A stretch of 64,000 nt of DNA, taken from Octopus sinensis (taxonomy: Eukaryota). Position 1 is the first letter of the stretch. Each line of letters begins with the position of its first letter. The stretch covers positions 16,802,001-16,866,000 of the forward strand of contig NC_043020.1 in NCBI RefSeq assembly GCF_006345805.1. The letters are read 5' to 3'. The notes beneath the pieces are model-generated. The model made no database searches. It saw nothing but the letters and a program-made list of their open reading frames with translations, and was not told where the DNA came from. Shown piece after piece: positions 1 to 64,000 of the stretch. The translations under genes were made by a program, and so were the position numbers.

Positions 1-270
1 TGTAAAAACGACAATGTATGTAAGTCGGTGTAAATACATTGCAGTATATGCATTTGCAAAAGAGAGGTAACTCTGGAAGAAATGTATCTTATTCAATGAA
101 AAATCCTTAAAATTAACTCCAGACTAAGTATCAAGAGCTACCTGCTCCAGTGACTAGAACTTGTGAAAGTATATACATAGATGTGTACACTCACACTGAC
201 ACACATCTGTTAGTTTATTTCCATCAAGGCCAAGGCTATGCTGAAACCCCACAACCCTTCTTCAAGTGTA

Positions 271-315
<45 letters not shown>

Positions 316-1241
316 GTGTATGTATGTACAGGTATTAGTTAGTGTGTCACAAGGTACTTTTCTGCTGTCACCATTATCCATCACCCCCATCCCTGACTCA
401 CCATCATATTGCTATCAAAAACACACCACACCTTCTCAATGCTTCTATACTTAGTATTTAGTTAGTTAACAGTAGTTAGTTGCTAGTAACACTTGGATGT
501 GCACATGGTCACCACTGGCTACTTATGTCTTATTTTTAGTGATTTTTTTTTTTAAATTCTTGGTCGTGTAACAAACTTTTTTTTGTATTTTCCTTGGTGG
601 TTGTTTATATTTTTTCTTTCCTACAAGTTTTTTTTTTCTGTTAGTTAGAGTTCTACATACAGCACGCTTATCAATTCTTAGTTTTGTTATGAACTCATGT
701 GTATCCAGTTACTGTTTTATGCAAAATTCTATATTCTAAAGCACCTTACTGTTACTTTTTTTTTTTCACTGGGGGAGGGAATTTAAATAAACCAAAAAAA
801 GCTAAAAAGTAATAATAAAGTAATGTTTGGTAAATTGTCAAACAGAATAATCATTAATTTTTTAAATCTATTAACCATCAATTAAGTTATTTTTTAAAAA
901 GTACATAATGTCCGTTTTTCTTTTCCTGGCAGGATTCATTTGTTTATTTATTAAAAATCGTTGACCAAAAAAATCCAATTTTGCTCTCTAAACTGTTGTC
1001 ACTATCTTTTGTTTTTAGATGTATGTATGTTTTATATACATGTGAATGGTGATATAATGTCTGCTATATAACTAATATGATTATGAAACAGCTGTAAGCT
1101 AAGGGAATAAACAACTATTCTCTCACTTCACTTATCTGTTTAACTTATATATAAATGTTTTTTATGTTCCTTTTACAGTGCTTTGGTGTATGAATATTCA
1201 TTATTTGTGGACTCGAAAAATTAATGTATATGACACACACA

Positions 1242-2126
1242 CAGAATGTTAGGCTAAATTTGATAGTTTGCATAAAAGGAAACGAAAATACAATATGCCA
1301 TCCAAAAGTAAAAATATTTTAAACAATCAAAAAATATTGAACAGATTATGACTGGGAAATAACAGCTTACTCTAAGTAGCTGCTCTCATCTTCAACCATG
1401 GCTCAAGATGGTTCTGGAACCTGATGCATGTATTTCTCACTTTGTCCATGGGATGATCTTCAAGCATCTCCTTGATCTTGACCACCAGCTCAGCCCTGGT
1501 GTTGCAGGCCGAGCAATTGGTATCATTCTCAACAGTGCATCACACATCATAACCCTTGGGATTACAACCAAGGGAATTATGAGGCCAGAAATTGAAGCAA
1601 CTGAAGTCATAGAAGTTCTCCAACAACCACTTCTGACTCTTTCCAGAGGTATAGCAAAGATCCAAATCCTGTTGCCAAAATATGGCCTTCCAATAACAAC
1701 TCTCTCCAGCCAGGATTTGACCACAGTCCCCTGCAGCTTCACTTAGTTGTCTAAATTGAGCCTAAGGCCCTGTCCAAATATGTGGGATGCATGATGTCAC
1801 CCTCTCTGGAGTCACATTCAAAGACCATCACAATTTGGGGGAACCTGGTTTTCATGATGTCCATATCACCTCTTGCAGCCTTTACAGTGTTCACAGAGCT
1901 TAGAGCAGCAGTCATGATGTTGGCATTTTGATACCAGGTGTGAATCATCATGATACAGGTAGCTCTCTTCCACTATTCTGATAGCTTCCAGTCCTCCATT
2001 TCAACTAACTTTTTCTCAACTACAACTTTAATCTTTATGCTCTCCAACTCCATTGACCAATTCATCAAGTTGTCCTTGAAAAAAAAAGGAGGCATAAAAG
2101 TCATCAAATTTAGCTGAAACACCCTG
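1242..2126 (-). mobile_element. Decayed, internally deleted Tc1/mariner transposon of the DD37D (maT) type
   Basis: Minus strand with frameshifts reads MKTRFPQIVMVF...GLRLN...VVKSWLERV..GRPY/WQQDLDLCYTSGKSQKWLLENFYDF...WPHNSLGCNPKGY. There are 37 residues between the QQD aspartate and the decayed third catalytic position. Degenerate TIRs cag..tgtt...gctaaatttgat at both ends. Confidence 0.85.
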
Positions 2127-3777
2127 CGTATATTTACCTTACATTGTCAAATAGTATATTCCTGGTTATGACATAACTGGTGAAAAATTTATTGATTTTG
2201 CCTGTATGTTGTCTTCCCTTTTTGCAGATGTGATAACAAAAAAAAATCTACAGGCATGGCCAAAATTCCTACAAGGGAGACAACTCTTTCCCTCTCAGAG
2301 AAGGGGGTTTTTTTATCACTTGTTTTCTTTTTCGCATTTATCAAGATTGTATATTTACCTCCAGCATTAAAGAGTCTATGTGCTTCTGGCCTGTAGGTCT
2401 GATGAGTTATCTGTATTGCCAAGTTTAAAATTGGGAAAGCAATGCTAACTTTCTGACCTATGATATGCTATAACCAAGAATATACTATTTTACTATTTGA
2501 TGATATAAAAGAAACCACACATTTCTTTTAAAGTGTGCTTTTTTTTTCTGATTTATGGACAATTGGCCAATAAATACATACATGCATACACACACACACA
2601 CACACAATGTTGTTGTTGAAGGCTGTATAATACAAAATATTCTTAATTAATTTAAATTTCCATTTCAGTTGCAAGAAAAATACAAAAACAAAAATTTTTT
2701 TAGCAATTATTATCAAAAGGTGGTGATAATTATGACTTCATCTTTAATAATTATGACTTCACCTTTGTTTAGCAAATGTCTTGATTTGGGTTTGTCTTGA
2801 AACTGAAGCATCTCCATCTTGGTAGAACCATTTAATAATAAAACACAAATGTTGTTAAATTCTAAGCTGAAACTTGTCCCATGAGATGAATTTCACAGCC
2901 TTATGCATTATTAACCATTGAAACTGGCCCTACCCAGTCCCAAATATTCGATCTGTTTTATGTTCAAACTGACCTGATCTGGCTTCTCACACTTATCCTA
3001 TAATGTCATTGTGAAATAAATATTACATTTAACTGAGTAATCTGAATGGAATACTAAAGTGTTAAATGGATCTTCCTGGGCTACATTATCTAATTCAGTG
3101 GTTCTTAATTTACATGCTTAAGGAAAATCCAGTTCTTGCTTACAGATATAGACAACATGTTTTGGTCTGTTCAACCTCATCAGTGATTATATTGTCTCTG
3201 AGGTCTGCTTTATTGGTTGATGAAGATTTTTACTTATAGAAGAAGCCATTGAATTTCACTTGTATACACTTGTATATAAAAGTCTTGTAAAGTCAGAAAG
3301 TCGTAATAAAATAAAAAGCTAGCATTCTATGAGCCTATGTTTTGAAATATGTATGTATTTATATTGCATGTATGTGTATTAACAAATAAGGTGGGAGTAA
3401 GATTTCACTTCATACTATAAAGTTTTATTAATTTATATTAAAGCTTTTGTTGCTTCTCCAAGGTTCATGTTTCTGTTTTCATTCACAGTGTAGGGAAACT
3501 TTCAAGAGCCAAAGAGAAAAACTTCTTTAAGTATATAAATCTGTGTGTGTGTGTGTGTGTGTGAAAGAGAGAGATAATCTACCTGTATTATCTTCAAATT
3601 GGCCAGATCCAGCCTTTCACACTTATCCTACTATATTATTCTAAAAATAAACAAGATAGCACATTAATTCAAACAATGTGATAAATAAGCATGACATTAG
3701 ACAGAAATCTGAGTGCTAAAGCATTAAAGGTATTCCAGCCTTGACCATACCATCTACTCTGGGCTACATTATATAAT

Positions 3778-4446
3778 TAGTGGTTCTCAACCAGTATCTA
3801 TATGACCCTTGGAATGTCCATATCAGATTTTGTTGTAAAAATGTATGTGCAAGAAATTGCTTATACTTCTCCAATACACAAAATATTTAAATGATGTTTT
3901 TTTATACAATTCCTAAAAAGTACAGGAGTGGCTGTGTAGAGGTGCAGGAGTGGCTGTGTGGTAAGTAGCTTGCTTACCAACCACATGGTTCCGGGTTCAG
4001 TCCCACTGTGTGGCACCTTGGACAAGTGTCTTCTACTATAGCCTCAGGCTGACCAAAGCCTTGTGAGTAGATTTGGTAGACGTAAACTGAAAGAAGCCCA
4101 TCGTACATATGTGTATATACATATATATATATATGTGTGTGTATGTTTGTGTGTCTGTGTTTGTCCCCCCAACATCGTTTGACAACTGATGCTGGTGTGT
4201 TTACATCCCCGTCACTTAGCGGTTTGGCAAAAGAGACCGATAGAATAAGTACTAGGCTTACAAAGAATAAGTCCTGGGGTCGATTTGCTCAACTAAAGGC
4301 GGTGCTCCAGCATGGCCGCAGTCAAATGACTGAAACAAGTAAAAGAGTATTTAATTATAAAAATGTAATGGTACGGCTATGAGGGTCTGCCTGAGTAAAA
4401 CGGGAATCAAAGGGGTCCATAGGCAAAAAATGGTAGAGAAACACTG
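3778..4446. mobile_element. hAT-type MITE interrupted by a SINE (3941-4347)
   Basis: Ends tagtggttctcaacc / ggtagagaaacactg; body similar to the intact copy at 24194-24449. Confidence 0.7.
3941..4347 (+). mobile_element. Full-length tRNA-derived SINE, family A (octopus OK-like); partial head duplicate at 3921-3938
   Basis: A-box-like tggctgtgtggtaag and B-box-like gggttcagtccc; CORE-like ccttggacaagtgtctt; internal (TA/TG)n. Same family at 8066-8220, 9524-9678, 12868-13126, 29945-30100, 38725-38827(-), 50251-50614(-), 63710-64000(-). Confidence 0.85.
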
Positions 4447-5042
4447 ATCTAATGCATCTTTTTCATTTTAAAGATGACAATATAATATCTATTTCTAGTA
4501 AGTTGACTAACCACATAGCAACTCCCTCATTAGCTCATAATTAGCTTTGTTTGTATGGCAGACAGGTCTGACCAGTTAAAGCCAGATTTGAATTTAATAA
4601 TTGTTTTTAACATAGGTGCAGAGCCAGAAGTTTGGCAGGGCGGGGTAGGAGAACAGTTAATTATATTAACCTTAGCTCTTGGCTGATATTTTATTTTTTT
4701 TACCCCTAGAATGATGAAAGGCAAACATGAGCTCAGTAAGATTTGAAAGTAGAGTGTAAAGAGCTGGAATGAATTCTGCAAAGCATTTCTTTCCAACTCT
4801 TCAACAATTCTGTTGATTCCCCAAATGGTAATCAAACCAAGAATAAAGAGTGGAATTGCTTGAGAAATGGTTTGTTTACCAATGTTCTGTTGATGCTAAA
4901 CTGTAACTTACAAGAGTATATGTGTTACAGATTATATTATTTGGAAAATTAGACAAATTAACCTTATATTCCACTGATGGAAGAGAATGAGTAAAGAGAT
5001 TAAAAGACTTAGGAACCTATTTTCCAAAGTCCTAATAAATAG

Positions 5043-5084
<42 letters not shown>

Positions 5085-6369
5085 CGCTCACACATACATT
5101 CATATACTTGTACAAACACACACGTCTTTGCATACACAAGTAAACACCCACATATATACACACACATACATCTGCAACTAACAGTCAAACTCATACTCTC
5201 ACAAGTGCATGCATACTTGCACGCACAAACACGAGTGTTAACATTCTTCATTCTATATTAGCAGTTTTATTCTCTCATACATTCAAAAGATATATTTGTG
5301 TTTATAATTATATTTACTTCTGACAAGCAAAATCTAATTTTCCTATTAAAGAAAAACATTTCCCATCAAATTATCTCCAACTTATTACATTCCAGCTGTA
5401 CTTAATTCCACTCGCCTTTTACTTTTATCATCCTACAGTAAGTCGACTTGGCTATGGCTTCATTGTTTTTCTTTTTCTTTGTTAAACAAACCTCAACCCT
5501 TTCATGGCTGTATTTCCAATGAAATACGCTGCTTTTATGTTTCTATCAGTTTTGAAAACAATCAAGGCATTTAGTAAAATAACGTTCTTTTTCATTGATT
5601 TCTATATTAAGCTAGTACTAATAAAAGCTTCTTAAAAGAAAAAAAGAAATCATCGTGGAATGTTTTCAGCTTTGCATCATAGAACCAGAGGTAGTCTCGA
5701 GTGGGTTGGCACCAAAGGGTTGAGAATAACAATTTGAACTCTATGACTTCCAGACATTTAATGAAAGTTTTTTTTCTTCTTAACTTGTAAGCTCAGTGTT
5801 TTTTTTTTAAGGGTATAATGAGGATAATAAACAAAATTTTCTTTTTCAATGAATTACCTAAATTTGTAATGTATTAAATTATTGTTTTCTAAATAACAAG
5901 ATAAAAAAAAATGCTGCCTCTTATTTTCCATTTAATTGATAAACTATCTGTTGTGTTATACTCTGTTTATTTCGAAACACAATAACAAACTTTTATCTTA
6001 TAAAACAGAAGATATTCTTAGCTAGACTGACTTGGATATATGTGTGTGTATGGTCATGTAAACAATTAGGTCTAATTACAAATTGGAACTAATTTATAAA
6101 TTGCAGACTCTTAAACTGAATCACCTTCCACTGTTTACCAATTTATTTATTCCACATTTTTTTGTGTATTAATGTTATGAAGTTTGTTGAGATAATTGAC
6201 ATTTCTCACTTGGAATGTCTTCTTTAATATCCTAACAGAAAGAAATCTCTGTATAGTGCCATATATGACCTCCACCTATAAACAGAGAGGCTTGTAGATT
6301 ATCTACCAAGGATGTGGCACAAGTGAATAGAAGGGTTCAGTTTTTAGTAGCATATCTGTTAATAATAAT

Positions 6370-6853
6370 TCTTCATACTGAAGGCACAAGTCCTGAAATT
6401 TGGTGAGACAGGATTAGTTGATTACATCGACTCCCAACCCCACCAGTGTTTCACTGGTACTTAATCTATTGACCACAAAAGGATGAAAGACAAAGTTGAC
6501 CTCAGCAGTATTTGAACTCAGAACATAAAGCAGACAAAATATCACTAAGCATTTTTGCTTGGTATGCTAATAATTCTGCCAGCTCACCACCTTAGTTATA
6601 ATAATAATAATAATAATAACAACAACAACAACAATGATTATAATTTCAAATTTTGGCTCAAGGCTTGCAATTTCTGGGAAGGGTAAGTTGATTATATCAA
6701 CCCCAGTACTCAACTGGTACTTATTTTATTGACTCCCAAAAATGATAAAAGGCAAAGTCAACCTCAACTAAATATGAAACCGAAACATGAAGGCTGATGA
6801 AATGCCATTAAGCATTTACTTGGCATGCTAACAATTCCTGCCAGCATGCCACC

Positions 6854-6894
<41 letters not shown>

Positions 6895-7364
6895 CCTTTC
6901 TACTAAAGGCACAAGGCCTGAAATTTGCAGAGGAGGGGACTAGTCGATTACATGAACCCCAGTGTTTCACTGGTACTTAACTTATAAACCTTGAAAGGAT
7001 GAAAGGCAAAGTCAACCTCGGCAGAATTTGAACTCAGAATGTAACAACCTGCGAAAAATCGCTAAACATTTCATCCAATGTGCTAACAATTCTGCCAGCT
7101 TGCCACCTTTATAATAATAATAATTAATAATAATAATAATAATAATGGTAATCCTGTCTACAATAGGCTCAAGGCCTGAAATTTGGGGGAGGTAGATAGT
7201 CGATTACATCAACCCCAGTACTCAAATGGTACTTATTTTATCAATCCAGAATGGATGAAAGGCAAAGTTGACCTTGGTGGAATTTGAACTCAGAATTTAA
7301 GAACAGACGAAATTCCGCTGAGCATTTTGCCCAGTGTGCTAACTATTCTGCCAGCTTGCCACCT
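6370..7364 (-). mobile_element. Train of four head-to-tail SINEs (family D) separated by (AAT)n
   Basis: Copies at about 6370-6593, 6644-6855, 6895-7109 and 7151-7364, each the reverse complement of aaggcggcgagctggcagaa...gagttcaaattc...gtagaaagg. Plus-strand copies at 26362-26577, 30942-31162, 31225-31416, 43743-43956, 45022-45125, 55022-55165, 61010-61222, 61957-62100, 62557-62767; minus copy at 24810-24970. Confidence 0.85.
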
Positions 7365-8321
7365 GGAATACTAATAATAATTGTTTATTTTCTTTTTATA
7401 GATATAATAAAAAAATTATTATTTCTGATTTAGGCTAAGGAAAATGCATGCACAAATAATGCATAATTTAATTCAAAACAATGTGAATAGATAAGTATTA
7501 CATTTGACAGGGTAATCTAAATGCTAAAATTGGTGTACCTCAATTCCGGTTTCACTGGATCCTGTAAGCCTGGTAGTGTTTCTCTTCTTCCCCAAGATAT
7601 GAGCACAACTTTGCCTCAAAATGCTCATCCACCTTTGATAGGTTTTGCTTTTTAATACTGTGGGGTGGCCACATCAATAGGAGGGTCAGTTAAGAAGCCA
7701 ACCACTTGACTATGAAGTGACAGGTTATAGGTTTTCATCAGCCTGTTATGAATTTGGTTCCCCACCTGATAATCATTTTGCAGACCCCAAAAGAGGACAA
7801 GTTAAACTGGTTTAAAATCAGAACATTAAGGGGTTTAACTAAAACAAAATACCACCTGGCATAAAGTCTAATACTAATTCTTAATCACTTCTTCATTTTA
7901 CACAGAAGGTATTTGATGAAACAAAAGAGATAGAGTTTACTTTCAGACAACATCATCATCATCAACATCATTTAATGTCTGCTTTCCATGGACAGTTTGA
8001 TAGGAGCTGCCCAAGCTCCTGTTGTCTGTTTTGGCATCGTTTCTAAAGCTTCTTAACACCAACCATAGGCGTAGGAGTGGCTGTGTGGTAAGTAGCTTGC
8101 TTTACCAACCACATGGTTCTGGGTTCAGTCCCACTGCATGGCACCTTGGACAAGTGTCTTCTACTATAGCCTTGGGCTGACCAAAGTCTTGTGAGTGGAT
8201 TTGGTAGATGGAAACTGAAACGTAGCAACAGATGAGTTACTGCTAAGCATTTCACCTGGCATGCTAATAATTCTGCCAGTTCACTGACCTGATAATGATG
8301 ATGATGACAATAATAATAATA

Positions 8322-8352
<31 letters not shown>

Positions 8353-9790
8353 CCTTTCTACTAAAGGCACAAGGCCTGAAATTTGCAGAGGAGGGGACTA
8401 GTCGATTACATGAACCCCAGTGTTTCACTGGTACTTAACTTATAAACCTTGAAAGGATGAAAGGCAAAGTCAACCTCGGCAGAATTTGAACTCAGAATGT
8501 AACAACCTGCGAAAAATCGCTAAACATTTCATCCAATGTGCTAACAATTCTGCCAGCTTGCCACCTTTATAATAATAATAATTAATAATAATAATAATAA
8601 TAATGGTAATCCTGTCTACAATAGGCTCAAGGCCTGAAATTTGGGGGAGGTAGATAGTCGATTACATCAACCCCAGTACTCAAATGGTACTTATTTTATC
8701 AATCCAGAATGGATGAAAGGCAAAGTTGACCTTGGTGGAATTTGAACTCAGAATTTAAGAACAGACGAAATTCCGCTGAGCATTTTGCCCAGTGTGCTAA
8801 CTATTCTGCCAGCTTGCCACCTGGAATACTAATAATAATTGTTTATTTTCTTTTTATAGATATAATAAAAAAATTATTATTTCTGATTTAGGCTAAGGAA
8901 AATGCATGCACAAATAATGCATAATTTAATTCAAAACAATGTGAATAGATAAGTATTACATTTGACAGGGTAATCTAAATGCTAAAATTGGTGTACCTCA
9001 ATTCCGGTTTCACTGGATCCTGTAAGCCTGGTAGTGTTTCTCTTCTTCCCCAAGATATGAGCACAACTTTGCCTCAAAATGCTCATCCACCTTTGATAGG
9101 TTTTGCTTTTTAATACTGTGGGGTGGCCACATCAATAGGAGGGTCAGTTAAGAAGCCAACCACTTGACTATGAAGTGACAGGTTATAGGTTTTCATCAGC
9201 CTGTTATGAATTTGGTTCCCCACCTGATAATCATTTTGCAGACCCCAAAAGAGGACAAGTTAAACTGGTTTAAAATCAGAACATTAAGGGGTTTAACTAA
9301 AACAAAATACCACCTGGCATAAAGTCTAATACTAATTCTTAATCACTTCTTCATTTTACACAGAAGGTATTTGATGAAACAAAAGAGATAGAGTTTACTT
9401 TCAGACAACATCATCATCATCAACATCATTTAATGTCTGCTTTCCATGGACAGTTTGATAGGAGCTGCCCAAGCTCCTGTTGTCTGTTTTGGCATCGTTT
9501 CTAAAGCTTCTTAACACCAACCATAGGCGTAGGAGTGGCTGTGTGGTAAGTAGCTTGCTTTACCAACCACATGGTTCTGGGTTCAGTCCCACTGCATGGC
9601 ACCTTGGACAAGTGTCTTCTACTATAGCCTTGGGCTGACCAAAGTCTTGTGAGTGGATTTGGTAGATGGAAACTGAAACGTAGCAACAGATGAGTTACTG
9701 CTAAGCATTTCACCTGGCATGCTAATAATTCTGCCAGTTCACTGACCTGATAATGATGATGATGACAATAATAATAATAATAATAATAAT
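6895..9790. repeat. Direct tandem duplication, unit 1458 bp
   Basis: cctttctactaaagg occurs at 6895 and 8353; identical track ORFs end at 8043 and 9501 (offset 1458); boundaries lie in (AAT)n tracts. Confidence 0.95.
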
Positions 9791-10206
9791 GACAATCAGT
9801 AATGGCATATATCATGCTGGTATCTATTTTGTATTTGGTTATCATGAAATAATATATATTTGTATTGTAAAGTATCAGCTTAACCTCACAACCAATATAC
9901 TATGCACGTGTGAATGCACACACACACACACAATTCATTTTATTGTTGATTTCTTTTTTAATGTATTTTTTTTTCCCCAAGTCTGAATTACATTATTATG
10001 CTAAAATAGATTTCTGTTTTCAGTTTTATACAATTACATTTTCTGTTATCTGTAATTTACAACTAAACAAGGAGAAATGTTATAGAAATTTTTTTGCAAT
10101 AATGTGATAGTTTTCATCTTAATTTAGTCCAGTAAATTCTCTCTCACTCTCAGAGAATCTCAGCAAAATTAATTATTTGATTATTTCTAGTGTTTACTCA
10201 TCGTTT

Positions 10207-10237
10207 GTGTATGTGTGTGTGTGTATATATCTATATG

Positions 10238-10270
<33 letters not shown>

Positions 10271-10590
10271 ATGTGCGTTTATATATATATATGTGTGTTG
10301 TATGTATATGTATGTATACATATGTGTGTGTGTGTGTATATATATCTATGTGTATATATATATATATGTGTGTGTATGTGTATTTATATATATATATGTA
10401 TATGTGTGTTTATATATGTATATGTGTGTGTGTGTGTTTATATATATATATATGTATATGTGTGTGTTTATATATGTATATGTGTGTGTGTGTTTATATA
10501 TATATATGTATATATGTGTGTTTATATATATATGTATACATATATATATATATGTGTGTGTTTGTGTGTATGTATATGTATATATGTATG
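10207..10590. repeat. Compound (TA)n/(TG)n microsatellite
   Basis: Direct reading; source of spurious YI/CV ORFs. Confidence 0.95.
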
Positions 10591-10671
10591 AAAATATTGA
10601 CTGTAAATCCAGCTGCAGCAGATCTAAATCTTTATCTCTCTAATTTACATGTTATCATTCTACACGGACAG

Positions 10672-10836
10672 GTTACAAAAAGGGCCTGTCTGATGCGAGG
10701 CTGGCAGACCATTGGTCCACGTCAGTGCTGCTGGTTATGTCCAACCGACAGGTTGCCAGCCATTGCTTTAAAACCATCCAATGAACCTCATGAAAACAAT
10801 CATACTTCTCTAGATTTAGACTCATCATATGGTATG
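10672..10836 (+). CDS. Candidate 165-nt symmetric (phase 0 to 0) exon resembling exon 17363-17508
   Basis: ctaat branch-like site, gacag|GTT acceptor, ATG|gtaaga donor; 55 open codons ending TSLDLDSSYGM; could be intronic coincidence. Confidence 0.25.
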
Positions 10837-11224
10837 GTAAGACCAAAGTGCACCTTATGAAAAATAAAACCCCCACCATATCAGAATCCTCCTCCGAATA
10901 ATATCTTTTACATCCCTTCCTTATTTAAGTAACCCGGTATCACTTGGAGTAGATGTCTTTCCCTGTAGTTTCAACCATTAGGAATGGTTATAAAATTATT
11001 CTAATCTAAATCTCAATGTTATTTCATCCCAGAAATTTGCAATTAGAACCATTATAGTAGAAAATGATCTAGCAATTTAGTAGCTATTTTATAATAGTTT
11101 CTAATGGTGTTTAATCCAGCTGTGATAGTAGTTGTAGTAATAGTAGTAGTAGTAGTAGCAGCACAATAGATATAGCTAATATGTATATATGTATACACAC
11201 AAACACACACACATGTTGTAAGTA

Positions 11225-11430
11225 CATAGTTTTCCCACTTGTCATCTTAAAAAGAATGCTGAGGACTGTGGACTTCACCCAACCATCTCTGAAACAGACC
11301 AACTTCCAAGTAGGTTTCTATACAATTAATCATTTCCCTGTAGTAAACTGGCTTAAAAGACAGGTTAAAGGAATACAATATTCAACTGTTCCTTGTATTC
11401 ATGGATTGCAAGAAAGCTTTTAATAGCATC
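11225..11430 (+). mobile_element. Small decayed RTE-type reverse transcriptase fragment
   Basis: RMLRTVDFTQPSLKQTNFQVGFYTINH..VVN, frameshift, KEYNIQLFLVFMDCKKAFNSI resembles RT motifs QP.EQAGFR.G.STIDH and KEYN.PL.LAFVDYEKAFDS. Confidence 0.65.
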
Positions 11431-11568
11431 AGATTCTAGCTAAGCATATAACCCAAGCACTTGAAAATCAGAGTGTAGATCAAATGTATATATATGTGTG
11501 TGTATGTATATATATATTTATATATATATATATATGCACATAGGCTTGAAAAGGCTGTGGCCATACTG

Positions 11569-11768
11569 GAGTACCACCAGTGCAATCCCCTTTCCAATGG
11601 CCATTCTTATGCAACTGACCTTCAGTGAAGAAGGAAGTTCAACACTGCTGCCCTCTTTTGAGTTTCTTGCTGAGATATAAGTTCATCTGGGACCTTGGAT
11701 AGCGGAAGGTCAAGTTGTTTCTTGACAACATCTAGCCTACTCCATGAAGATCCCTCAAATATTTTTGC

Positions 11769-11808
<40 letters not shown>

Positions 11809-11813
11809 AACTA

Positions 11814-11856
<43 letters not shown>

Positions 11857-11870
11857 TATATATATGTATG

Positions 11871-11903
<33 letters not shown>

Positions 11904-11922
11904 ATATATGTATATATATATG

Positions 11923-11961
<39 letters not shown>

Positions 11962-12078
11962 ATATATATGTATGTATATATATATATATATGTATGTATA
12001 TATATATATATATGTATGTATATATATATATATGTATGTATATATGTATGTATATATATATATATTATGCACATAGTT

Positions 12079-12132
<54 letters not shown>

Positions 12133-12332
12133 GCAAAAATATTTGAGGGATCTTCATGGAGTAGGGTAGATGTTGTCAAGAAACAACTTGACCTTCCGCT
12201 ATCCAAGGTCCCAGATGAACTTATATCTCAGCAAGAAACTCAAAAGAGGGCAGCAGTGTTGAACTTCCTTCTTCACTGAAGGTCAGTTGCATAAGAATGG
12301 CCATTGGAAAGGGGATTGCACTGGTGGTACTC
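11569..12332. repeat. Near-perfect inverted repeat around a TA-rich microsatellite core
   Basis: 11569-11771 is the reverse complement of 12130-12332 with 1 mismatch in 203 bp; arms continue through (TA)n and tggaactatgtgcat (11806-11820 vs 12067-12081). Confidence 0.95.
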
Positions 12333-12610
12333 ATGGGCCCAGTTTCCTGATTTCTATGGCGTATGTGTTCTCCCCAGCTGGACGGGATGCCAGTCCATCG
12401 CAGCGTTACTCAAGAAACAGGAAGAAAAAGTGAGCGAAAGTTGGAGTGAAAGAGTACAACAGGGGTCGCTACCACCTCCTACCAGAGCCTTGTGGAGCTT
12501 TTAGGTGTTTTCACTCAATAAACACACACAACACCCGGTCTGAGAATCAAAACCACGATCCTCCGACCGCGAGACCGCTGCCCTAACCACTGGACCATTG
12601 CACCTCCACA
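12333..12610 (-). mobile_element. tRNA-derived SINE (family C), 3' end truncated at the palindrome boundary
   Basis: Reverse complement starts tgtggaggtgcaatggtccagtggttagggcagcgg (tRNA-like head) and contains gcgatggactggcatcccgtccag; related copy at about 44225-44418(-). Confidence 0.8.
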
Positions 12611-12785
12611 TGTTAAATCTTTATGGCAGTTAATTACTAAAGACAGTCTGAACCTTGGCTGATCACACAAATGTCCATCTCCTTCTTTTACTAACAAAGA
12701 TCTTTTCTTTGAAAAATGTGTTTAAATTTTTTTTTAAATTGTAAATATTTTACTTGTGAGAGCAAAAACAATGATCCCTCTCAAT

Positions 12786-13834
12786 CACTGGTTTTCAACT
12801 GAAGTTCATATAAGATGTTATTGTTTACTTCTACAATACACAAAATATTTTAACAATATTGTTTATAGGTGCAGGCATGGCTGTGTGGTAAGAAGCTTGC
12901 TTCTCAACCACATGGTTCCATATTCTGTCCCTTAGGCAAGTGTCTTCTACTGTAGCCTTGGGCTGACCAGAGCCTTGGGAGTGGATTTGATAGATGGAAA
13001 CTGAAACAAGCCCATCATATATATATATATATATATGTGTGTGTTTCTGTCTCTATCTCCCACTACCACTTAACAACTAGTTTTGTTACATTCCCATAAC
13101 TTGGTGAGAAACTGATAGAATAAGTACCATAAATCTTCGAGTATAGTCCGCCCTTGAGTATAATACACAGGGGATTTTTAGGGGGCTGTACCTCTGAAAA
13201 ACCTAAACCTTGTGTATAATACGTACCTCTTCTCTAACTTGAGTCAAGGAGCTCTTTATAACGTCCTTGGTTTGTAAAAATTTATACGGTAACATCCTTT
13301 ATTATTATTGTATATATAACATAATGCAAATGTGTAGCTTTTTTGTGCATTTTATTTGCAGAAAATAAAGAAATAACAGTAATAACGTTTAATAAATGTT
13401 GCTTACTGCAAATTATAGATGATCCTTTTATGACTTCATTGCTTTCAGGCTTAGCTTAAGGTATTTTCTCGCCCAACATCACAAAATGCGTCTGAATAAA
13501 CATAGCCAGACAGCAAATAGAGACTTGGACATTGCTTAGAAAATAATTTTCACTTTTAACTTTGTATATAGTACGCACTAGGAATTTTGACCTTTAAATT
13601 TTGGGGGGAAAATGCGGATTATACTCGAGGATTTACGGCAATGAGGTCAATTCATTTGACTAAAAATTCTTCAGAGAAACAAGTAGAAAGATGAAAATTT
13701 ACAATTCCTTATGATATTTAATTTTACAAATATAATAGGATTTTTTTTTTAAATATTGAATGTTAATTAGGGTCCAGTAGAATAAAATAGGAATCAAAGG
13801 GGTCTATAGGAATATAAATGGTTGAGAATCTCTG
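12786..13834. mobile_element. hAT-type MITE carrying a nested SINE A, which carries a nested Tc1/pogo-type MITE
   Basis: Outer ends cactggttttcaac / ggttgagaatctctg; SINE A at 12868-13126 resumes near 13641. Confidence 0.65.
13127..13638. mobile_element. Tc1/pogo-like MITE (512 bp) with about 25-bp TIRs
   Basis: TA|ccataaatcttcgagtatagtccgc versus gcggattatactcgaggatttacgg|ca. Confidence 0.75.
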
Positions 13835-16250
13835 CTCTAAATACTCAACCCCTCCTCTTGGTACCACCACCTCCCCATTACATTAACTGCCCCTTTGTGA
13901 GCTCTCATTTCAAACAAGGGAACATTACTACTCAGGTTAAGAACCACTGTTTTAGAGGAGACATCTGCTATGTATTTAAGCTGGAGATTCAAATATTCAT
14001 TATATCCCTAAATTATCCATCTGCATCAAAATCATGGTCAATTTTGTGGGCAGATGGTGACTGGATCTTTATCTGTTCTTTTTTTTTTGTTTTAATTTTC
14101 CCAGCTCTTTCGTTCATCTTGATTTTTTTGGGTTTTTTAGGGGAGGTGGGGGTGACATTTTACTGCCTCTTCTAACATGGAAGCATTTCTGACTGGTTAT
14201 TTCTTATTGTAGTTTTTATTAAAAAATACAATTATATATTTCCAACATTTTAAACTAACTTGAAGTGAAAATAATTTGTTTTAATTATTTTTTTTTTCCT
14301 TTTATTTATTCCTTTCACACAACATCAACTTGCATCAGATTTAGTGAGATTTTAAAGAATATCTTATAATTCTACTTCAACCACCCAACACAAACTGATA
14401 TTGATTTTTTTTTTCATGTTTTCTTGAAAATGACTTGTTTTTTCTTACATTCCCGTTGCTTAATAATATATTGATTCCTTTTAAAACTTTATTCTTCACC
14501 TGAATGTCTTGTAATGGTTATGTGAAATGATAATTTTAAATTTAACTTCTTTTTTTTTTAAAACTTTTATCTTCACTCCATAAGTATTAAATCTGTTTAC
14601 TACCAAAAATATGTAATATCTGAGTGCATGGAATATTTTCTTTTGATTTTGTCTTGGCTTTATTTTTTAAAAATTTTACATTACTAATATATTTATCAAG
14701 AAGTTACGTTATCATTTTGCAACACTTTCATAGTGATTGCTATTTGTATTTCTGAGTTGATGTTGCTACTAGCCTATAAAGAAATATCTAACAATCCAGT
14801 TGAAACAGAATTACTTTCTTATTGTTGGATATTTTGTTTAAACCTCTTTTTTAATTTTTTCTTTTTTTTCTGGATTCTGTACCATATTTTTAGCAACAAA
14901 AAAGTTTTTGTAACATGAAAGCATTTTCTTAAAAAAATAAAAAGTAATATATAAAATTTTGGAAGTCTTCATAAGACAACTGTCTGAAAAAAAAAAATAA
15001 AACTTACTATACTTAAAAGCAATTTTGTTGATAACAATAATATGTTATAGTCTAAAGAAATATATTAATACCAGCAATGGAAAGTATTGTATTTTTACTA
15101 ACAATGCCCATTCAGCCATCTGCCCACCTTACATTAACACTTGATATTTTTTATTTTTTTATTAAAAAATAATAATTGTTAATATATTGATGTTATCCAA
15201 GATGAAACTGTGTTTTCATAGTAATACTTACAAATAATATAATGCTGCTTTTAGCATTCAATGCATTCCTTGTAGTGACACTGTTATCTATTTGTCACTT
15301 GGAAATCTGAGTCAAGAAAATGGCTAATCTTCTCTAATTAGATAATTAACTGGTGCAGCTCTTCAGCTTATCATCTCCTGTCAAAAATATCTAACCCATG
15401 CCAGCATGGAAAAATGGATGTTAAATGATGATGATGGCAAACTACTTTTATGTCTCATCCATGACAACTTTATCCCAACTATCCAACCGTCAGTACTAGC
15501 AATATATAATCATAATATAGCAATATATAAGCATTTATTGAGATGTAGGCCTCAGTCTGCTTAGCTGACAAATGCCACTCCCTGTCCAAACAAATTTCAA
15601 AATTTTCATGCTAATCTGGAGAAATAAATATATCTGTTAACAAAAAAGGAAAGGAAAGAAAATGTAACCTTTTAAAGTTAGAGGTCTATTTCTTTAATTA
15701 ATTTTATTTGTTGAAGTTAATTGCTATTATAATTTGAGTATTTTAGTATATATTGTGATTTCAGATAATCACAGTTTCATACAAATTTAACTTCAAATTT
15801 TGTCAGAGGTATACAGAATCTTACTTAATCAACTTTTGAAAAGTAGGATCAAAATTTAAATAGCTAAAATGTAATTCAGTAATAAATGAAATTCTATTTC
15901 TTTACACTTCCCTATACAATCTCATTTCTATAATTAAATACAATTTGTTAGGGTTGAAGAGGATGATGAAATCTGTTTTGATTTTTGTTAAACAGTATTT
16001 TGTTCTTCCCATAAACAAAAAGTAAATACTGTAGAGAGCATTTTAGATGTTATTGCTTTTGGGGTAGTTGTAACAGCAGTTAAAGTGTGGTTAGCTGCTT
16101 GCTGTGCTACTGACTTCTGTCTATCATCCTCTGACTGTTCATTGCTTTTGTGTTATCAGCTGCTGTCCACTACATTGAGTTGGCAAGAATATTTTAGTCT
16201 TTGATTCACCACTGCATCTGACTCCACATCAGATTAGTGCTTGAGTACAA

Positions 16251-16603
16251 TCATCATCATCATCATCGTCGTTTAACGTCCGTTTTCCATGCTAGCATGG
16301 GTTGGACGGTTCAACTGGGGTCTGGGAGGATGAAGGCTGCGCCAGGCCCAGTCTGATCTGGCAGTGTTTCTACAGCTGGATGCCCTTCCTAACACCAACC
16401 ACTCTGTGAGTGTAGTGGGTGCTTTTTACGTGCCAGATGAGGCTGGCAAACGGCCACAATCAGATGGTGCTTTTTATGTGCCATCGGCACGGGGCCAGAC
16501 GAGGCTGGCAACGGCCACAATCGGATGGTGCATTTTATGTGCCACCGGCACGGAGGCCAGTCGGGGCGGCGCTGGCAACGGCCACGTTCGGATGGTTCTC
16601 TTA
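16251..16603 (-). mobile_element. SINE-like element (family E) with internal ~60-bp tandem units and RTE-like (GAT)n tail
   Basis: Reverse complement ends ccaacccatgctagcatggaaaacggacgttaaacgacgatgatgatg; three tggtgct...tgcca..ggca...ctggcaacggccac units; CpG-rich. Confidence 0.8.
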
Positions 16604-17362
16604 ATGTTATTAACCCATACTAAGCCTTCTATGCAATCCCGTGTAAATACCTTCCCCCATGAGAAACCATATCCTACCCTCATGTTTCTCTTATTAACCT
16701 CATCCACTATTCTCTAGACTTGGAGAGATGGAGAAAAGCTATAGAACTGTTCTTCCAGCCTAAACTAATAAATAAGCAAAATAAAATATGGACTTTCTTA
16801 CCTTTGCTCAGACGTCATAATGTTATGTGAAGGAAGTCTGAAGAATTTCAATGGTGCATGGCATTACAAACAACTACATTCTTACTCTTACCTCTATCCT
16901 TCCAGTAATTCCTCTGCCAACAAAATAGCAATGCATTGTATTTATTTTTTTTTTTATAATAATTTTCAACTTCAAAACTCTAAATTTATGAGGAAAACAC
17001 TAAGAAAATAGCAATAAGTTCTCGTTCTTGTTAATACAAATATCCTATAATTTCTAAATTAACTAATTTCTCCCGACGTTGCTACATCCCATGAAAAGTG
17101 AAGTGCATTACAAAAGCTTTTTAAATTCGTCTATTTTTATATCCAATCTCATTACAGTCACAAAAAATTTGGCAGCAGTTTCTGTGTTTGTGGTTTTGGT
17201 TCTGTTCTTTTAACATGTTTTTGCATCAAGTAAAATTTAGTTTTTTTTTTTCAAATGATTATTTTCAGTGTTTCTAGAAATATCTGTTTACATTGAAAGT
17301 TTTTGTTAAACGTGATGTTGGTTTTTGAAACAATTGTATTAATGACTTCATCAATCTTCCAG

Positions 17363-17508
17363 GAATACAGCACAGCATTAAAGGTAAAACCCTCCCAGCG
17401 GCGATGGAACCCAGGTTTCCAGCCTGACATAGTGTGTCTTTTGGCATGGATTGACAATGAGCATCCAGGGAATGTGACTAGTATATGTGTTAATTCTTCC
17501 TATGGCCT
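17363..17508 (+). CDS. STXBP5: Tomosyn internal exon (146 nt, phase 0 to 2)
   Basis: tcttccag|GAA acceptor and CT|gtgagt donor; encodes ...PGFQPDIVCLLAW...TSICVNSSYG(L). Confidence 0.95.
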
Positions 17509-18460
17509 GTGAGTTCATTTTTCCCGTCTTTGACTATGTAGAATAGTATAAATGTGAACTTCAGTCAGCTTCCAAATAGAACTTATTTCTTTTTTGCTTT
17601 CCATTTGACTTTGAAATACAACCTCTTTAAAAACTAAGAAACAATTCTCTTTGAAGTTAGAAAGTATTTTAAAACAGATTTTAGAATATTATTTTAATTT
17701 TCATGTAGTTGTTTTTGATTTATTTTTAGTATAAACAAGTCTGGACATAAATTTTATCTGATTTCAAGATTAACTTCCAATAACTTTTTTTTTTAATTAA
17801 TTTCATTTGATTGATAAATATGTTTAATTTTGTCACTTTATGGTGATGGCTTAATCATCACATGGTGGCAGTTAAGCTGCAGAAATGGTGAGACGCTTTT
17901 AGAAAGATAATTGACTAAATTTTGTAATAACTACAACAATGTTATGAATTAAAATTTCTCTGTGCAATGACTGATCTCAATTTGGAAGAGAAATATAAGT
18001 ATAGGAGATACTACTAAAACAAGAGCTGAAAAAAAAAAAGAGATAAGCAATGAGTTGTGTATTACCCAAGAGTTAATTTTGACATTTATTTTTCAGTGTT
18101 TCATCAAATAAACTAGTAAAGATATACCCTTCATGGACAAAGGTTATATTCTTCAGAAATAAAAACTCTTTCTAATAAATGCTGTTCAAAATTACTTTCT
18201 CTTTATTTTATAACTTATCAGAATTAATATCAATTCAGTCCTCACTTCCAAGACAGATTAACCAAAGCTAGAATGCGATAACCATATCATGAACACTGGT
18301 CAAACAACAGAGTTTGACTACCCATAGCTGACTACCTTGATCTGTGGATCACTTTTGAGCATTTGATTAGTTACTTTAGTGGAGCAGTCCAGGGTTAACA
18401 AGTTAATCAGAATTGAACAATTACAATTGGTCTTGGAATGCTTCTTTCTATAATGTTTAA

Positions 18461-18681
18461 CCCTTTTGTTACTAACCCGGCTGAAACCGGCTCTGGCTCT
18501 GAGTACGAATGTCTTGTTTTCATAAGTTCTGAATTAAAATCTTCCACCAAACCTTGGTCACAATTTATGTTCCTAACACTAGCTTCATGATAACTAAGTT
18601 ATTATTTTACTAAATCCTTTGTTATATTTAAAATAATTGAAAGAAACGCAGCATCTCAAGATAAATACAGTAACAAAAGGG
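18461..18681. mobile_element. piggyBac-type MITE with TTAA target duplication
   Basis: TTAA|cccttttgttact...agtaacaaaaggg|TTAA, 13-bp perfect TIR; lies 160 bp upstream of exon 18842. Confidence 0.9.
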
Positions 18682-18841
18682 TTAAAGAATTGGTATTTGA
18701 ATGTTGATTGTTATTATAGGATTAGATATTCTTGTTTAGTTATTCAGCCTTTCTTTGAATGAAACTTACCATTTTTATTCTTACATTTTTAAACATATAC
18801 ATATATACAAACATACTTTTTTATTTATTTATTTATTTCAG

Positions 18842-18930
18842 AATGGCTTTTGGCAATGAATCTGGTCTAGCTGTAGTGGACATAATCCAGAAAATTTGTT
18901 TGCTTAATATTGGGACACCTGATTTGTATG
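18842..18930 (+). CDS. STXBP5: Tomosyn internal exon (89 nt, phase 2 to 1)
   Basis: ttatttcag|A ATG GCT TTT acceptor and TAT G|gtgaat donor; (L)MAFGNESGLAVVDIIQKICLLNIGTPDLY(G); phase matches both neighbours. Confidence 0.95.
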
Positions 18931-19577
18931 GTGAATATTCTTACTTGTATATTATTGCATTACCTAAGACACCCATCCTACAGTTCTTCCAAATACTGCC
19001 TACTTTCAAATAAAGTCCTTATTAAATGAACAAAGCCACATTAAATTTTGATTAGAATTAATCAAGTAATTTGAAATTGCATTGACTCAATTAGATCTAC
19101 ATGACAGGTGCACGTGCCTGTGGAGTACATGCATGTGCACGTTAATTCCATGAGCAGGCTGATGCATCGATTGGATCAACTGGAACCCTCATCATCATAG
19201 CCAATGCAGAGTGCCAGTTTGTATTTCAGCACAAAAGGATTTAATCTGAGATAACATATTGAAGATACCCAATGCAAATCATCAAGGTGCCCATGGACTC
19301 AATGAATCACTGTGAATTGAACTGATGACCTTAGAACCATGAGCTGAATACGCTAACCACTAAGCCATGCGCCTTCACTGTGCTGATTGCTAAATAAATC
19401 AATTCGCTGCTGTCATATAAATTCATGTTATAAATGTTTGGCACTTATTCTGTTGATTTCCTATTTCACTGACAGCCTCTAGTTTGTGCCTTTCAGCAAG
19501 ACATTTTACTCTATCTGCTTCTTGCAGTCTATGCAGGCGATTACTGTGAGATTTAGAGCACTGTTCATTGTCCTCAT

Positions 19578-20190
19578 AGGTAATACTTATCCCCACGTAA
19601 ACCTAGATGTTCTGTTAGAACAAAGTATACTGCAGTAGACACCATGAGAGAAACTCTCATACTGGCTTTTGGTGCAAAATGCACTCTTGTTTCCATCACT
19701 CCAAAAGCCAGTACGAGAGTTTCTCTCATGGTATCCACCACAGTATAGTTTGTTCTAACAGAACATTCAGGTTTAAGTGGGGATAAATATTACCTTTCAG
19801 TATTAATATTGCCTCTATTGCTAATATATATTTTTTAACAAGCTCACTGGTTAATCGCAACATCAGTGCCTGTTCTGGCACTGTTTTGCTATATATCACT
19901 AGTTGGGAGATGAGTTGCTGCTATCTCTAGCAGTTGAGTGTTCATCATTGACAAGACTAAGGAATGTCAAAATTATGTGAGCTGATGGGCTCAGTGTTGG
20001 AGATGGTGGAGATTTTTTTCTCTACTAGTGATATCAACAAGGGTGCATTTTACACCAAAAGCCAATATGAGAGTTTCTCTCATGACATCTACCACAGTAT
20101 AATTTGTTCCAACAATACATTCATGTTTAAGTGGAGATAAATATTACTTTGCAATATTAATACTGCCTCTGTTACTAATATACATTGTCC
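19578..20190. repeat. Foldback element with three arms
   Basis: About 95-bp arm from 19578 pairs with 19701-19795 (roughly 90% complementary); 20026-20150 is a second inverted copy that includes the spacer. Confidence 0.85.
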
Positions 20191-21320
20191 TCGTAATATT
20201 TACAGAAACTAAAGATAACTTCTGGCTTAATCGGCTGTCATAGAATAAAAGATTTGAATTCTCCATGTTGATTTATTTTTGGCCAGATCATATATCTATT
20301 TTGAATACATTATAATCTGTCATTGTATTATTTCAACTTTAAATCTACTTCATCATGTTTATATTTATTTCACTATCTTTCTGGGTCCGTTTTGCATTTA
20401 TTTTTACATCTATTCACTTGTTGTCATCACATATATTCCTGTCATTCTTAGATCCTCTTTCTTTTATAAATTTTTATTATCTGATCCTAACATAGAGCAA
20501 TGGATTAGCTTAATTATTAGTCTCAAAGAGAATACTATGTAGTACTTAGTTACAGCACTTTCTGTGTTGTATTCTGGTTTCAAATCCTGCCATGATCATC
20601 TTTACAGGGTCAATGAAATAAAGTAATAGTCATGTACTGGGGTTGGTATAATATTAACTGTTCCCTTTCCCCAAAATTTCTAGCCTTGTGCCTCAGAAAC
20701 AATTACTTGGACACCACCAGCCAGTCATTGGACACCTTTAATTGAAGAGTTCATTTGGGTAAACTTCCAGACCAAATTCTTCGTTTCCTCCCTTCCGTGT
20801 TTCCTGCAGATATTGACATGCAGATGTCATTGGTGCTACCTCTTTCTCTCCTCAATTTATAAGAAAAATATTGTGAATTTTTAGAAGTCAGTTTTTTGGG
20901 TTTTTTCTTTAATTGAATCAAATGAACCCATTGTACCTACACAAGGTATAGTTTCAGGCCCCAAGAACAGCCTTCAATTTGGGGTAGGGTTCAACTCAAT
21001 ACTTACATGCTATTTATAATTTTATGTGCTTCAAGATCCATTGTTCTAGCCATCCATCCCTGTATCTTCTCCACCCACTATTCCTGAGATGATCATTGGG
21101 GTAGAGTCCTTAGGCACCTCCTCCATAGGGTCCTATCAGAAGCAGCCATCAATAGACACTTTCCAGCTGGAATTCTAAGCATCACCAACTGAGACTGTGG
21201 ATATTATCCAACCATCTCCTTCTAGATTTATCCATGGGTCTCCAAAATAGAAATATATATTTTAAAACACAAAATTCAATGTCGGGGCTGTATTTATTTA
21301 TTCTTTACAATTGTTTTCAG

Positions 21321-21442
21321 GATCTATGGATCCATACCAGCGAGCACCTCGTTCTCCCCGTGGAAAAAGACCACAACCTCTTGATGCTAATAATACTGGA
21401 CAAATATTTACTGATGAATGCAAATCTCCAACCAGTGACCAA
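21321..21442 (+). CDS. STXBP5: Tomosyn internal exon (122 nt, phase 1 to 0), entry to hypervariable region
   Basis: ttgttttcag|GA TCT ATG GAT CCA TAC and CAA|gtaaat; (G)SMDPYQRAPRSPR...DECKSPTSDQ matches GSNDPYRREPRSPR...DRCKSPTS. Absent from the ORF track because it has no in-frame ATG ORF of 60 aa. Confidence 0.95.
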
Positions 21443-21633
21443 GTAAATATTTAATTCATTTTTTTTTCTTATTTTTTTTTTCCATTTTTTTTTTATATTA
21501 CTTTCTTATATCTACTTCAAACCTCACTGCAAGCCAAAAACATTTTAACTAATTAATTAATTTTCTTCTCTATCAAAAATTAGCATTAATTATTCCTTTC
21601 ATCAGTTTCAATAACTTTAACCTAAAATATTCA

Positions 21634-21820
21634 AGGCTAATCTATAAATTTCTGAGGCAAATTTATTAATTTCCATAGGAAAGTCTATAAATTTTGCAGC
21701 AATGTCTGAATATCCAAGGCAAATCAATAAATCTCTGAGGTGAACCTATGAATTTATGAGGTAAATCTATGGATATTAGAGGCAAATCCATAAACACCTG
21801 AAGCTAGTCTATAAATAATT
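21634..21820. repeat. Degenerate 21-bp minisatellite, about 9 units (aggcaaatctataaatttctg)
   Basis: Units read by eye: aggctaatctataaatttctg, aggcaaatcaataaatctctg, aggtgaacctatgaatttatg, aggtaaatctatggatattag, aggcaaatccataaacacctg. Confidence 0.8.
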
Positions 21821-21886
21821 GATGTTTTTTACTTAAAACAAAACAATCAAAAACATGAGGAAAAAATCTTATCTACTTTATATAAT

Positions 21887-22394
21887 ACTAGCAGTATCGC
21901 CCAGCGTTGCTCGGGTTTGTAAGGGAAATAACTATATAAGCATTTTTAGAGAGTTACTTCCCTTATAAATTCGGGCTTTCTTAGCCATTTTTGTTTTGGT
22001 GTCTTCAAGCCATGAAGTCGTTGTTCTAAAAGAACGCTGGTTTCCTTCACAACGCATTACGACGTTGATTTCTTTACACTCCCTTCCCCACAGCTTCACG
22101 AGGGAGGGAAGGGGGAGAAGCAAACAGGTGCAGCTGTGAGTGTGGACGCCAACTCCGCCGCCATCGACACACGATGCATTTTATGCATTAAAATGGAATA
22201 AAAAATGATGTTAAATTATTTTTAAAATCGTAGACTCATCGTTGACGCGCGCTAATAGTCAGACGGGCTCGATATGAATCACGACTATAAGATACCCGAA
22301 TTTGGTTAAACTGCACCGCAAAATGTGGGAGGAGTTAGGAATCTAAATCGAAGGGGACAGACACTCACACAACTAGAGTTTTATATATATAGAT
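21887..22394 (+). mobile_element. Non-autonomous Helitron-like (Lep1/DINE-1-type) element
   Basis: 5' actagcagtatcgcccagcgttgctcggg with a small subterminal inverted repeat; 3' acagacactcacac...ttttatatatatagat; no TSD seen; CpG-rich. Confidence 0.55.
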
Positions 22395-22599
22395 TAGATA
22401 ACATGTTAATTTTAAATAAATCTGTATCAGGTAACTACACTGAAATTCTAAAAACTCACCTGGTATGGATATGTATTCCAATATAACTACCTGTTCAAAA
22501 ACATTCTTGAGGGTGTACTTGAATGATGGTGAAAAAAGAAACAAACAGAATTTTGGTCTGACAGCACTGTAAACCACTGCACATGACTGAAGACAGGAA

Positions 22600-23450
22600 C
22601 CAGTAGTGATTTCCACTTGCCAAAACAGTTTGGAGTAGCACCACAACAATTGTCTATGCCAGTCATGAGATACCAATGATGCTAGTCAAACATTGGTATA
22701 TCCTATTTGCCACTATTTACCATATCTCAGCAATTATCCCTGATACTCTAGCTGCCTTTTCTAACATCATATCCTTATTGGCCATTTCAATATATGTGTC
22801 AACTTCAACAGTTGGCTCCTCTCTTGAGTGTACACCCTCTCTCATGTAGTCTCCTCATTTGGCAATTTCTCATACTCGCATTTCTATGCCTGTGTCTTCT
22901 CTGCATCAGTGAGGGTTTGGGTGTGCCACCAGCAATCTATATATACTTTTCTCAGTCATGTTTCTGATTCACACTGACACATTGCTTTGCCATCTGAAAT
23001 TACTCTAACTCACATTATAAAACACCGCCAGCAAACATCTTTCTTTTCTCCATACTAAATATATGACGCATCTATATTCTAGATACCTGGTAGTGTCCCT
23101 TGCTTTCCAGACCTGTCTCTTAGATTTTAATCGTTCTATCTACTGTACCCTATTCCACCATCGTGTCATCTTCCACCTAGCTGGTACTTGTTCCATTCAC
23201 ACATCTGATCTATGTCCGACAGTAGATTATCTTGTAGAAACTCCCAGTTGCCTTCTATGTTATACATCACTTTTTCTTATTTCCTCTTACCTCTTTCACC
23301 TGGTAGTTCTCTGAACTTATGTGTAAGCAAGGGATCTTTCATCTTCTGTATCTTCCTTCTCTAGATTGTTTTGTATCTTTGAAACCATTTCGCTTCTATT
23401 TTGATGTCACAGGTTGGTTTTGCAATACATTCTTCACTGAGGAAAAGTAT
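22600..23450 (-). mobile_element. Heavily decayed RTE-clade LINE ORF fragment (region upstream of and into RT)
   Basis: Minus strand remnants WK.T.WWN and KDMMLEKAARVSGIIAE resemble WKETWWWN and KDMK.GKA.GPSGI.AE. Confidence 0.55.
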
Positions 23451-24193
23451 TCACAACCATCTATATATCCTGTTTCATGGTGAGCGCAAATACTATTCTG
23501 TTCACTTAATTAATAGTTGATCCAATAGCAGAAATCAGTATGGTAAATGGTTTGTGCCATTGAGCTCCAGACTTGATTCCATTTCATTCCTTGTATCATG
23601 TACCATAGCTTTTGCATACATCAAAGTAATTGTCACAATGTTGTCTAACATGTCTATAAAAGACACCAGCCATTATAAGTAGATCACTATCATCCGTTGC
23701 CAAGGCTGTCGCCCAAGGGTCCTCATAAAAACGACCCCTTACACATCCGTCAGTTTTGATCGCAGTGAATATGCAGAAATCAGTGTTGGTGTCATGTTGC
23801 TTGAAAGCTTATTTGATGGATGCTTTTTCAATTTCAGCAATGAACATTCAGTTGTTCATCCAACTGAACTAACTATTTGTTAAATTAAATAAGCAAATAG
23901 CTGGGTATTTCACAGACATATATATATATATGCTCTTAACTTCATTCTCAAGCCATATTAGCATCATGCAATATGTGACAAGACTGGACCAAAAAATTGC
24001 AGGCACTATACATTCATTATGCTTCCACACAGTTTCCAACTACCTAGTTTCACTCACAAGGCTTGGAATGTCATGACTGTAAAATGAACTTCTTAACCTT
24101 TTAGCTATGCCTACATCAGTGGATACAGGCATGGTTGAATCTAAGTTTAATTATTATCACATAGTCTGACTGCCTTAGTTACTTTATCTAACC

Positions 24194-24449
24194 TAGTGGT
24201 TCTCGACCATTTTTTTACCTATGGGCCTATTTGATTCCTCTTTCACTTAGATAGACTTCTGTAGTCATTCAATGTTTAAAAAAATCCTTTTATATTTTTA
24301 TAATTAAATATTATTAGGAATTGTACCAAAAAATTGTTAAAATATTTTGTATGCTGAAGAAGTATAATCAATGTATAGCACATAGATTTTAATGACAAAA
24401 TCTTATATGAACCCCTAAGGGTCAAATGGACTCCATTTGAGAACCACTG
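24194..24449. mobile_element. Intact hAT-type MITE with 8-bp TSD
   Basis: ATCTAACC|tagtggttctcga...ttgagaaccactg|ATCTAACC, perfect 8-bp target-site duplication. Confidence 0.92.
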
Positions 24450-26314
24450 ATCTAACCATTTCTCGACCAACATTATGCTTACTCTACCATGGTTACCACC
24501 CAAAAATATTCATTTGTATCCCGTAAAGAATGAGGTACCCTGGTATATTACCTTTCATTATTCGGTATACATCAGCTTGATTGTATTCTGCCATCTCAAC
24601 ACTCTTTCCAGACATTTTTCATTGTACCAACATTGATAACAGCATTCTTGCAAGTTTCGCACCTGACTTGAAGAGGAGAAATTCCATTGGCAATAGTGAA
24701 ATTTAGGAAGATCTGTTGCAATTATTTCTTGTCAGATACTTAATAACACATTTAGTTTTATTCTCACCTCAATAAATACAATTACCCCAGAGTAATAATG
24801 GTTTAAAATTACATTGACCCCCAGTGCTCAGCTGATACTTATTTTATTGGCCCCAAAAGGATGAAAGGCAAAGTCATCCTCAGCAGAATTTCAACTCAGA
24901 ATGTAAAGACAGGAGAAATGTAACTAAGCAATTTGCCTGACTTGCTAACAGTTCTGCCAACTTACCACCAGAGTTGGCAGAGTAATGATAAAATAACTAA
25001 AGTGGGATGTGATAGTGCGATTCTTGAGCCAAGCTTAACTATACGGTTTATGCATTTCTCTTCTGTTTGGATTAGAATAACAACTCTTTAAGTTATTTTC
25101 AATTGTTGAAAAAAAGTTATAAGTAAGTATTACCATAGTATAAGGTGTATTCAAGGAGAAAAGGCTCAGCAAGAAATTGAACTCATACACTTCACTAACT
25201 GGAGAACTGATAACAGTTTTTTAACTGCTGAGAGACTGAAATAATTAAGATTTTAGAAGAAAAACAATAAGAAGTTGATAATTTCAATAAGAAGAAAAAT
25301 AACTTTTTCATCTAAAAAAAAAAAACTAGTTTAAATTTTATTTAAACTCATTATTGATCACAAACTAATTGGACATCCATCATTACTTTTAAAGTACTGA
25401 TAAAAAATTGTAATTTCCCCAAGATCTTAATTTGGATGTTTCAATATATTATCAACCTCACCAGCTGCATTCACTGATTCTGCCTTCAAAATATAAACAC
25501 CAATGAACAGAGGAATCTGGTGTAGATTTTTTTTAAAAACAAAGATGCAAAAATAGAGGGCAAGTATTTCCTGGCAATAACATGTGTTAAGTTCCAAGTT
25601 TTCTTTTAGCTGTAGTTAGGTTTTGTAAAAGCAGTAAATTTTTATCTGCTAGAATATGAAGAAATGAGAGATGTCAATCATTTCTGTTCAAAAAACATAA
25701 GATGTTTCCAAAATTTTTCTTTTTCCTTTTATTCTTTGTTGTATAAACTTTAAAGAACATGCAACATATAAATTGCTTTGTTTGTTGGTTTTGTTTCTCT
25801 ATCTGCCAGAATATGGTGGATGCAACATCGAAAAAGATGTTACCAGCATGTGTTCTGCTGGAAGAAACATTATTCTATGGAAATGTAATTTACAAATTTA
25901 CCAACAAAATCTTGTATGATTCGATTAAACAAAAACAATTCTACATTTAATTCAGTTGAAACTCACAAACATTCATTCGACAGACATATTTTCTACCATT
26001 TTTCAAAACCGATATGTAAATAAAAATAATACTGCTATTACTAGTAAAACATTATTATTTTTACTACTACTACTACTACTAAATTTTACTTCTTAGAGCT
26101 CCTGATCTTGTTCTGGATAATTCTGTGAGTGCAGACTGCATCCTGTTGTCAAAGGTTTCATGGGGTTTCTTTCCACGAATTATAAAACTTGGTACTTAGG
26201 TGGTAAGTATCATGGAAGATACTCAACACCCAAGTCTCAATCTCAAAATCCTAGTTGTCCTCAATAGAGCAGCTTTGGGGGGTGAAACATTATTATTATT
26301 ATTATTTATTATTA

Positions 26315-26363
<49 letters not shown>

Positions 26364-27353
26364 GATGATGAGCTGGCAGAATTTTTAACACACTGGGCAA
26401 AATGTTTAGTGGCATTTTTTTAGTCTTTACATTTTAAGTTCAAATTCTGCTGAGGTTGACTTTGCCTTTCATCTTTTCAGGCTCCTTAAATGAAGTACCA
26501 GTGGAACACTGGGATAGGTGTAATTGATTAGTCCCCTCCCCACAAAATTTCAGGTCTTGCGCTTTTAGTAGAAAGGATTATTATTGCCTAATGTGTCTAG
26601 AAATGTGGTCAAACTCAGATCCACATTTGTAAAGTGAATTTCTTAACCACATGGTTATGCCTTCACCCATATATTTCCAAAAGTTATTTAAACAAAGTTT
26701 TTGAGAAACATAACATCTCAGGCAGAAACCCATTGATGAAAATTCATTTTCCTCATGACAAAGTAATTCATTCCACTTAGTGAACATTCTATATTTATTT
26801 ACTAACTTCTGACACTGACCACCATCGCTAGTTTCCTCGGACTCCACCATTTCACTTCCATAATTTATATGATCAATGTTAAGTTGAAATTACTCATCAG
26901 TTAATAATAATAATTTATCTAATAATCTCTAAGACTGGCTGCAGTTTGAGGAAATATTTATTTTCTTACTTCATGTTACCATTAATCTATTGTCTGTTTG
27001 CTTTTTTCATCAGATTATTCTGTATATATGATCACATTGTTGAGATATATTTTAATGATCAAAGTAATCCGCAGAATTCTTTCACAAATTAAATTGATCT
27101 GTGTCTCTCCCCACCCTCTCTCTCTCTCAATTTAACCATCATAAATCAGAAAACTTATTGATCTCATATAATTTTCTTGAAGAACCATTTCTTAGTATTT
27201 TATTTTACTCAATTCAACTATCATCTGGTCAATTTCAATTCAGTCTATTTCAGAATATAGTTAGGTATATTCTTACAAGTTATGAGCTAGATAATTAAAA
27301 TATCAACTTACAGGCGTAATATAAACATATATATTACTGATATTGTCAATTGT

Positions 27354-27457
27354 ACCATCAGTTTCACAACTTAAAACAATTCTAGATTATATTAATATTG
27401 TCTGCACCATCAGTTTCACAACTTAAAACAATTCTAGATTATATTAACGTTGTCTGC
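27354..27457. repeat. 52-bp tandem duplication
   Basis: accatcagtttcacaacttaaaacaattctagattatattaa..ttgtctgc at 27354 and 27406. Confidence 0.9.
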
Positions 27458-27692
27458 CAACAAAAATTCATCTCACTTTCCCTGTAATGTTTGCAAGACA
27501 ATGTTTTAATGTTGTTCTGTTTGGTGATTTACCTAAATCACTACGTAAATATAAACTGAGGAAATCTTATACACTGTAGAATAAAAAAATAAAACTGCTA
27601 AAATTCCATACCATACCAGCTTCCATCACTCAGGATATTAAATAAAGGGTGAAACACTTATAGTATGCAAATTAATTGTTTTCAGCTCTCTG

Positions 27693-27996
27693 AATGTTAT
27701 ATGATAATAGTTTTAATTTTACAGTATTTCTTAAAATATGATTCCACTCTAATTATGCAATGGGTAAATGTTGTATCCTGAAATTTGTCTAAACTACAAT
27801 TTTTATATTAAATCAAAGAATTCAATTTGGGGAGCCAAACAATATATTTCACAAAGGATTCCTAATTTTAACACCTGGAACAGTCTATCAAATATAAATG
27901 CCTATTTCTAAAACAAAATCTATTTTATATAAATATGTCCTTTAGCTATATGTTAGCAAGTTAATAATAACAGTACCCAAATCACTATTCAAAAAT
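27693..27996 (+). repeat. 304-bp dispersed direct duplicate of 35081-35384
   Basis: Offset 7388; one mismatch seen (gataatag vs gatcatag). Confidence 0.95.
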
Positions 27997-28149
27997 AGTA
28001 TGTTACCCTACCCTTTACTTGTATAAGTAAAACAGATTAGTTGCTTATTTCCCTGGAATTGGACAAATAATGTGAACACATCTGATGAAACCCCAATAAA
28101 AGTTAAAAATTGATTAAGGTTGTTCATCATTTTTCACTCTTCATAATTA

Positions 28150-28715
28150 ATTTGGATTTTGCCTAGAAAGTTATGCTCCAAGACACAAGTCCAGGCAAGG
28201 TTGTTTTTGAAAGACTAGCAGTCAGCCTTGCATGTTGTCCAAGAGAAAGGCAAAGGCCAATACAGCTTGGCATCAGTGACATCATAACTCCTTCCTCTGC
28301 TGACTGAACTGGAGCAACATGATATAAAACGGCTTTCTCAAGAACACAACACACAGCCCAGTCCAGGAATTGAACTCATTATTGTAAACCCAACACTCTA
28401 ACCACTGAGCCATGTAAAGATGCATGGTTTAGTGGATCATAACATCATGGGTTCGATTCCCAGCAGCATGTTGTGTCCTTGAGCAAGACTTTACTTCATG
28501 TTGTTCCAGTTCACTCAGCTGGCAAAAGTGAGTCATACTTGTATTTCAAAGGACCAATCTTGTTACATTCTCTGTCACACCGAATCTCCCAGAGATCTAT
28601 ATTAAGTGTACGTGTGTTTGTGGAGTGCTCAGCCACTTGCACACTAATTTCACAAGCCGGGTGTTCCATTCATCAGATCAACTGGAACCTTCAATGTCAT
28701 AACAGATGGAGTGCC
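28150..28715. mobile_element. Two SINEs head-to-head: minus copy about 28150-28415 and family B plus copy 28417-28715
   Basis: Both have tRNA-like heads (tggctcagtggttag; tggtttagtgg...gggttcgattccc) and a gtccttgagcaagac-type box. Family B also at 37678-37975(-), 51897-52217(+), fragments at 19110-19378, and a related head at 63361-63510. Confidence 0.8.
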
Positions 28716-31187
28716 TGTTTTTATAGTAGTTAAATTAGCCTTGTTTGTACATTTTCTATGTAGGTTTACATATCTATTTTTTAACGCTAATTCTAGCTAC
28801 TAATCCAGATATAATATAAAATACAATAATTGAAGAAATGTTCACCATTGTCATCATTACACCCAGTTTCCTCATCTAACACCCATGAGACGACATTGTC
28901 AATCTGGCTATTAAACATTAGAAATTTTATTATATATGATATTTGTCTCAATCAAGCCTGGATCATACTTCTTGGCCAATCATTTTTGTGTATTTTATAT
29001 GGAAATATATGTGAACTAGAGCATAATTCATTCCAAGTTTCTTATGGACCAATCTCTACTTTACTACATTTCTGGCTGTGAGTGTGACACAGGATCGTCT
29101 GTAACTCAGTGGAATTTGTGTGACAAGCACTGATTTATCACTAATATAAAGTGAAAAAAACACACAAACTTGCATAAAATATATGTGTGTGTGTGATGTG
29201 CTTCTATGCAGCTTCAGGCTATGGTACCAGTTACGCACTGGGGTCGATGTAATCGACTTAATCCGTTTGTCTTCTCTGTGTTTAGCCCCTTGTGGGTAGT
29301 AAAGAAATAAGTAGTTGCCCATAATACTTTGCACTGGGATCAAAACCTTGTGGCTGAGATGCAATTTTCTTAACCAAATACCCATATCTGAACCCTTACT
29401 CAGTTACTCGACCATAGAACCACTAATGAGAAGTGTTATACTGCATAGTAGCAGTGTAATTTAAGGTACAACAGATCTAGTATTCACATTGTAATGTCTA
29501 AATCTGTTGTATGAATATGAAGTTTAACAATGTATGTATGTTAGCATCATTATCACTGTTTTTGAATTTCACACTCATTCACAGATCTTGCATAAACTAA
29601 TTATATTATCATTAACACCTCAGTCTTTGATGGAGAGTTTATTGCTCTTTCAATACTTGAAGTGTAAATTTACCTTCATTGTGTAAATTTACCTCTGTTT
29701 TTGTGTCAAGTCTGCATATTTCTCGATGTTTTTCTACTTGTTTAACTGAATAATTTTATAGCTTCAGCTAGAGAATTTGATTATTCATATCAATCAGCAG
29801 AGGTGGTTGGTGATGATGATCTATCATGATTAGATACACAGTCTGTATTTGAAAACTGAGACATTTACTTAATCTAGATGTGTTCAAAAGCAATATCGAA
29901 CCTTGTAGGATTTTAAGTGAACACACACACAAGTAGTGAACTAGTGAAGAAGCCTACTTACCAGTCATGTGGTCTTGGGTTCAGTCCCACGGTGTGGCTT
30001 TCTGGGCAAGTATCTTCCACTATAAACCCAGGCTGACCAAAGCATTGTGGGTAGATTGGGTTTACAGAAATTGAAAAAAGTCTGTCATATATGTGTGTGT
30101 TTGTTTATACTCTTGTCTAGACATCACATGATGATTATAAATGAACAGAACCATGATACAAGTGAGGTTGTTTGTTTCCAGTCTTCTGTGAAAAAACATG
30201 CATAAGTATAGGAAAATATTATCCTACTTAGAAACAGGTAAAGGATGGTAACAGGAAGGTATCAAGCTGTAGAAAATCTACCTCAATAAGTTCAATCTGA
30301 CCCATGCCAGCATAGAAAAGTGGACGTTAAATGAGGATGATGATAATTATAATAATAATAATAATAACAAAATATGTACAGTCTATAAGTGTTCACCAAT
30401 TAACCATAAACTGCTTTACTTAGGTTACCCATAAACTACTTATGTTAAAAGCAGTATAATTTATTTTCAATTTATAAGGGGAAAATATTTTAATTCAGTT
30501 TTCAAGCCAAAACTAAAAGCTTTAGTATCAACCACAGAACAATATTTTCTGACTCCCCCACATCACCACCACTTTATAACTATTGTTCATTGATAACACG
30601 TTGAAATGGAAAGAAACCAAGTTAGAGATAATGGCTAAGTATTAGTGTAATGAGAAGCGAACATCTTGATACTTTCTTTCGTGAAGACTAAGGTTATTCA
30701 TTTTGATTTGCTGGAAGTTTTTTTTTTCTGTAATATATGTACTGCTTTCTTAGTAATCAATGTACATTGATTAGCATCAGGGATATATTGCTAAAAGCAA
30801 ACTGAAACCAGATAAATAGTGGAATGAGAAATGAAAAAGAAATTGAAGAAAAATTTCTCTGAGCAAGAAAATTATTGTCTTTTTTATTGAGGCTTTTTAT
30901 TATTATTATTATTATTATTATTAATATCATTATTATTATTTAAGGCAGTGAGCAGGTAAAAACCATTAGCATGCCAGGTGAAATCCTTAGCAGCATTTTG
31001 TCCATTTTTACATTCTGAGTTCAAATTTCATCGAGGCTGACTTTGCCTTTCATCGTTTTGGGATTGATAAATTGAGTATTAGTTCTGGAGATCAATGTAA
31101 TCATCTAGTCCCCCACCACCACCACCCTCAAAATTTCAGACCTTATGCCTTTAGTAGAAAGGATTATTATTATTATTATTATTATTA

Positions 31188-31224
<37 letters not shown>

Positions 31225-32094
31225 GTGTGCTGATAGAATCTTTAAAGTGATGGGCAAAATGCTTTGTGGTATTTCATCCATCAAATTCCACCAAGGTCAG
31301 CTTTGCCATTCATCCTTCCAGGGTTGATAAAATAAGTACCAGTTGAACATTGAGATTGATGCAATCGACTTAGCCCCTCCCCTGAAATTTCTGGTCTTGT
31401 GCCAAAATTTGAAACCATTATTATTATCTTATAATATTATAATCTTATCTTATCTTTGGAAATCATTTACAGATCAATTAATTTTGGAAAGAATTCTACT
31501 TCTTATTTTTAAATGTCTATTTGTACATTTCTTTTGGTTTATGTGCTTCATTATTTCATGAGTTAAATACTTTGTAAGAAATTAACTCCAAAACAATAAG
31601 GAATCTAACTAAAAATTATTTTAAATATCTAATTCTATATGTTGCTAAATAAATATATTTAGTTTACTTTCACTCTCATAATATCCTAATAAACAATAAA
31701 ATGTATTTGATTTGTTAATGTTATCAGTTTAAATATAACAACAATTAGAAATAATTTTGTATTTAATTTTCACTCTTAAATTATCTCGCTTTGATAAATA
31801 TTTAACTTTAATTAGTTTACAGTTAATTGATATCCAGAAACTGAGGAAAGTTTAATAACACTAATCATAAATATACTTAATTTTAATGACTATTTCTTCT
31901 TATTATTATTACATGTAACATTTCAAACATTAGTTTCTCTCTCTGTCTCTTTCTCCACACACACACAAATGGTTTTCATTGTTCTTCCGGCTGTATCAAC
32001 TAACTTTTGTTCTCTAACAAACACATCAGTTACAACTAAATTTCTTACTTTGAAATTCCAGTGGTCCTACATCTCAATGTTAGTAATGGAAATT

Positions 32095-32146
<52 letters not shown>

Positions 32147-32150
<4 letters not shown>

Positions 32151-32490
32151 AATCGAATTGAACCAGCCAGGATCCCTGGTCTGGTGGTACGTAAAAAGCA
32201 CTATCCGACTCGTGGCCAATGCCAGCACCGCCTCGACTGGCTTCCGTGCCGGTGGCACATAAAATACACCAATCCGACCGTGGCCATTGCCAGCCTCACC
32301 TGGCACCTGTCACGTAAAAAGCACCCACTACACTCACGGAGTGGTTGGCGTTAGGAAGGGCATCCAGCTGTAGAAACATTGCCAGATTAGACTGGAGCCT
32401 GGTGCAGCCTTCTGGCTTCCCAGATCCCTGGTCGAACCGTCCAACCCATGCTAGCATGGAGAATGGACGTTAAACGATGATGATGATGAT
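32147..32490 (+). mobile_element. Family E SINE-like element
   Basis: Ends ccaacccatgctagcatggagaatggacgttaaacgatgatgatgatgat; antisense partner of 16251-16603. Confidence 0.8.
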
Positions 32491-32569
32491 ATATACCTCT
32501 CTCTATATCTTTCTCTCTCTCCTTATCCATTTATCCATCTCCCCTCCCTCTCCCTTTCCCCTCATCTAG

Positions 32570-32619
32570 ACTCCAATTTGCAATGTACTTTTAATACCAC
32601 AGCCATTGCCATGTACCAG
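32570..32619 (+). CDS. STXBP5: Candidate 50-nt cassette exon (phase 0 to 2, TPICNVLLIPQPLPCT+AG)
   Basis: Long C/T tract ending ctcatctag|, CAG|gtaaca donor, open in phase 0; sits in the 5' arm of a hairpin; no homology support. Confidence 0.35.
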
Positions 32620-35080
32620 GTAACAACTGTACAAGGTGTCGTTAACCTGATCCACTGTTACCTGGTGCTTGGCAAGTGTCAACAATTGTCTGGGTATTGA
32701 ACATTGCAAATTGGTGCACCTGTGAAGAGGCTAACATCAAGATGAAGGACCTAAAAGTATTTGTCAAAATGACATATTTTATATAGCAGAGACTGAGTAT
32801 AATATACTACATAGAACAATGAAAATCAGGCAAATACCAAAACTTATTATTTCATTGTTAACTTTAAGGAAGATTTAACATAGTTCTACTTGAGATAATG
32901 TAATTAAGAGTTTCTACAGATAGTTTAATCAAATTTCTCAAATTTCAAAGCAGGTAAACATTTAGAAATAAATGTTATTAAAACTTATCAAAGTTTTTAT
33001 GAAACAAATATTTCAAAAAAGCATCAGTAATAGAATTTCATTCTCAATTTATAAACTTTTTTTCAAGACATTTGCTTCTGAGAAAGGAATGTCTTTACAT
33101 TTGGTGGAGTGGAGGTTTGCTGGAAAACATTATTTAAAAAATTATATAAATATCAAAGAATATGATAATTTGGGTTTGAATCAATAAATAATTGCCTAAT
33201 TATTTTGTAATTTTATTTTAATTACTTTGAAGATCTAATCATTTTTTTCTCTAAACCTAAAGGAAACACATCCTTACAAAAATAAATTATTGAACTTCTC
33301 AATCCTTTCATTTTGTAATTAGACAATTAATTTGAGAAGATATTCAAAGATATTAACTTTCAGAATTATGCAGAATGTCAATACACATTAGAATTTTATG
33401 ATTTCGAGAATTTTATCTTTCTTTTGAAACCAACGACAAATGTTTCTTAAATATTTACTTTTACAAATTTTCTGAGCATTGTTACTTTGCTAATTTTATA
33501 CTTTATTATGGTAATTTTTTATTTATTTTTTTTTCTTTCTTTGTTGCCAGTGAAGTATTTGGTCAGAATAGTTGGCATTTTGTAAATTACTTTTCAGTTA
33601 TGTCTTGATCCTTTGTGATTTTTTTTTTCTTCCATTTTCCTAGTAACCTTCATTGTTATGTGTTCTATTGACCTTTTATCAAAGGTTAGGCTATGTAATA
33701 CCAAGATACTTATTTTTGTTATGTTTGTTAATGAAAAGTAATAGATTTAAAGGAAAAATAATTATTTCTATCTTGTTTTCAAGCTAAAAAAAAAAAAGGA
33801 AAAAGTCCTAAGAAAATTGATCAGAGCTATTGTCATTTATGTGTAATAATGTGTATTGGGCATGAACTTAGCTGTTTATATTTAAAATCAAACCCATTAC
33901 AAGTTCTGGGAATATTAACCAAAAGATATTGTGACCTGAAGAAAATGTAGATTCTGACATTTGGTCCAAGAATTGTTTGCAAAGACCAAAGATATGATTC
34001 CACAAAGGAAAGTCAATTCAACCTGCTGGCAGCATAAGGTTCATTTTTTTTCCTGACCAATGAATGGTATTGCAACAGTCATACCCTTTAAAGCATCTAC
34101 TTTTCCTATTATATATATATATAGTTATAATAGTTATATATATATATAATCTGAGAGTGTTAATATTTATAAATTTTAAATATCCAAAGGATGTTAACTC
34201 TGATACTGCCAATCAAAAGTTTGATAAACTCCAAAATTACTTAATTAATTTCTTAGATTATGATATCCTCAAGTTTAATCTCTGCTATAAAAGATAAAAC
34301 ACCATTAAAATAGTAATGATTATCTGTTCAAATAAATCTAAATTTTCTTGACCTAGAAATAAAGATAAAGTTTTGGTGATGCTAACTCTTCATTTTGACA
34401 AAAATTTCATATTTTTCCAGCAAAAAAATTCAAAATTACAAATTTACCAAAATTCTAAACTGTCTGTGCATAATCTGATTAATTGATCTTATGAAATTAA
34501 GTATTAAATTACTCGACATTTTGTTGGTTTTCTTTTTTTTTTTCTATCTAAATGTATTAGCTTTTTATAATATCGACACAATAACAACATCAATTGTTAA
34601 TAACATCACATCTGTATTGCATAGTGTAATGTAGATTATAATATATTATTGATATTCTGGTAACCTTTGCTCTAATTGAATAATTCTAACTATAAAAACA
34701 AGATGACCTATCTGTAGAAACATTCTTGACATTATCTTATCTCTAAATAATGTTATATATTGATAAAAATTCTTATCTAATGCTAGAGAAATCTTTTAGG
34801 AAACTTACATTGTTTTAAAATATACATATATTTTCTCAAATCTTTCTTTACAATTTAATATACTTTGCTTTAAGTTTTGTTTAAATTCTACAAAATCTCT
34901 TTATATTTTCATATTTCAAGTTTATATTTCTTCTTAAATATATTATTCTTTAAATAAAAATAATAATCCAAACAGATATTGGAATCATAATATTATATAC
35001 CATTCATAAATTAATGTTTATTTTTTCAGTTAAATTTATGTTTCTTTAACTCAATTTTAGCTTTGTTCAGTATAATGTTA

Positions 35081-35384
35081 AATGTTATATGATCATAGTT
35101 TTAATTTTACAGTATTTCTTAAAATATGATTCCACTCTAATTATGCAATGGGTAAATGTTGTATCCTGAAATTTGTCTAAACTACAATTTTTATATTAAA
35201 TCAAAGAATTCAATTTGGGGAGCCAAACAATATATTTCACAAAGGATTCCTAATTTTAACACCTGGAACAGTCTATCAAATATAAATGCCTATTTCTAAA
35301 ACAAAATCTATTTTATATAAATATGTCCTTTAGCTATATGTTAGCAAGTTAATAATAACAGTACCCAAATCACTATTCAAAAAT
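35081..35384 (+). repeat. Second copy, probable source, of the 304-bp duplicate
   Basis: See 27693-27996; the 18-mer following the first copy matches 35739-35756. Confidence 0.95.
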
Positions 35385-35672
35385 TATTTGAAAGAACATC
35401 ATCCCTTTATCAAGGCAGCTAAGAACTGATGTTATTTCTCAGCATTTTATTGGTAGTCAGCCTCATGCTGATAGCAGGTTTCTAAGGATTGCTGAAAATA
35501 GAAGATTTAAGCAATTCTTCAATGGCAGTTTGGACTGTGTAGTTTGTATTGCTACTCTGAACGTTATTTATATTCCCAGCTTCCCAAGAACTAACTTCCA
35601 TGAATCCTTGTCTTTTTTCCATTCCCACAAAAATGGGAATATACATGTGTACATAGGCAACTCTGTGTGTGC

Positions 35673-35715
<43 letters not shown>

Positions 35716-37413
35716 ATATATATATGTATATGTATGTATATGTTACCCTACCCTTTGTACATCCTCCGACCCTTGCTTTTTTTAATTTCATTTTTGTTCA
35801 TAGTGCTTGGATTTGTTTTAAAATCTTGCAGTTCTTGATCTGAATGTTGTTAGAGATTTATTTAAATTTCTTTTCATTTATTCTATAGCAGTCAGCATGA
35901 ATTATGAAACATTTATTTCTTTTGAATATTTTTTTTTATTCCATTAATTACCTGTCTATTTATTTTAGCTATTTATTGCACTTTATCAAATCACTTTTTT
36001 ATATTTCTTTGTTATTTTTTTAAACCACTGATTTCATATTTGCTCTTTATAAGCTTGCTTATGTAATTTTCGTTTGGGGCAATATATAAATCTTAATTGT
36101 TGTTAAACCAGAGAAATGATCAGTTAATTTTTTTCTTTCTCACCAAATTCCATGTACGTGTGTAGATGGCTTGATTCTAGCCAACTCTGTATGGTATCTA
36201 TTTCAAATTATAGAACTCTTAATTTGGTTTTTGGCTTTATAAATACATAAACAGAAAATAAGAAAAATTATTAACTGATAACATGTTTGAAATATTTGGT
36301 TCATAATTCATAGATGCTCAACAAATTAAAATTTTTAATTTATTATATCTTAATGATATAAGCTTTTGAGAAAACTCAATAGAATAATTCTGCTCTGCCA
36401 GTATAATACTGCTGGTGTAAAACTTATTTATATGTTAATACATACTTTTCTTTTTTGTTCATATGTTCTCTTTATCATAATGTTTTGCACTTTAAGAAAC
36501 TCTTTGGAATAATTTTATTAGTTTAGAATTGGATTTCTTATACATTCAGAATGCAAGAATGCAACACTTCTGTTTCACATGCTTGCTTATTCCTTCATAT
36601 ATATATAATTATATATATGTATATATTCACTGAATCACTCTTTTAAAATCCCTGTTCTCTTTATTTTGTTTGTGTTCATACATTTTTCTCTAAAATGCAT
36701 ATATTTCGAGAATTATCTCAAAATCAGAAAAATGAACTTGAAAAAAAATTAGTTTCAAAAAAAGTACTTTGAGGAATAACAGATAAGTTAAGATATTGAC
36801 TGGAAAACAATGATAGAAGGTTGGGATGGGGTTTTTGTTTCCTTTTTTTTTTTTCAGTGTTTTCTTTGTGTTTTTTTTTTTTTTGTTTGGTTTGGTTTTT
36901 TTTTTTTAACCATAATCTAATACTTGTTTGTATAGAAAATATCAACAGCTGTTTGGAAATGTAGGAAAGTGATATTAATAATTGTCAAACTTGATTCAGC
37001 CTTCATGATAAAGTCAGATTGTTTTGACTTTGTGTAATCTCAATCAATTTCAAGTGTTTTATAGGAAAGCAATAATATTGAAAAACAATTACATCAGCAA
37101 TCAATACCACAAAAGTTCAAATTTAGAAAGTATGAAACACATGAAAAGTTTCAACCAGTGTAACCATTGTTGTTAACCTTTCAATTCAACAACATTGAAC
37201 TGTCAGATTATCGATTAGTAAAACTGATTAATATATTTATTAATCTACTCTATCAACAATTTAATTCTAATTTCTATATCTTTTACATGAGCTTCAAAAC
37301 AGATTAAAATATGCATACTGCATATATTAATCTTTCATATCCTTTATAGCCTTCATTTACTGTAATTATAACCTTGGGAGTTTAGTGCTTATCTCAAGGT
37401 GTTTTTTGTTTAA

Positions 37414-37623
37414 CCCTTTCATTACCAAACCGGCTCTGGCTCCGAGTACAAATGTCTTGTTTTCATAAGTTCTCAATTAAAATCTTCCACCAAACCTTAG
37501 TCACAATTTATGTTCCTAACACTAGCTTAATGATAACCAAGTAATTTTACTAAATTCTTTGTTATATTTAAAGTAATTAAAAGAAACACAGAGCATCTCA
37601 AAATAAACACAGTAACGAAAGGG
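37414..37623. mobile_element. piggyBac-type MITE, same family as 18461-18681
   Basis: TTAA|ccctttcattac...gtaacgaaaggg|TTAA with a highly similar body. Confidence 0.9.
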
Positions 37624-38261
37624 TTAATTAAATTATTTGACTCTGTTCACTTAATTGGTTAACTAGCTTTCTGTCAGTTACAACAACAAGGGTTCCAGTT
37701 GATCTGAACAATGGATTAACCTGCTCATGAAATTAACGTGCAAGTGGCTGAGAATTCCACAGACATGCATACTCTTAATGTAGTTCTTAGCATGACACAG
37801 AATGTGACAAGGCTGACCCTTTGAAGTACAGGTACTACTCATTTTCGCCAGCTGAGTGGACTGGAGCAAGGTGAAATAAAGTGTCTTGCTCAAGGACACA
37901 ATGTGCCACTTGGAATTGAACTCACAACCTTACAACCGTGAGCTGAATACCCTAACCACTAAGCCACGTGTCTTGGTTAAATGTTGATATAATTCTGTGT
38001 TTTTGAACCATCAGTAGTTTTAGTTTGTTTTTGTTTGTTTTTCTTTCTGCATATATCACAGTTTGTGTTTGCAAACAACAGCTTCATTGGTTAAAGGTTC
38101 CCAATGTGCCAATTATTGGTTCACAGTATTTTTAGTGGGAAGAGTAACAAATGCAAGTCTGGATGACTCAGATGAAATAAGTACCAAAAGTATTTTTGTT
38201 CCATGCACTGGTTATTATTTCCTCCTCAATCTATGAATATATCTCGTGCTTCACAACTATA

Positions 38262-38311
38262 CATACATACATATATATATATAATATACAATATACATAT
38301 ATATAATATAC

Positions 38312-38342
<31 letters not shown>

Positions 38343-38598
38343 ATATACATAATATATATATATAATACATATATATATATATACATACATATATATATAT
38401 AATAATACATATATATATATATATACATACATATATATATAATATACATATATATATAATATACATATTATATATATATATATAATATACAATATACATA
38501 CATATAATATACATATATATATATATATATACATACATATATATATATAATATACATATATATATATATATACATACATATATATATATATAATATAC

Positions 38599-38639
<41 letters not shown>

Positions 38640-38710
38640 CATATATATGTATGTATGTTTGTATGCCTGTATGTATATGCATATATATGTATACATACAT
38701 ACACACACGT
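38262..38710. repeat. Compound (TA)n/(TACA) microsatellite
   Basis: Direct reading. Confidence 0.95.
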
Positions 38711-39300
38711 ACTTACACAAACATATATGATAGGCATCCACATAGTTACCATCTACCAAATTTCATCCACAAGGCATTGATCAACTTGAGGCTATAGTAG
38801 AAGACACTTGCTCAAGGTGCTGTGCAGTTATATTCAGACCTACAACTACATGGTTTCAAAGAGAGTTTCTTGCACCCGTGTTGTTCCATAAATCTTCATA
38901 TCTCAGACAAGACCCTTTTGGATTTCATTAAGACTGCATTTATCCAGCTGTATCCTATTGAAGTTTGCAAACTGCTTATCCAGTATCATACTTTTATATC
39001 TTCAGTCTCCATCACACACATTTAACTACTTCACTTGTATTCAATTAACAAATTAATTAAAGTAAATGAAGCAGCATCATAGTGAAGTATACCTAAGGTG
39101 TGTTATATTATTATTATTTGGGAACAACTATATTTCTAATTGACAGCTTCTCATGAAAACGCTTTGTTTTTTCAATTTTTAGATAATTTTCTAATCTATG
39201 CATTTGTTGTCTGTTTTGTTTTTTTTTTATCCTTTTTCATCTTAATTTTCTTTTTTCCTAATTTGCATTTTAGTTTGTACACTACTCCCTTATTTTCCAG

Positions 39301-40084
39301 TCCCTCCTCCCCCTGGCAAGTCATCCTCGGCCTGCGAGTAGTGGCTCTACTCCCTGTGGTGGTGAGGAGGAGGAGGAGCAGCAGCTGGTGCACCACCTCC
39401 CCCACACACAAACACCTCAAGTAGCCATTGAACCAACTCCGATGACTACCAAAAGCTACTTATCAAGTGAGTCGATTTGCGAAAAAACTGACAGCACAAA
39501 AGATAACAACGAGACTTGGACAATAATCGAGGTAGAAACAGAACAGAGTGAATCACAGACTGAAGAATCAGTCAGCTTTCACGTAATGCCACCAGTGAAG
39601 ACGGTACCACATCGAACAAAATCAAACAAACTGCCTAAACCAAGTGAGGCTGTGACGCCAATAAAACGCTCCCCATCAGAGTCTAATATTAGAAAACGGA
39701 ACTCTCCTAAAGATGATGATTCTCTATTTTGTAGTAGTTCATCTAGTCGAAACCTTCATGAAAATCGCAATTGTATATCAAGGGAAGCTTACTCAGATGT
39801 AAATTTAACCCAATCTATTCCCGACACCAATATTACTAGTCCCGGTGCCAATTGCAAGGATTCAGAAACATCAATACTACGGAAAATGAGCTCCAGTCTG
39901 AAAGCCTTATCGATTAAAGTGAGAGGCAGCTTGCTTGATGTAGGACATGATACTCGTAAATATAAGCCCCCTCGACGTTTCGGTGATATTGGCAAAGTTG
40001 ATGTAATTGATCTCACAAAGGAAAATGAATGTTCTCACAAAAGACACATGAGCCGAAGTGAAATATTCAAGGGACTGTTTGTAG
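39301..40084 (+). CDS. STXBP5: Large low-complexity, probably alternative tomosyn hypervariable-region exon (784 nt, about 261 aa; alternative donor after 40080)
   Basis: Acceptor cccttattttccag|TCC, phase 0 and compatible with the 21442 donor. Uninterrupted S/T/E/K/P-rich frame SLLPLASHPRP...EIFKGLFV ends at TAG|gtatgt, in a GC-elevated island within AT-rich intron. Assignment to tomosyn rests on position and phase, not homology. Confidence 0.75.
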
Positions 40085-40629
40085 GTATGTTGTGAAATAT
40101 AGTTGAACTTGAAGGTGACTACAGTTTTTATGCTTGCTAAATTTATTCACCGCTTGACTTTCCTCCTTTTTTCAGGGTGAGAGCGCCACCTATTGCTTGT
40201 CATAGCAAGAATTGCGATAAGTTTAACCACTCTTCTAATCCTAGTTTACTTGTACTAATAGCACCAAAGGCCTTAGACATGCATGCAGGTTTTGACCTCC
40301 CCATCCCATTGGCAGGTGACTGTTTGCTTACATAGCAGCTGTTGGTAGTCAATGCATGTACCTGCTTTGCCACTAACCAAACTGATTACCCATATAGTAG
40401 TACTTATATAAGCTAATTCTGTGGTTTTGTCCTCCAGTAAGTCACACATAGCAGAAGACAACTGCCCGTTTATCTATTTCGTAAGGGAACAGCTATGTTA
40501 CTTATGGGGGTAATAAATATTAACTTTTTTTTAATCCACCCACCACACAAAAAAATATCCCTCCCACCCAAAAAAAATCCTAGCTCAACATCTTTATCTT
40601 TTCTTATCCCTAAACACCCACTTATGCAA

Positions 40630-40682
<53 letters not shown>

Positions 40683-40905
40683 ATCTTGAGTCTTAGGAGA
40701 ATCATTACACCAGTAATAACAAGCACATGCAGTGCTGTGTGTGTTTATTACTATTGGTGTAATGACACTCCCAAAACACAAGATTTGTTTCAATATGTGA
40801 ATTCACATCAAGAATCTTCCAAACCAAATACAAAAACAAAGCGTATATATGTATATTTATATAAATATATATATATTTTCATATAGATATATTTATATAT
40901 ATATT

Positions 40906-40960
<55 letters not shown>

Positions 40961-42300
40961 CTAGTAGGGAAACAATTGCCTCCTTTATCAAGCCTTTATA
41001 TTTTTTTCCTTGGCATCACAACCAAACAGGCTAAAACAACTACTCATAGAAACAAACCAGTTTCTTTCAAAACCTGATAAAATCCATTCTCTTCTTCCTA
41101 ATTGTCAGCCAACATTCCTAGTTTATGATGGATTACATAAGCAACAAAGCCATTACATAATTATGTTCACAAATTTGTAGTTTGGGCTGCATTCGGAAAA
41201 TGTATACTAGTTATTTTGTTATGCAATTTTAATGTTATGTTTAGCAATGTTTGTTTCATTGTGTGGAGGTGGTTTCACTCAAGAAAATACATCATACTAA
41301 ACAGAAATTGATGGAGAATCATAAGAATAGCTTCATTCTTTCTGCCTCCATTTTAGTTTTTCTTTTAGCAGTTTTTGAAATATACTAGTAATTTTAAGAT
41401 AAAAGTGTAAATAATGGAAGATTCCAATGCTTTTTAGATTAAAATGGAGATGGTGGGAGGTAGTTGAATTCAAGGGAAATAACTTTACTTTAATAATAAT
41501 GTCCCGCTCTTTTTTATCCACAGCGTGGGTGGAGGTGTAGTTAGTGGATTTTACTTCAAAGGAAAATTTTTAGAAGATGGATAGATAATTAGTTCAGTTA
41601 CTTAATTAAAAAAAATATAGTATAATTAGATTATGATTTTATTGATAATTATTCTATTGATTTTCTTGATAATTATCAATTCGATACAATATAGAATTGT
41701 GGCTGTCAGCCATCAGAGATTTAAATTTTCTTAAAAATTAATTCACCATTTTTTGGTAGGGGAGGGATTTTGGCAATGGCATACGATATAAAGTATTTAA
41801 ATATTACATATAATGTGTGCATATGTATATATGCTCCCAATAATCTCTATATTAAAGCAGTCCTCTAAATATTTTTCTTTTTTTTTGTAGTAATATATAG
41901 ATAGATAAAAATATTTGATTAGTGTTTTGAAATTCCTGTCCAAATTTTTAAGTAAGATATTTTCTTAAATTCTGAATACACAAGAAATTGGTTTAATCCA
42001 GTGAAGACACAAAAAAAATGGGAAATTAGATTAATTATAAATCAACAGGGTATTTAGGTTTGGACCCTAAATAGGAATGCTTAAAAATGTAACTGTCCGC
42101 TGAAAGCCGCTCCTTTAGCTGCTTATCAGTATTTTTTTCTGTGTTTGGCTTATTTGATGACTACAAAGGTAATTAGTTGTGGCGGTGGTGGTGGTGGTAG
42201 CAATATTTATGGGTTTAGTTAAACAATTAACGAAGCAGGGTTTCGCTAATAATAGCTTTCATTAATGCCTTGCTTGAATTTTTTTTCCACTTAATTTTAG

Positions 42301-42445
42301 ATAGAAGCTGCTTCTCCCAGTCCCAGCCCAAAACAAAAGAAACAGCATCCACACCCAGAACTGAAGCGGACAAAGTCGCAGGCGGCTAGCCGCAAAATTC
42401 AGAAGGCTCAAAGCAACGCATCATTGGAGGATAATAACGGCGGAG
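42301..42445 (+). CDS. STXBP5: Tomosyn hypervariable-region exon (145 nt, phase 0 to 1; donor uncertain, alternative after 42499)
   Basis: ttttttccacttaattttag|ATA; IEAASPSPSPKQKKQHPHPELKRTKSQAASRKIQKAQSNASLEDNNGG, loosely like the basic KTKSRKFSK...SRKLS stretch of vertebrate tomosyn. The donor GAG|gtgcta is weak. Confidence 0.7.
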
Positions 42446-44919
42446 GTGCTACTATTATTATTACTACTACTACTGCTCAGTTGCAGCTGATTGCTAAACG
42501 TCAGACTATGTTTTCTTACAAGCACCTTTTTAAAATATGCAAATTGCTACAATCCTAGATCACAACATCATAAATAGCTCCCTACCAATACTACATCCTA
42601 TTCCCCTTACCCCCCAGTCTTTTTATATTGGAACTAAATTATAGTTTGCATCTGTTTACAGGTTTACACACCAATTAGCAGAATGTAGTCAACTTTAATA
42701 ACCACACCCCATTTCCAAATTAATTCAATTGGTGGAATAACTTTGAGAGAATTTTTGTTGAAATACTTTCTCCCTTTTCTTGGTGTTTTTGAAGAAGAAA
42801 ATCATTTGTATTTCTGTTACAGTTGTCTTAGTTTAAAAAAAAATATAGAAAAATTTCCCACAATGCATTATCTCAGAGTAGATATACATTGTCTTAGTGT
42901 TTAACAAATTAATTAATTAAGAACATGCATATACAGCATGTGTTATTCTTTGATTTAGTGTGTTTAATTAATTTGTAACACACACATATATCTCATGTTG
43001 TTTGTATTTCTGGAGTTTTTGGTCAATTCAATACATTACTTTTACACAATGGTTTTTTAACTTCACTTTGTGAACTAAACATTACTTTTACAAAATAGTT
43101 ACTTAAATAAATATTACTAAAATATAATTAAAATTTGATCCTTTTGTTAACAACTAGGAGTCAATATTTTCCCAAGTACTAAGTAGGTGAGAGATTAATT
43201 TCTTCCTGGAGGGAATGTTAGCCAAGTTTTCAGCAATAAACCCTGTTTTAATATATAGTTATACTAGCTTCCAGATGGTCACTCTACTGCTAGAAATAGC
43301 AGTAAAATTATCTCTGATGACACTCTGTCATCTTAAGGATAAAAAAGGGAGACGTTGGACATTGTAGTCTTTTATGAAATACCAACTTCCAATACCATTA
43401 GAAAAATAGTAAAAACAAGAAAAGAGAGAACAAGATAAAAAAAATATTCGGAAACTAATGCAAGTTGTTAGCATGTGTGAGTCTGTGAATATCACATAAG
43501 CTTGCTGCCAACATCTGGAAACTTATTCTCCCCAAAGCTAGGTGAATGGTGAATCAGAAATTGAAATGTCTGCAGCATGATACAAACTTAGAATTCTCTT
43601 ACTTCTAATCCTATATCTTATCAACATGGTGGCCATGTCACCTCACTCAAATACCTTTTCATGCATTTTTTTTCTCTCATAAAATATTTACCTTCAGTGG
43701 AAAGAGTCAGAGAGAAATCTATGTTATTAAACAATCTTCTTTAAGATGGCAAGCTGGCAGAATGGTTAGCATACCAGGCAAACTGCTTAGCAACATTTCA
43801 TCCATCTTTACGTTCTGAGTTCAAATTCCACCGAGGTCAACTTTACTTTTCATTATTTTGGGGTCAATAAAATAAATACCAGTTGAGCATTGGGGTCGAT
43901 GTTATTGACTAGCCCCTTTCCCCAAAATTTCAGGCCCTGTGCCTACAGTAGAAAGGCTTATTATACAACCCAAGGTCATTACAATATTATTGGTTACATT
44001 TTGAAATACAAATTGAAAGTACAGTTTTTTAATTGCATCCAAAAGTAGTGTCTCTCATAGGTTGCCCATTCAATAACTTCATTGTAATTACAATTAATTT
44101 AAATATTGTTGTTAGAAATTTGAAGAATGCGGAATAATTCTTTTTTAGGAATAGTGAATCTTGAAGCAAATAGAGCTATAAATGAAAAGAAAATTATAAA
44201 AATCCTTTCCAAGTTATATAGAGTCATAGCGTTGGTTTCCATGGTGTATATATTCCTCACCTGGACAGGATGCCAGACTATCACAGGGTTACTTCTTGCC
44301 TGCTGACTGGATGAGAGCAACATGAAATGAAGTGTTTTGCTCAAAAACACAACACATCACCCAGTCCAGGAATTGAAACCACAATCTTATGGTTATGAGT
44401 CCAACACCCTAACCAATAGAAAAAATCAAAGGCTGCTCATAGACATATGCAATTTTTACTAGGAGATATGGGTTTGAATTCCACTGGAATCCTTAGACTT
44501 TTTTCTAACCAAAGAGTTTTTATCCCAATATTAACATGGTACTATTTATAGCTCTATTTGCTTCAAGATTCACCGTTCTTAAAAAAGAATAATTTAGATA
44601 TATTAGTGATAATATATTATATATATATTATGCTCTAACTATAATACTATTTTTTTGATATAATTTTATAAGAGTTTTTCTAGTAGATTTTTACCATTTC
44701 CATTTTATACAAAGATATTTTATTATCAAAATTCTTTGTTTATTCCACCAATTACTTATTTAAATTAATGGTCACTCTCCACACAAAGGTAAATACTTAA
44801 TATAGACATATATATATATTAAGTAGTGTCACCATCTAAACAACATAGTGTTATCATTTTGTATGAAGGGATTTAGTAAAGAAAACTGCTTTTGTTTAAA
44901 TTTTCCTTTAGTAGAAAGG

Positions 44920-44980
<61 letters not shown>

Positions 44981-45125
44981 CATCATTATTATCATTATGA
45001 TTTTTATTATTATTATTATCATCTAGGCAGCAAGTTGGCAGAGTCTTTAGTGTGTTGGACAAAATACTTCGCAGCATTTCTTCCCACTCTTTAAGTTCTG
45101 AGTTCAAATCCCACTGTGGTCAATT

Positions 45126-45169
<44 letters not shown>

Positions 45170-45574
45170 GATCAATTAGTTGTCCATAAGTCAGGAAAAA
45201 GCATACTCAATATAAGTAAAAGTGCAGTTCTGTTTTTATATATTGTCAAGCGGTATACTGGTTATTGTATATAAATGGTTAGCAAGATACTATCAGTTTC
45301 AAGTCACCTGTTGCAACTAGGCAATATTGATGACCCTTCAGACATACTGGCCAGAATTGCATACCCTCGTTGATGCTGGGAGTGCATAAGCTCTAGACTG
45401 GTTCAGTAGTGTTGAAAAGAAGTGAAACAAAACATTGTAAAAAAAAAATTATATCATTTTCATGGGGGGTGGGGTGAAAAAGAGTTGTTTCCCCTGGAAT
45501 ATTGTTAGCCATGGATGAAGCAGGTAAACTGTGTTTGTGTATATATATCATTCCCTAATTCATAAATAGATATA

Positions 45575-46215
45575 ACCAAGATGAATTTACACTCATTAAG
45601 ACAGTATCCAAAAATTTCACCTCTTAAATTTAGGAAAATGCCTAAATAATATGAATTTTTTTCGCATAATTCTTTTCTCTGCCAAGCATAAACTGCATCT
45701 ACTTCCATTCAGCTATGATACTGAACATTCCAGCAACTTCCAGTTGATTTTGTATGGCGTTGCTTCCTCTTTTAACTGTCATATTTAGCTGGCTAGTATT
45801 GTAGCATAGCACTTCATTGGATTCTAAGAGGATCTGCGATTATTTATCTTAGCCTTAAAGGGGTCATCCATTGCCTTAATATATGTCACATCATTACTGT
45901 TGGTCAACACCACTTCTGCTTTGTAGATCACTGCTTCTGTGTTGCATTGACCATTTACTAGGCACTCTACATGAGCATCCTGTCTTTGTCCACAGCATTG
46001 GGATACTAACTATATTTTCATGTGAGGTGCACTGCTGAATGAAACCCTTGAGTTATGTTTATTGAACATTTTCCTATACCTATGATCCTGTGTAAAATGC
46101 ATATTCACTAATCTAAAGAAGGCCTTTCTCAAGCTTTTTGGTATTGAGTAGAGGAGACCCACGTGACTTTTCCATAGTGTTTTTCTCTTGTAGGTGTTAC
46201 AGCTGGGCATATGTT
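45575..46215 (-). mobile_element. Penelope-like retroelement 3' fragment (RT C-terminus plus GIY-YIG endonuclease), decayed
   Basis: FFRLVNMHF...KMFNKHNSRVSFS..P / CLVNGQCNTEAVIYKAEV...TYIKAMDDPFKAKINNRRSS / YKINWKLL / CSLCLAEK matches the PLE pattern C..NG.C...VIY...YIG...FK.R.NNH. Confidence 0.85.
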
Positions 46216-46842
46216 ATATGGCTTTTAAAAATACTAGCTGCCAGAGCCTTGTTGTAGTTGTAGGCCACTATATTAGAGGGTAGATTCGAGATCCTCTTAC
46301 TGACATTCTTTACAAGGTTTTTAAACACTGTAAACAAGTGTAAGGAAGCTGTGTTGATATGCGACAGCCTTTCATTTAGATGTAAAAGTGGTTATGCACT
46401 TATGGCCCATATATTCAGACTTGTCAATATTGCTTAGGTACAATGGTCAGCATAAAATCAATGGCAACATTCTAACCATTTATATATTCCATAAGCACTA
46501 ATATATTGCATGGCCATATATGTGTGTGCTTGTGTATATATGCATGTATATTTGTGTGCATGTATATATATATACACACATATATATACATATACATGCA
46601 TGTATGTATATATATATATATTTTAATGTTTTTTTTGGTGTTCAGTTATAATGCAAACAATTTTACATTAATCTGATGGGTTACTCTATACTTTTGTAGA
46701 GTACAAATTTCTTATTCTTAAACAAGAATGTTGTTGGTAGTGACGTCGAAGTTTCAGCTTGCTAAGCCATCAGCAAATGATGGCTCAGCTGGCCAAAACT
46801 TCAAAGTCACTGTCAACAACATAATTGTTTAAAAATAATACA

Positions 46843-46888
<46 letters not shown>

Positions 46889-47591
46889 CACACACATACA
46901 TACATTATATATATAATGTATGTATATATACACACACTCAGCACACATGTATTGAGCTTTGTTTTTCCTTGTTTCTTCTACTAAACCTATGTGTGTGAGT
47001 ATGTATATAGTGTTTAAAGGTCTGTTCAGACTCTTATTATATCAAAAAAGCTATTTCTTTTATTCCTTTTTTAATTGAATATCTTGTGAGTGATAAGGTA
47101 AAAGGGGCCAACAAAACACACTTGTCTCTCCTGTTCTCATTAACCCACTATAATCTCACTCCTTCTAGTCCCTACACTAAGGACTTTGCCTAAAACTTAC
47201 ACTCTCTCCTGGATTCCGTCCCTATCTACAATTTCTCAACCTCCAGCAAAGATTTACAGCTGTTGAAATTCAAACTCTACCTCCTTCCTGACTAAACCAG
47301 TTAAGAAAAATCAAAAAACAATTTTTAAAATGAAAGTCCTCATCAACAGAGTATTCTCTGCTAAATCTCTTCATTGGAATGGATTTCTACTTGTTTGTTT
47401 ATGATTATTTAGCTTTGTGTGACTTCACTAATCCCCGTCCCCCATCTCCACTTCTCCATCTGCAAGAATCCCACACCAGTTACATTCTAACAAAGTAAGA
47501 GGTTTAAATAATAAAATAACCTCTATTGGGTCCCCTTGGGGTTTTTCTTCAGTCTCTCTTGGCCTTCTCATTTTATATTACCAACTTTCAG

Positions 47592-47614
47592 CTCTTTCTG
47601 TAAACCAAACGATG
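47592..47614 (+). CDS. STXBP5: Candidate 23-nt exon (phase 2 to 1, SFCKPND(G)); alternative acceptor at 47553 in the same phase
   Basis: ccaactttcag|C TCT TTC TGT AAA CCA AAC GAT G|gtatgg; KPND(G) is reminiscent of KPD...DN just before the conserved SFSRSRSSS motif. Confidence 0.35.
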
Positions 47615-47950
47615 GTATGGAACAGTCTTCAGATAATCTTGTGGTGTTCTTTTTTTTTATGTATCATATCTTTTTATTTATTGATTTCATTTTAAACATT
47701 ATTTTTTTTTTAAATCAATGGCCTGGTGATTGTTATCTTTAATTAGTTATTTTGCTGTGTTAATGGTAAAAAAATAATAATAATTATAAAATAATAGTAC
47801 CATGGCGTGTGGGTATATACTTGTTTGGAATACGTTGACATCAGATGGCATAAACAAAATATTTTGGTGAGTATATTAAAAATAAAACCCACATATGTTT
47901 GTCTAGGTAAGTATGTTGGTACAATATCTGAAACCATACATTCAATGCAT

Positions 47951-47951
<1 letters not shown>

Positions 47952-48012
<61 letters not shown>

Positions 48013-48013
48013 A

Positions 48014-48066
<53 letters not shown>
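47952..48066. repeat. (ATT)n microsatellite, about 38 units
   Basis: Direct reading; similar tracts at 26290-26361, 31163-31224 and 44921-45020. Confidence 0.95.
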
Positions 48067-50830
48067 TATAATAAATGGGACTTCAAAAAGGATTTTTTTG
48101 AAAGTATTTTTTTTCGTCATTTCTGATATAATTTGTCGTAATTTCTTGTCACAGCTGGTTAGTTTGCATTGTAACAACTATGATGCTATTGTGGGGCTCA
48201 GGTCTTCTTGTTTCCTCTGTAGAATAGAGGTTGTCTCATCTTCCTACAGAGCAAAGTTTTTGATGTTACTTCAATACCATTTTGAACTTCTTGAACATTC
48301 CAACTTCAGATTATTTTCCTCTTATAATTCTAGTGTGTTATATATTATGTAATTTAAAATAACATTGCAGATTCCTTTATTTTCACTTTTATTCTGTTAC
48401 TGGTTTCAGCCAGGGGCTGAGGCCATGCAAGAGCACCTGGTTTCTAACGTTGTAGGTTGGTAGCTATCAATTTAATTTTGATTGGGTTGAGAATAAATTT
48501 GGCTGTGTTTGTTTCTTGTAGGACACATACTTCTCAACAAACACTTTATGATCTAATTTTGGTAGAGCTTCAATTTGACCATTTCTATCATCCACCTTGC
48601 AATTCATCGTAAATGTCATACCTGCGTGAAAAATCTTAGTTCTGTATTTTATACAAAAGATCATAAGATATTTGCATAGCAGATTTGTTATACAGTTCTA
48701 TCATTGTTGAGCACTAAACTTCTGTCAGCCTATAAACATTGGCTGTGAGAGCTTACATCAATTAGTTCAGCTGTTGCTATCAGCTGAGCTAATTGGTGTA
48801 AGTTATGCATGTTCATCGCTTGAAGTGACAAGGGCCATTTAGTTTCATGAGGACTCAAGATTTACGTGGTGTCTCATCCTTGACCATCTTCAAACCAGTG
48901 GCAAGCCCAGGTTGCTGGACCATGAAAGTTTTTTTCTGCAAAGCCCACCAGATCCATCCTTCACATGCATAGGCAGGCAAGCCTTAATGTTCTAATTAAC
49001 CCTTAGCTGGGACCCTGACAGGTGCTATTACTCCAGGTCAGAGTACAGCTGGGTTTGACTTTAAACTGCATTGTGAGGCCCTAGTATGTGGAACATCCTT
49101 TGAGCCACTATTCTACAAGTTACAGAACAAAGTTATCAGCTGTTATAAAATTCAGAGCTTTTAGCTGAACTCATCTAAGTTATAAATCCTAGAGCTATCA
49201 GCTGAATTAATTAATGTAAATTATAAAATACAAATATTACACTTTCTTTTTTGTCTTTTGTTCCATTCAGTTGTACATCAACTTTAGACATCTGAGATAG
49301 AATGGTGTACGGAATGCTTCATGCCAGCTCAGCACCAACTTTGGCCATTTAGTTATATATTAATTAGTTGAATTACATAGTGCCATCTTCTATCTCAGTA
49401 GACTGATTTTTGTCACATCTTTTTATCACATTGTACAAGCCTTTGCCATATTTTGCCAACCTCTTACACACTGTGCCAGCTTCTTCCATATTTTATCAGC
49501 CTCTCTCACATATGACCAGTCTTCAAAGGCTTTTATTATTTGCAAGTGGGGGAAAAAATCATTTTTCTTTACTTCAAACAAAAAAAAATAAACTTGACCC
49601 TGAATCTGTACTTCCTCCACTATGGTGTTCACACCAGTACCTCACCCCACATACAAAAAAGGACTTTTGTATTCTTGAAAAATTTCTTCCCCTTTTTTCT
49701 CTTTTTTTTTCTATTGTTTTTACATATTTGAAATTAAGTTTATTGTTCATGTAGTAAGCTACAAAATTCTTATATTCTCTCAATTTCCTGACAAAATAGG
49801 AAAGGTATTACCTCAGAAGATGTCCCTAAAGCATTGTCCTGGAGGATCGTCCCTAATTTTTTTCAATCTTTTTTCTGTTTACTTGTATGCTAAATCCAAT
49901 GTTATACTCTACAACATCGATTCAGGCTTAAATATTGCTAAAATGTGCTTTGTTAACTTAGTATAAACTGGTTAATTATTTCTTTGAATTAGTAGAGAAA
50001 TAACATTCTCAAAAAAATAATTTTTTAAAAAGAAAGGATATTTTTTATGATGATAAAAAATTTATTTCAAAGACAAGACCATCCTAGACATAATTATAAC
50101 TGAATCTTTTTTTTTTCCTTCCTTGGTATTATTCTATCCTATCTTTAATGTGTCTTATATAATTGATTATTGTTTTCAAATCACCTCTAATTACCTATAT
50201 GCTGTAGGTGTTTTCAAATACTGGAGAAAGTAACAATCTTAAATATTCTTTCTTTTATCTTTGCTTGTTCCAGTCATTGGACTGTGGCCATGCTGGGGCA
50301 TACTTTTCTCTTTTCTTTTTAAGCCTGGTATTTATTCTATCAGCCTCTTATGCCAAAACTGCTTAGTTACTGGGACGTAAACAAACCAACATCAGTTGCA
50401 AAGTGGTGGTGGGGAACAGACACAAAGGCATATACTCACAGATATATATATATGCACGACAGGCCTCTTTCAGTTTCTGTCTGTCAAATCCTTTCAAAAG
50501 GCTTTGATCAGATCAGAGCTATAGTGGAAGACACTTACCCAAGGTTCTTCACATTGGGACTGAACCTGGAACCATGTGGTTGGGAAGCAAACTTCTTACC
50601 ACACAGCTATGCCTTACTGAAATAGAATAATTTTTTTTTAAGTCATTAAGTTTTTTTTTTGGTTTTTTTGTAAGTCTAAATTAAAACGACTTTATCTGTT
50701 GCTTTTCTGTTGATCTTTTTTGATTTAAAGAAATCATCTTAATTCAGCTTATAAAATTCCTGCACCATTTAAGAATAAGTCCCAAATAAAATTTACTTTA
50801 GCTCAAGTTAGTGTCTTGAAATCATTTTAA

Positions 50831-52579
50831 CCCTTTAGTATTTAAATCGCCCATATCCGGCCAAAATAACTAATCTGTTTTATGTTCAAACTGACCAGAT
50901 CCAGGCTCTCACACCTACCCTACAATGTTATTCTACATTAAGTAATTACACCATCAAGATCTTGAAGATATGAGATAATGCATGATTAATTCAAATCAAT
51001 GGGAATCAATAAGCATTATGCTTGATAGAATAATCTGAACACTAAAGGGTTAAACCTTTTGATACCAATCCATCTAAGACTACCCCTTGTTCTATGATAC
51101 TTAACTTCTCAGTTTTCAAATTAACCCTTTAGCTTTTACGCTAGCCATATGGAGCCCAAATATTCTTGTTTTATGTTCAAACCAGCCAGATCTGGCTTCT
51201 CGTGTCTACCCTACAATATCATTCCAAAAAGAAAAACAATCATATCATCAAAATCTCGAAGCTACAAGATAATGCATGATTAATTTAAAGCAAAGTGAAT
51301 GAATGCACATTACAATTGGCAGAAGAATCTGAATGCTAAAGAGTTAAAACAGGATTTTAGGTAAGAATCTTCTTTTAGACTTATCACAAAAACTACCTTA
51401 ATAATAATTTTTTGTCATTTTACTATTCATTTGAAATATTTATTAGAACATGCAACAGGTTGGCTGAGTCATTAGAGCATCAGTTTTTAGTCAAAATCTC
51501 AGCACTGTGAGTTCAAATCTCACTGAAGTCAACTTTGCCTGGTTGATAAAAAAAAGATACAATGTACCAATCTAAGGTGTGGGGTTGGCAGAACTACCTT
51601 AATAATAATTTTTTGTCATTTTACTATTCATTTGAAATATTTATTAGAACATGCAACAGGTTGGCTGTCATTAGAGCATCAGTTTTTATTCAAAATCTCA
51701 GCACTGTGAGTTCAAATCTCACCAAAGTCAACTTTGCCTGGTTGATAAAAAAAAGATACAATGTACCAATCTAAGGTGTGGGGTTGGCAGAACTTAAGCA
51801 GTGAAGTAGAGCTTTAATCTTTTATTATCCAGATTACTGTCAGATGTAATACTTATTTATCTGCATTGTTTTGAATTAATCATGCATTATCTTATAGAAG
51901 GCTTGTGGTTTAGTGGTTAGGGTATTCAGCTCACGGTCATAGGGTCATGAGTTCAATACATGGCAACATGTTGTATCTTCGAGCAAGATGCTTTATTTCA
52001 TGTTGCTTCTGTCCACTCAATTGGTAAAAATGAGAAGTACCTATAATTCAAAAAGGCCGGCCTTGTCAGATTTTGTGTCATGTTGAATCTCTCTGAGAAG
52101 TACCTTAAGGGCACATGTGTTTGGGGAGTGCTCAGTCACTTGCATGTTAATTTCATGAGCAGGCTGTTCCGTTGACTGGCTCGACTGGAACCATCATCAT
52201 TGTCACCAATGGAGTGCATGTCATAGCTTTGAGATTTTGATGACGTGATTATTTATTTTTCGAATGACATTGTAGGGTAGGTGTAAGAAGCCAGATATGG
52301 CAAGTTTGAGCATAAAACAAGCAGAATATTTGGGCCAGATGCTAACGGATTAAATTAAGCTTTAGCATTCAGGTTACTCTCTCAAATGTAATGCTTATTC
52401 ATTCACCCTGTTTTGGATTATTCATGCATTATCTTGTAGGTAAGAGGTATTCATGGTGTGCTTGCTTATTTTTAAAAAGACATTATAGGATAGGAATATT
52501 TTGGCTATATTTGACCAGTTTGAACATAAAAATCAGTAGAATATTTAGGCTGGAAATGGTCAGTTTGAATGGTAAAGGA
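50831..52579. mobile_element. Cluster of four related piggyBac-type MITEs (two forward, two reverse; one split by a SINE B)
   Basis: TTAA-flanked copies at 50831-51049 and 51125-51343 (forward), 51818-52349 (reverse, SINE at 51897-52217) and 52359-52579 (reverse); partial relatives at about 2912-3065 and 3590-3727. Confidence 0.8.
51391..51794. repeat. About 201-bp tandem duplication with a few differences
   Basis: aactaccttaataataatt at 51391 and 51592; aact at the junction; 2-nt indel and 3 substitutions seen. Confidence 0.9.
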
Positions 52580-54440
52580 TTAAAAGTGACATATTTTGAC
52601 CAAGTTTAGTGATTTATTTTATATAGCTAATTTAGTTCTGTTGTCTCTTTTAGTTCTTAAACTTATTTATTTACTTTTAGTTGTTGCAAGATATCTTAAG
52701 ATTAGCACTTAAAGGGTTCTTTTAGTGCAGTATTACTAATACCCTTGAGAATATCATAAATGCTACATACTCTTATACTTTGCTCCTATAAACATCTGTC
52801 CATGTATTTAAGTTGTAATTAAGCTAAATATTCTACAGAGAATCTATAATTACTATTTCGTAATTATGAAATTATATTTCATTCAACTCCATTACAAATT
52901 AACCCACCTGCTCTCTTGTTTCTGAAATCTATTAAAATTGTTTAGTTTTCTTTTTAATAATTTAGATTTATATTCAATGATTTTTTTTCCCCCTTTTTTG
53001 ATTTTTTTAATAATTGTTGCCAGAAAAATATTTCAGATAAAATTGAAATTTCTTGAAACCTCCACATGTTGTTCTTAGACTACAGTTTCAGTTGCTTTTC
53101 TTTTACTATTCTTCATCATTACCATTCACTCACTGTTTTCTGTCTAATCTACCCATTGACTCTAAACCTTCTACCAGACATATGGTAGGTCTGTTAAATC
53201 TATAATGCTTTCATTTTTCTAAAGAAAGAAGTAGAATTGAATTTTTTCTTCCGATTTCTAAAACCTTTAACTTTGTCTCATTTTGTTTATGAAATCAATG
53301 TCTTTAAGTATATATAGTGTTGTTGCTATGATTACTATTATTATTATTATTATTATTACTACTATGTCTGTACTGATTGATACATTCCCTTTCTCACTAA
53401 CATCTGTCACCATCACCAAACACCAACTTTATGTTCCTCTTACATAATCCTCCACCACAGCTCTTCAATTTACACATATCTTTCATTTGAATTGACACAC
53501 TGCTTTAGCGGCTCTTCTGCCATCTTTCTCCCAACACTTCACACCAATTACACTTAAACTTCCTTCTGCAGCAATACCTCTTCCCATCCCTCATTAACTT
53601 TCCATTCTTGTTGTAAACCTAAAGAAATCACACTACATTGATTGCACCAAAGCCAATCTAATCCCAACACTTCTTGTCTTCCCATCAACTCAACTTTGGA
53701 CTATGTTCTTCATTTGATTTGGTTTCATTTATCACAAACATAAGTCTTTAGATAGCTCATTAATTGCTTATTACCATAATAATTCAATTTACAGAATTGT
53801 CTATTTTAACTTTCATTCATAAAAATTTTCTACTTAAAATTCCAAATGAACTTATTCAATGATCTGTTTCTAATTTAAAATTTTTCTCTTCTTCATAATC
53901 ATTTGATTTTCATTAAAATATATTTAGCTACATTTTGAAGTTTTAACTTTATCAATTTAAAAGTTTTTTTAACCTAATAAATGGCTGAGTCTGGTTTTAT
54001 CTTTTATCATAAATTTTAAATCCTATTTAAATTTACTTAAAAGCATGTAAATAAAATTACATTAAATCTATGAAACAAATGGATGAGACAACAGTTTTAA
54101 TTATACTCAGTATTTTTCTAAGAATATTTATTTTTTTCCCTTAGTTTTCATATCAACATCTTAATTCTCTTCAGTAGCATTTAAAAATATTATGCCAAAG
54201 TTGGTCATTTTATAGCATTTCTTTCCTGGATTATAACATGGTTGCTTATTCACTGGGAACTCAGCCTGAAATTATGGCTTGTTTTATGAGAGGAAAACAA
54301 ATATACAGAAATATCCCAACAGTATTGTTGGCCTAAGATCCCATGTTGAATCCTGGTAGTTGCCAAAAATAAAAATCTTTAACTTTCCAATGGTAACTTG
54401 CATTTTTTTTCTTTCTAAACTTTTCATCTGCCATCTATAG

Positions 54441-54449
54441 GACACTCAA
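54441..54449 (+). CDS. STXBP5: Candidate 9-nt microexon GACACTCAA
   Basis: Branch-like ctaaac, pyrimidine tract, TGC, tag acceptor and perfect CAA|gtaagt donor; frame-preserving with no stop in any phase. Confidence 0.5.
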
Positions 54450-55177
54450 GTAAGTGAACTCCTGTTTGTTAACTTATTTTATTGTATTTTAGTGACTCAT
54501 CCTACCTTTACGTAGAATAAATGCTAGATAATTTCCATCCCTCATTGGTACAACACTGAATCTAGAACTCATCTTATCTAAGTTAGAATCAAAGAGCATA
54601 AGAAGTACATGGTCTAAGATAGAGGAATGGTAAATCCAAACCAGCTGCAAAAGATCTTCAAGTAACATCTATGTTATTGCTTTACCTGATACAAAAAGCA
54701 GCTGAATCTTTTGCAAAGTAAGAAAAATAACTCAAATTCAATGCAGCCCCTCGTAATGTAAGTTGGGAAAAGAAACACAATTAAAATTCGCAAATCAAAT
54801 TCCTGTTCTTAACTTATTTTACAAATTCTATCACCTTTTCAATAGTTGGTAAACTAAGACAGAATGAATACCAAAGAATCTTTATAATTCAAACTGTGAG
54901 AGAACAAATGTAGAAGAAAAAAATGCAAAACACTAATCAGATACTAAGTCATTTAACATGCCTTATAAACTTCCCCAGAATATGTTACTTAGTGCCAATG
55001 TTAGTCAATATTACTAGTCTGTAAAGTGGTAAGCTGGCAGAATTGTTAGGCACCAGGCATAATGCTTTGTGGCATTTCATCTGTCTTTACATTCTGAGTT
55101 CAAATTCCTTTAAGGTTGACTTTGCCTTTCATCATTTTGGGCTCGATAAAATAAGTACCAGTTGAAGGCTCTCATAT

Positions 55178-56445
55178 CTGGCATGCTTCCATTCATGGGC
55201 CTCATCACACCCCACTTCCCACGGAACTGCATTCAATTATGATAATTTTCTTGGCTCTTTCAGACCACAGGACCACATCTGGGGGAGACTGCAATCTCTA
55301 CCTCTAGGTCCACTTTCATATCCCATGGTGAATTGCTGCTATTGCCTTCCCCTGATGATGATGTCTCTTGTGCATTTCATACTCCAGGGTATGAGCAAGT
55401 GTTGCAAGCACCCTATCATGGTACCATTTATATCTGCTTTGAAAAGTGCTATTCTGCACCCTGCCAAGATGTGTGCCAGAGTGCCCCTTTCTCCACAAAG
55501 TCCTCCAGTATGCCTGCAGCCTGAGCGACTGTAGTGCTAGTTACCCACTAGCACCCAGACCTTGTAATACCTACATGTCTGACAAACTTTCCTTCGAGAC
55601 TGTACATCATTGCATTACATTTTGCTACTTTAAATTCCTCCACTACTGATGACAGGGAAGTTGTAGCTGTCCTGATCTTATGTACAGACCTATTGAAGTG
55701 AAGCTTGGGGGAACACCTAGCCATCTTCAAAGGTATTTATTTGCCTTCTTCTCCACCCTTTCCACACTTACCATTGGAACATCATACAGATTCAATAACC
55801 ATACGAGTCTAGGAAGCAGTTCATGTTGGTAGAGTCATACCCTATACTTTCCTGGAAGCCCTGATCTATCATTCCTCCTCAGCCACTCCTCTGCTTGCTT
55901 CACAATATTGGTAACATTGCTTCTGTCTGAGAACGACTTTCCAAACATTTTTCTGAGGCATTTAATTGAATTTTCCTCTTTTGATGGAACGGCCTCTCCT
56001 TGCACTTGCAGCCTGATTTTGTTGGTTACTTTGTCCACCCTGATCATCATGCTCCACTTTTGGGGGCTTAAACCTCACTCTTGCCCGTGTTGCTATGTGT
56101 TCAAGTGAAGTCTGCATCCACATGAGTTGTAGTTGTTACTGTAATATCATCTATGAAGCTCCTTATTGGGTGCTGACAGCTGCCTGATTCCATTGTTGGT
56201 CCTTGGGTTTCTCTATCAGCAGTTGATATGAGAAGATTCATACCCATGGTGAAAAGAATAGGAGAAATTGTGCAACCAGTTTTCTCAAGGTCTTGCCACT
56301 GAGTTGTAAAACAGGCTTTTCTGAAACATAACTGGATGCCTCCAAAGTAACTGCTGATTATTCCCTTAATATGTGGGGAAATATAATAGCAGTCAAGGGC
56401 TGCATATATGAGGGTATGCGGACTTGATCCGTATGCATTTTCCAT
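55178..56445 (-). mobile_element. HERO-like (RLE-type) non-LTR retrotransposon fragment with internal deletions
   Basis: AYGSSPH...GCTISPILFTMGMNLL...RSFIDD (RT); RLQVQGE...SIKCL; LSSVVEEFKVAKC; SRYKWYHDRVLA; PDVVLWS...IIIIE / VPWE.GCDEAHE.K..RY (RLE). Clade assigned from recalled motifs. Confidence 0.85.
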
Positions 56446-59067
56446 ATATATTGGTATATAATTATAAGATCCAAGGATCTAAGAATAGGAAGTTTGAGTT
56501 TCAAGCAGTCTTTGGTGAGTATTAAAAAGCAACATTCAGGAACAATAATAATTTATTGGTGAGGGTTGTAAGCTTTTCCCATATCAAAGTTCAATTAGCT
56601 GGAAAAATTTTCTATAGTTCAGTTAGCAACTTCAGTTGCTGTGAATGCAAATAAGAATTATATCTTTGGCAAGTTAACTTGGAAATCCTTAATGACAATG
56701 TAACCTTCATTTAATTAAGGTATCTTCAACTCAATTAGTAGCAAGCTGAGTACTCCTTGTTTAGTAATTATTACATCAGAAGATCTGCTAGCTACGAAAC
56801 ATATGTAGCCTGGATTTTACCTGCTCCTCTCCCTCAACTTATGTATATAGATGGATAGCTAGACAGACAGATGCCGTAGTATATCTAGATTATAGCATAA
56901 TATAATTAGGTTTTGTATAACTTGACAAGATATAAATTGCAGAAAACTCTAGATTGTAGTATATCTAACTGGACTAGTATGACTAGACTGTATTATTATA
57001 TAACAATACTACTGTATACCATGTCTAGAATATAGTATTGTATAATGTAGCTAGATTATAGTTGAACTACCATGTAGTATAACTAGATGCATAACTAAAA
57101 TGTTGTCTAACTTGACTGTAATATGATTATATTGTTGCGTAATTTCTGAAAACTGAAATTATTCTAAGTTTTATAAATTTTAATGCCACCAATTTATTAC
57201 AGTGAAACTGTAATAAAATAGAACCTCGCAGTGTTGTACCATCTTCCAATAGATTCCTTCCCGTAAGATTAGTTGTCAATAGTTACTCTAGCTCTTCTCC
57301 TCCCCTCGTGTCTTTTTAATGCGTTACATTTGGATTTGTTAAAGCTCAAACAGAACAAGTTAAGTGGGGTGGCATGGGGTGGATGATAAATAACCACATC
57401 TTGGATATGTAGGAATGGCGTCATTTTGTGTCGCTTCAAAAACATGTCTAAATGTTTTATGTTCAATGATGAAGAAAGAAAAGATGTCAGCTGAAAATAT
57501 TTTAGATGTGTGAATTGAATAAAATGAGGGTTTGTGGTGGGGAGGTTTGTAGGGCGGGGTTGGTATTCTTTTGTAGAGGGTGTAAGTGGCATATAAGATC
57601 TGGTTTTAGAATTATTAAAATATATTAAAATTTGAGATTAAATAGGAATAAAGTTATCAACTTGAAATTTATTCTAAAATTAATATTTTCTTTGCTGAAT
57701 GAATCAGAAATATTTATAAGTTTATGTTGAATAAAGGGTTTTATTTTTTTTACTTCTTTGGTTTTTGAGTTTTTTGCGGGGTTTTTGTCAAGAAATGATG
57801 TGTTTTTAATTTATTTATTTATTTTAAGAACTGTTCATTACAAAGTATGAATAAATTAATAAAGAACAGTTTTAGCATTGGGAATTCTGTGTTTGCACCA
57901 TAAACATAAAATATCGACTGTGAAACAAAAATAAACAAGTGTAAAAAATGTATCTCACCATATTTGAAATCCAAAAATAAATTTGATATATTTTTCAAAT
58001 AACATGTTTGTTTTTTTTCTATAAATCTAAATTCTAATATTTTGGTGAGCTAACTTGATAGTGTTCAATTATATGGAACAGTGATACATAGAAAATATTT
58101 TATTATATTTCTAGATTGGCATAATCATCTTACAATCATCTTTCACATTAACCAGTTTTAATTTCTTTTAATTTTTTTATACTTGGGAAAGAATCTGTTA
58201 TATTTTCTTTTAGAATTTTTTTTTTCCACTGTAGAAAAATTTCTGTTATATTTTCTCTTAGAATTTTTTTTTTTTTTTTCACTGTAGAAAAATTGAAAGT
58301 TATTTATGTATTTATATTATTGTTTCATTTTATATATATAAATCTCCAGCTATCTAAGAAAATGGTTAAGAGTTGACCAGTGTCTTTTTTTTTAGTAACC
58401 AGTCCACTTGTTTGTGGGTTAAATCTGTAATAGAATTAGTTGAGACAGAGTTACAATATGAACAAATATTGTCACCTATTTAAAGCTTGTGATGAAATTG
58501 AAATGTGTAACGAAGCAATAAATTTTTTTAAAAGGGGGGAATGAACCTTTTTACTAGAGCGAAAGTTTAAAGCATGATTTTAATAGAAAAGTAAAAACAA
58601 GAGGAATAATGTATAGAACACTTTGGTTTGTTAATATTTATATAGAACATTTTCTGTCAATAATTTGAACCATTTTCCTTATGGTACAAATCAATTCTAT
58701 CGATTTAATAGTAATTAAGTACATTGTTTAAATGTTGTGGATTGTGTGTGACACAAAGTTACTTAGCTATCAATGTTATCTGCTTCTTTGAATACTGGAT
58801 ATTATTATTATGTAGATGCTAGATTCTTTATAAATTTAGCATGATCTTGTGGCAAGTTAGACTATTTGCTGCCTGGAATGATGTATGATTGTTGCTGCTT
58901 GCTGTAGTGTAGGTAATTTAGCTACATATCTTATATACTATTGTTCCCTGCCCTCATGTTTGTATGTATGGATGCCTTTTTTTTACCTTCTTTATTGCAT
59001 TAATATTTTTAATGATATGCATGTTGACTGTATGTCTGTATACTTTATAAATACTTTTCAAAGATAT

Positions 59068-59103
<36 letters not shown>

Positions 59104-60420
59104 ATATCTCTCTCTCATTATGAGTATGTTATCTCTCAGCTTGCTTGGGTTGAAAAGGTCTGCAAATTTTGGGATATTTGCATGAACTTATAGACTAATT
59201 AGATTTTGCAGCAGGATATTACTTCTGAGTGCTAACCACTCAGACGTGAAGTTTGGGTGGTAATCGTTAACCCTTTGTTTTGGAGTTATGTTGTTTGTTT
59301 TTTTGTTTTTATTTTTTCTTACTTCAGTTGATTGAGTATCAATTAAACCATTAGATAAGGTACCAACCTTTCAACACTGATGGAGAGGTTTAGTTCATGG
59401 TGTCAGTTAGGATGTGTACATTGTACGACTTGGTTTTTTTCTTTGTGTGTGTGTGTTTATATACAAACACACAACACAGCCTTTATTTTGACAAATAGAA
59501 GTAATTGGTTTTTAGTCTAAGAATACATTGCATTATTTGTGGCAGTGATTTGAACTTTTATCTTGATTGAAAGATGTGTTGTTGTGAAGAACAAGGGTTT
59601 GAAAGGTGCATGTTATTTCATCATAAAATTTGTTGTTGCTAAGTAAACTCCCAAATATATATTCGAAGCTGATAAAATACACCAATTTGGAAATTCCTGT
59701 TATGTCTTCGCATGCATATAAGACAAGAATTGATAATGAAGGTGAATGAGAAAATTGTCTTTTAATCATGTTGCAAATGGATTTGGTGTCTTATAGCAGA
59801 CAAGGTAATTTCTAAAGAGAAGCCAGGTTCCTGGCTTTCCTTAAGAAGTAATAAAACTGGAGTCAAAGGAACTGGTTCTCAAATGTTCTATAGTCTTTTA
59901 GCATGTAAAACAAACAATTTGGTTGTTGATCTAAATGACAGTAGGTCATCAAATCACAACACGATATCATTAGCAGGAAATTATCACATGAAGCATGTTT
60001 GCTGATACCTTAGTCCAAATATGGAATTGCTGGCCAGGCACTGCCCTATTTGCTTGTCAGTTTCAAGTTCCATTCTTAAAAGAAGTGACCTGCTATCACC
60101 TCATATTTTTCACTAATTACTATATATGTATATGTATATATGTTCCACATTTTGGCATTGAAAGCTACACCAATGCCCTCGTGTCAATCCCAATTTCTCC
60201 AACAAATTTCTCAAACCTAGTTGTTAATTCACCCAGTGCCCCTACTATTATTATATATACTATTATTATCAGTACTATTATTATTATTATTGATTTGACT
60301 CAGGTCCATTCTTGTTCCTGGTAGAATTAATGTGGTAACAGGTTACTACATGTTACCTTAGTTATCCACAAGCTTTCAATGGTCTTTCAAGTATTTAAAA
60401 TCTCCCTGATAATTTTTTCT

Positions 60421-60990
60421 CATTATTATTATTATTATTCATATACACACAACAGATTTGACTGCTGGAAAAGAAAAATCCTAACATCGGGCTCCAACAA
60501 GTAACCCTAGATGCCAAGAACCCTTCTAAGTATCCTAACTGTCCCTAATAACACTGTTTTCTGGAGCTGTACTAAATTGGGTTTTATGCCTATTTCTTCT
60601 ATCCATCTGTTCAAATCTTTAAGGGTAGTTCTCAATGCACCTATAACTATTGAGATACATTTTACCCGCACTTTCCATAGTCTCTGTATTTCAATGGATA
60701 GGTCTTGGTACTTTGCTATTTTTTCTATACCTCTCATATTGTTTTTTTCATCATTTGGGACTGTAAAGTCAATTATCTGGTTCTTTCTATTCTCTTTATT
60801 TACTGCTACTAAATCATGCCTTCTACTGTGTTGGTCTGAATGTTGAAGTCCTACAACATTTTATATTTCTTACTTTCTAGTACTTTACTAGGTTCATGTT
60901 CATACAATTTATCAGTACATTCAAATCCTAGCTTTCTACATGACTCCCAGTGGATTACACTCCCTAGGTTGTCATGTCTTTTCTTGATTA
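60421..60990 (-). mobile_element. 5'-truncated RLE-type LINE 3' end, R4/Dong-like, flanked by (AAT)n
   Basis: RHDNLGSVIHWE.C....C.DKLYEHEP...DFNIQ / QDLVAVNK...QIIDFTVPND...EKIAKYQDLSIEIQRLW...IVIGAL...LQKTVLLGTVRILRRVLGI, then a short UTR and (AAT)n. Confidence 0.85.
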
Positions 60991-61377
60991 TCATTATCAT
61001 TATTATTATTAAGGCATCGAGCTGGCAGAATCGTTAGTGCACCAGGCAAAATGTTTCATGGTATTTTGCCTGTTTTTACATTCTGAGTTCAAATTCCACC
61101 ATGGTCGACTTTTCCTTTCATCCTTTCAGGGTCAATAAATTAAGTACTAGTGAAGCACTGGGGTCAATGCAATTGACTTACCCCTTCCCTGAAATTGCTA
61201 GCCTTGTGCCAAAATTTGAAATCATTATGATTATTATTCAGTGGTCTTATTTTTATCACGTGCTTTCAATGCACTTCCAAGTGCAGCTCTGTGTGTCTTG
61301 GGTATGTGCTGTGGTTTGTTGTGGTGTTCTTATTTTCACTGTATTGAAAGTACTATTATTTTTATTATTATTATTAT

Positions 61378-61935
61378 TGAGTGCGAGAGCAGTACATACC
61401 ATCAAAGTGACACTGGGGTAAAATATATAAAGCCCAGTATACCCATCATGACTACCCATCTGATAAGGGTACACCAGGCACATGCATTGCAACCATATGT
61501 GCATGACAAGGTGATCTCATATCAAGATAAATAATGCATGACCTCGCAGGTGGGGCCCAGTTAGAAATTTCTTCAGGTTGAGTAGGCCATCCTGCTCAAA
61601 AGGTCCCTGAATAAGGATTGTTTAAGGATGTTGAACGAACCAACCATGTTTCCAAAGGTGAATTATCCAAACCTCCAAGAATTCCTTTCAACACATGGCT
61701 ATGATGCTCCCCCACTACTTCTGCTCGTGATCAGAGATGCACATATCGTCAGCCATTAAGGGACATTCTCAACTGATTAAGGTCAAACAACTGACAAGCA
61801 AATCTGTGGTATTGGGTAGAATATTTACTGTAGCACATCTTTTATACCAAGACAAAACAATGTACATGATAACACTTCCAATCAGTTAAGAAAAGAAGCC
61901 ATGAGAGCCATTACCTGGTACTGCATCAGGGCATT
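61378..61935. mobile_element. Unclassified ~560-bp interspersed repeat bounded by (ATT)n
   Basis: GC-elevated non-coding block flanked by ATT tracts; recalled as a common octopus repeat, not verified. Confidence 0.5.
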
Positions 61936-64000
61936 TATTATTACTATTATTATTAAGGTTGCAAGCTGGCAGACATACTTGCATGCCAGACACAGTACTT
62001 AGCAGCATTTGTTCCAGTTTTACATCTTGAGTTCAAATTCTGCCAAGGTTGACTTTATTGTTTACCTTTCATCCTCTTGGAGTCAAGGAAATAAGTACCA
62101 TTTCAGCACTTGACAAAGCTGCAATTCTGAGTCATGAAGTTAAGAAAAGACCAAGATTGGTGCCTGGCCTCCTGAAAAATCACTGGGTGCTTACCATTCA
62201 GGCAATGTAGTGGTGTGAAAATAGGTTGCAGTGTTAGATCAACCAGTGGTGTCAAGTAAACTATACCTGCTATCTGTGAGTGTGTGTGGTCTACATTAAT
62301 TCATCCAGCCTATGTAGAAATTTCATCGATATATGTATTGTATCACCAAAATTTGTGCCTCTGGATTCCCTTGGTACCACAAGTATAACAATACCTAATT
62401 TCCTCCAGAGTCTTCCTATCATTGTAATCATCATTAGAGCTTTGCAGGTAAAAGTTGTTCAGTAATGATCTTGAGAAAGGCATGAATACCACTCAGTCCA
62501 ATTTGTTCTTTGTGAATAAGCAGTTTCAATCCTATGTTAATCCTATCAGCTGTGGTAGGTGGCAAGCTAGCAGAATCGTTAGCACACCTGGCAAAATGCT
62601 TTCTGGCATTTCATCCGTCTTTACATTCTGAGTTCAAATTCCACTGAGGTTAACTTTGCCTTTCATTCTTTTGGGGTCAACGGAATAAGTACTAGTTACA
62701 CACTGAAGTCAATGTAATCAACTTACCCCTCTCCGAAAATTGCTGGCCTTGTGCCAAAATTTGAAACCTAAATAAGCTATGATATCATCATAGGATTGCA
62801 ATTATTTCTGATTTTCAAAAGATCTCTTTCCATTTGAAACATTGAAAATGTACAGCTTTGTTTTTCATGCACAAAATAGAATTACGTGTATTTATAAGTA
62901 AGATTTAATTAATGCTAGGAATGCAGTGATTAACAATGCTGTTAATAAAGAAACAAAATTTTTTAAAGCCTTTTAAAACAAAATGCCATTACTTCCATTT
63001 AGTCCTAATTAGAATGTTAGATTTATAAATTAGAAAACATTTTAATATTTGATTAAAAATCTTTATCTGCCAACCATTACCATATTTAACCAATTATTTT
63101 TGACTTCTTACACCTGATGCCCACATTCATAATAAATATACTCATTCTTTAAAATCCTAGCATCACATTCAACTTTTCATAGAATTCTATTTTATTTTAT
63201 TTTCTAATTCAAACATTATTCAATGCCTCTGTTTCAGTTTAGTTGCATTCACCATTGTTACTAATCTACTAGTGTATAAAAGATGCATGGTTCAAATCCA
63301 ACAGTAAGCCTTTGGCCTGTTTTCCATCCAGGCAGGGTTTTAATCCAATATATTACAACTGTGAAGGCTCATGCCCTAATGGTAAAGGATTTTGCATTCA
63401 CAATCACAAGCTCATAGTTTCATTTCCCAAACTGACAGTGCACTGTGTCTTTTGAGCAAAACACCTCATTTCACATTGCTCTAGTCCACTCAGCTGTAAA
63501 TGAGTAACCCTGCAACAAATTTGTGTTCTGTTCAAGGGAAATGTTGGCCTGCCTGATAGCCCGTGGGTCAGCATCATTCAGAAACTACTACAATGCAAGG
63601 AAGTGCATTGTGACCAGCAGTGTGTAACAGCATTCAATAGTCTGGTCTATACAGTGATATTACAAGCTGTAGTTTATAGCTGTATTCACTTCAAAATGCA
63701 CCATTTATCTTTTATCTTTTACTTGTTTCAGTCAGACTGTGGCCATGCTGGGGCACTGCCTTGAAGCATTTTAGTTGAGCTAATCAACCCCAGTACTTGC
63801 TTTTGTTTTTTAAATCCTGGTAGTTATTTTATCAGTCACTTTTGCTGAACCACTAAGTTATAGAGATCTAAACACACCAACACTGGTTGTCAAGCAGTGG
63901 GGGAGGACAAACAAAGACACACACACATAGATACATATATATATATGACAAAATTCTTCCAGTTCCTATCTAGCAAATCCACTCACAAGGCTTTGGTCAG

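Follow-up and report, generated by a model that had tools for sequence, protein, structure and literature searches.

A candidate long/short pair of alternative exons in the hypervariable loop of octopus tomosyn

Downstream of its last common exon before the hypervariable loop, the octopus tomosyn gene may offer a choice between two exons, one long (B1, 784 nt) and one short (B2, 145 nt), that are mutually exclusive, and of the readings considered here this is the one towards which we lean, if only slightly. A transcript leaving that common exon, E1, in phase 0 would go on to one, and one only, of two exons that are not homologous: the long choice (39301-40084) would insert ~261 disordered residues found in octopods only, and the short choice (42301-42445) would contribute 48 residues of ancestral type. 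Either would then lead to a phase-1 exon that is past the end of the window, i.e., the whole 64,000-nucleotide stretch of Octopus sinensis DNA that was analysed. The joint presence of B2 and of B1 ending at its 40084 donor would yield a stop in B2 and so a substrate for NMD, and skipping of both exons would shift the frame too. Inclusion of B1 is probably driven by a conserved intronic element of ~300 nt immediately downstream, in which UGCAUG, of Rbfox type, occurs twice in conserved form and UGUUGUG, of CELF type, once at the donor. Mutual exclusivity, the choice of donor, the regulator and the involvement of NMD are what we infer from these features.

Tomosyn restrains the fusion of synaptic vesicles, and vertebrates and flies adjust this brake through its variable loop, the fly isoforms being of unequal strength in suppressing release. 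Long and short alternative loop exons are already known in worms and flies. If the present proposal is true, the layout of the worm type, long plus short and both of 3n+1 length, exists in a mollusc too, which would suggest that this splicing module goes far back in the protostomes. An octopod-only long exon with conserved phospho-like motifs and a strongly conserved intronic element would also give a testable way into how cephalopods tune release probability by neuron type. There is a cautionary side: in an AT-rich intron of ~40 kb, tiny frame-compatible exons are to be expected by the dozen and are not to be taken as isoforms.

The gene and its last common exon

The + strand of the window, to which all coordinates given here refer, carries part of the octopus tomosyn (STXBP5) gene of the Lgl family, and the region at issue is the hypervariable-loop part. 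Four of its exons (17363-17508, 18842-18930, 21321-21442 and 42301-42445), when joined, are exactly a segment of the O. bimaculoides UniRef entries A0A0L8GKI6 and A0A0L8GJB4. The tomosyn homologues found are annotated as syntaxin-binding protein 5, and the context includes Lgl_C (PF08596) and a conserved DPYQR.PRSPR...CKSPTS anchor. That the region is the tomosyn hypervariable region had been proposed in a preliminary description of this DNA, and the exact protein match bears it out. Two of the exons are constitutive: 17363-17508, which encodes EYSTALKVKPSQ...SSYG between AG/GT boundaries and matches the O. bimaculoides protein exactly, and 18842-18930 (LMAFGNESG...PDLYG), whose join to that protein is also exact. 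E1 (21321-21442, 122 nt; SMDPYQRAPRSPR...CKSPTSDQ) ends in phase 0 and is the last common exon before the variable loop, with its CKSPTSDQ anchor being conserved in other animal tomosyns also.

In both O. bimaculoides models E1 is joined directly to B2, and B2 to 'DKNDGSSFSRS...'. The exon that follows B2 in these models is past the window end and starts in phase 1 (DKNDGSSFSRSRSSS...), as the preliminary description had assumed. In addition to E1 and the B exons, that description had proposed two small exons, A1 and A2, and a 9-nt exon, M. AG acceptors and GT donors are present at all six of its intervals, the lengths (E1 122, A1 50, A2 23, B1 780 or 784, B2 145 and M 9 nt) and phases are correct, and the peptides read as it gave them; what the intervals amount to is another matter.

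The short exon

B2 (42301-42445; 145 nt, 3n+1) is entered in phase 0 and left in phase 1. It encodes IEAASPSPSPKQKKQHPHPELKRTKSQAASRKIQKAQSNASLEDNNGG, 48 residues that include a basic KRTKSQ motif, and is matched at 100% by both O. bimaculoides models. A motif within it, PELKR[TS][KR]SQ..RK[IL]QK..AS.ED, is common to bivalve tomosyns (Tegillarca, E 6e-7; Dreissena, E 3e-6), with weak counterparts in tick and beetle tomosyns (E 0.2-2 in a 119-sequence database), and its position in bivalve and, more weakly, arthropod tomosyns is that in octopus. Since the motif has this distribution and B1 had no homologue outside octopods in the search given below, B2 is, by sequence comparison, the ancestral loop exon and the conserved partner of the two. 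Its splice sites are weak, 2.7 and 4.0 bits, on position weight matrices that, as for every bit score below, are approximate, vertebrate-like and untrained on octopus. The exon proposed earlier at this position is thus a real one with an exact protein match; the role once given to it as partner of a B1 that leaves by the 40084 donor is not sustained.

The long exon

What argues that B1 (39301-40084; 784 nt, 3n+1) is coding? Its open reading frame, low dN/dS, frame-preserving indels and conserved splice sites together support its being a real protein-coding exon. The frame is open in three octopod genomes, with amino acid identity of 96% (L001/L002) and 67-69% (L003, a distant octopod contig), and the indels between octopods, of 3 to 9 nt, are multiples of 3 that keep it. 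Substitutions by codon position number 49/46/98, and dN/dS is 0.23 at a dS of 0.86, and 0.11 over the C-terminal two thirds. The acceptor and donor are invariant in the three species. Just upstream, the intron flank at 39256-39300 is a conserved pyrimidine tract plus acceptor (...cccttattttccag; acceptor score 8.7), with 4 mismatches/gaps per 46 aligned columns against L003. Conservation begins at this tract and acceptor, a conserved start codon is absent, and the entry phase is the exit phase of E1.

The product would be a Ser/Lys/Glu-rich loop of ~261 aa, predicted to be disordered (AF2 mean pLDDT 44.5), with conserved islands at PHRTKSNKLPKP, IKRSPSESNIRKRNS, ISREAYSDVNLT, RKMSSSLKA, PPRRFGD.GKVDVIDLTKENE and KRHMSRSEIFKGLF. 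It matched no Pfam family, no similarity between it and B2 was found, and a profile search of 1.84 billion representatives returned an octopod cluster and no homologues outside octopods. Protein searches with E1+B1+B2, and with flanking conserved tomosyn sequence, yielded no spliced product containing B1; they returned only the two O. bimaculoides models, both of them E1 > B2, and genomic ORFs. That B1 is used, and used with a given donor to the exclusion of B2, is what we infer from sequence. Three internal donors, at 39361, 39466 and 39643 (all 3n+1), were considered as sources of graded-length isoforms and are judged incidental, as they stem from xGT-GAG (Ser/Gly-Glu) codons and 2/3 are weakened or lost in L003. 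The long exon of the preliminary description, 39301-40080/40084, accordingly keeps its place as a conserved coding exon and loses that ahead of B2 when the donor is 40084.

Two donors four nucleotides apart

The end of B1 has tandem donors, GTAG|GTATGT, both of which are conserved across the three octopod species. The downstream one, at 40084 (TAG|gtatgt), scores 7.6 bits; that 4 nt upstream, at 40080 (TTT|gtaggt), scores 2.2 bits. Use of 40080 makes B1 780 nt long (3n), and use of 40084 makes it 784 nt (3n+1), the very class that lets a transcript bypass B2 and still enter the phase-1 downstream exon in frame. Double inclusion would shift the frame since B1 from 40084 and B2 are both 3n+1: B2 would then be read in frame 2 as RSCFSQ...VAGG*, i.e., with a stop inside it. 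The route from 39301-40080/40084 into B2 that had been put forward is internally inconsistent: its frame is continuous via 40080, but a B1 that ends in phase 1 at 40084 cannot feed B2. The accompanying idea, that frame and NMD limit the permitted combinations of exons, is plausible, and this stop is an instance of it.

Might B1 instead be an optional in-frame cassette of 780 nt placed ahead of a constitutive B2, such that the loop is either B2 alone or ~308 aa? We consider this rather unlikely, though it is the strongest competitor. The length of 780 is 3n with a continuous frame into B2, B2 is in both annotated O. bimaculoides models, and additive cassette exons are present here in vertebrate tomosyns (PMC3188574). 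The GTAGGT donor that it calls for is conserved in all three octopod species, but nothing can be read from this, the flank being conserved throughout, and the donor is a poor one, 2.2 bits against 7.6 for that 4 nt downstream. Besides, the closest documented protostome cases, in worm and fly, are mutually exclusive and not additive. A switch between B1 leaving by 40084 and B2 is the more economical arrangement: the two share their flanking exons and their length class (784 and 145 nt, each 3n+1), with the choice of 40084 coming from the matrix scores. Of the short/long loop switch envisaged earlier, the short exon B2 and a B1 of ~260 aa, both frame-compatible, survive; the interleaved small exons, dealt with below, do not.

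A conserved intron block downstream of B1

Immediately beyond the donor, at 40085-40380, is a highly conserved intronic element, a candidate splicing enhancer, that has ~91% identity to L003. Most of its 50-nt windows are at 92-96%, whereas exon B1 itself is at only 64-88%. UGCAUG occurs at 40280-40285 and 40353-40358, within 270 nt of the B1 donor, and UGUUGUG at 40088-40094; neither UGCAUG motif differs between the window, L001 and L003. Among the six features B1 alone has any UGCAUG downstream. Given how dense the motif is in the window, two in 296 nt has a Poisson P of ~0.01, and conservation extends over the entire element in any case.

Conserved UGCAUG downstream, in an intron block that exceeds its exon in conservation, is the classic downstream-enhancer signature of Rbfox-dependent neuronal exons. 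B1 likewise has two within 300 nt downstream, conserved as expected of an Rbfox target (UGCAUG at <= ~300 nt), and a block more conserved than the exon; its motif count is just modestly above background (P ~0.01). The two conserved motifs suggest Rbfox-type control of B1.

Could the block be something else? A structured RNA is not indicated, as shuffled versions of the block fold more stably than the block does (z = +1.77), and no Rfam family was matched at gathering score nor at E <= 1. An editing-complementary or docking/selector site was also considered and set aside, antisense matches elsewhere in the window being <=15 nt with E >=0.95; the inverted repeats are all TA microsatellite. A hidden second exon within it (ttttttcag|GGTGAG..., ~40176) was rejected by inspection, there being no codon periodicity in the substitutions and the conservation being continuous from the donor. 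Elsewhere, a cluster of four TGCATG at 46507-46597 is TG/TA microsatellite.

A different possibility is that the donor is read through, making B1 an alternative last exon with a stop at …GLFVGML*, polyadenylation nearby and the conserved 300 nt as 3′UTR; the product would be a shortened tomosyn with neither the second propeller half nor the SNARE motif. All three species have an in-frame stop 11 nt beyond 40084, in identical position (TGA in L001 and the window, TAA in L003), the 300 nt that follow are very conserved, and there is an AATAAA near 40512. However, AATAAA is expected ~1/kb in AT-rich sequence and conservation has decayed before 40512. The donor consensus at 40084 is good, a 784-nt exon leaves in just the phase in which the downstream exon starts (a chance of 1 in 3), and the worm and fly precedent is for internal mutually exclusive exons. 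We regard the last-exon reading as improbable, and continue with B1 as the internal, long member of a mutually exclusive pair.

Small exons in a long intron

The preliminary description had an interleaved switch in which A1 (32570-32619) and A2 (47592-47614) form a short-loop route bracketing the B exons, with M (54441-54449) being optional. All three have respectable splice-site scores (9.1 and 7.5 bits for the 50-nt A1, 4.9 and 6.9 for the 23-nt A2, 8.5 and 8.9 for the 9-nt M), 50 + 23 = 73 is 3n+1 and matches the needed phase change, and cassette microexons (12 and 27 nt) occur in C. elegans tomosyn, elsewhere in the gene. How often would such a route arise by chance? A scan of positions 21443-63990 for pseudo-exons of 9-300 nt took the weakest sites of the A1 and A2 route as its cut-offs, 4.9 bits or more for the acceptor and 6.9 or more for the donor. 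It found 98 on the + strand, from which open in-frame routes can be built in 8 ways with one exon and in 63 with two; the non-coding antisense control over the same span was similar, with 97 pseudo-exons and 8 and 46 routes, respectively. A second scan at the same thresholds, with exons of up to 900 nt and junction stops excluded, gave 86 in-frame two-exon routes, 21 of them interleaved, i.e., flanking B1/B2. A1 even has an alternative in-frame partner at 45996-46021. Chance alone would thus produce dozens of frame-compatible routes over this span, and the one through A1 and A2 is unsupported.

Nor do other features lend it credence. A1 is directly flanked on both sides by stop codons and adjoins a SINE-like repeat (32272-32495) just upstream. 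The peptide, which would be rich in Cys and hydrophobic where the loop is polar, has no positional homologue; its sole, weak similarity, to the vertebrate 'PQSHPSTSS', is put down to chance, that motif being in a different, upstream tomosyn loop. The route is missing from both O. bimaculoides models and protein searches yielded no spliced product of it. Querying proteins with the six-frame ORFs that surround A1, A2, M and B2 gave no match, which is not to be counted against these intervals, and L003 does not reach those sites. M is likewise absent from both models, in which ...NNGG|DKNDG is joined directly, and its sites are of a strength that chance supplies: with both sites at >= 7 bits, the window has 4 micro pseudo-exons (3-30 nt) on its + strand and 5 on the other. 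The interleaved arrangement, which is in no known tomosyn, is highly improbable; A1 plus A2, and M, are no better than chance AG...GT intervals.

Comparison with vertebrate, fly and worm tomosyn

In vertebrates the isoforms of tomosyn-1 and -2 (s, m, b, xb) differ by alternative exons between the CKSPTS anchor and the SFSRSRSSS segment. The loop is regulatory, and in mammals both PKA phosphorylation and SUMOylation occur on it (PMC3188574). Basic-Ser motifs (RTKS, RKRNS, KRHMS) that are, by sequence, candidate phosphorylation sites are present in both B1 and B2. Sequence similarity of B1 to the vertebrate loop is absent. The vertebrate cassettes differ from the proposed octopus pair in being additive, with some isoforms skipping all of them (e.g., zebrafish X5).

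Comparison with worm and fly was by layout, length class and position only. The Drosophila exons 13A and 13B are mutually exclusive and encode a loop off the WD40 core, with one being highly conserved across insects and the other poorly (PMC8612732). The octopus pair parallels this, with B2 recurring in bivalves and weakly in arthropods and B1 in octopods only, and its position is consistent with a loop that projects from WD40 (PMC8612732).

The C. elegans tom-1 exons 13A and 13B (14a and 14b in WS239) are non-homologous and mutually exclusive, with lengths of 490 and 124 nt, and their exclusivity is partly NMD-dependent (PMC3627589, PMC4165533). Both are 3n+1, the long one is first, the intron between them is 1371 nt, and the pair has been validated by RT-PCR (PMC3627589 Table 1; PMC4165533 Table 1). 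In octopus too the long exon is first (784 vs 490 nt) and the short one second (145 vs 124), both again 3n+1, with an intervening intron that is in the kb range in both (2216 nt in octopus). Functional differences are known for the fly isoforms and exclusivity is RT-PCR-validated in the worm, whereas the exclusivity of the octopus pair is predicted from nucleotides and their conservation.

A more ambitious extension, which as a whole we think unlikely, is that the octopod-only exon of ~261 aa, under a nearly invariant intronic enhancer of Rbfox/CELF type, alternates with the ancestral exon, that the tandem donors couple B1 to inclusion or skipping of B2 so as to give three isoforms (short, long, and long plus short), and that the 3n+1 layout is ancient in protostomes (nematodes, insects and molluscs). 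Whatever the standing of that extension, two differences from tom-1 are specific. UNC-75/CELF controls which of the worm exons is taken, whereas the octopus signals are mainly UGCAUG, of Rbfox type, with one UGUUGUG at the donor; and the octopus long exon has an extra donor 4 nt upstream, which would permit in-frame double inclusion.

Tomosyn exons and the ancestry of the short loop exon

The gene in the window is part of octopus tomosyn (STXBP5), on the + strand. When its exons at 17363-17508, 18842-18930, 21321-21442 (E1, the last common exon before the variable loop) and 42301-42445 (the short exon, B2), all on the + strand, are concatenated, they give an exact segment of two Octopus bimaculoides proteins in UniRef, A0A0L8GKI6 and A0A0L8GJB4. 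In both models E1 is joined directly to B2, and B2 directly to an exon starting DKNDGSSFSRSRSSS; as the latter is absent from the window, 42446-64000 is, as far as known, intron. For the six intervals named in the preliminary description the terminal AG and GT, lengths, phases and peptides are all correct, and its assumption of phase 0 at the end of E1 and phase 1 at the start of the next common exon holds.

Upstream, the first 48 residues of A0A0L8GKI6 (MRGWQTIGPRQCC...) match 10693-10836 (+) at 92% identity, the other exons being at 100%. That interval comes directly after a long TG/TA microsatellite ORF, and the 5′ end of A0A0L8GJB4 differs and has no match in the window; in all probability this ‘first exon’ is an artefact of annotation, unless the window derives from a close relative of O. 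bimaculoides and not from that species. The identical translated matches (RSQPLDYEVTGYRFSSAC) at 7693-7746 and 9151-9204 (+), about 1.46 kb apart and also upstream of the mapped exons, point to a local duplication or repeat. Within the intron, an ORF at 56101-56445 (-) weakly resembles reverse transcriptase (RVT_1, E 1e-4, under Pfam’s cut-off) and is likely a decayed retrotransposon fragment.

In other tomosyns, too, the B2 motif, PELKRTKSQ..RKIQKAQ..AS.ED, is placed after the CKSPTSDQ anchor and ahead of the SFSRSRSSS segment. It is present in bivalve tomosyns, those of Tegillarca (E 6e-7) and Dreissena (E 3e-6), and is reduced to RR.KSQ, with weak scores, in tick, beetle, spider and mosquito. 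Comparison of these proteins indicates that B2 is the ancestral loop exon.

The long exon is coding

Is the long ORF at 39301-40080/84 (B1) an exon at all? A protein search with E1, B1 and B2 as query found B1 ORF matches in genomic contigs from two further octopods (L001, Logan SRR11869391; L002, Logan SRR11869390; L003, ENA ERZ21867824), which are taken as genomic rather than spliced because they are collinear with the window across both intron flanks. L001 and L002 share about 90% DNA and 96% protein identity with B1, and L003 78% and 67-69%. In these contigs the ORF is uninterrupted and all indels are multiples of three. Against L003, dN is 0.20 and dS 0.86 (dN/dS 0.23, and 0.11 for the C-terminal two thirds), with 49, 46 and 98 differences at codon positions 1, 2 and 3. 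Upstream conservation starts about 45 nt 5′ of the exon, at a pyrimidine tract and CAG acceptor, the frame agrees with the phase 0 of E1, and no conserved start codon is present among the compared octopod sequences. This pattern of conservation argues that B1 is a genuine coding exon; E1 and B2 are borne out as exons by the O. bimaculoides proteins. The protein collections searched held no transcript-derived protein with B1, whose use in mRNA we infer.

The B1 product is predicted to be disordered (mean pLDDT 44.5, with 0 residues above 70, from a shallow alignment). It matches no Pfam family, has no detectable similarity to B2, and has no homologue outside the octopod cluster among the 1.84 billion representative proteins searched by profile. 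Invariant islands with basic-Ser motifs are nevertheless embedded in it: PHRTKSNKLPKP, IKRSPSESNIRKRNS, RKMSSSLKA and KRHMSRSEIFKGLF.

Donor choice and a probable long/short switch

The 3′ end of B1, GTAG/GTATGT, has tandem donors 4 nt apart, in 40081-40090 (+), that are kept in three octopods. By an approximate PWM, scored against window base composition, donor 40084 (TAG/gtatgt) has 7.6 bits and donor 40080 (TTT/gtaggt) 2.2 bits. Through 40084, B1 is 784 nt and, like B2 at 145 nt, 3n+1. Passage from phase 0 to phase 1 requires exactly one 3n+1 unit, either B1 (40084) or B2. B1 (40084) and B2 together run into a stop within B2 (RSCFSQ...VAGG*), and with neither the frame would be shifted; such a pattern is characteristic of exons that are used in a mutually exclusive way. 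On balance, we favour a mutually exclusive long/short pair of the type of worm and fly tomosyn, in which the long exon would be specific to octopods and served by a conserved enhancer of Rbfox type.

That B1 is instead an additive cassette is rather unlikely: donor 40080 would serve it, giving a B1 of 3n length in frame with B2, but this is the much weaker of the two sites. The choice of donor is possibly coupled to B2 inclusion, since 40080 leads in frame into B2 and 40084 keeps the frame only when B2 is left out. A conserved in-frame stop 11 nt beyond the B1 donor, at 40093-40095 (+), being TGA, TGA and TAA at the same position in three species, is what an alternative terminal exon would have, though we consider that role for B1 distinctly improbable. 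Retention of the B1 intron would yield a truncated protein ending ...GLFVGML. Within B1 there are also strong GT donors at 39361, 39466 and 39643 (+; PWM 9.7-11.0), giving exons of 61, 166 and 343 nt, all 3n+1 and frame-compatible with the downstream exon; they derive from xGT-GAG (Ser/Gly-Glu) codons, in L003 two of them are weaker or missing, and all are probably incidental.

The mutually exclusive pair would also have a candidate regulatory element to hand. Directly after the B1 donor is a conserved intron block of 296 nt, 40085-40380 (+), with about 91% identity to L003 (92-96% in most 50-nt windows); B1 itself is at 64-88%, and 36-48% of its same-amino-acid codons differ over most of its length. 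The block has two UGCAUG, at 40280 and 40353, identical across three species (Poisson P about 0.01 at the window’s own motif density), and there is none within 300 nt of the other five features. UGUUGUG at 40088 abuts the donor, where L003 has UGUUGUA. The block folds more poorly than shuffles (z = +1.77), matches no Rfam family, and is significantly complementary to no other part of the window. UGCAUG enhancers downstream of exons are well established, and by analogy the block is put forward as, most likely, a single-stranded splicing enhancer of Rbfox/CELF type. Four TGCATG in 90 nt at 46507-46597 (+) are compositional, as that stretch is a TG/TA microsatellite.

The proposed interleaved routes

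The preliminary description had proposed mutually exclusive interleaved routes, with exons A1 (32570-32619) and A2 (47592-47614) bracketing B1 and B2, and a 9-nt exon, M (54441-54449), after them. While its coordinates, its arithmetic and the reality of E1, B1 and B2 stand, the interleaving is not supported, and we regard it as highly improbable. A1, A2 and M were chosen because their splice-site scores are decent by the approximate PWM, and their frame compatibility adds no support. A scan of 21443-63990 for exons of 9-300 nt, with the weakest sites of route A (A1 plus A2) as thresholds, gave 98 pseudo-exons on the + strand and, as open in-frame solutions, 8 with one exon and 63 with two; the corresponding antisense figures over these positions are 97, 8 and 46. 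With exons up to 900 nt and junction stops excluded, there were 86 two-exon routes, 21 of which flank B1/B2 as route A does. These are chance-level results. Very short intervals (3-30 nt) in which each site reaches at least 7 bits occur four times on the + strand and five times on the - strand. The 26-nt AG...GT interval 45996-46021 (+), whose paired scores (9.3, 9.3) are the top among the window’s micro-intervals, is also an in-frame partner of A1, with better sites than A2.

A1, A2 and M are absent from both O. bimaculoides protein models, and A1 has stop codons on either side. A dedicated search retrieved no orthologous DNA around the three from which to judge conservation. The peptide of route A is hydrophobic and rich in Cys where the tomosyn loop is polar; its sole similarity, a weak likeness to vertebrate PQSHPSTSS, was discarded, that sequence being located in a different loop. 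Just upstream A1 adjoins a repeat of about 220 nt, 32272-32495 (+), probably a SINE-like element, which has an inverted copy at 16256-16465 (-; 86% identity) and shorter fragments near 15390 and 30300.

Comparison with other tomosyns

In vertebrate tomosyns the alternative exons of this hypervariable region are additive cassettes (PMC3188574), unlike those of worm and fly, which are mutually exclusive. In Drosophila tomosyn these are exons 13A and 13B, one conserved and one poorly conserved, encoding a loop that projects from the WD40 core (PMC8612732). The mutually exclusive exons of C. elegans tom-1, which are not homologous to each other, measure 490 and 124 nt, are each 3n+1 and have been validated by RT-PCR (PMC3627589 Table 1; PMC4165533 Table 1), with the long exon first, 1371 nt between them, and an exclusivity that is CELF-regulated and in part NMD-dependent (PMC3627589; PMC4165533). 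With the long exon first in each case and, if B1 uses donor 40084, both exons 3n+1, tom-1 is a direct precedent for octopus B1/B2.
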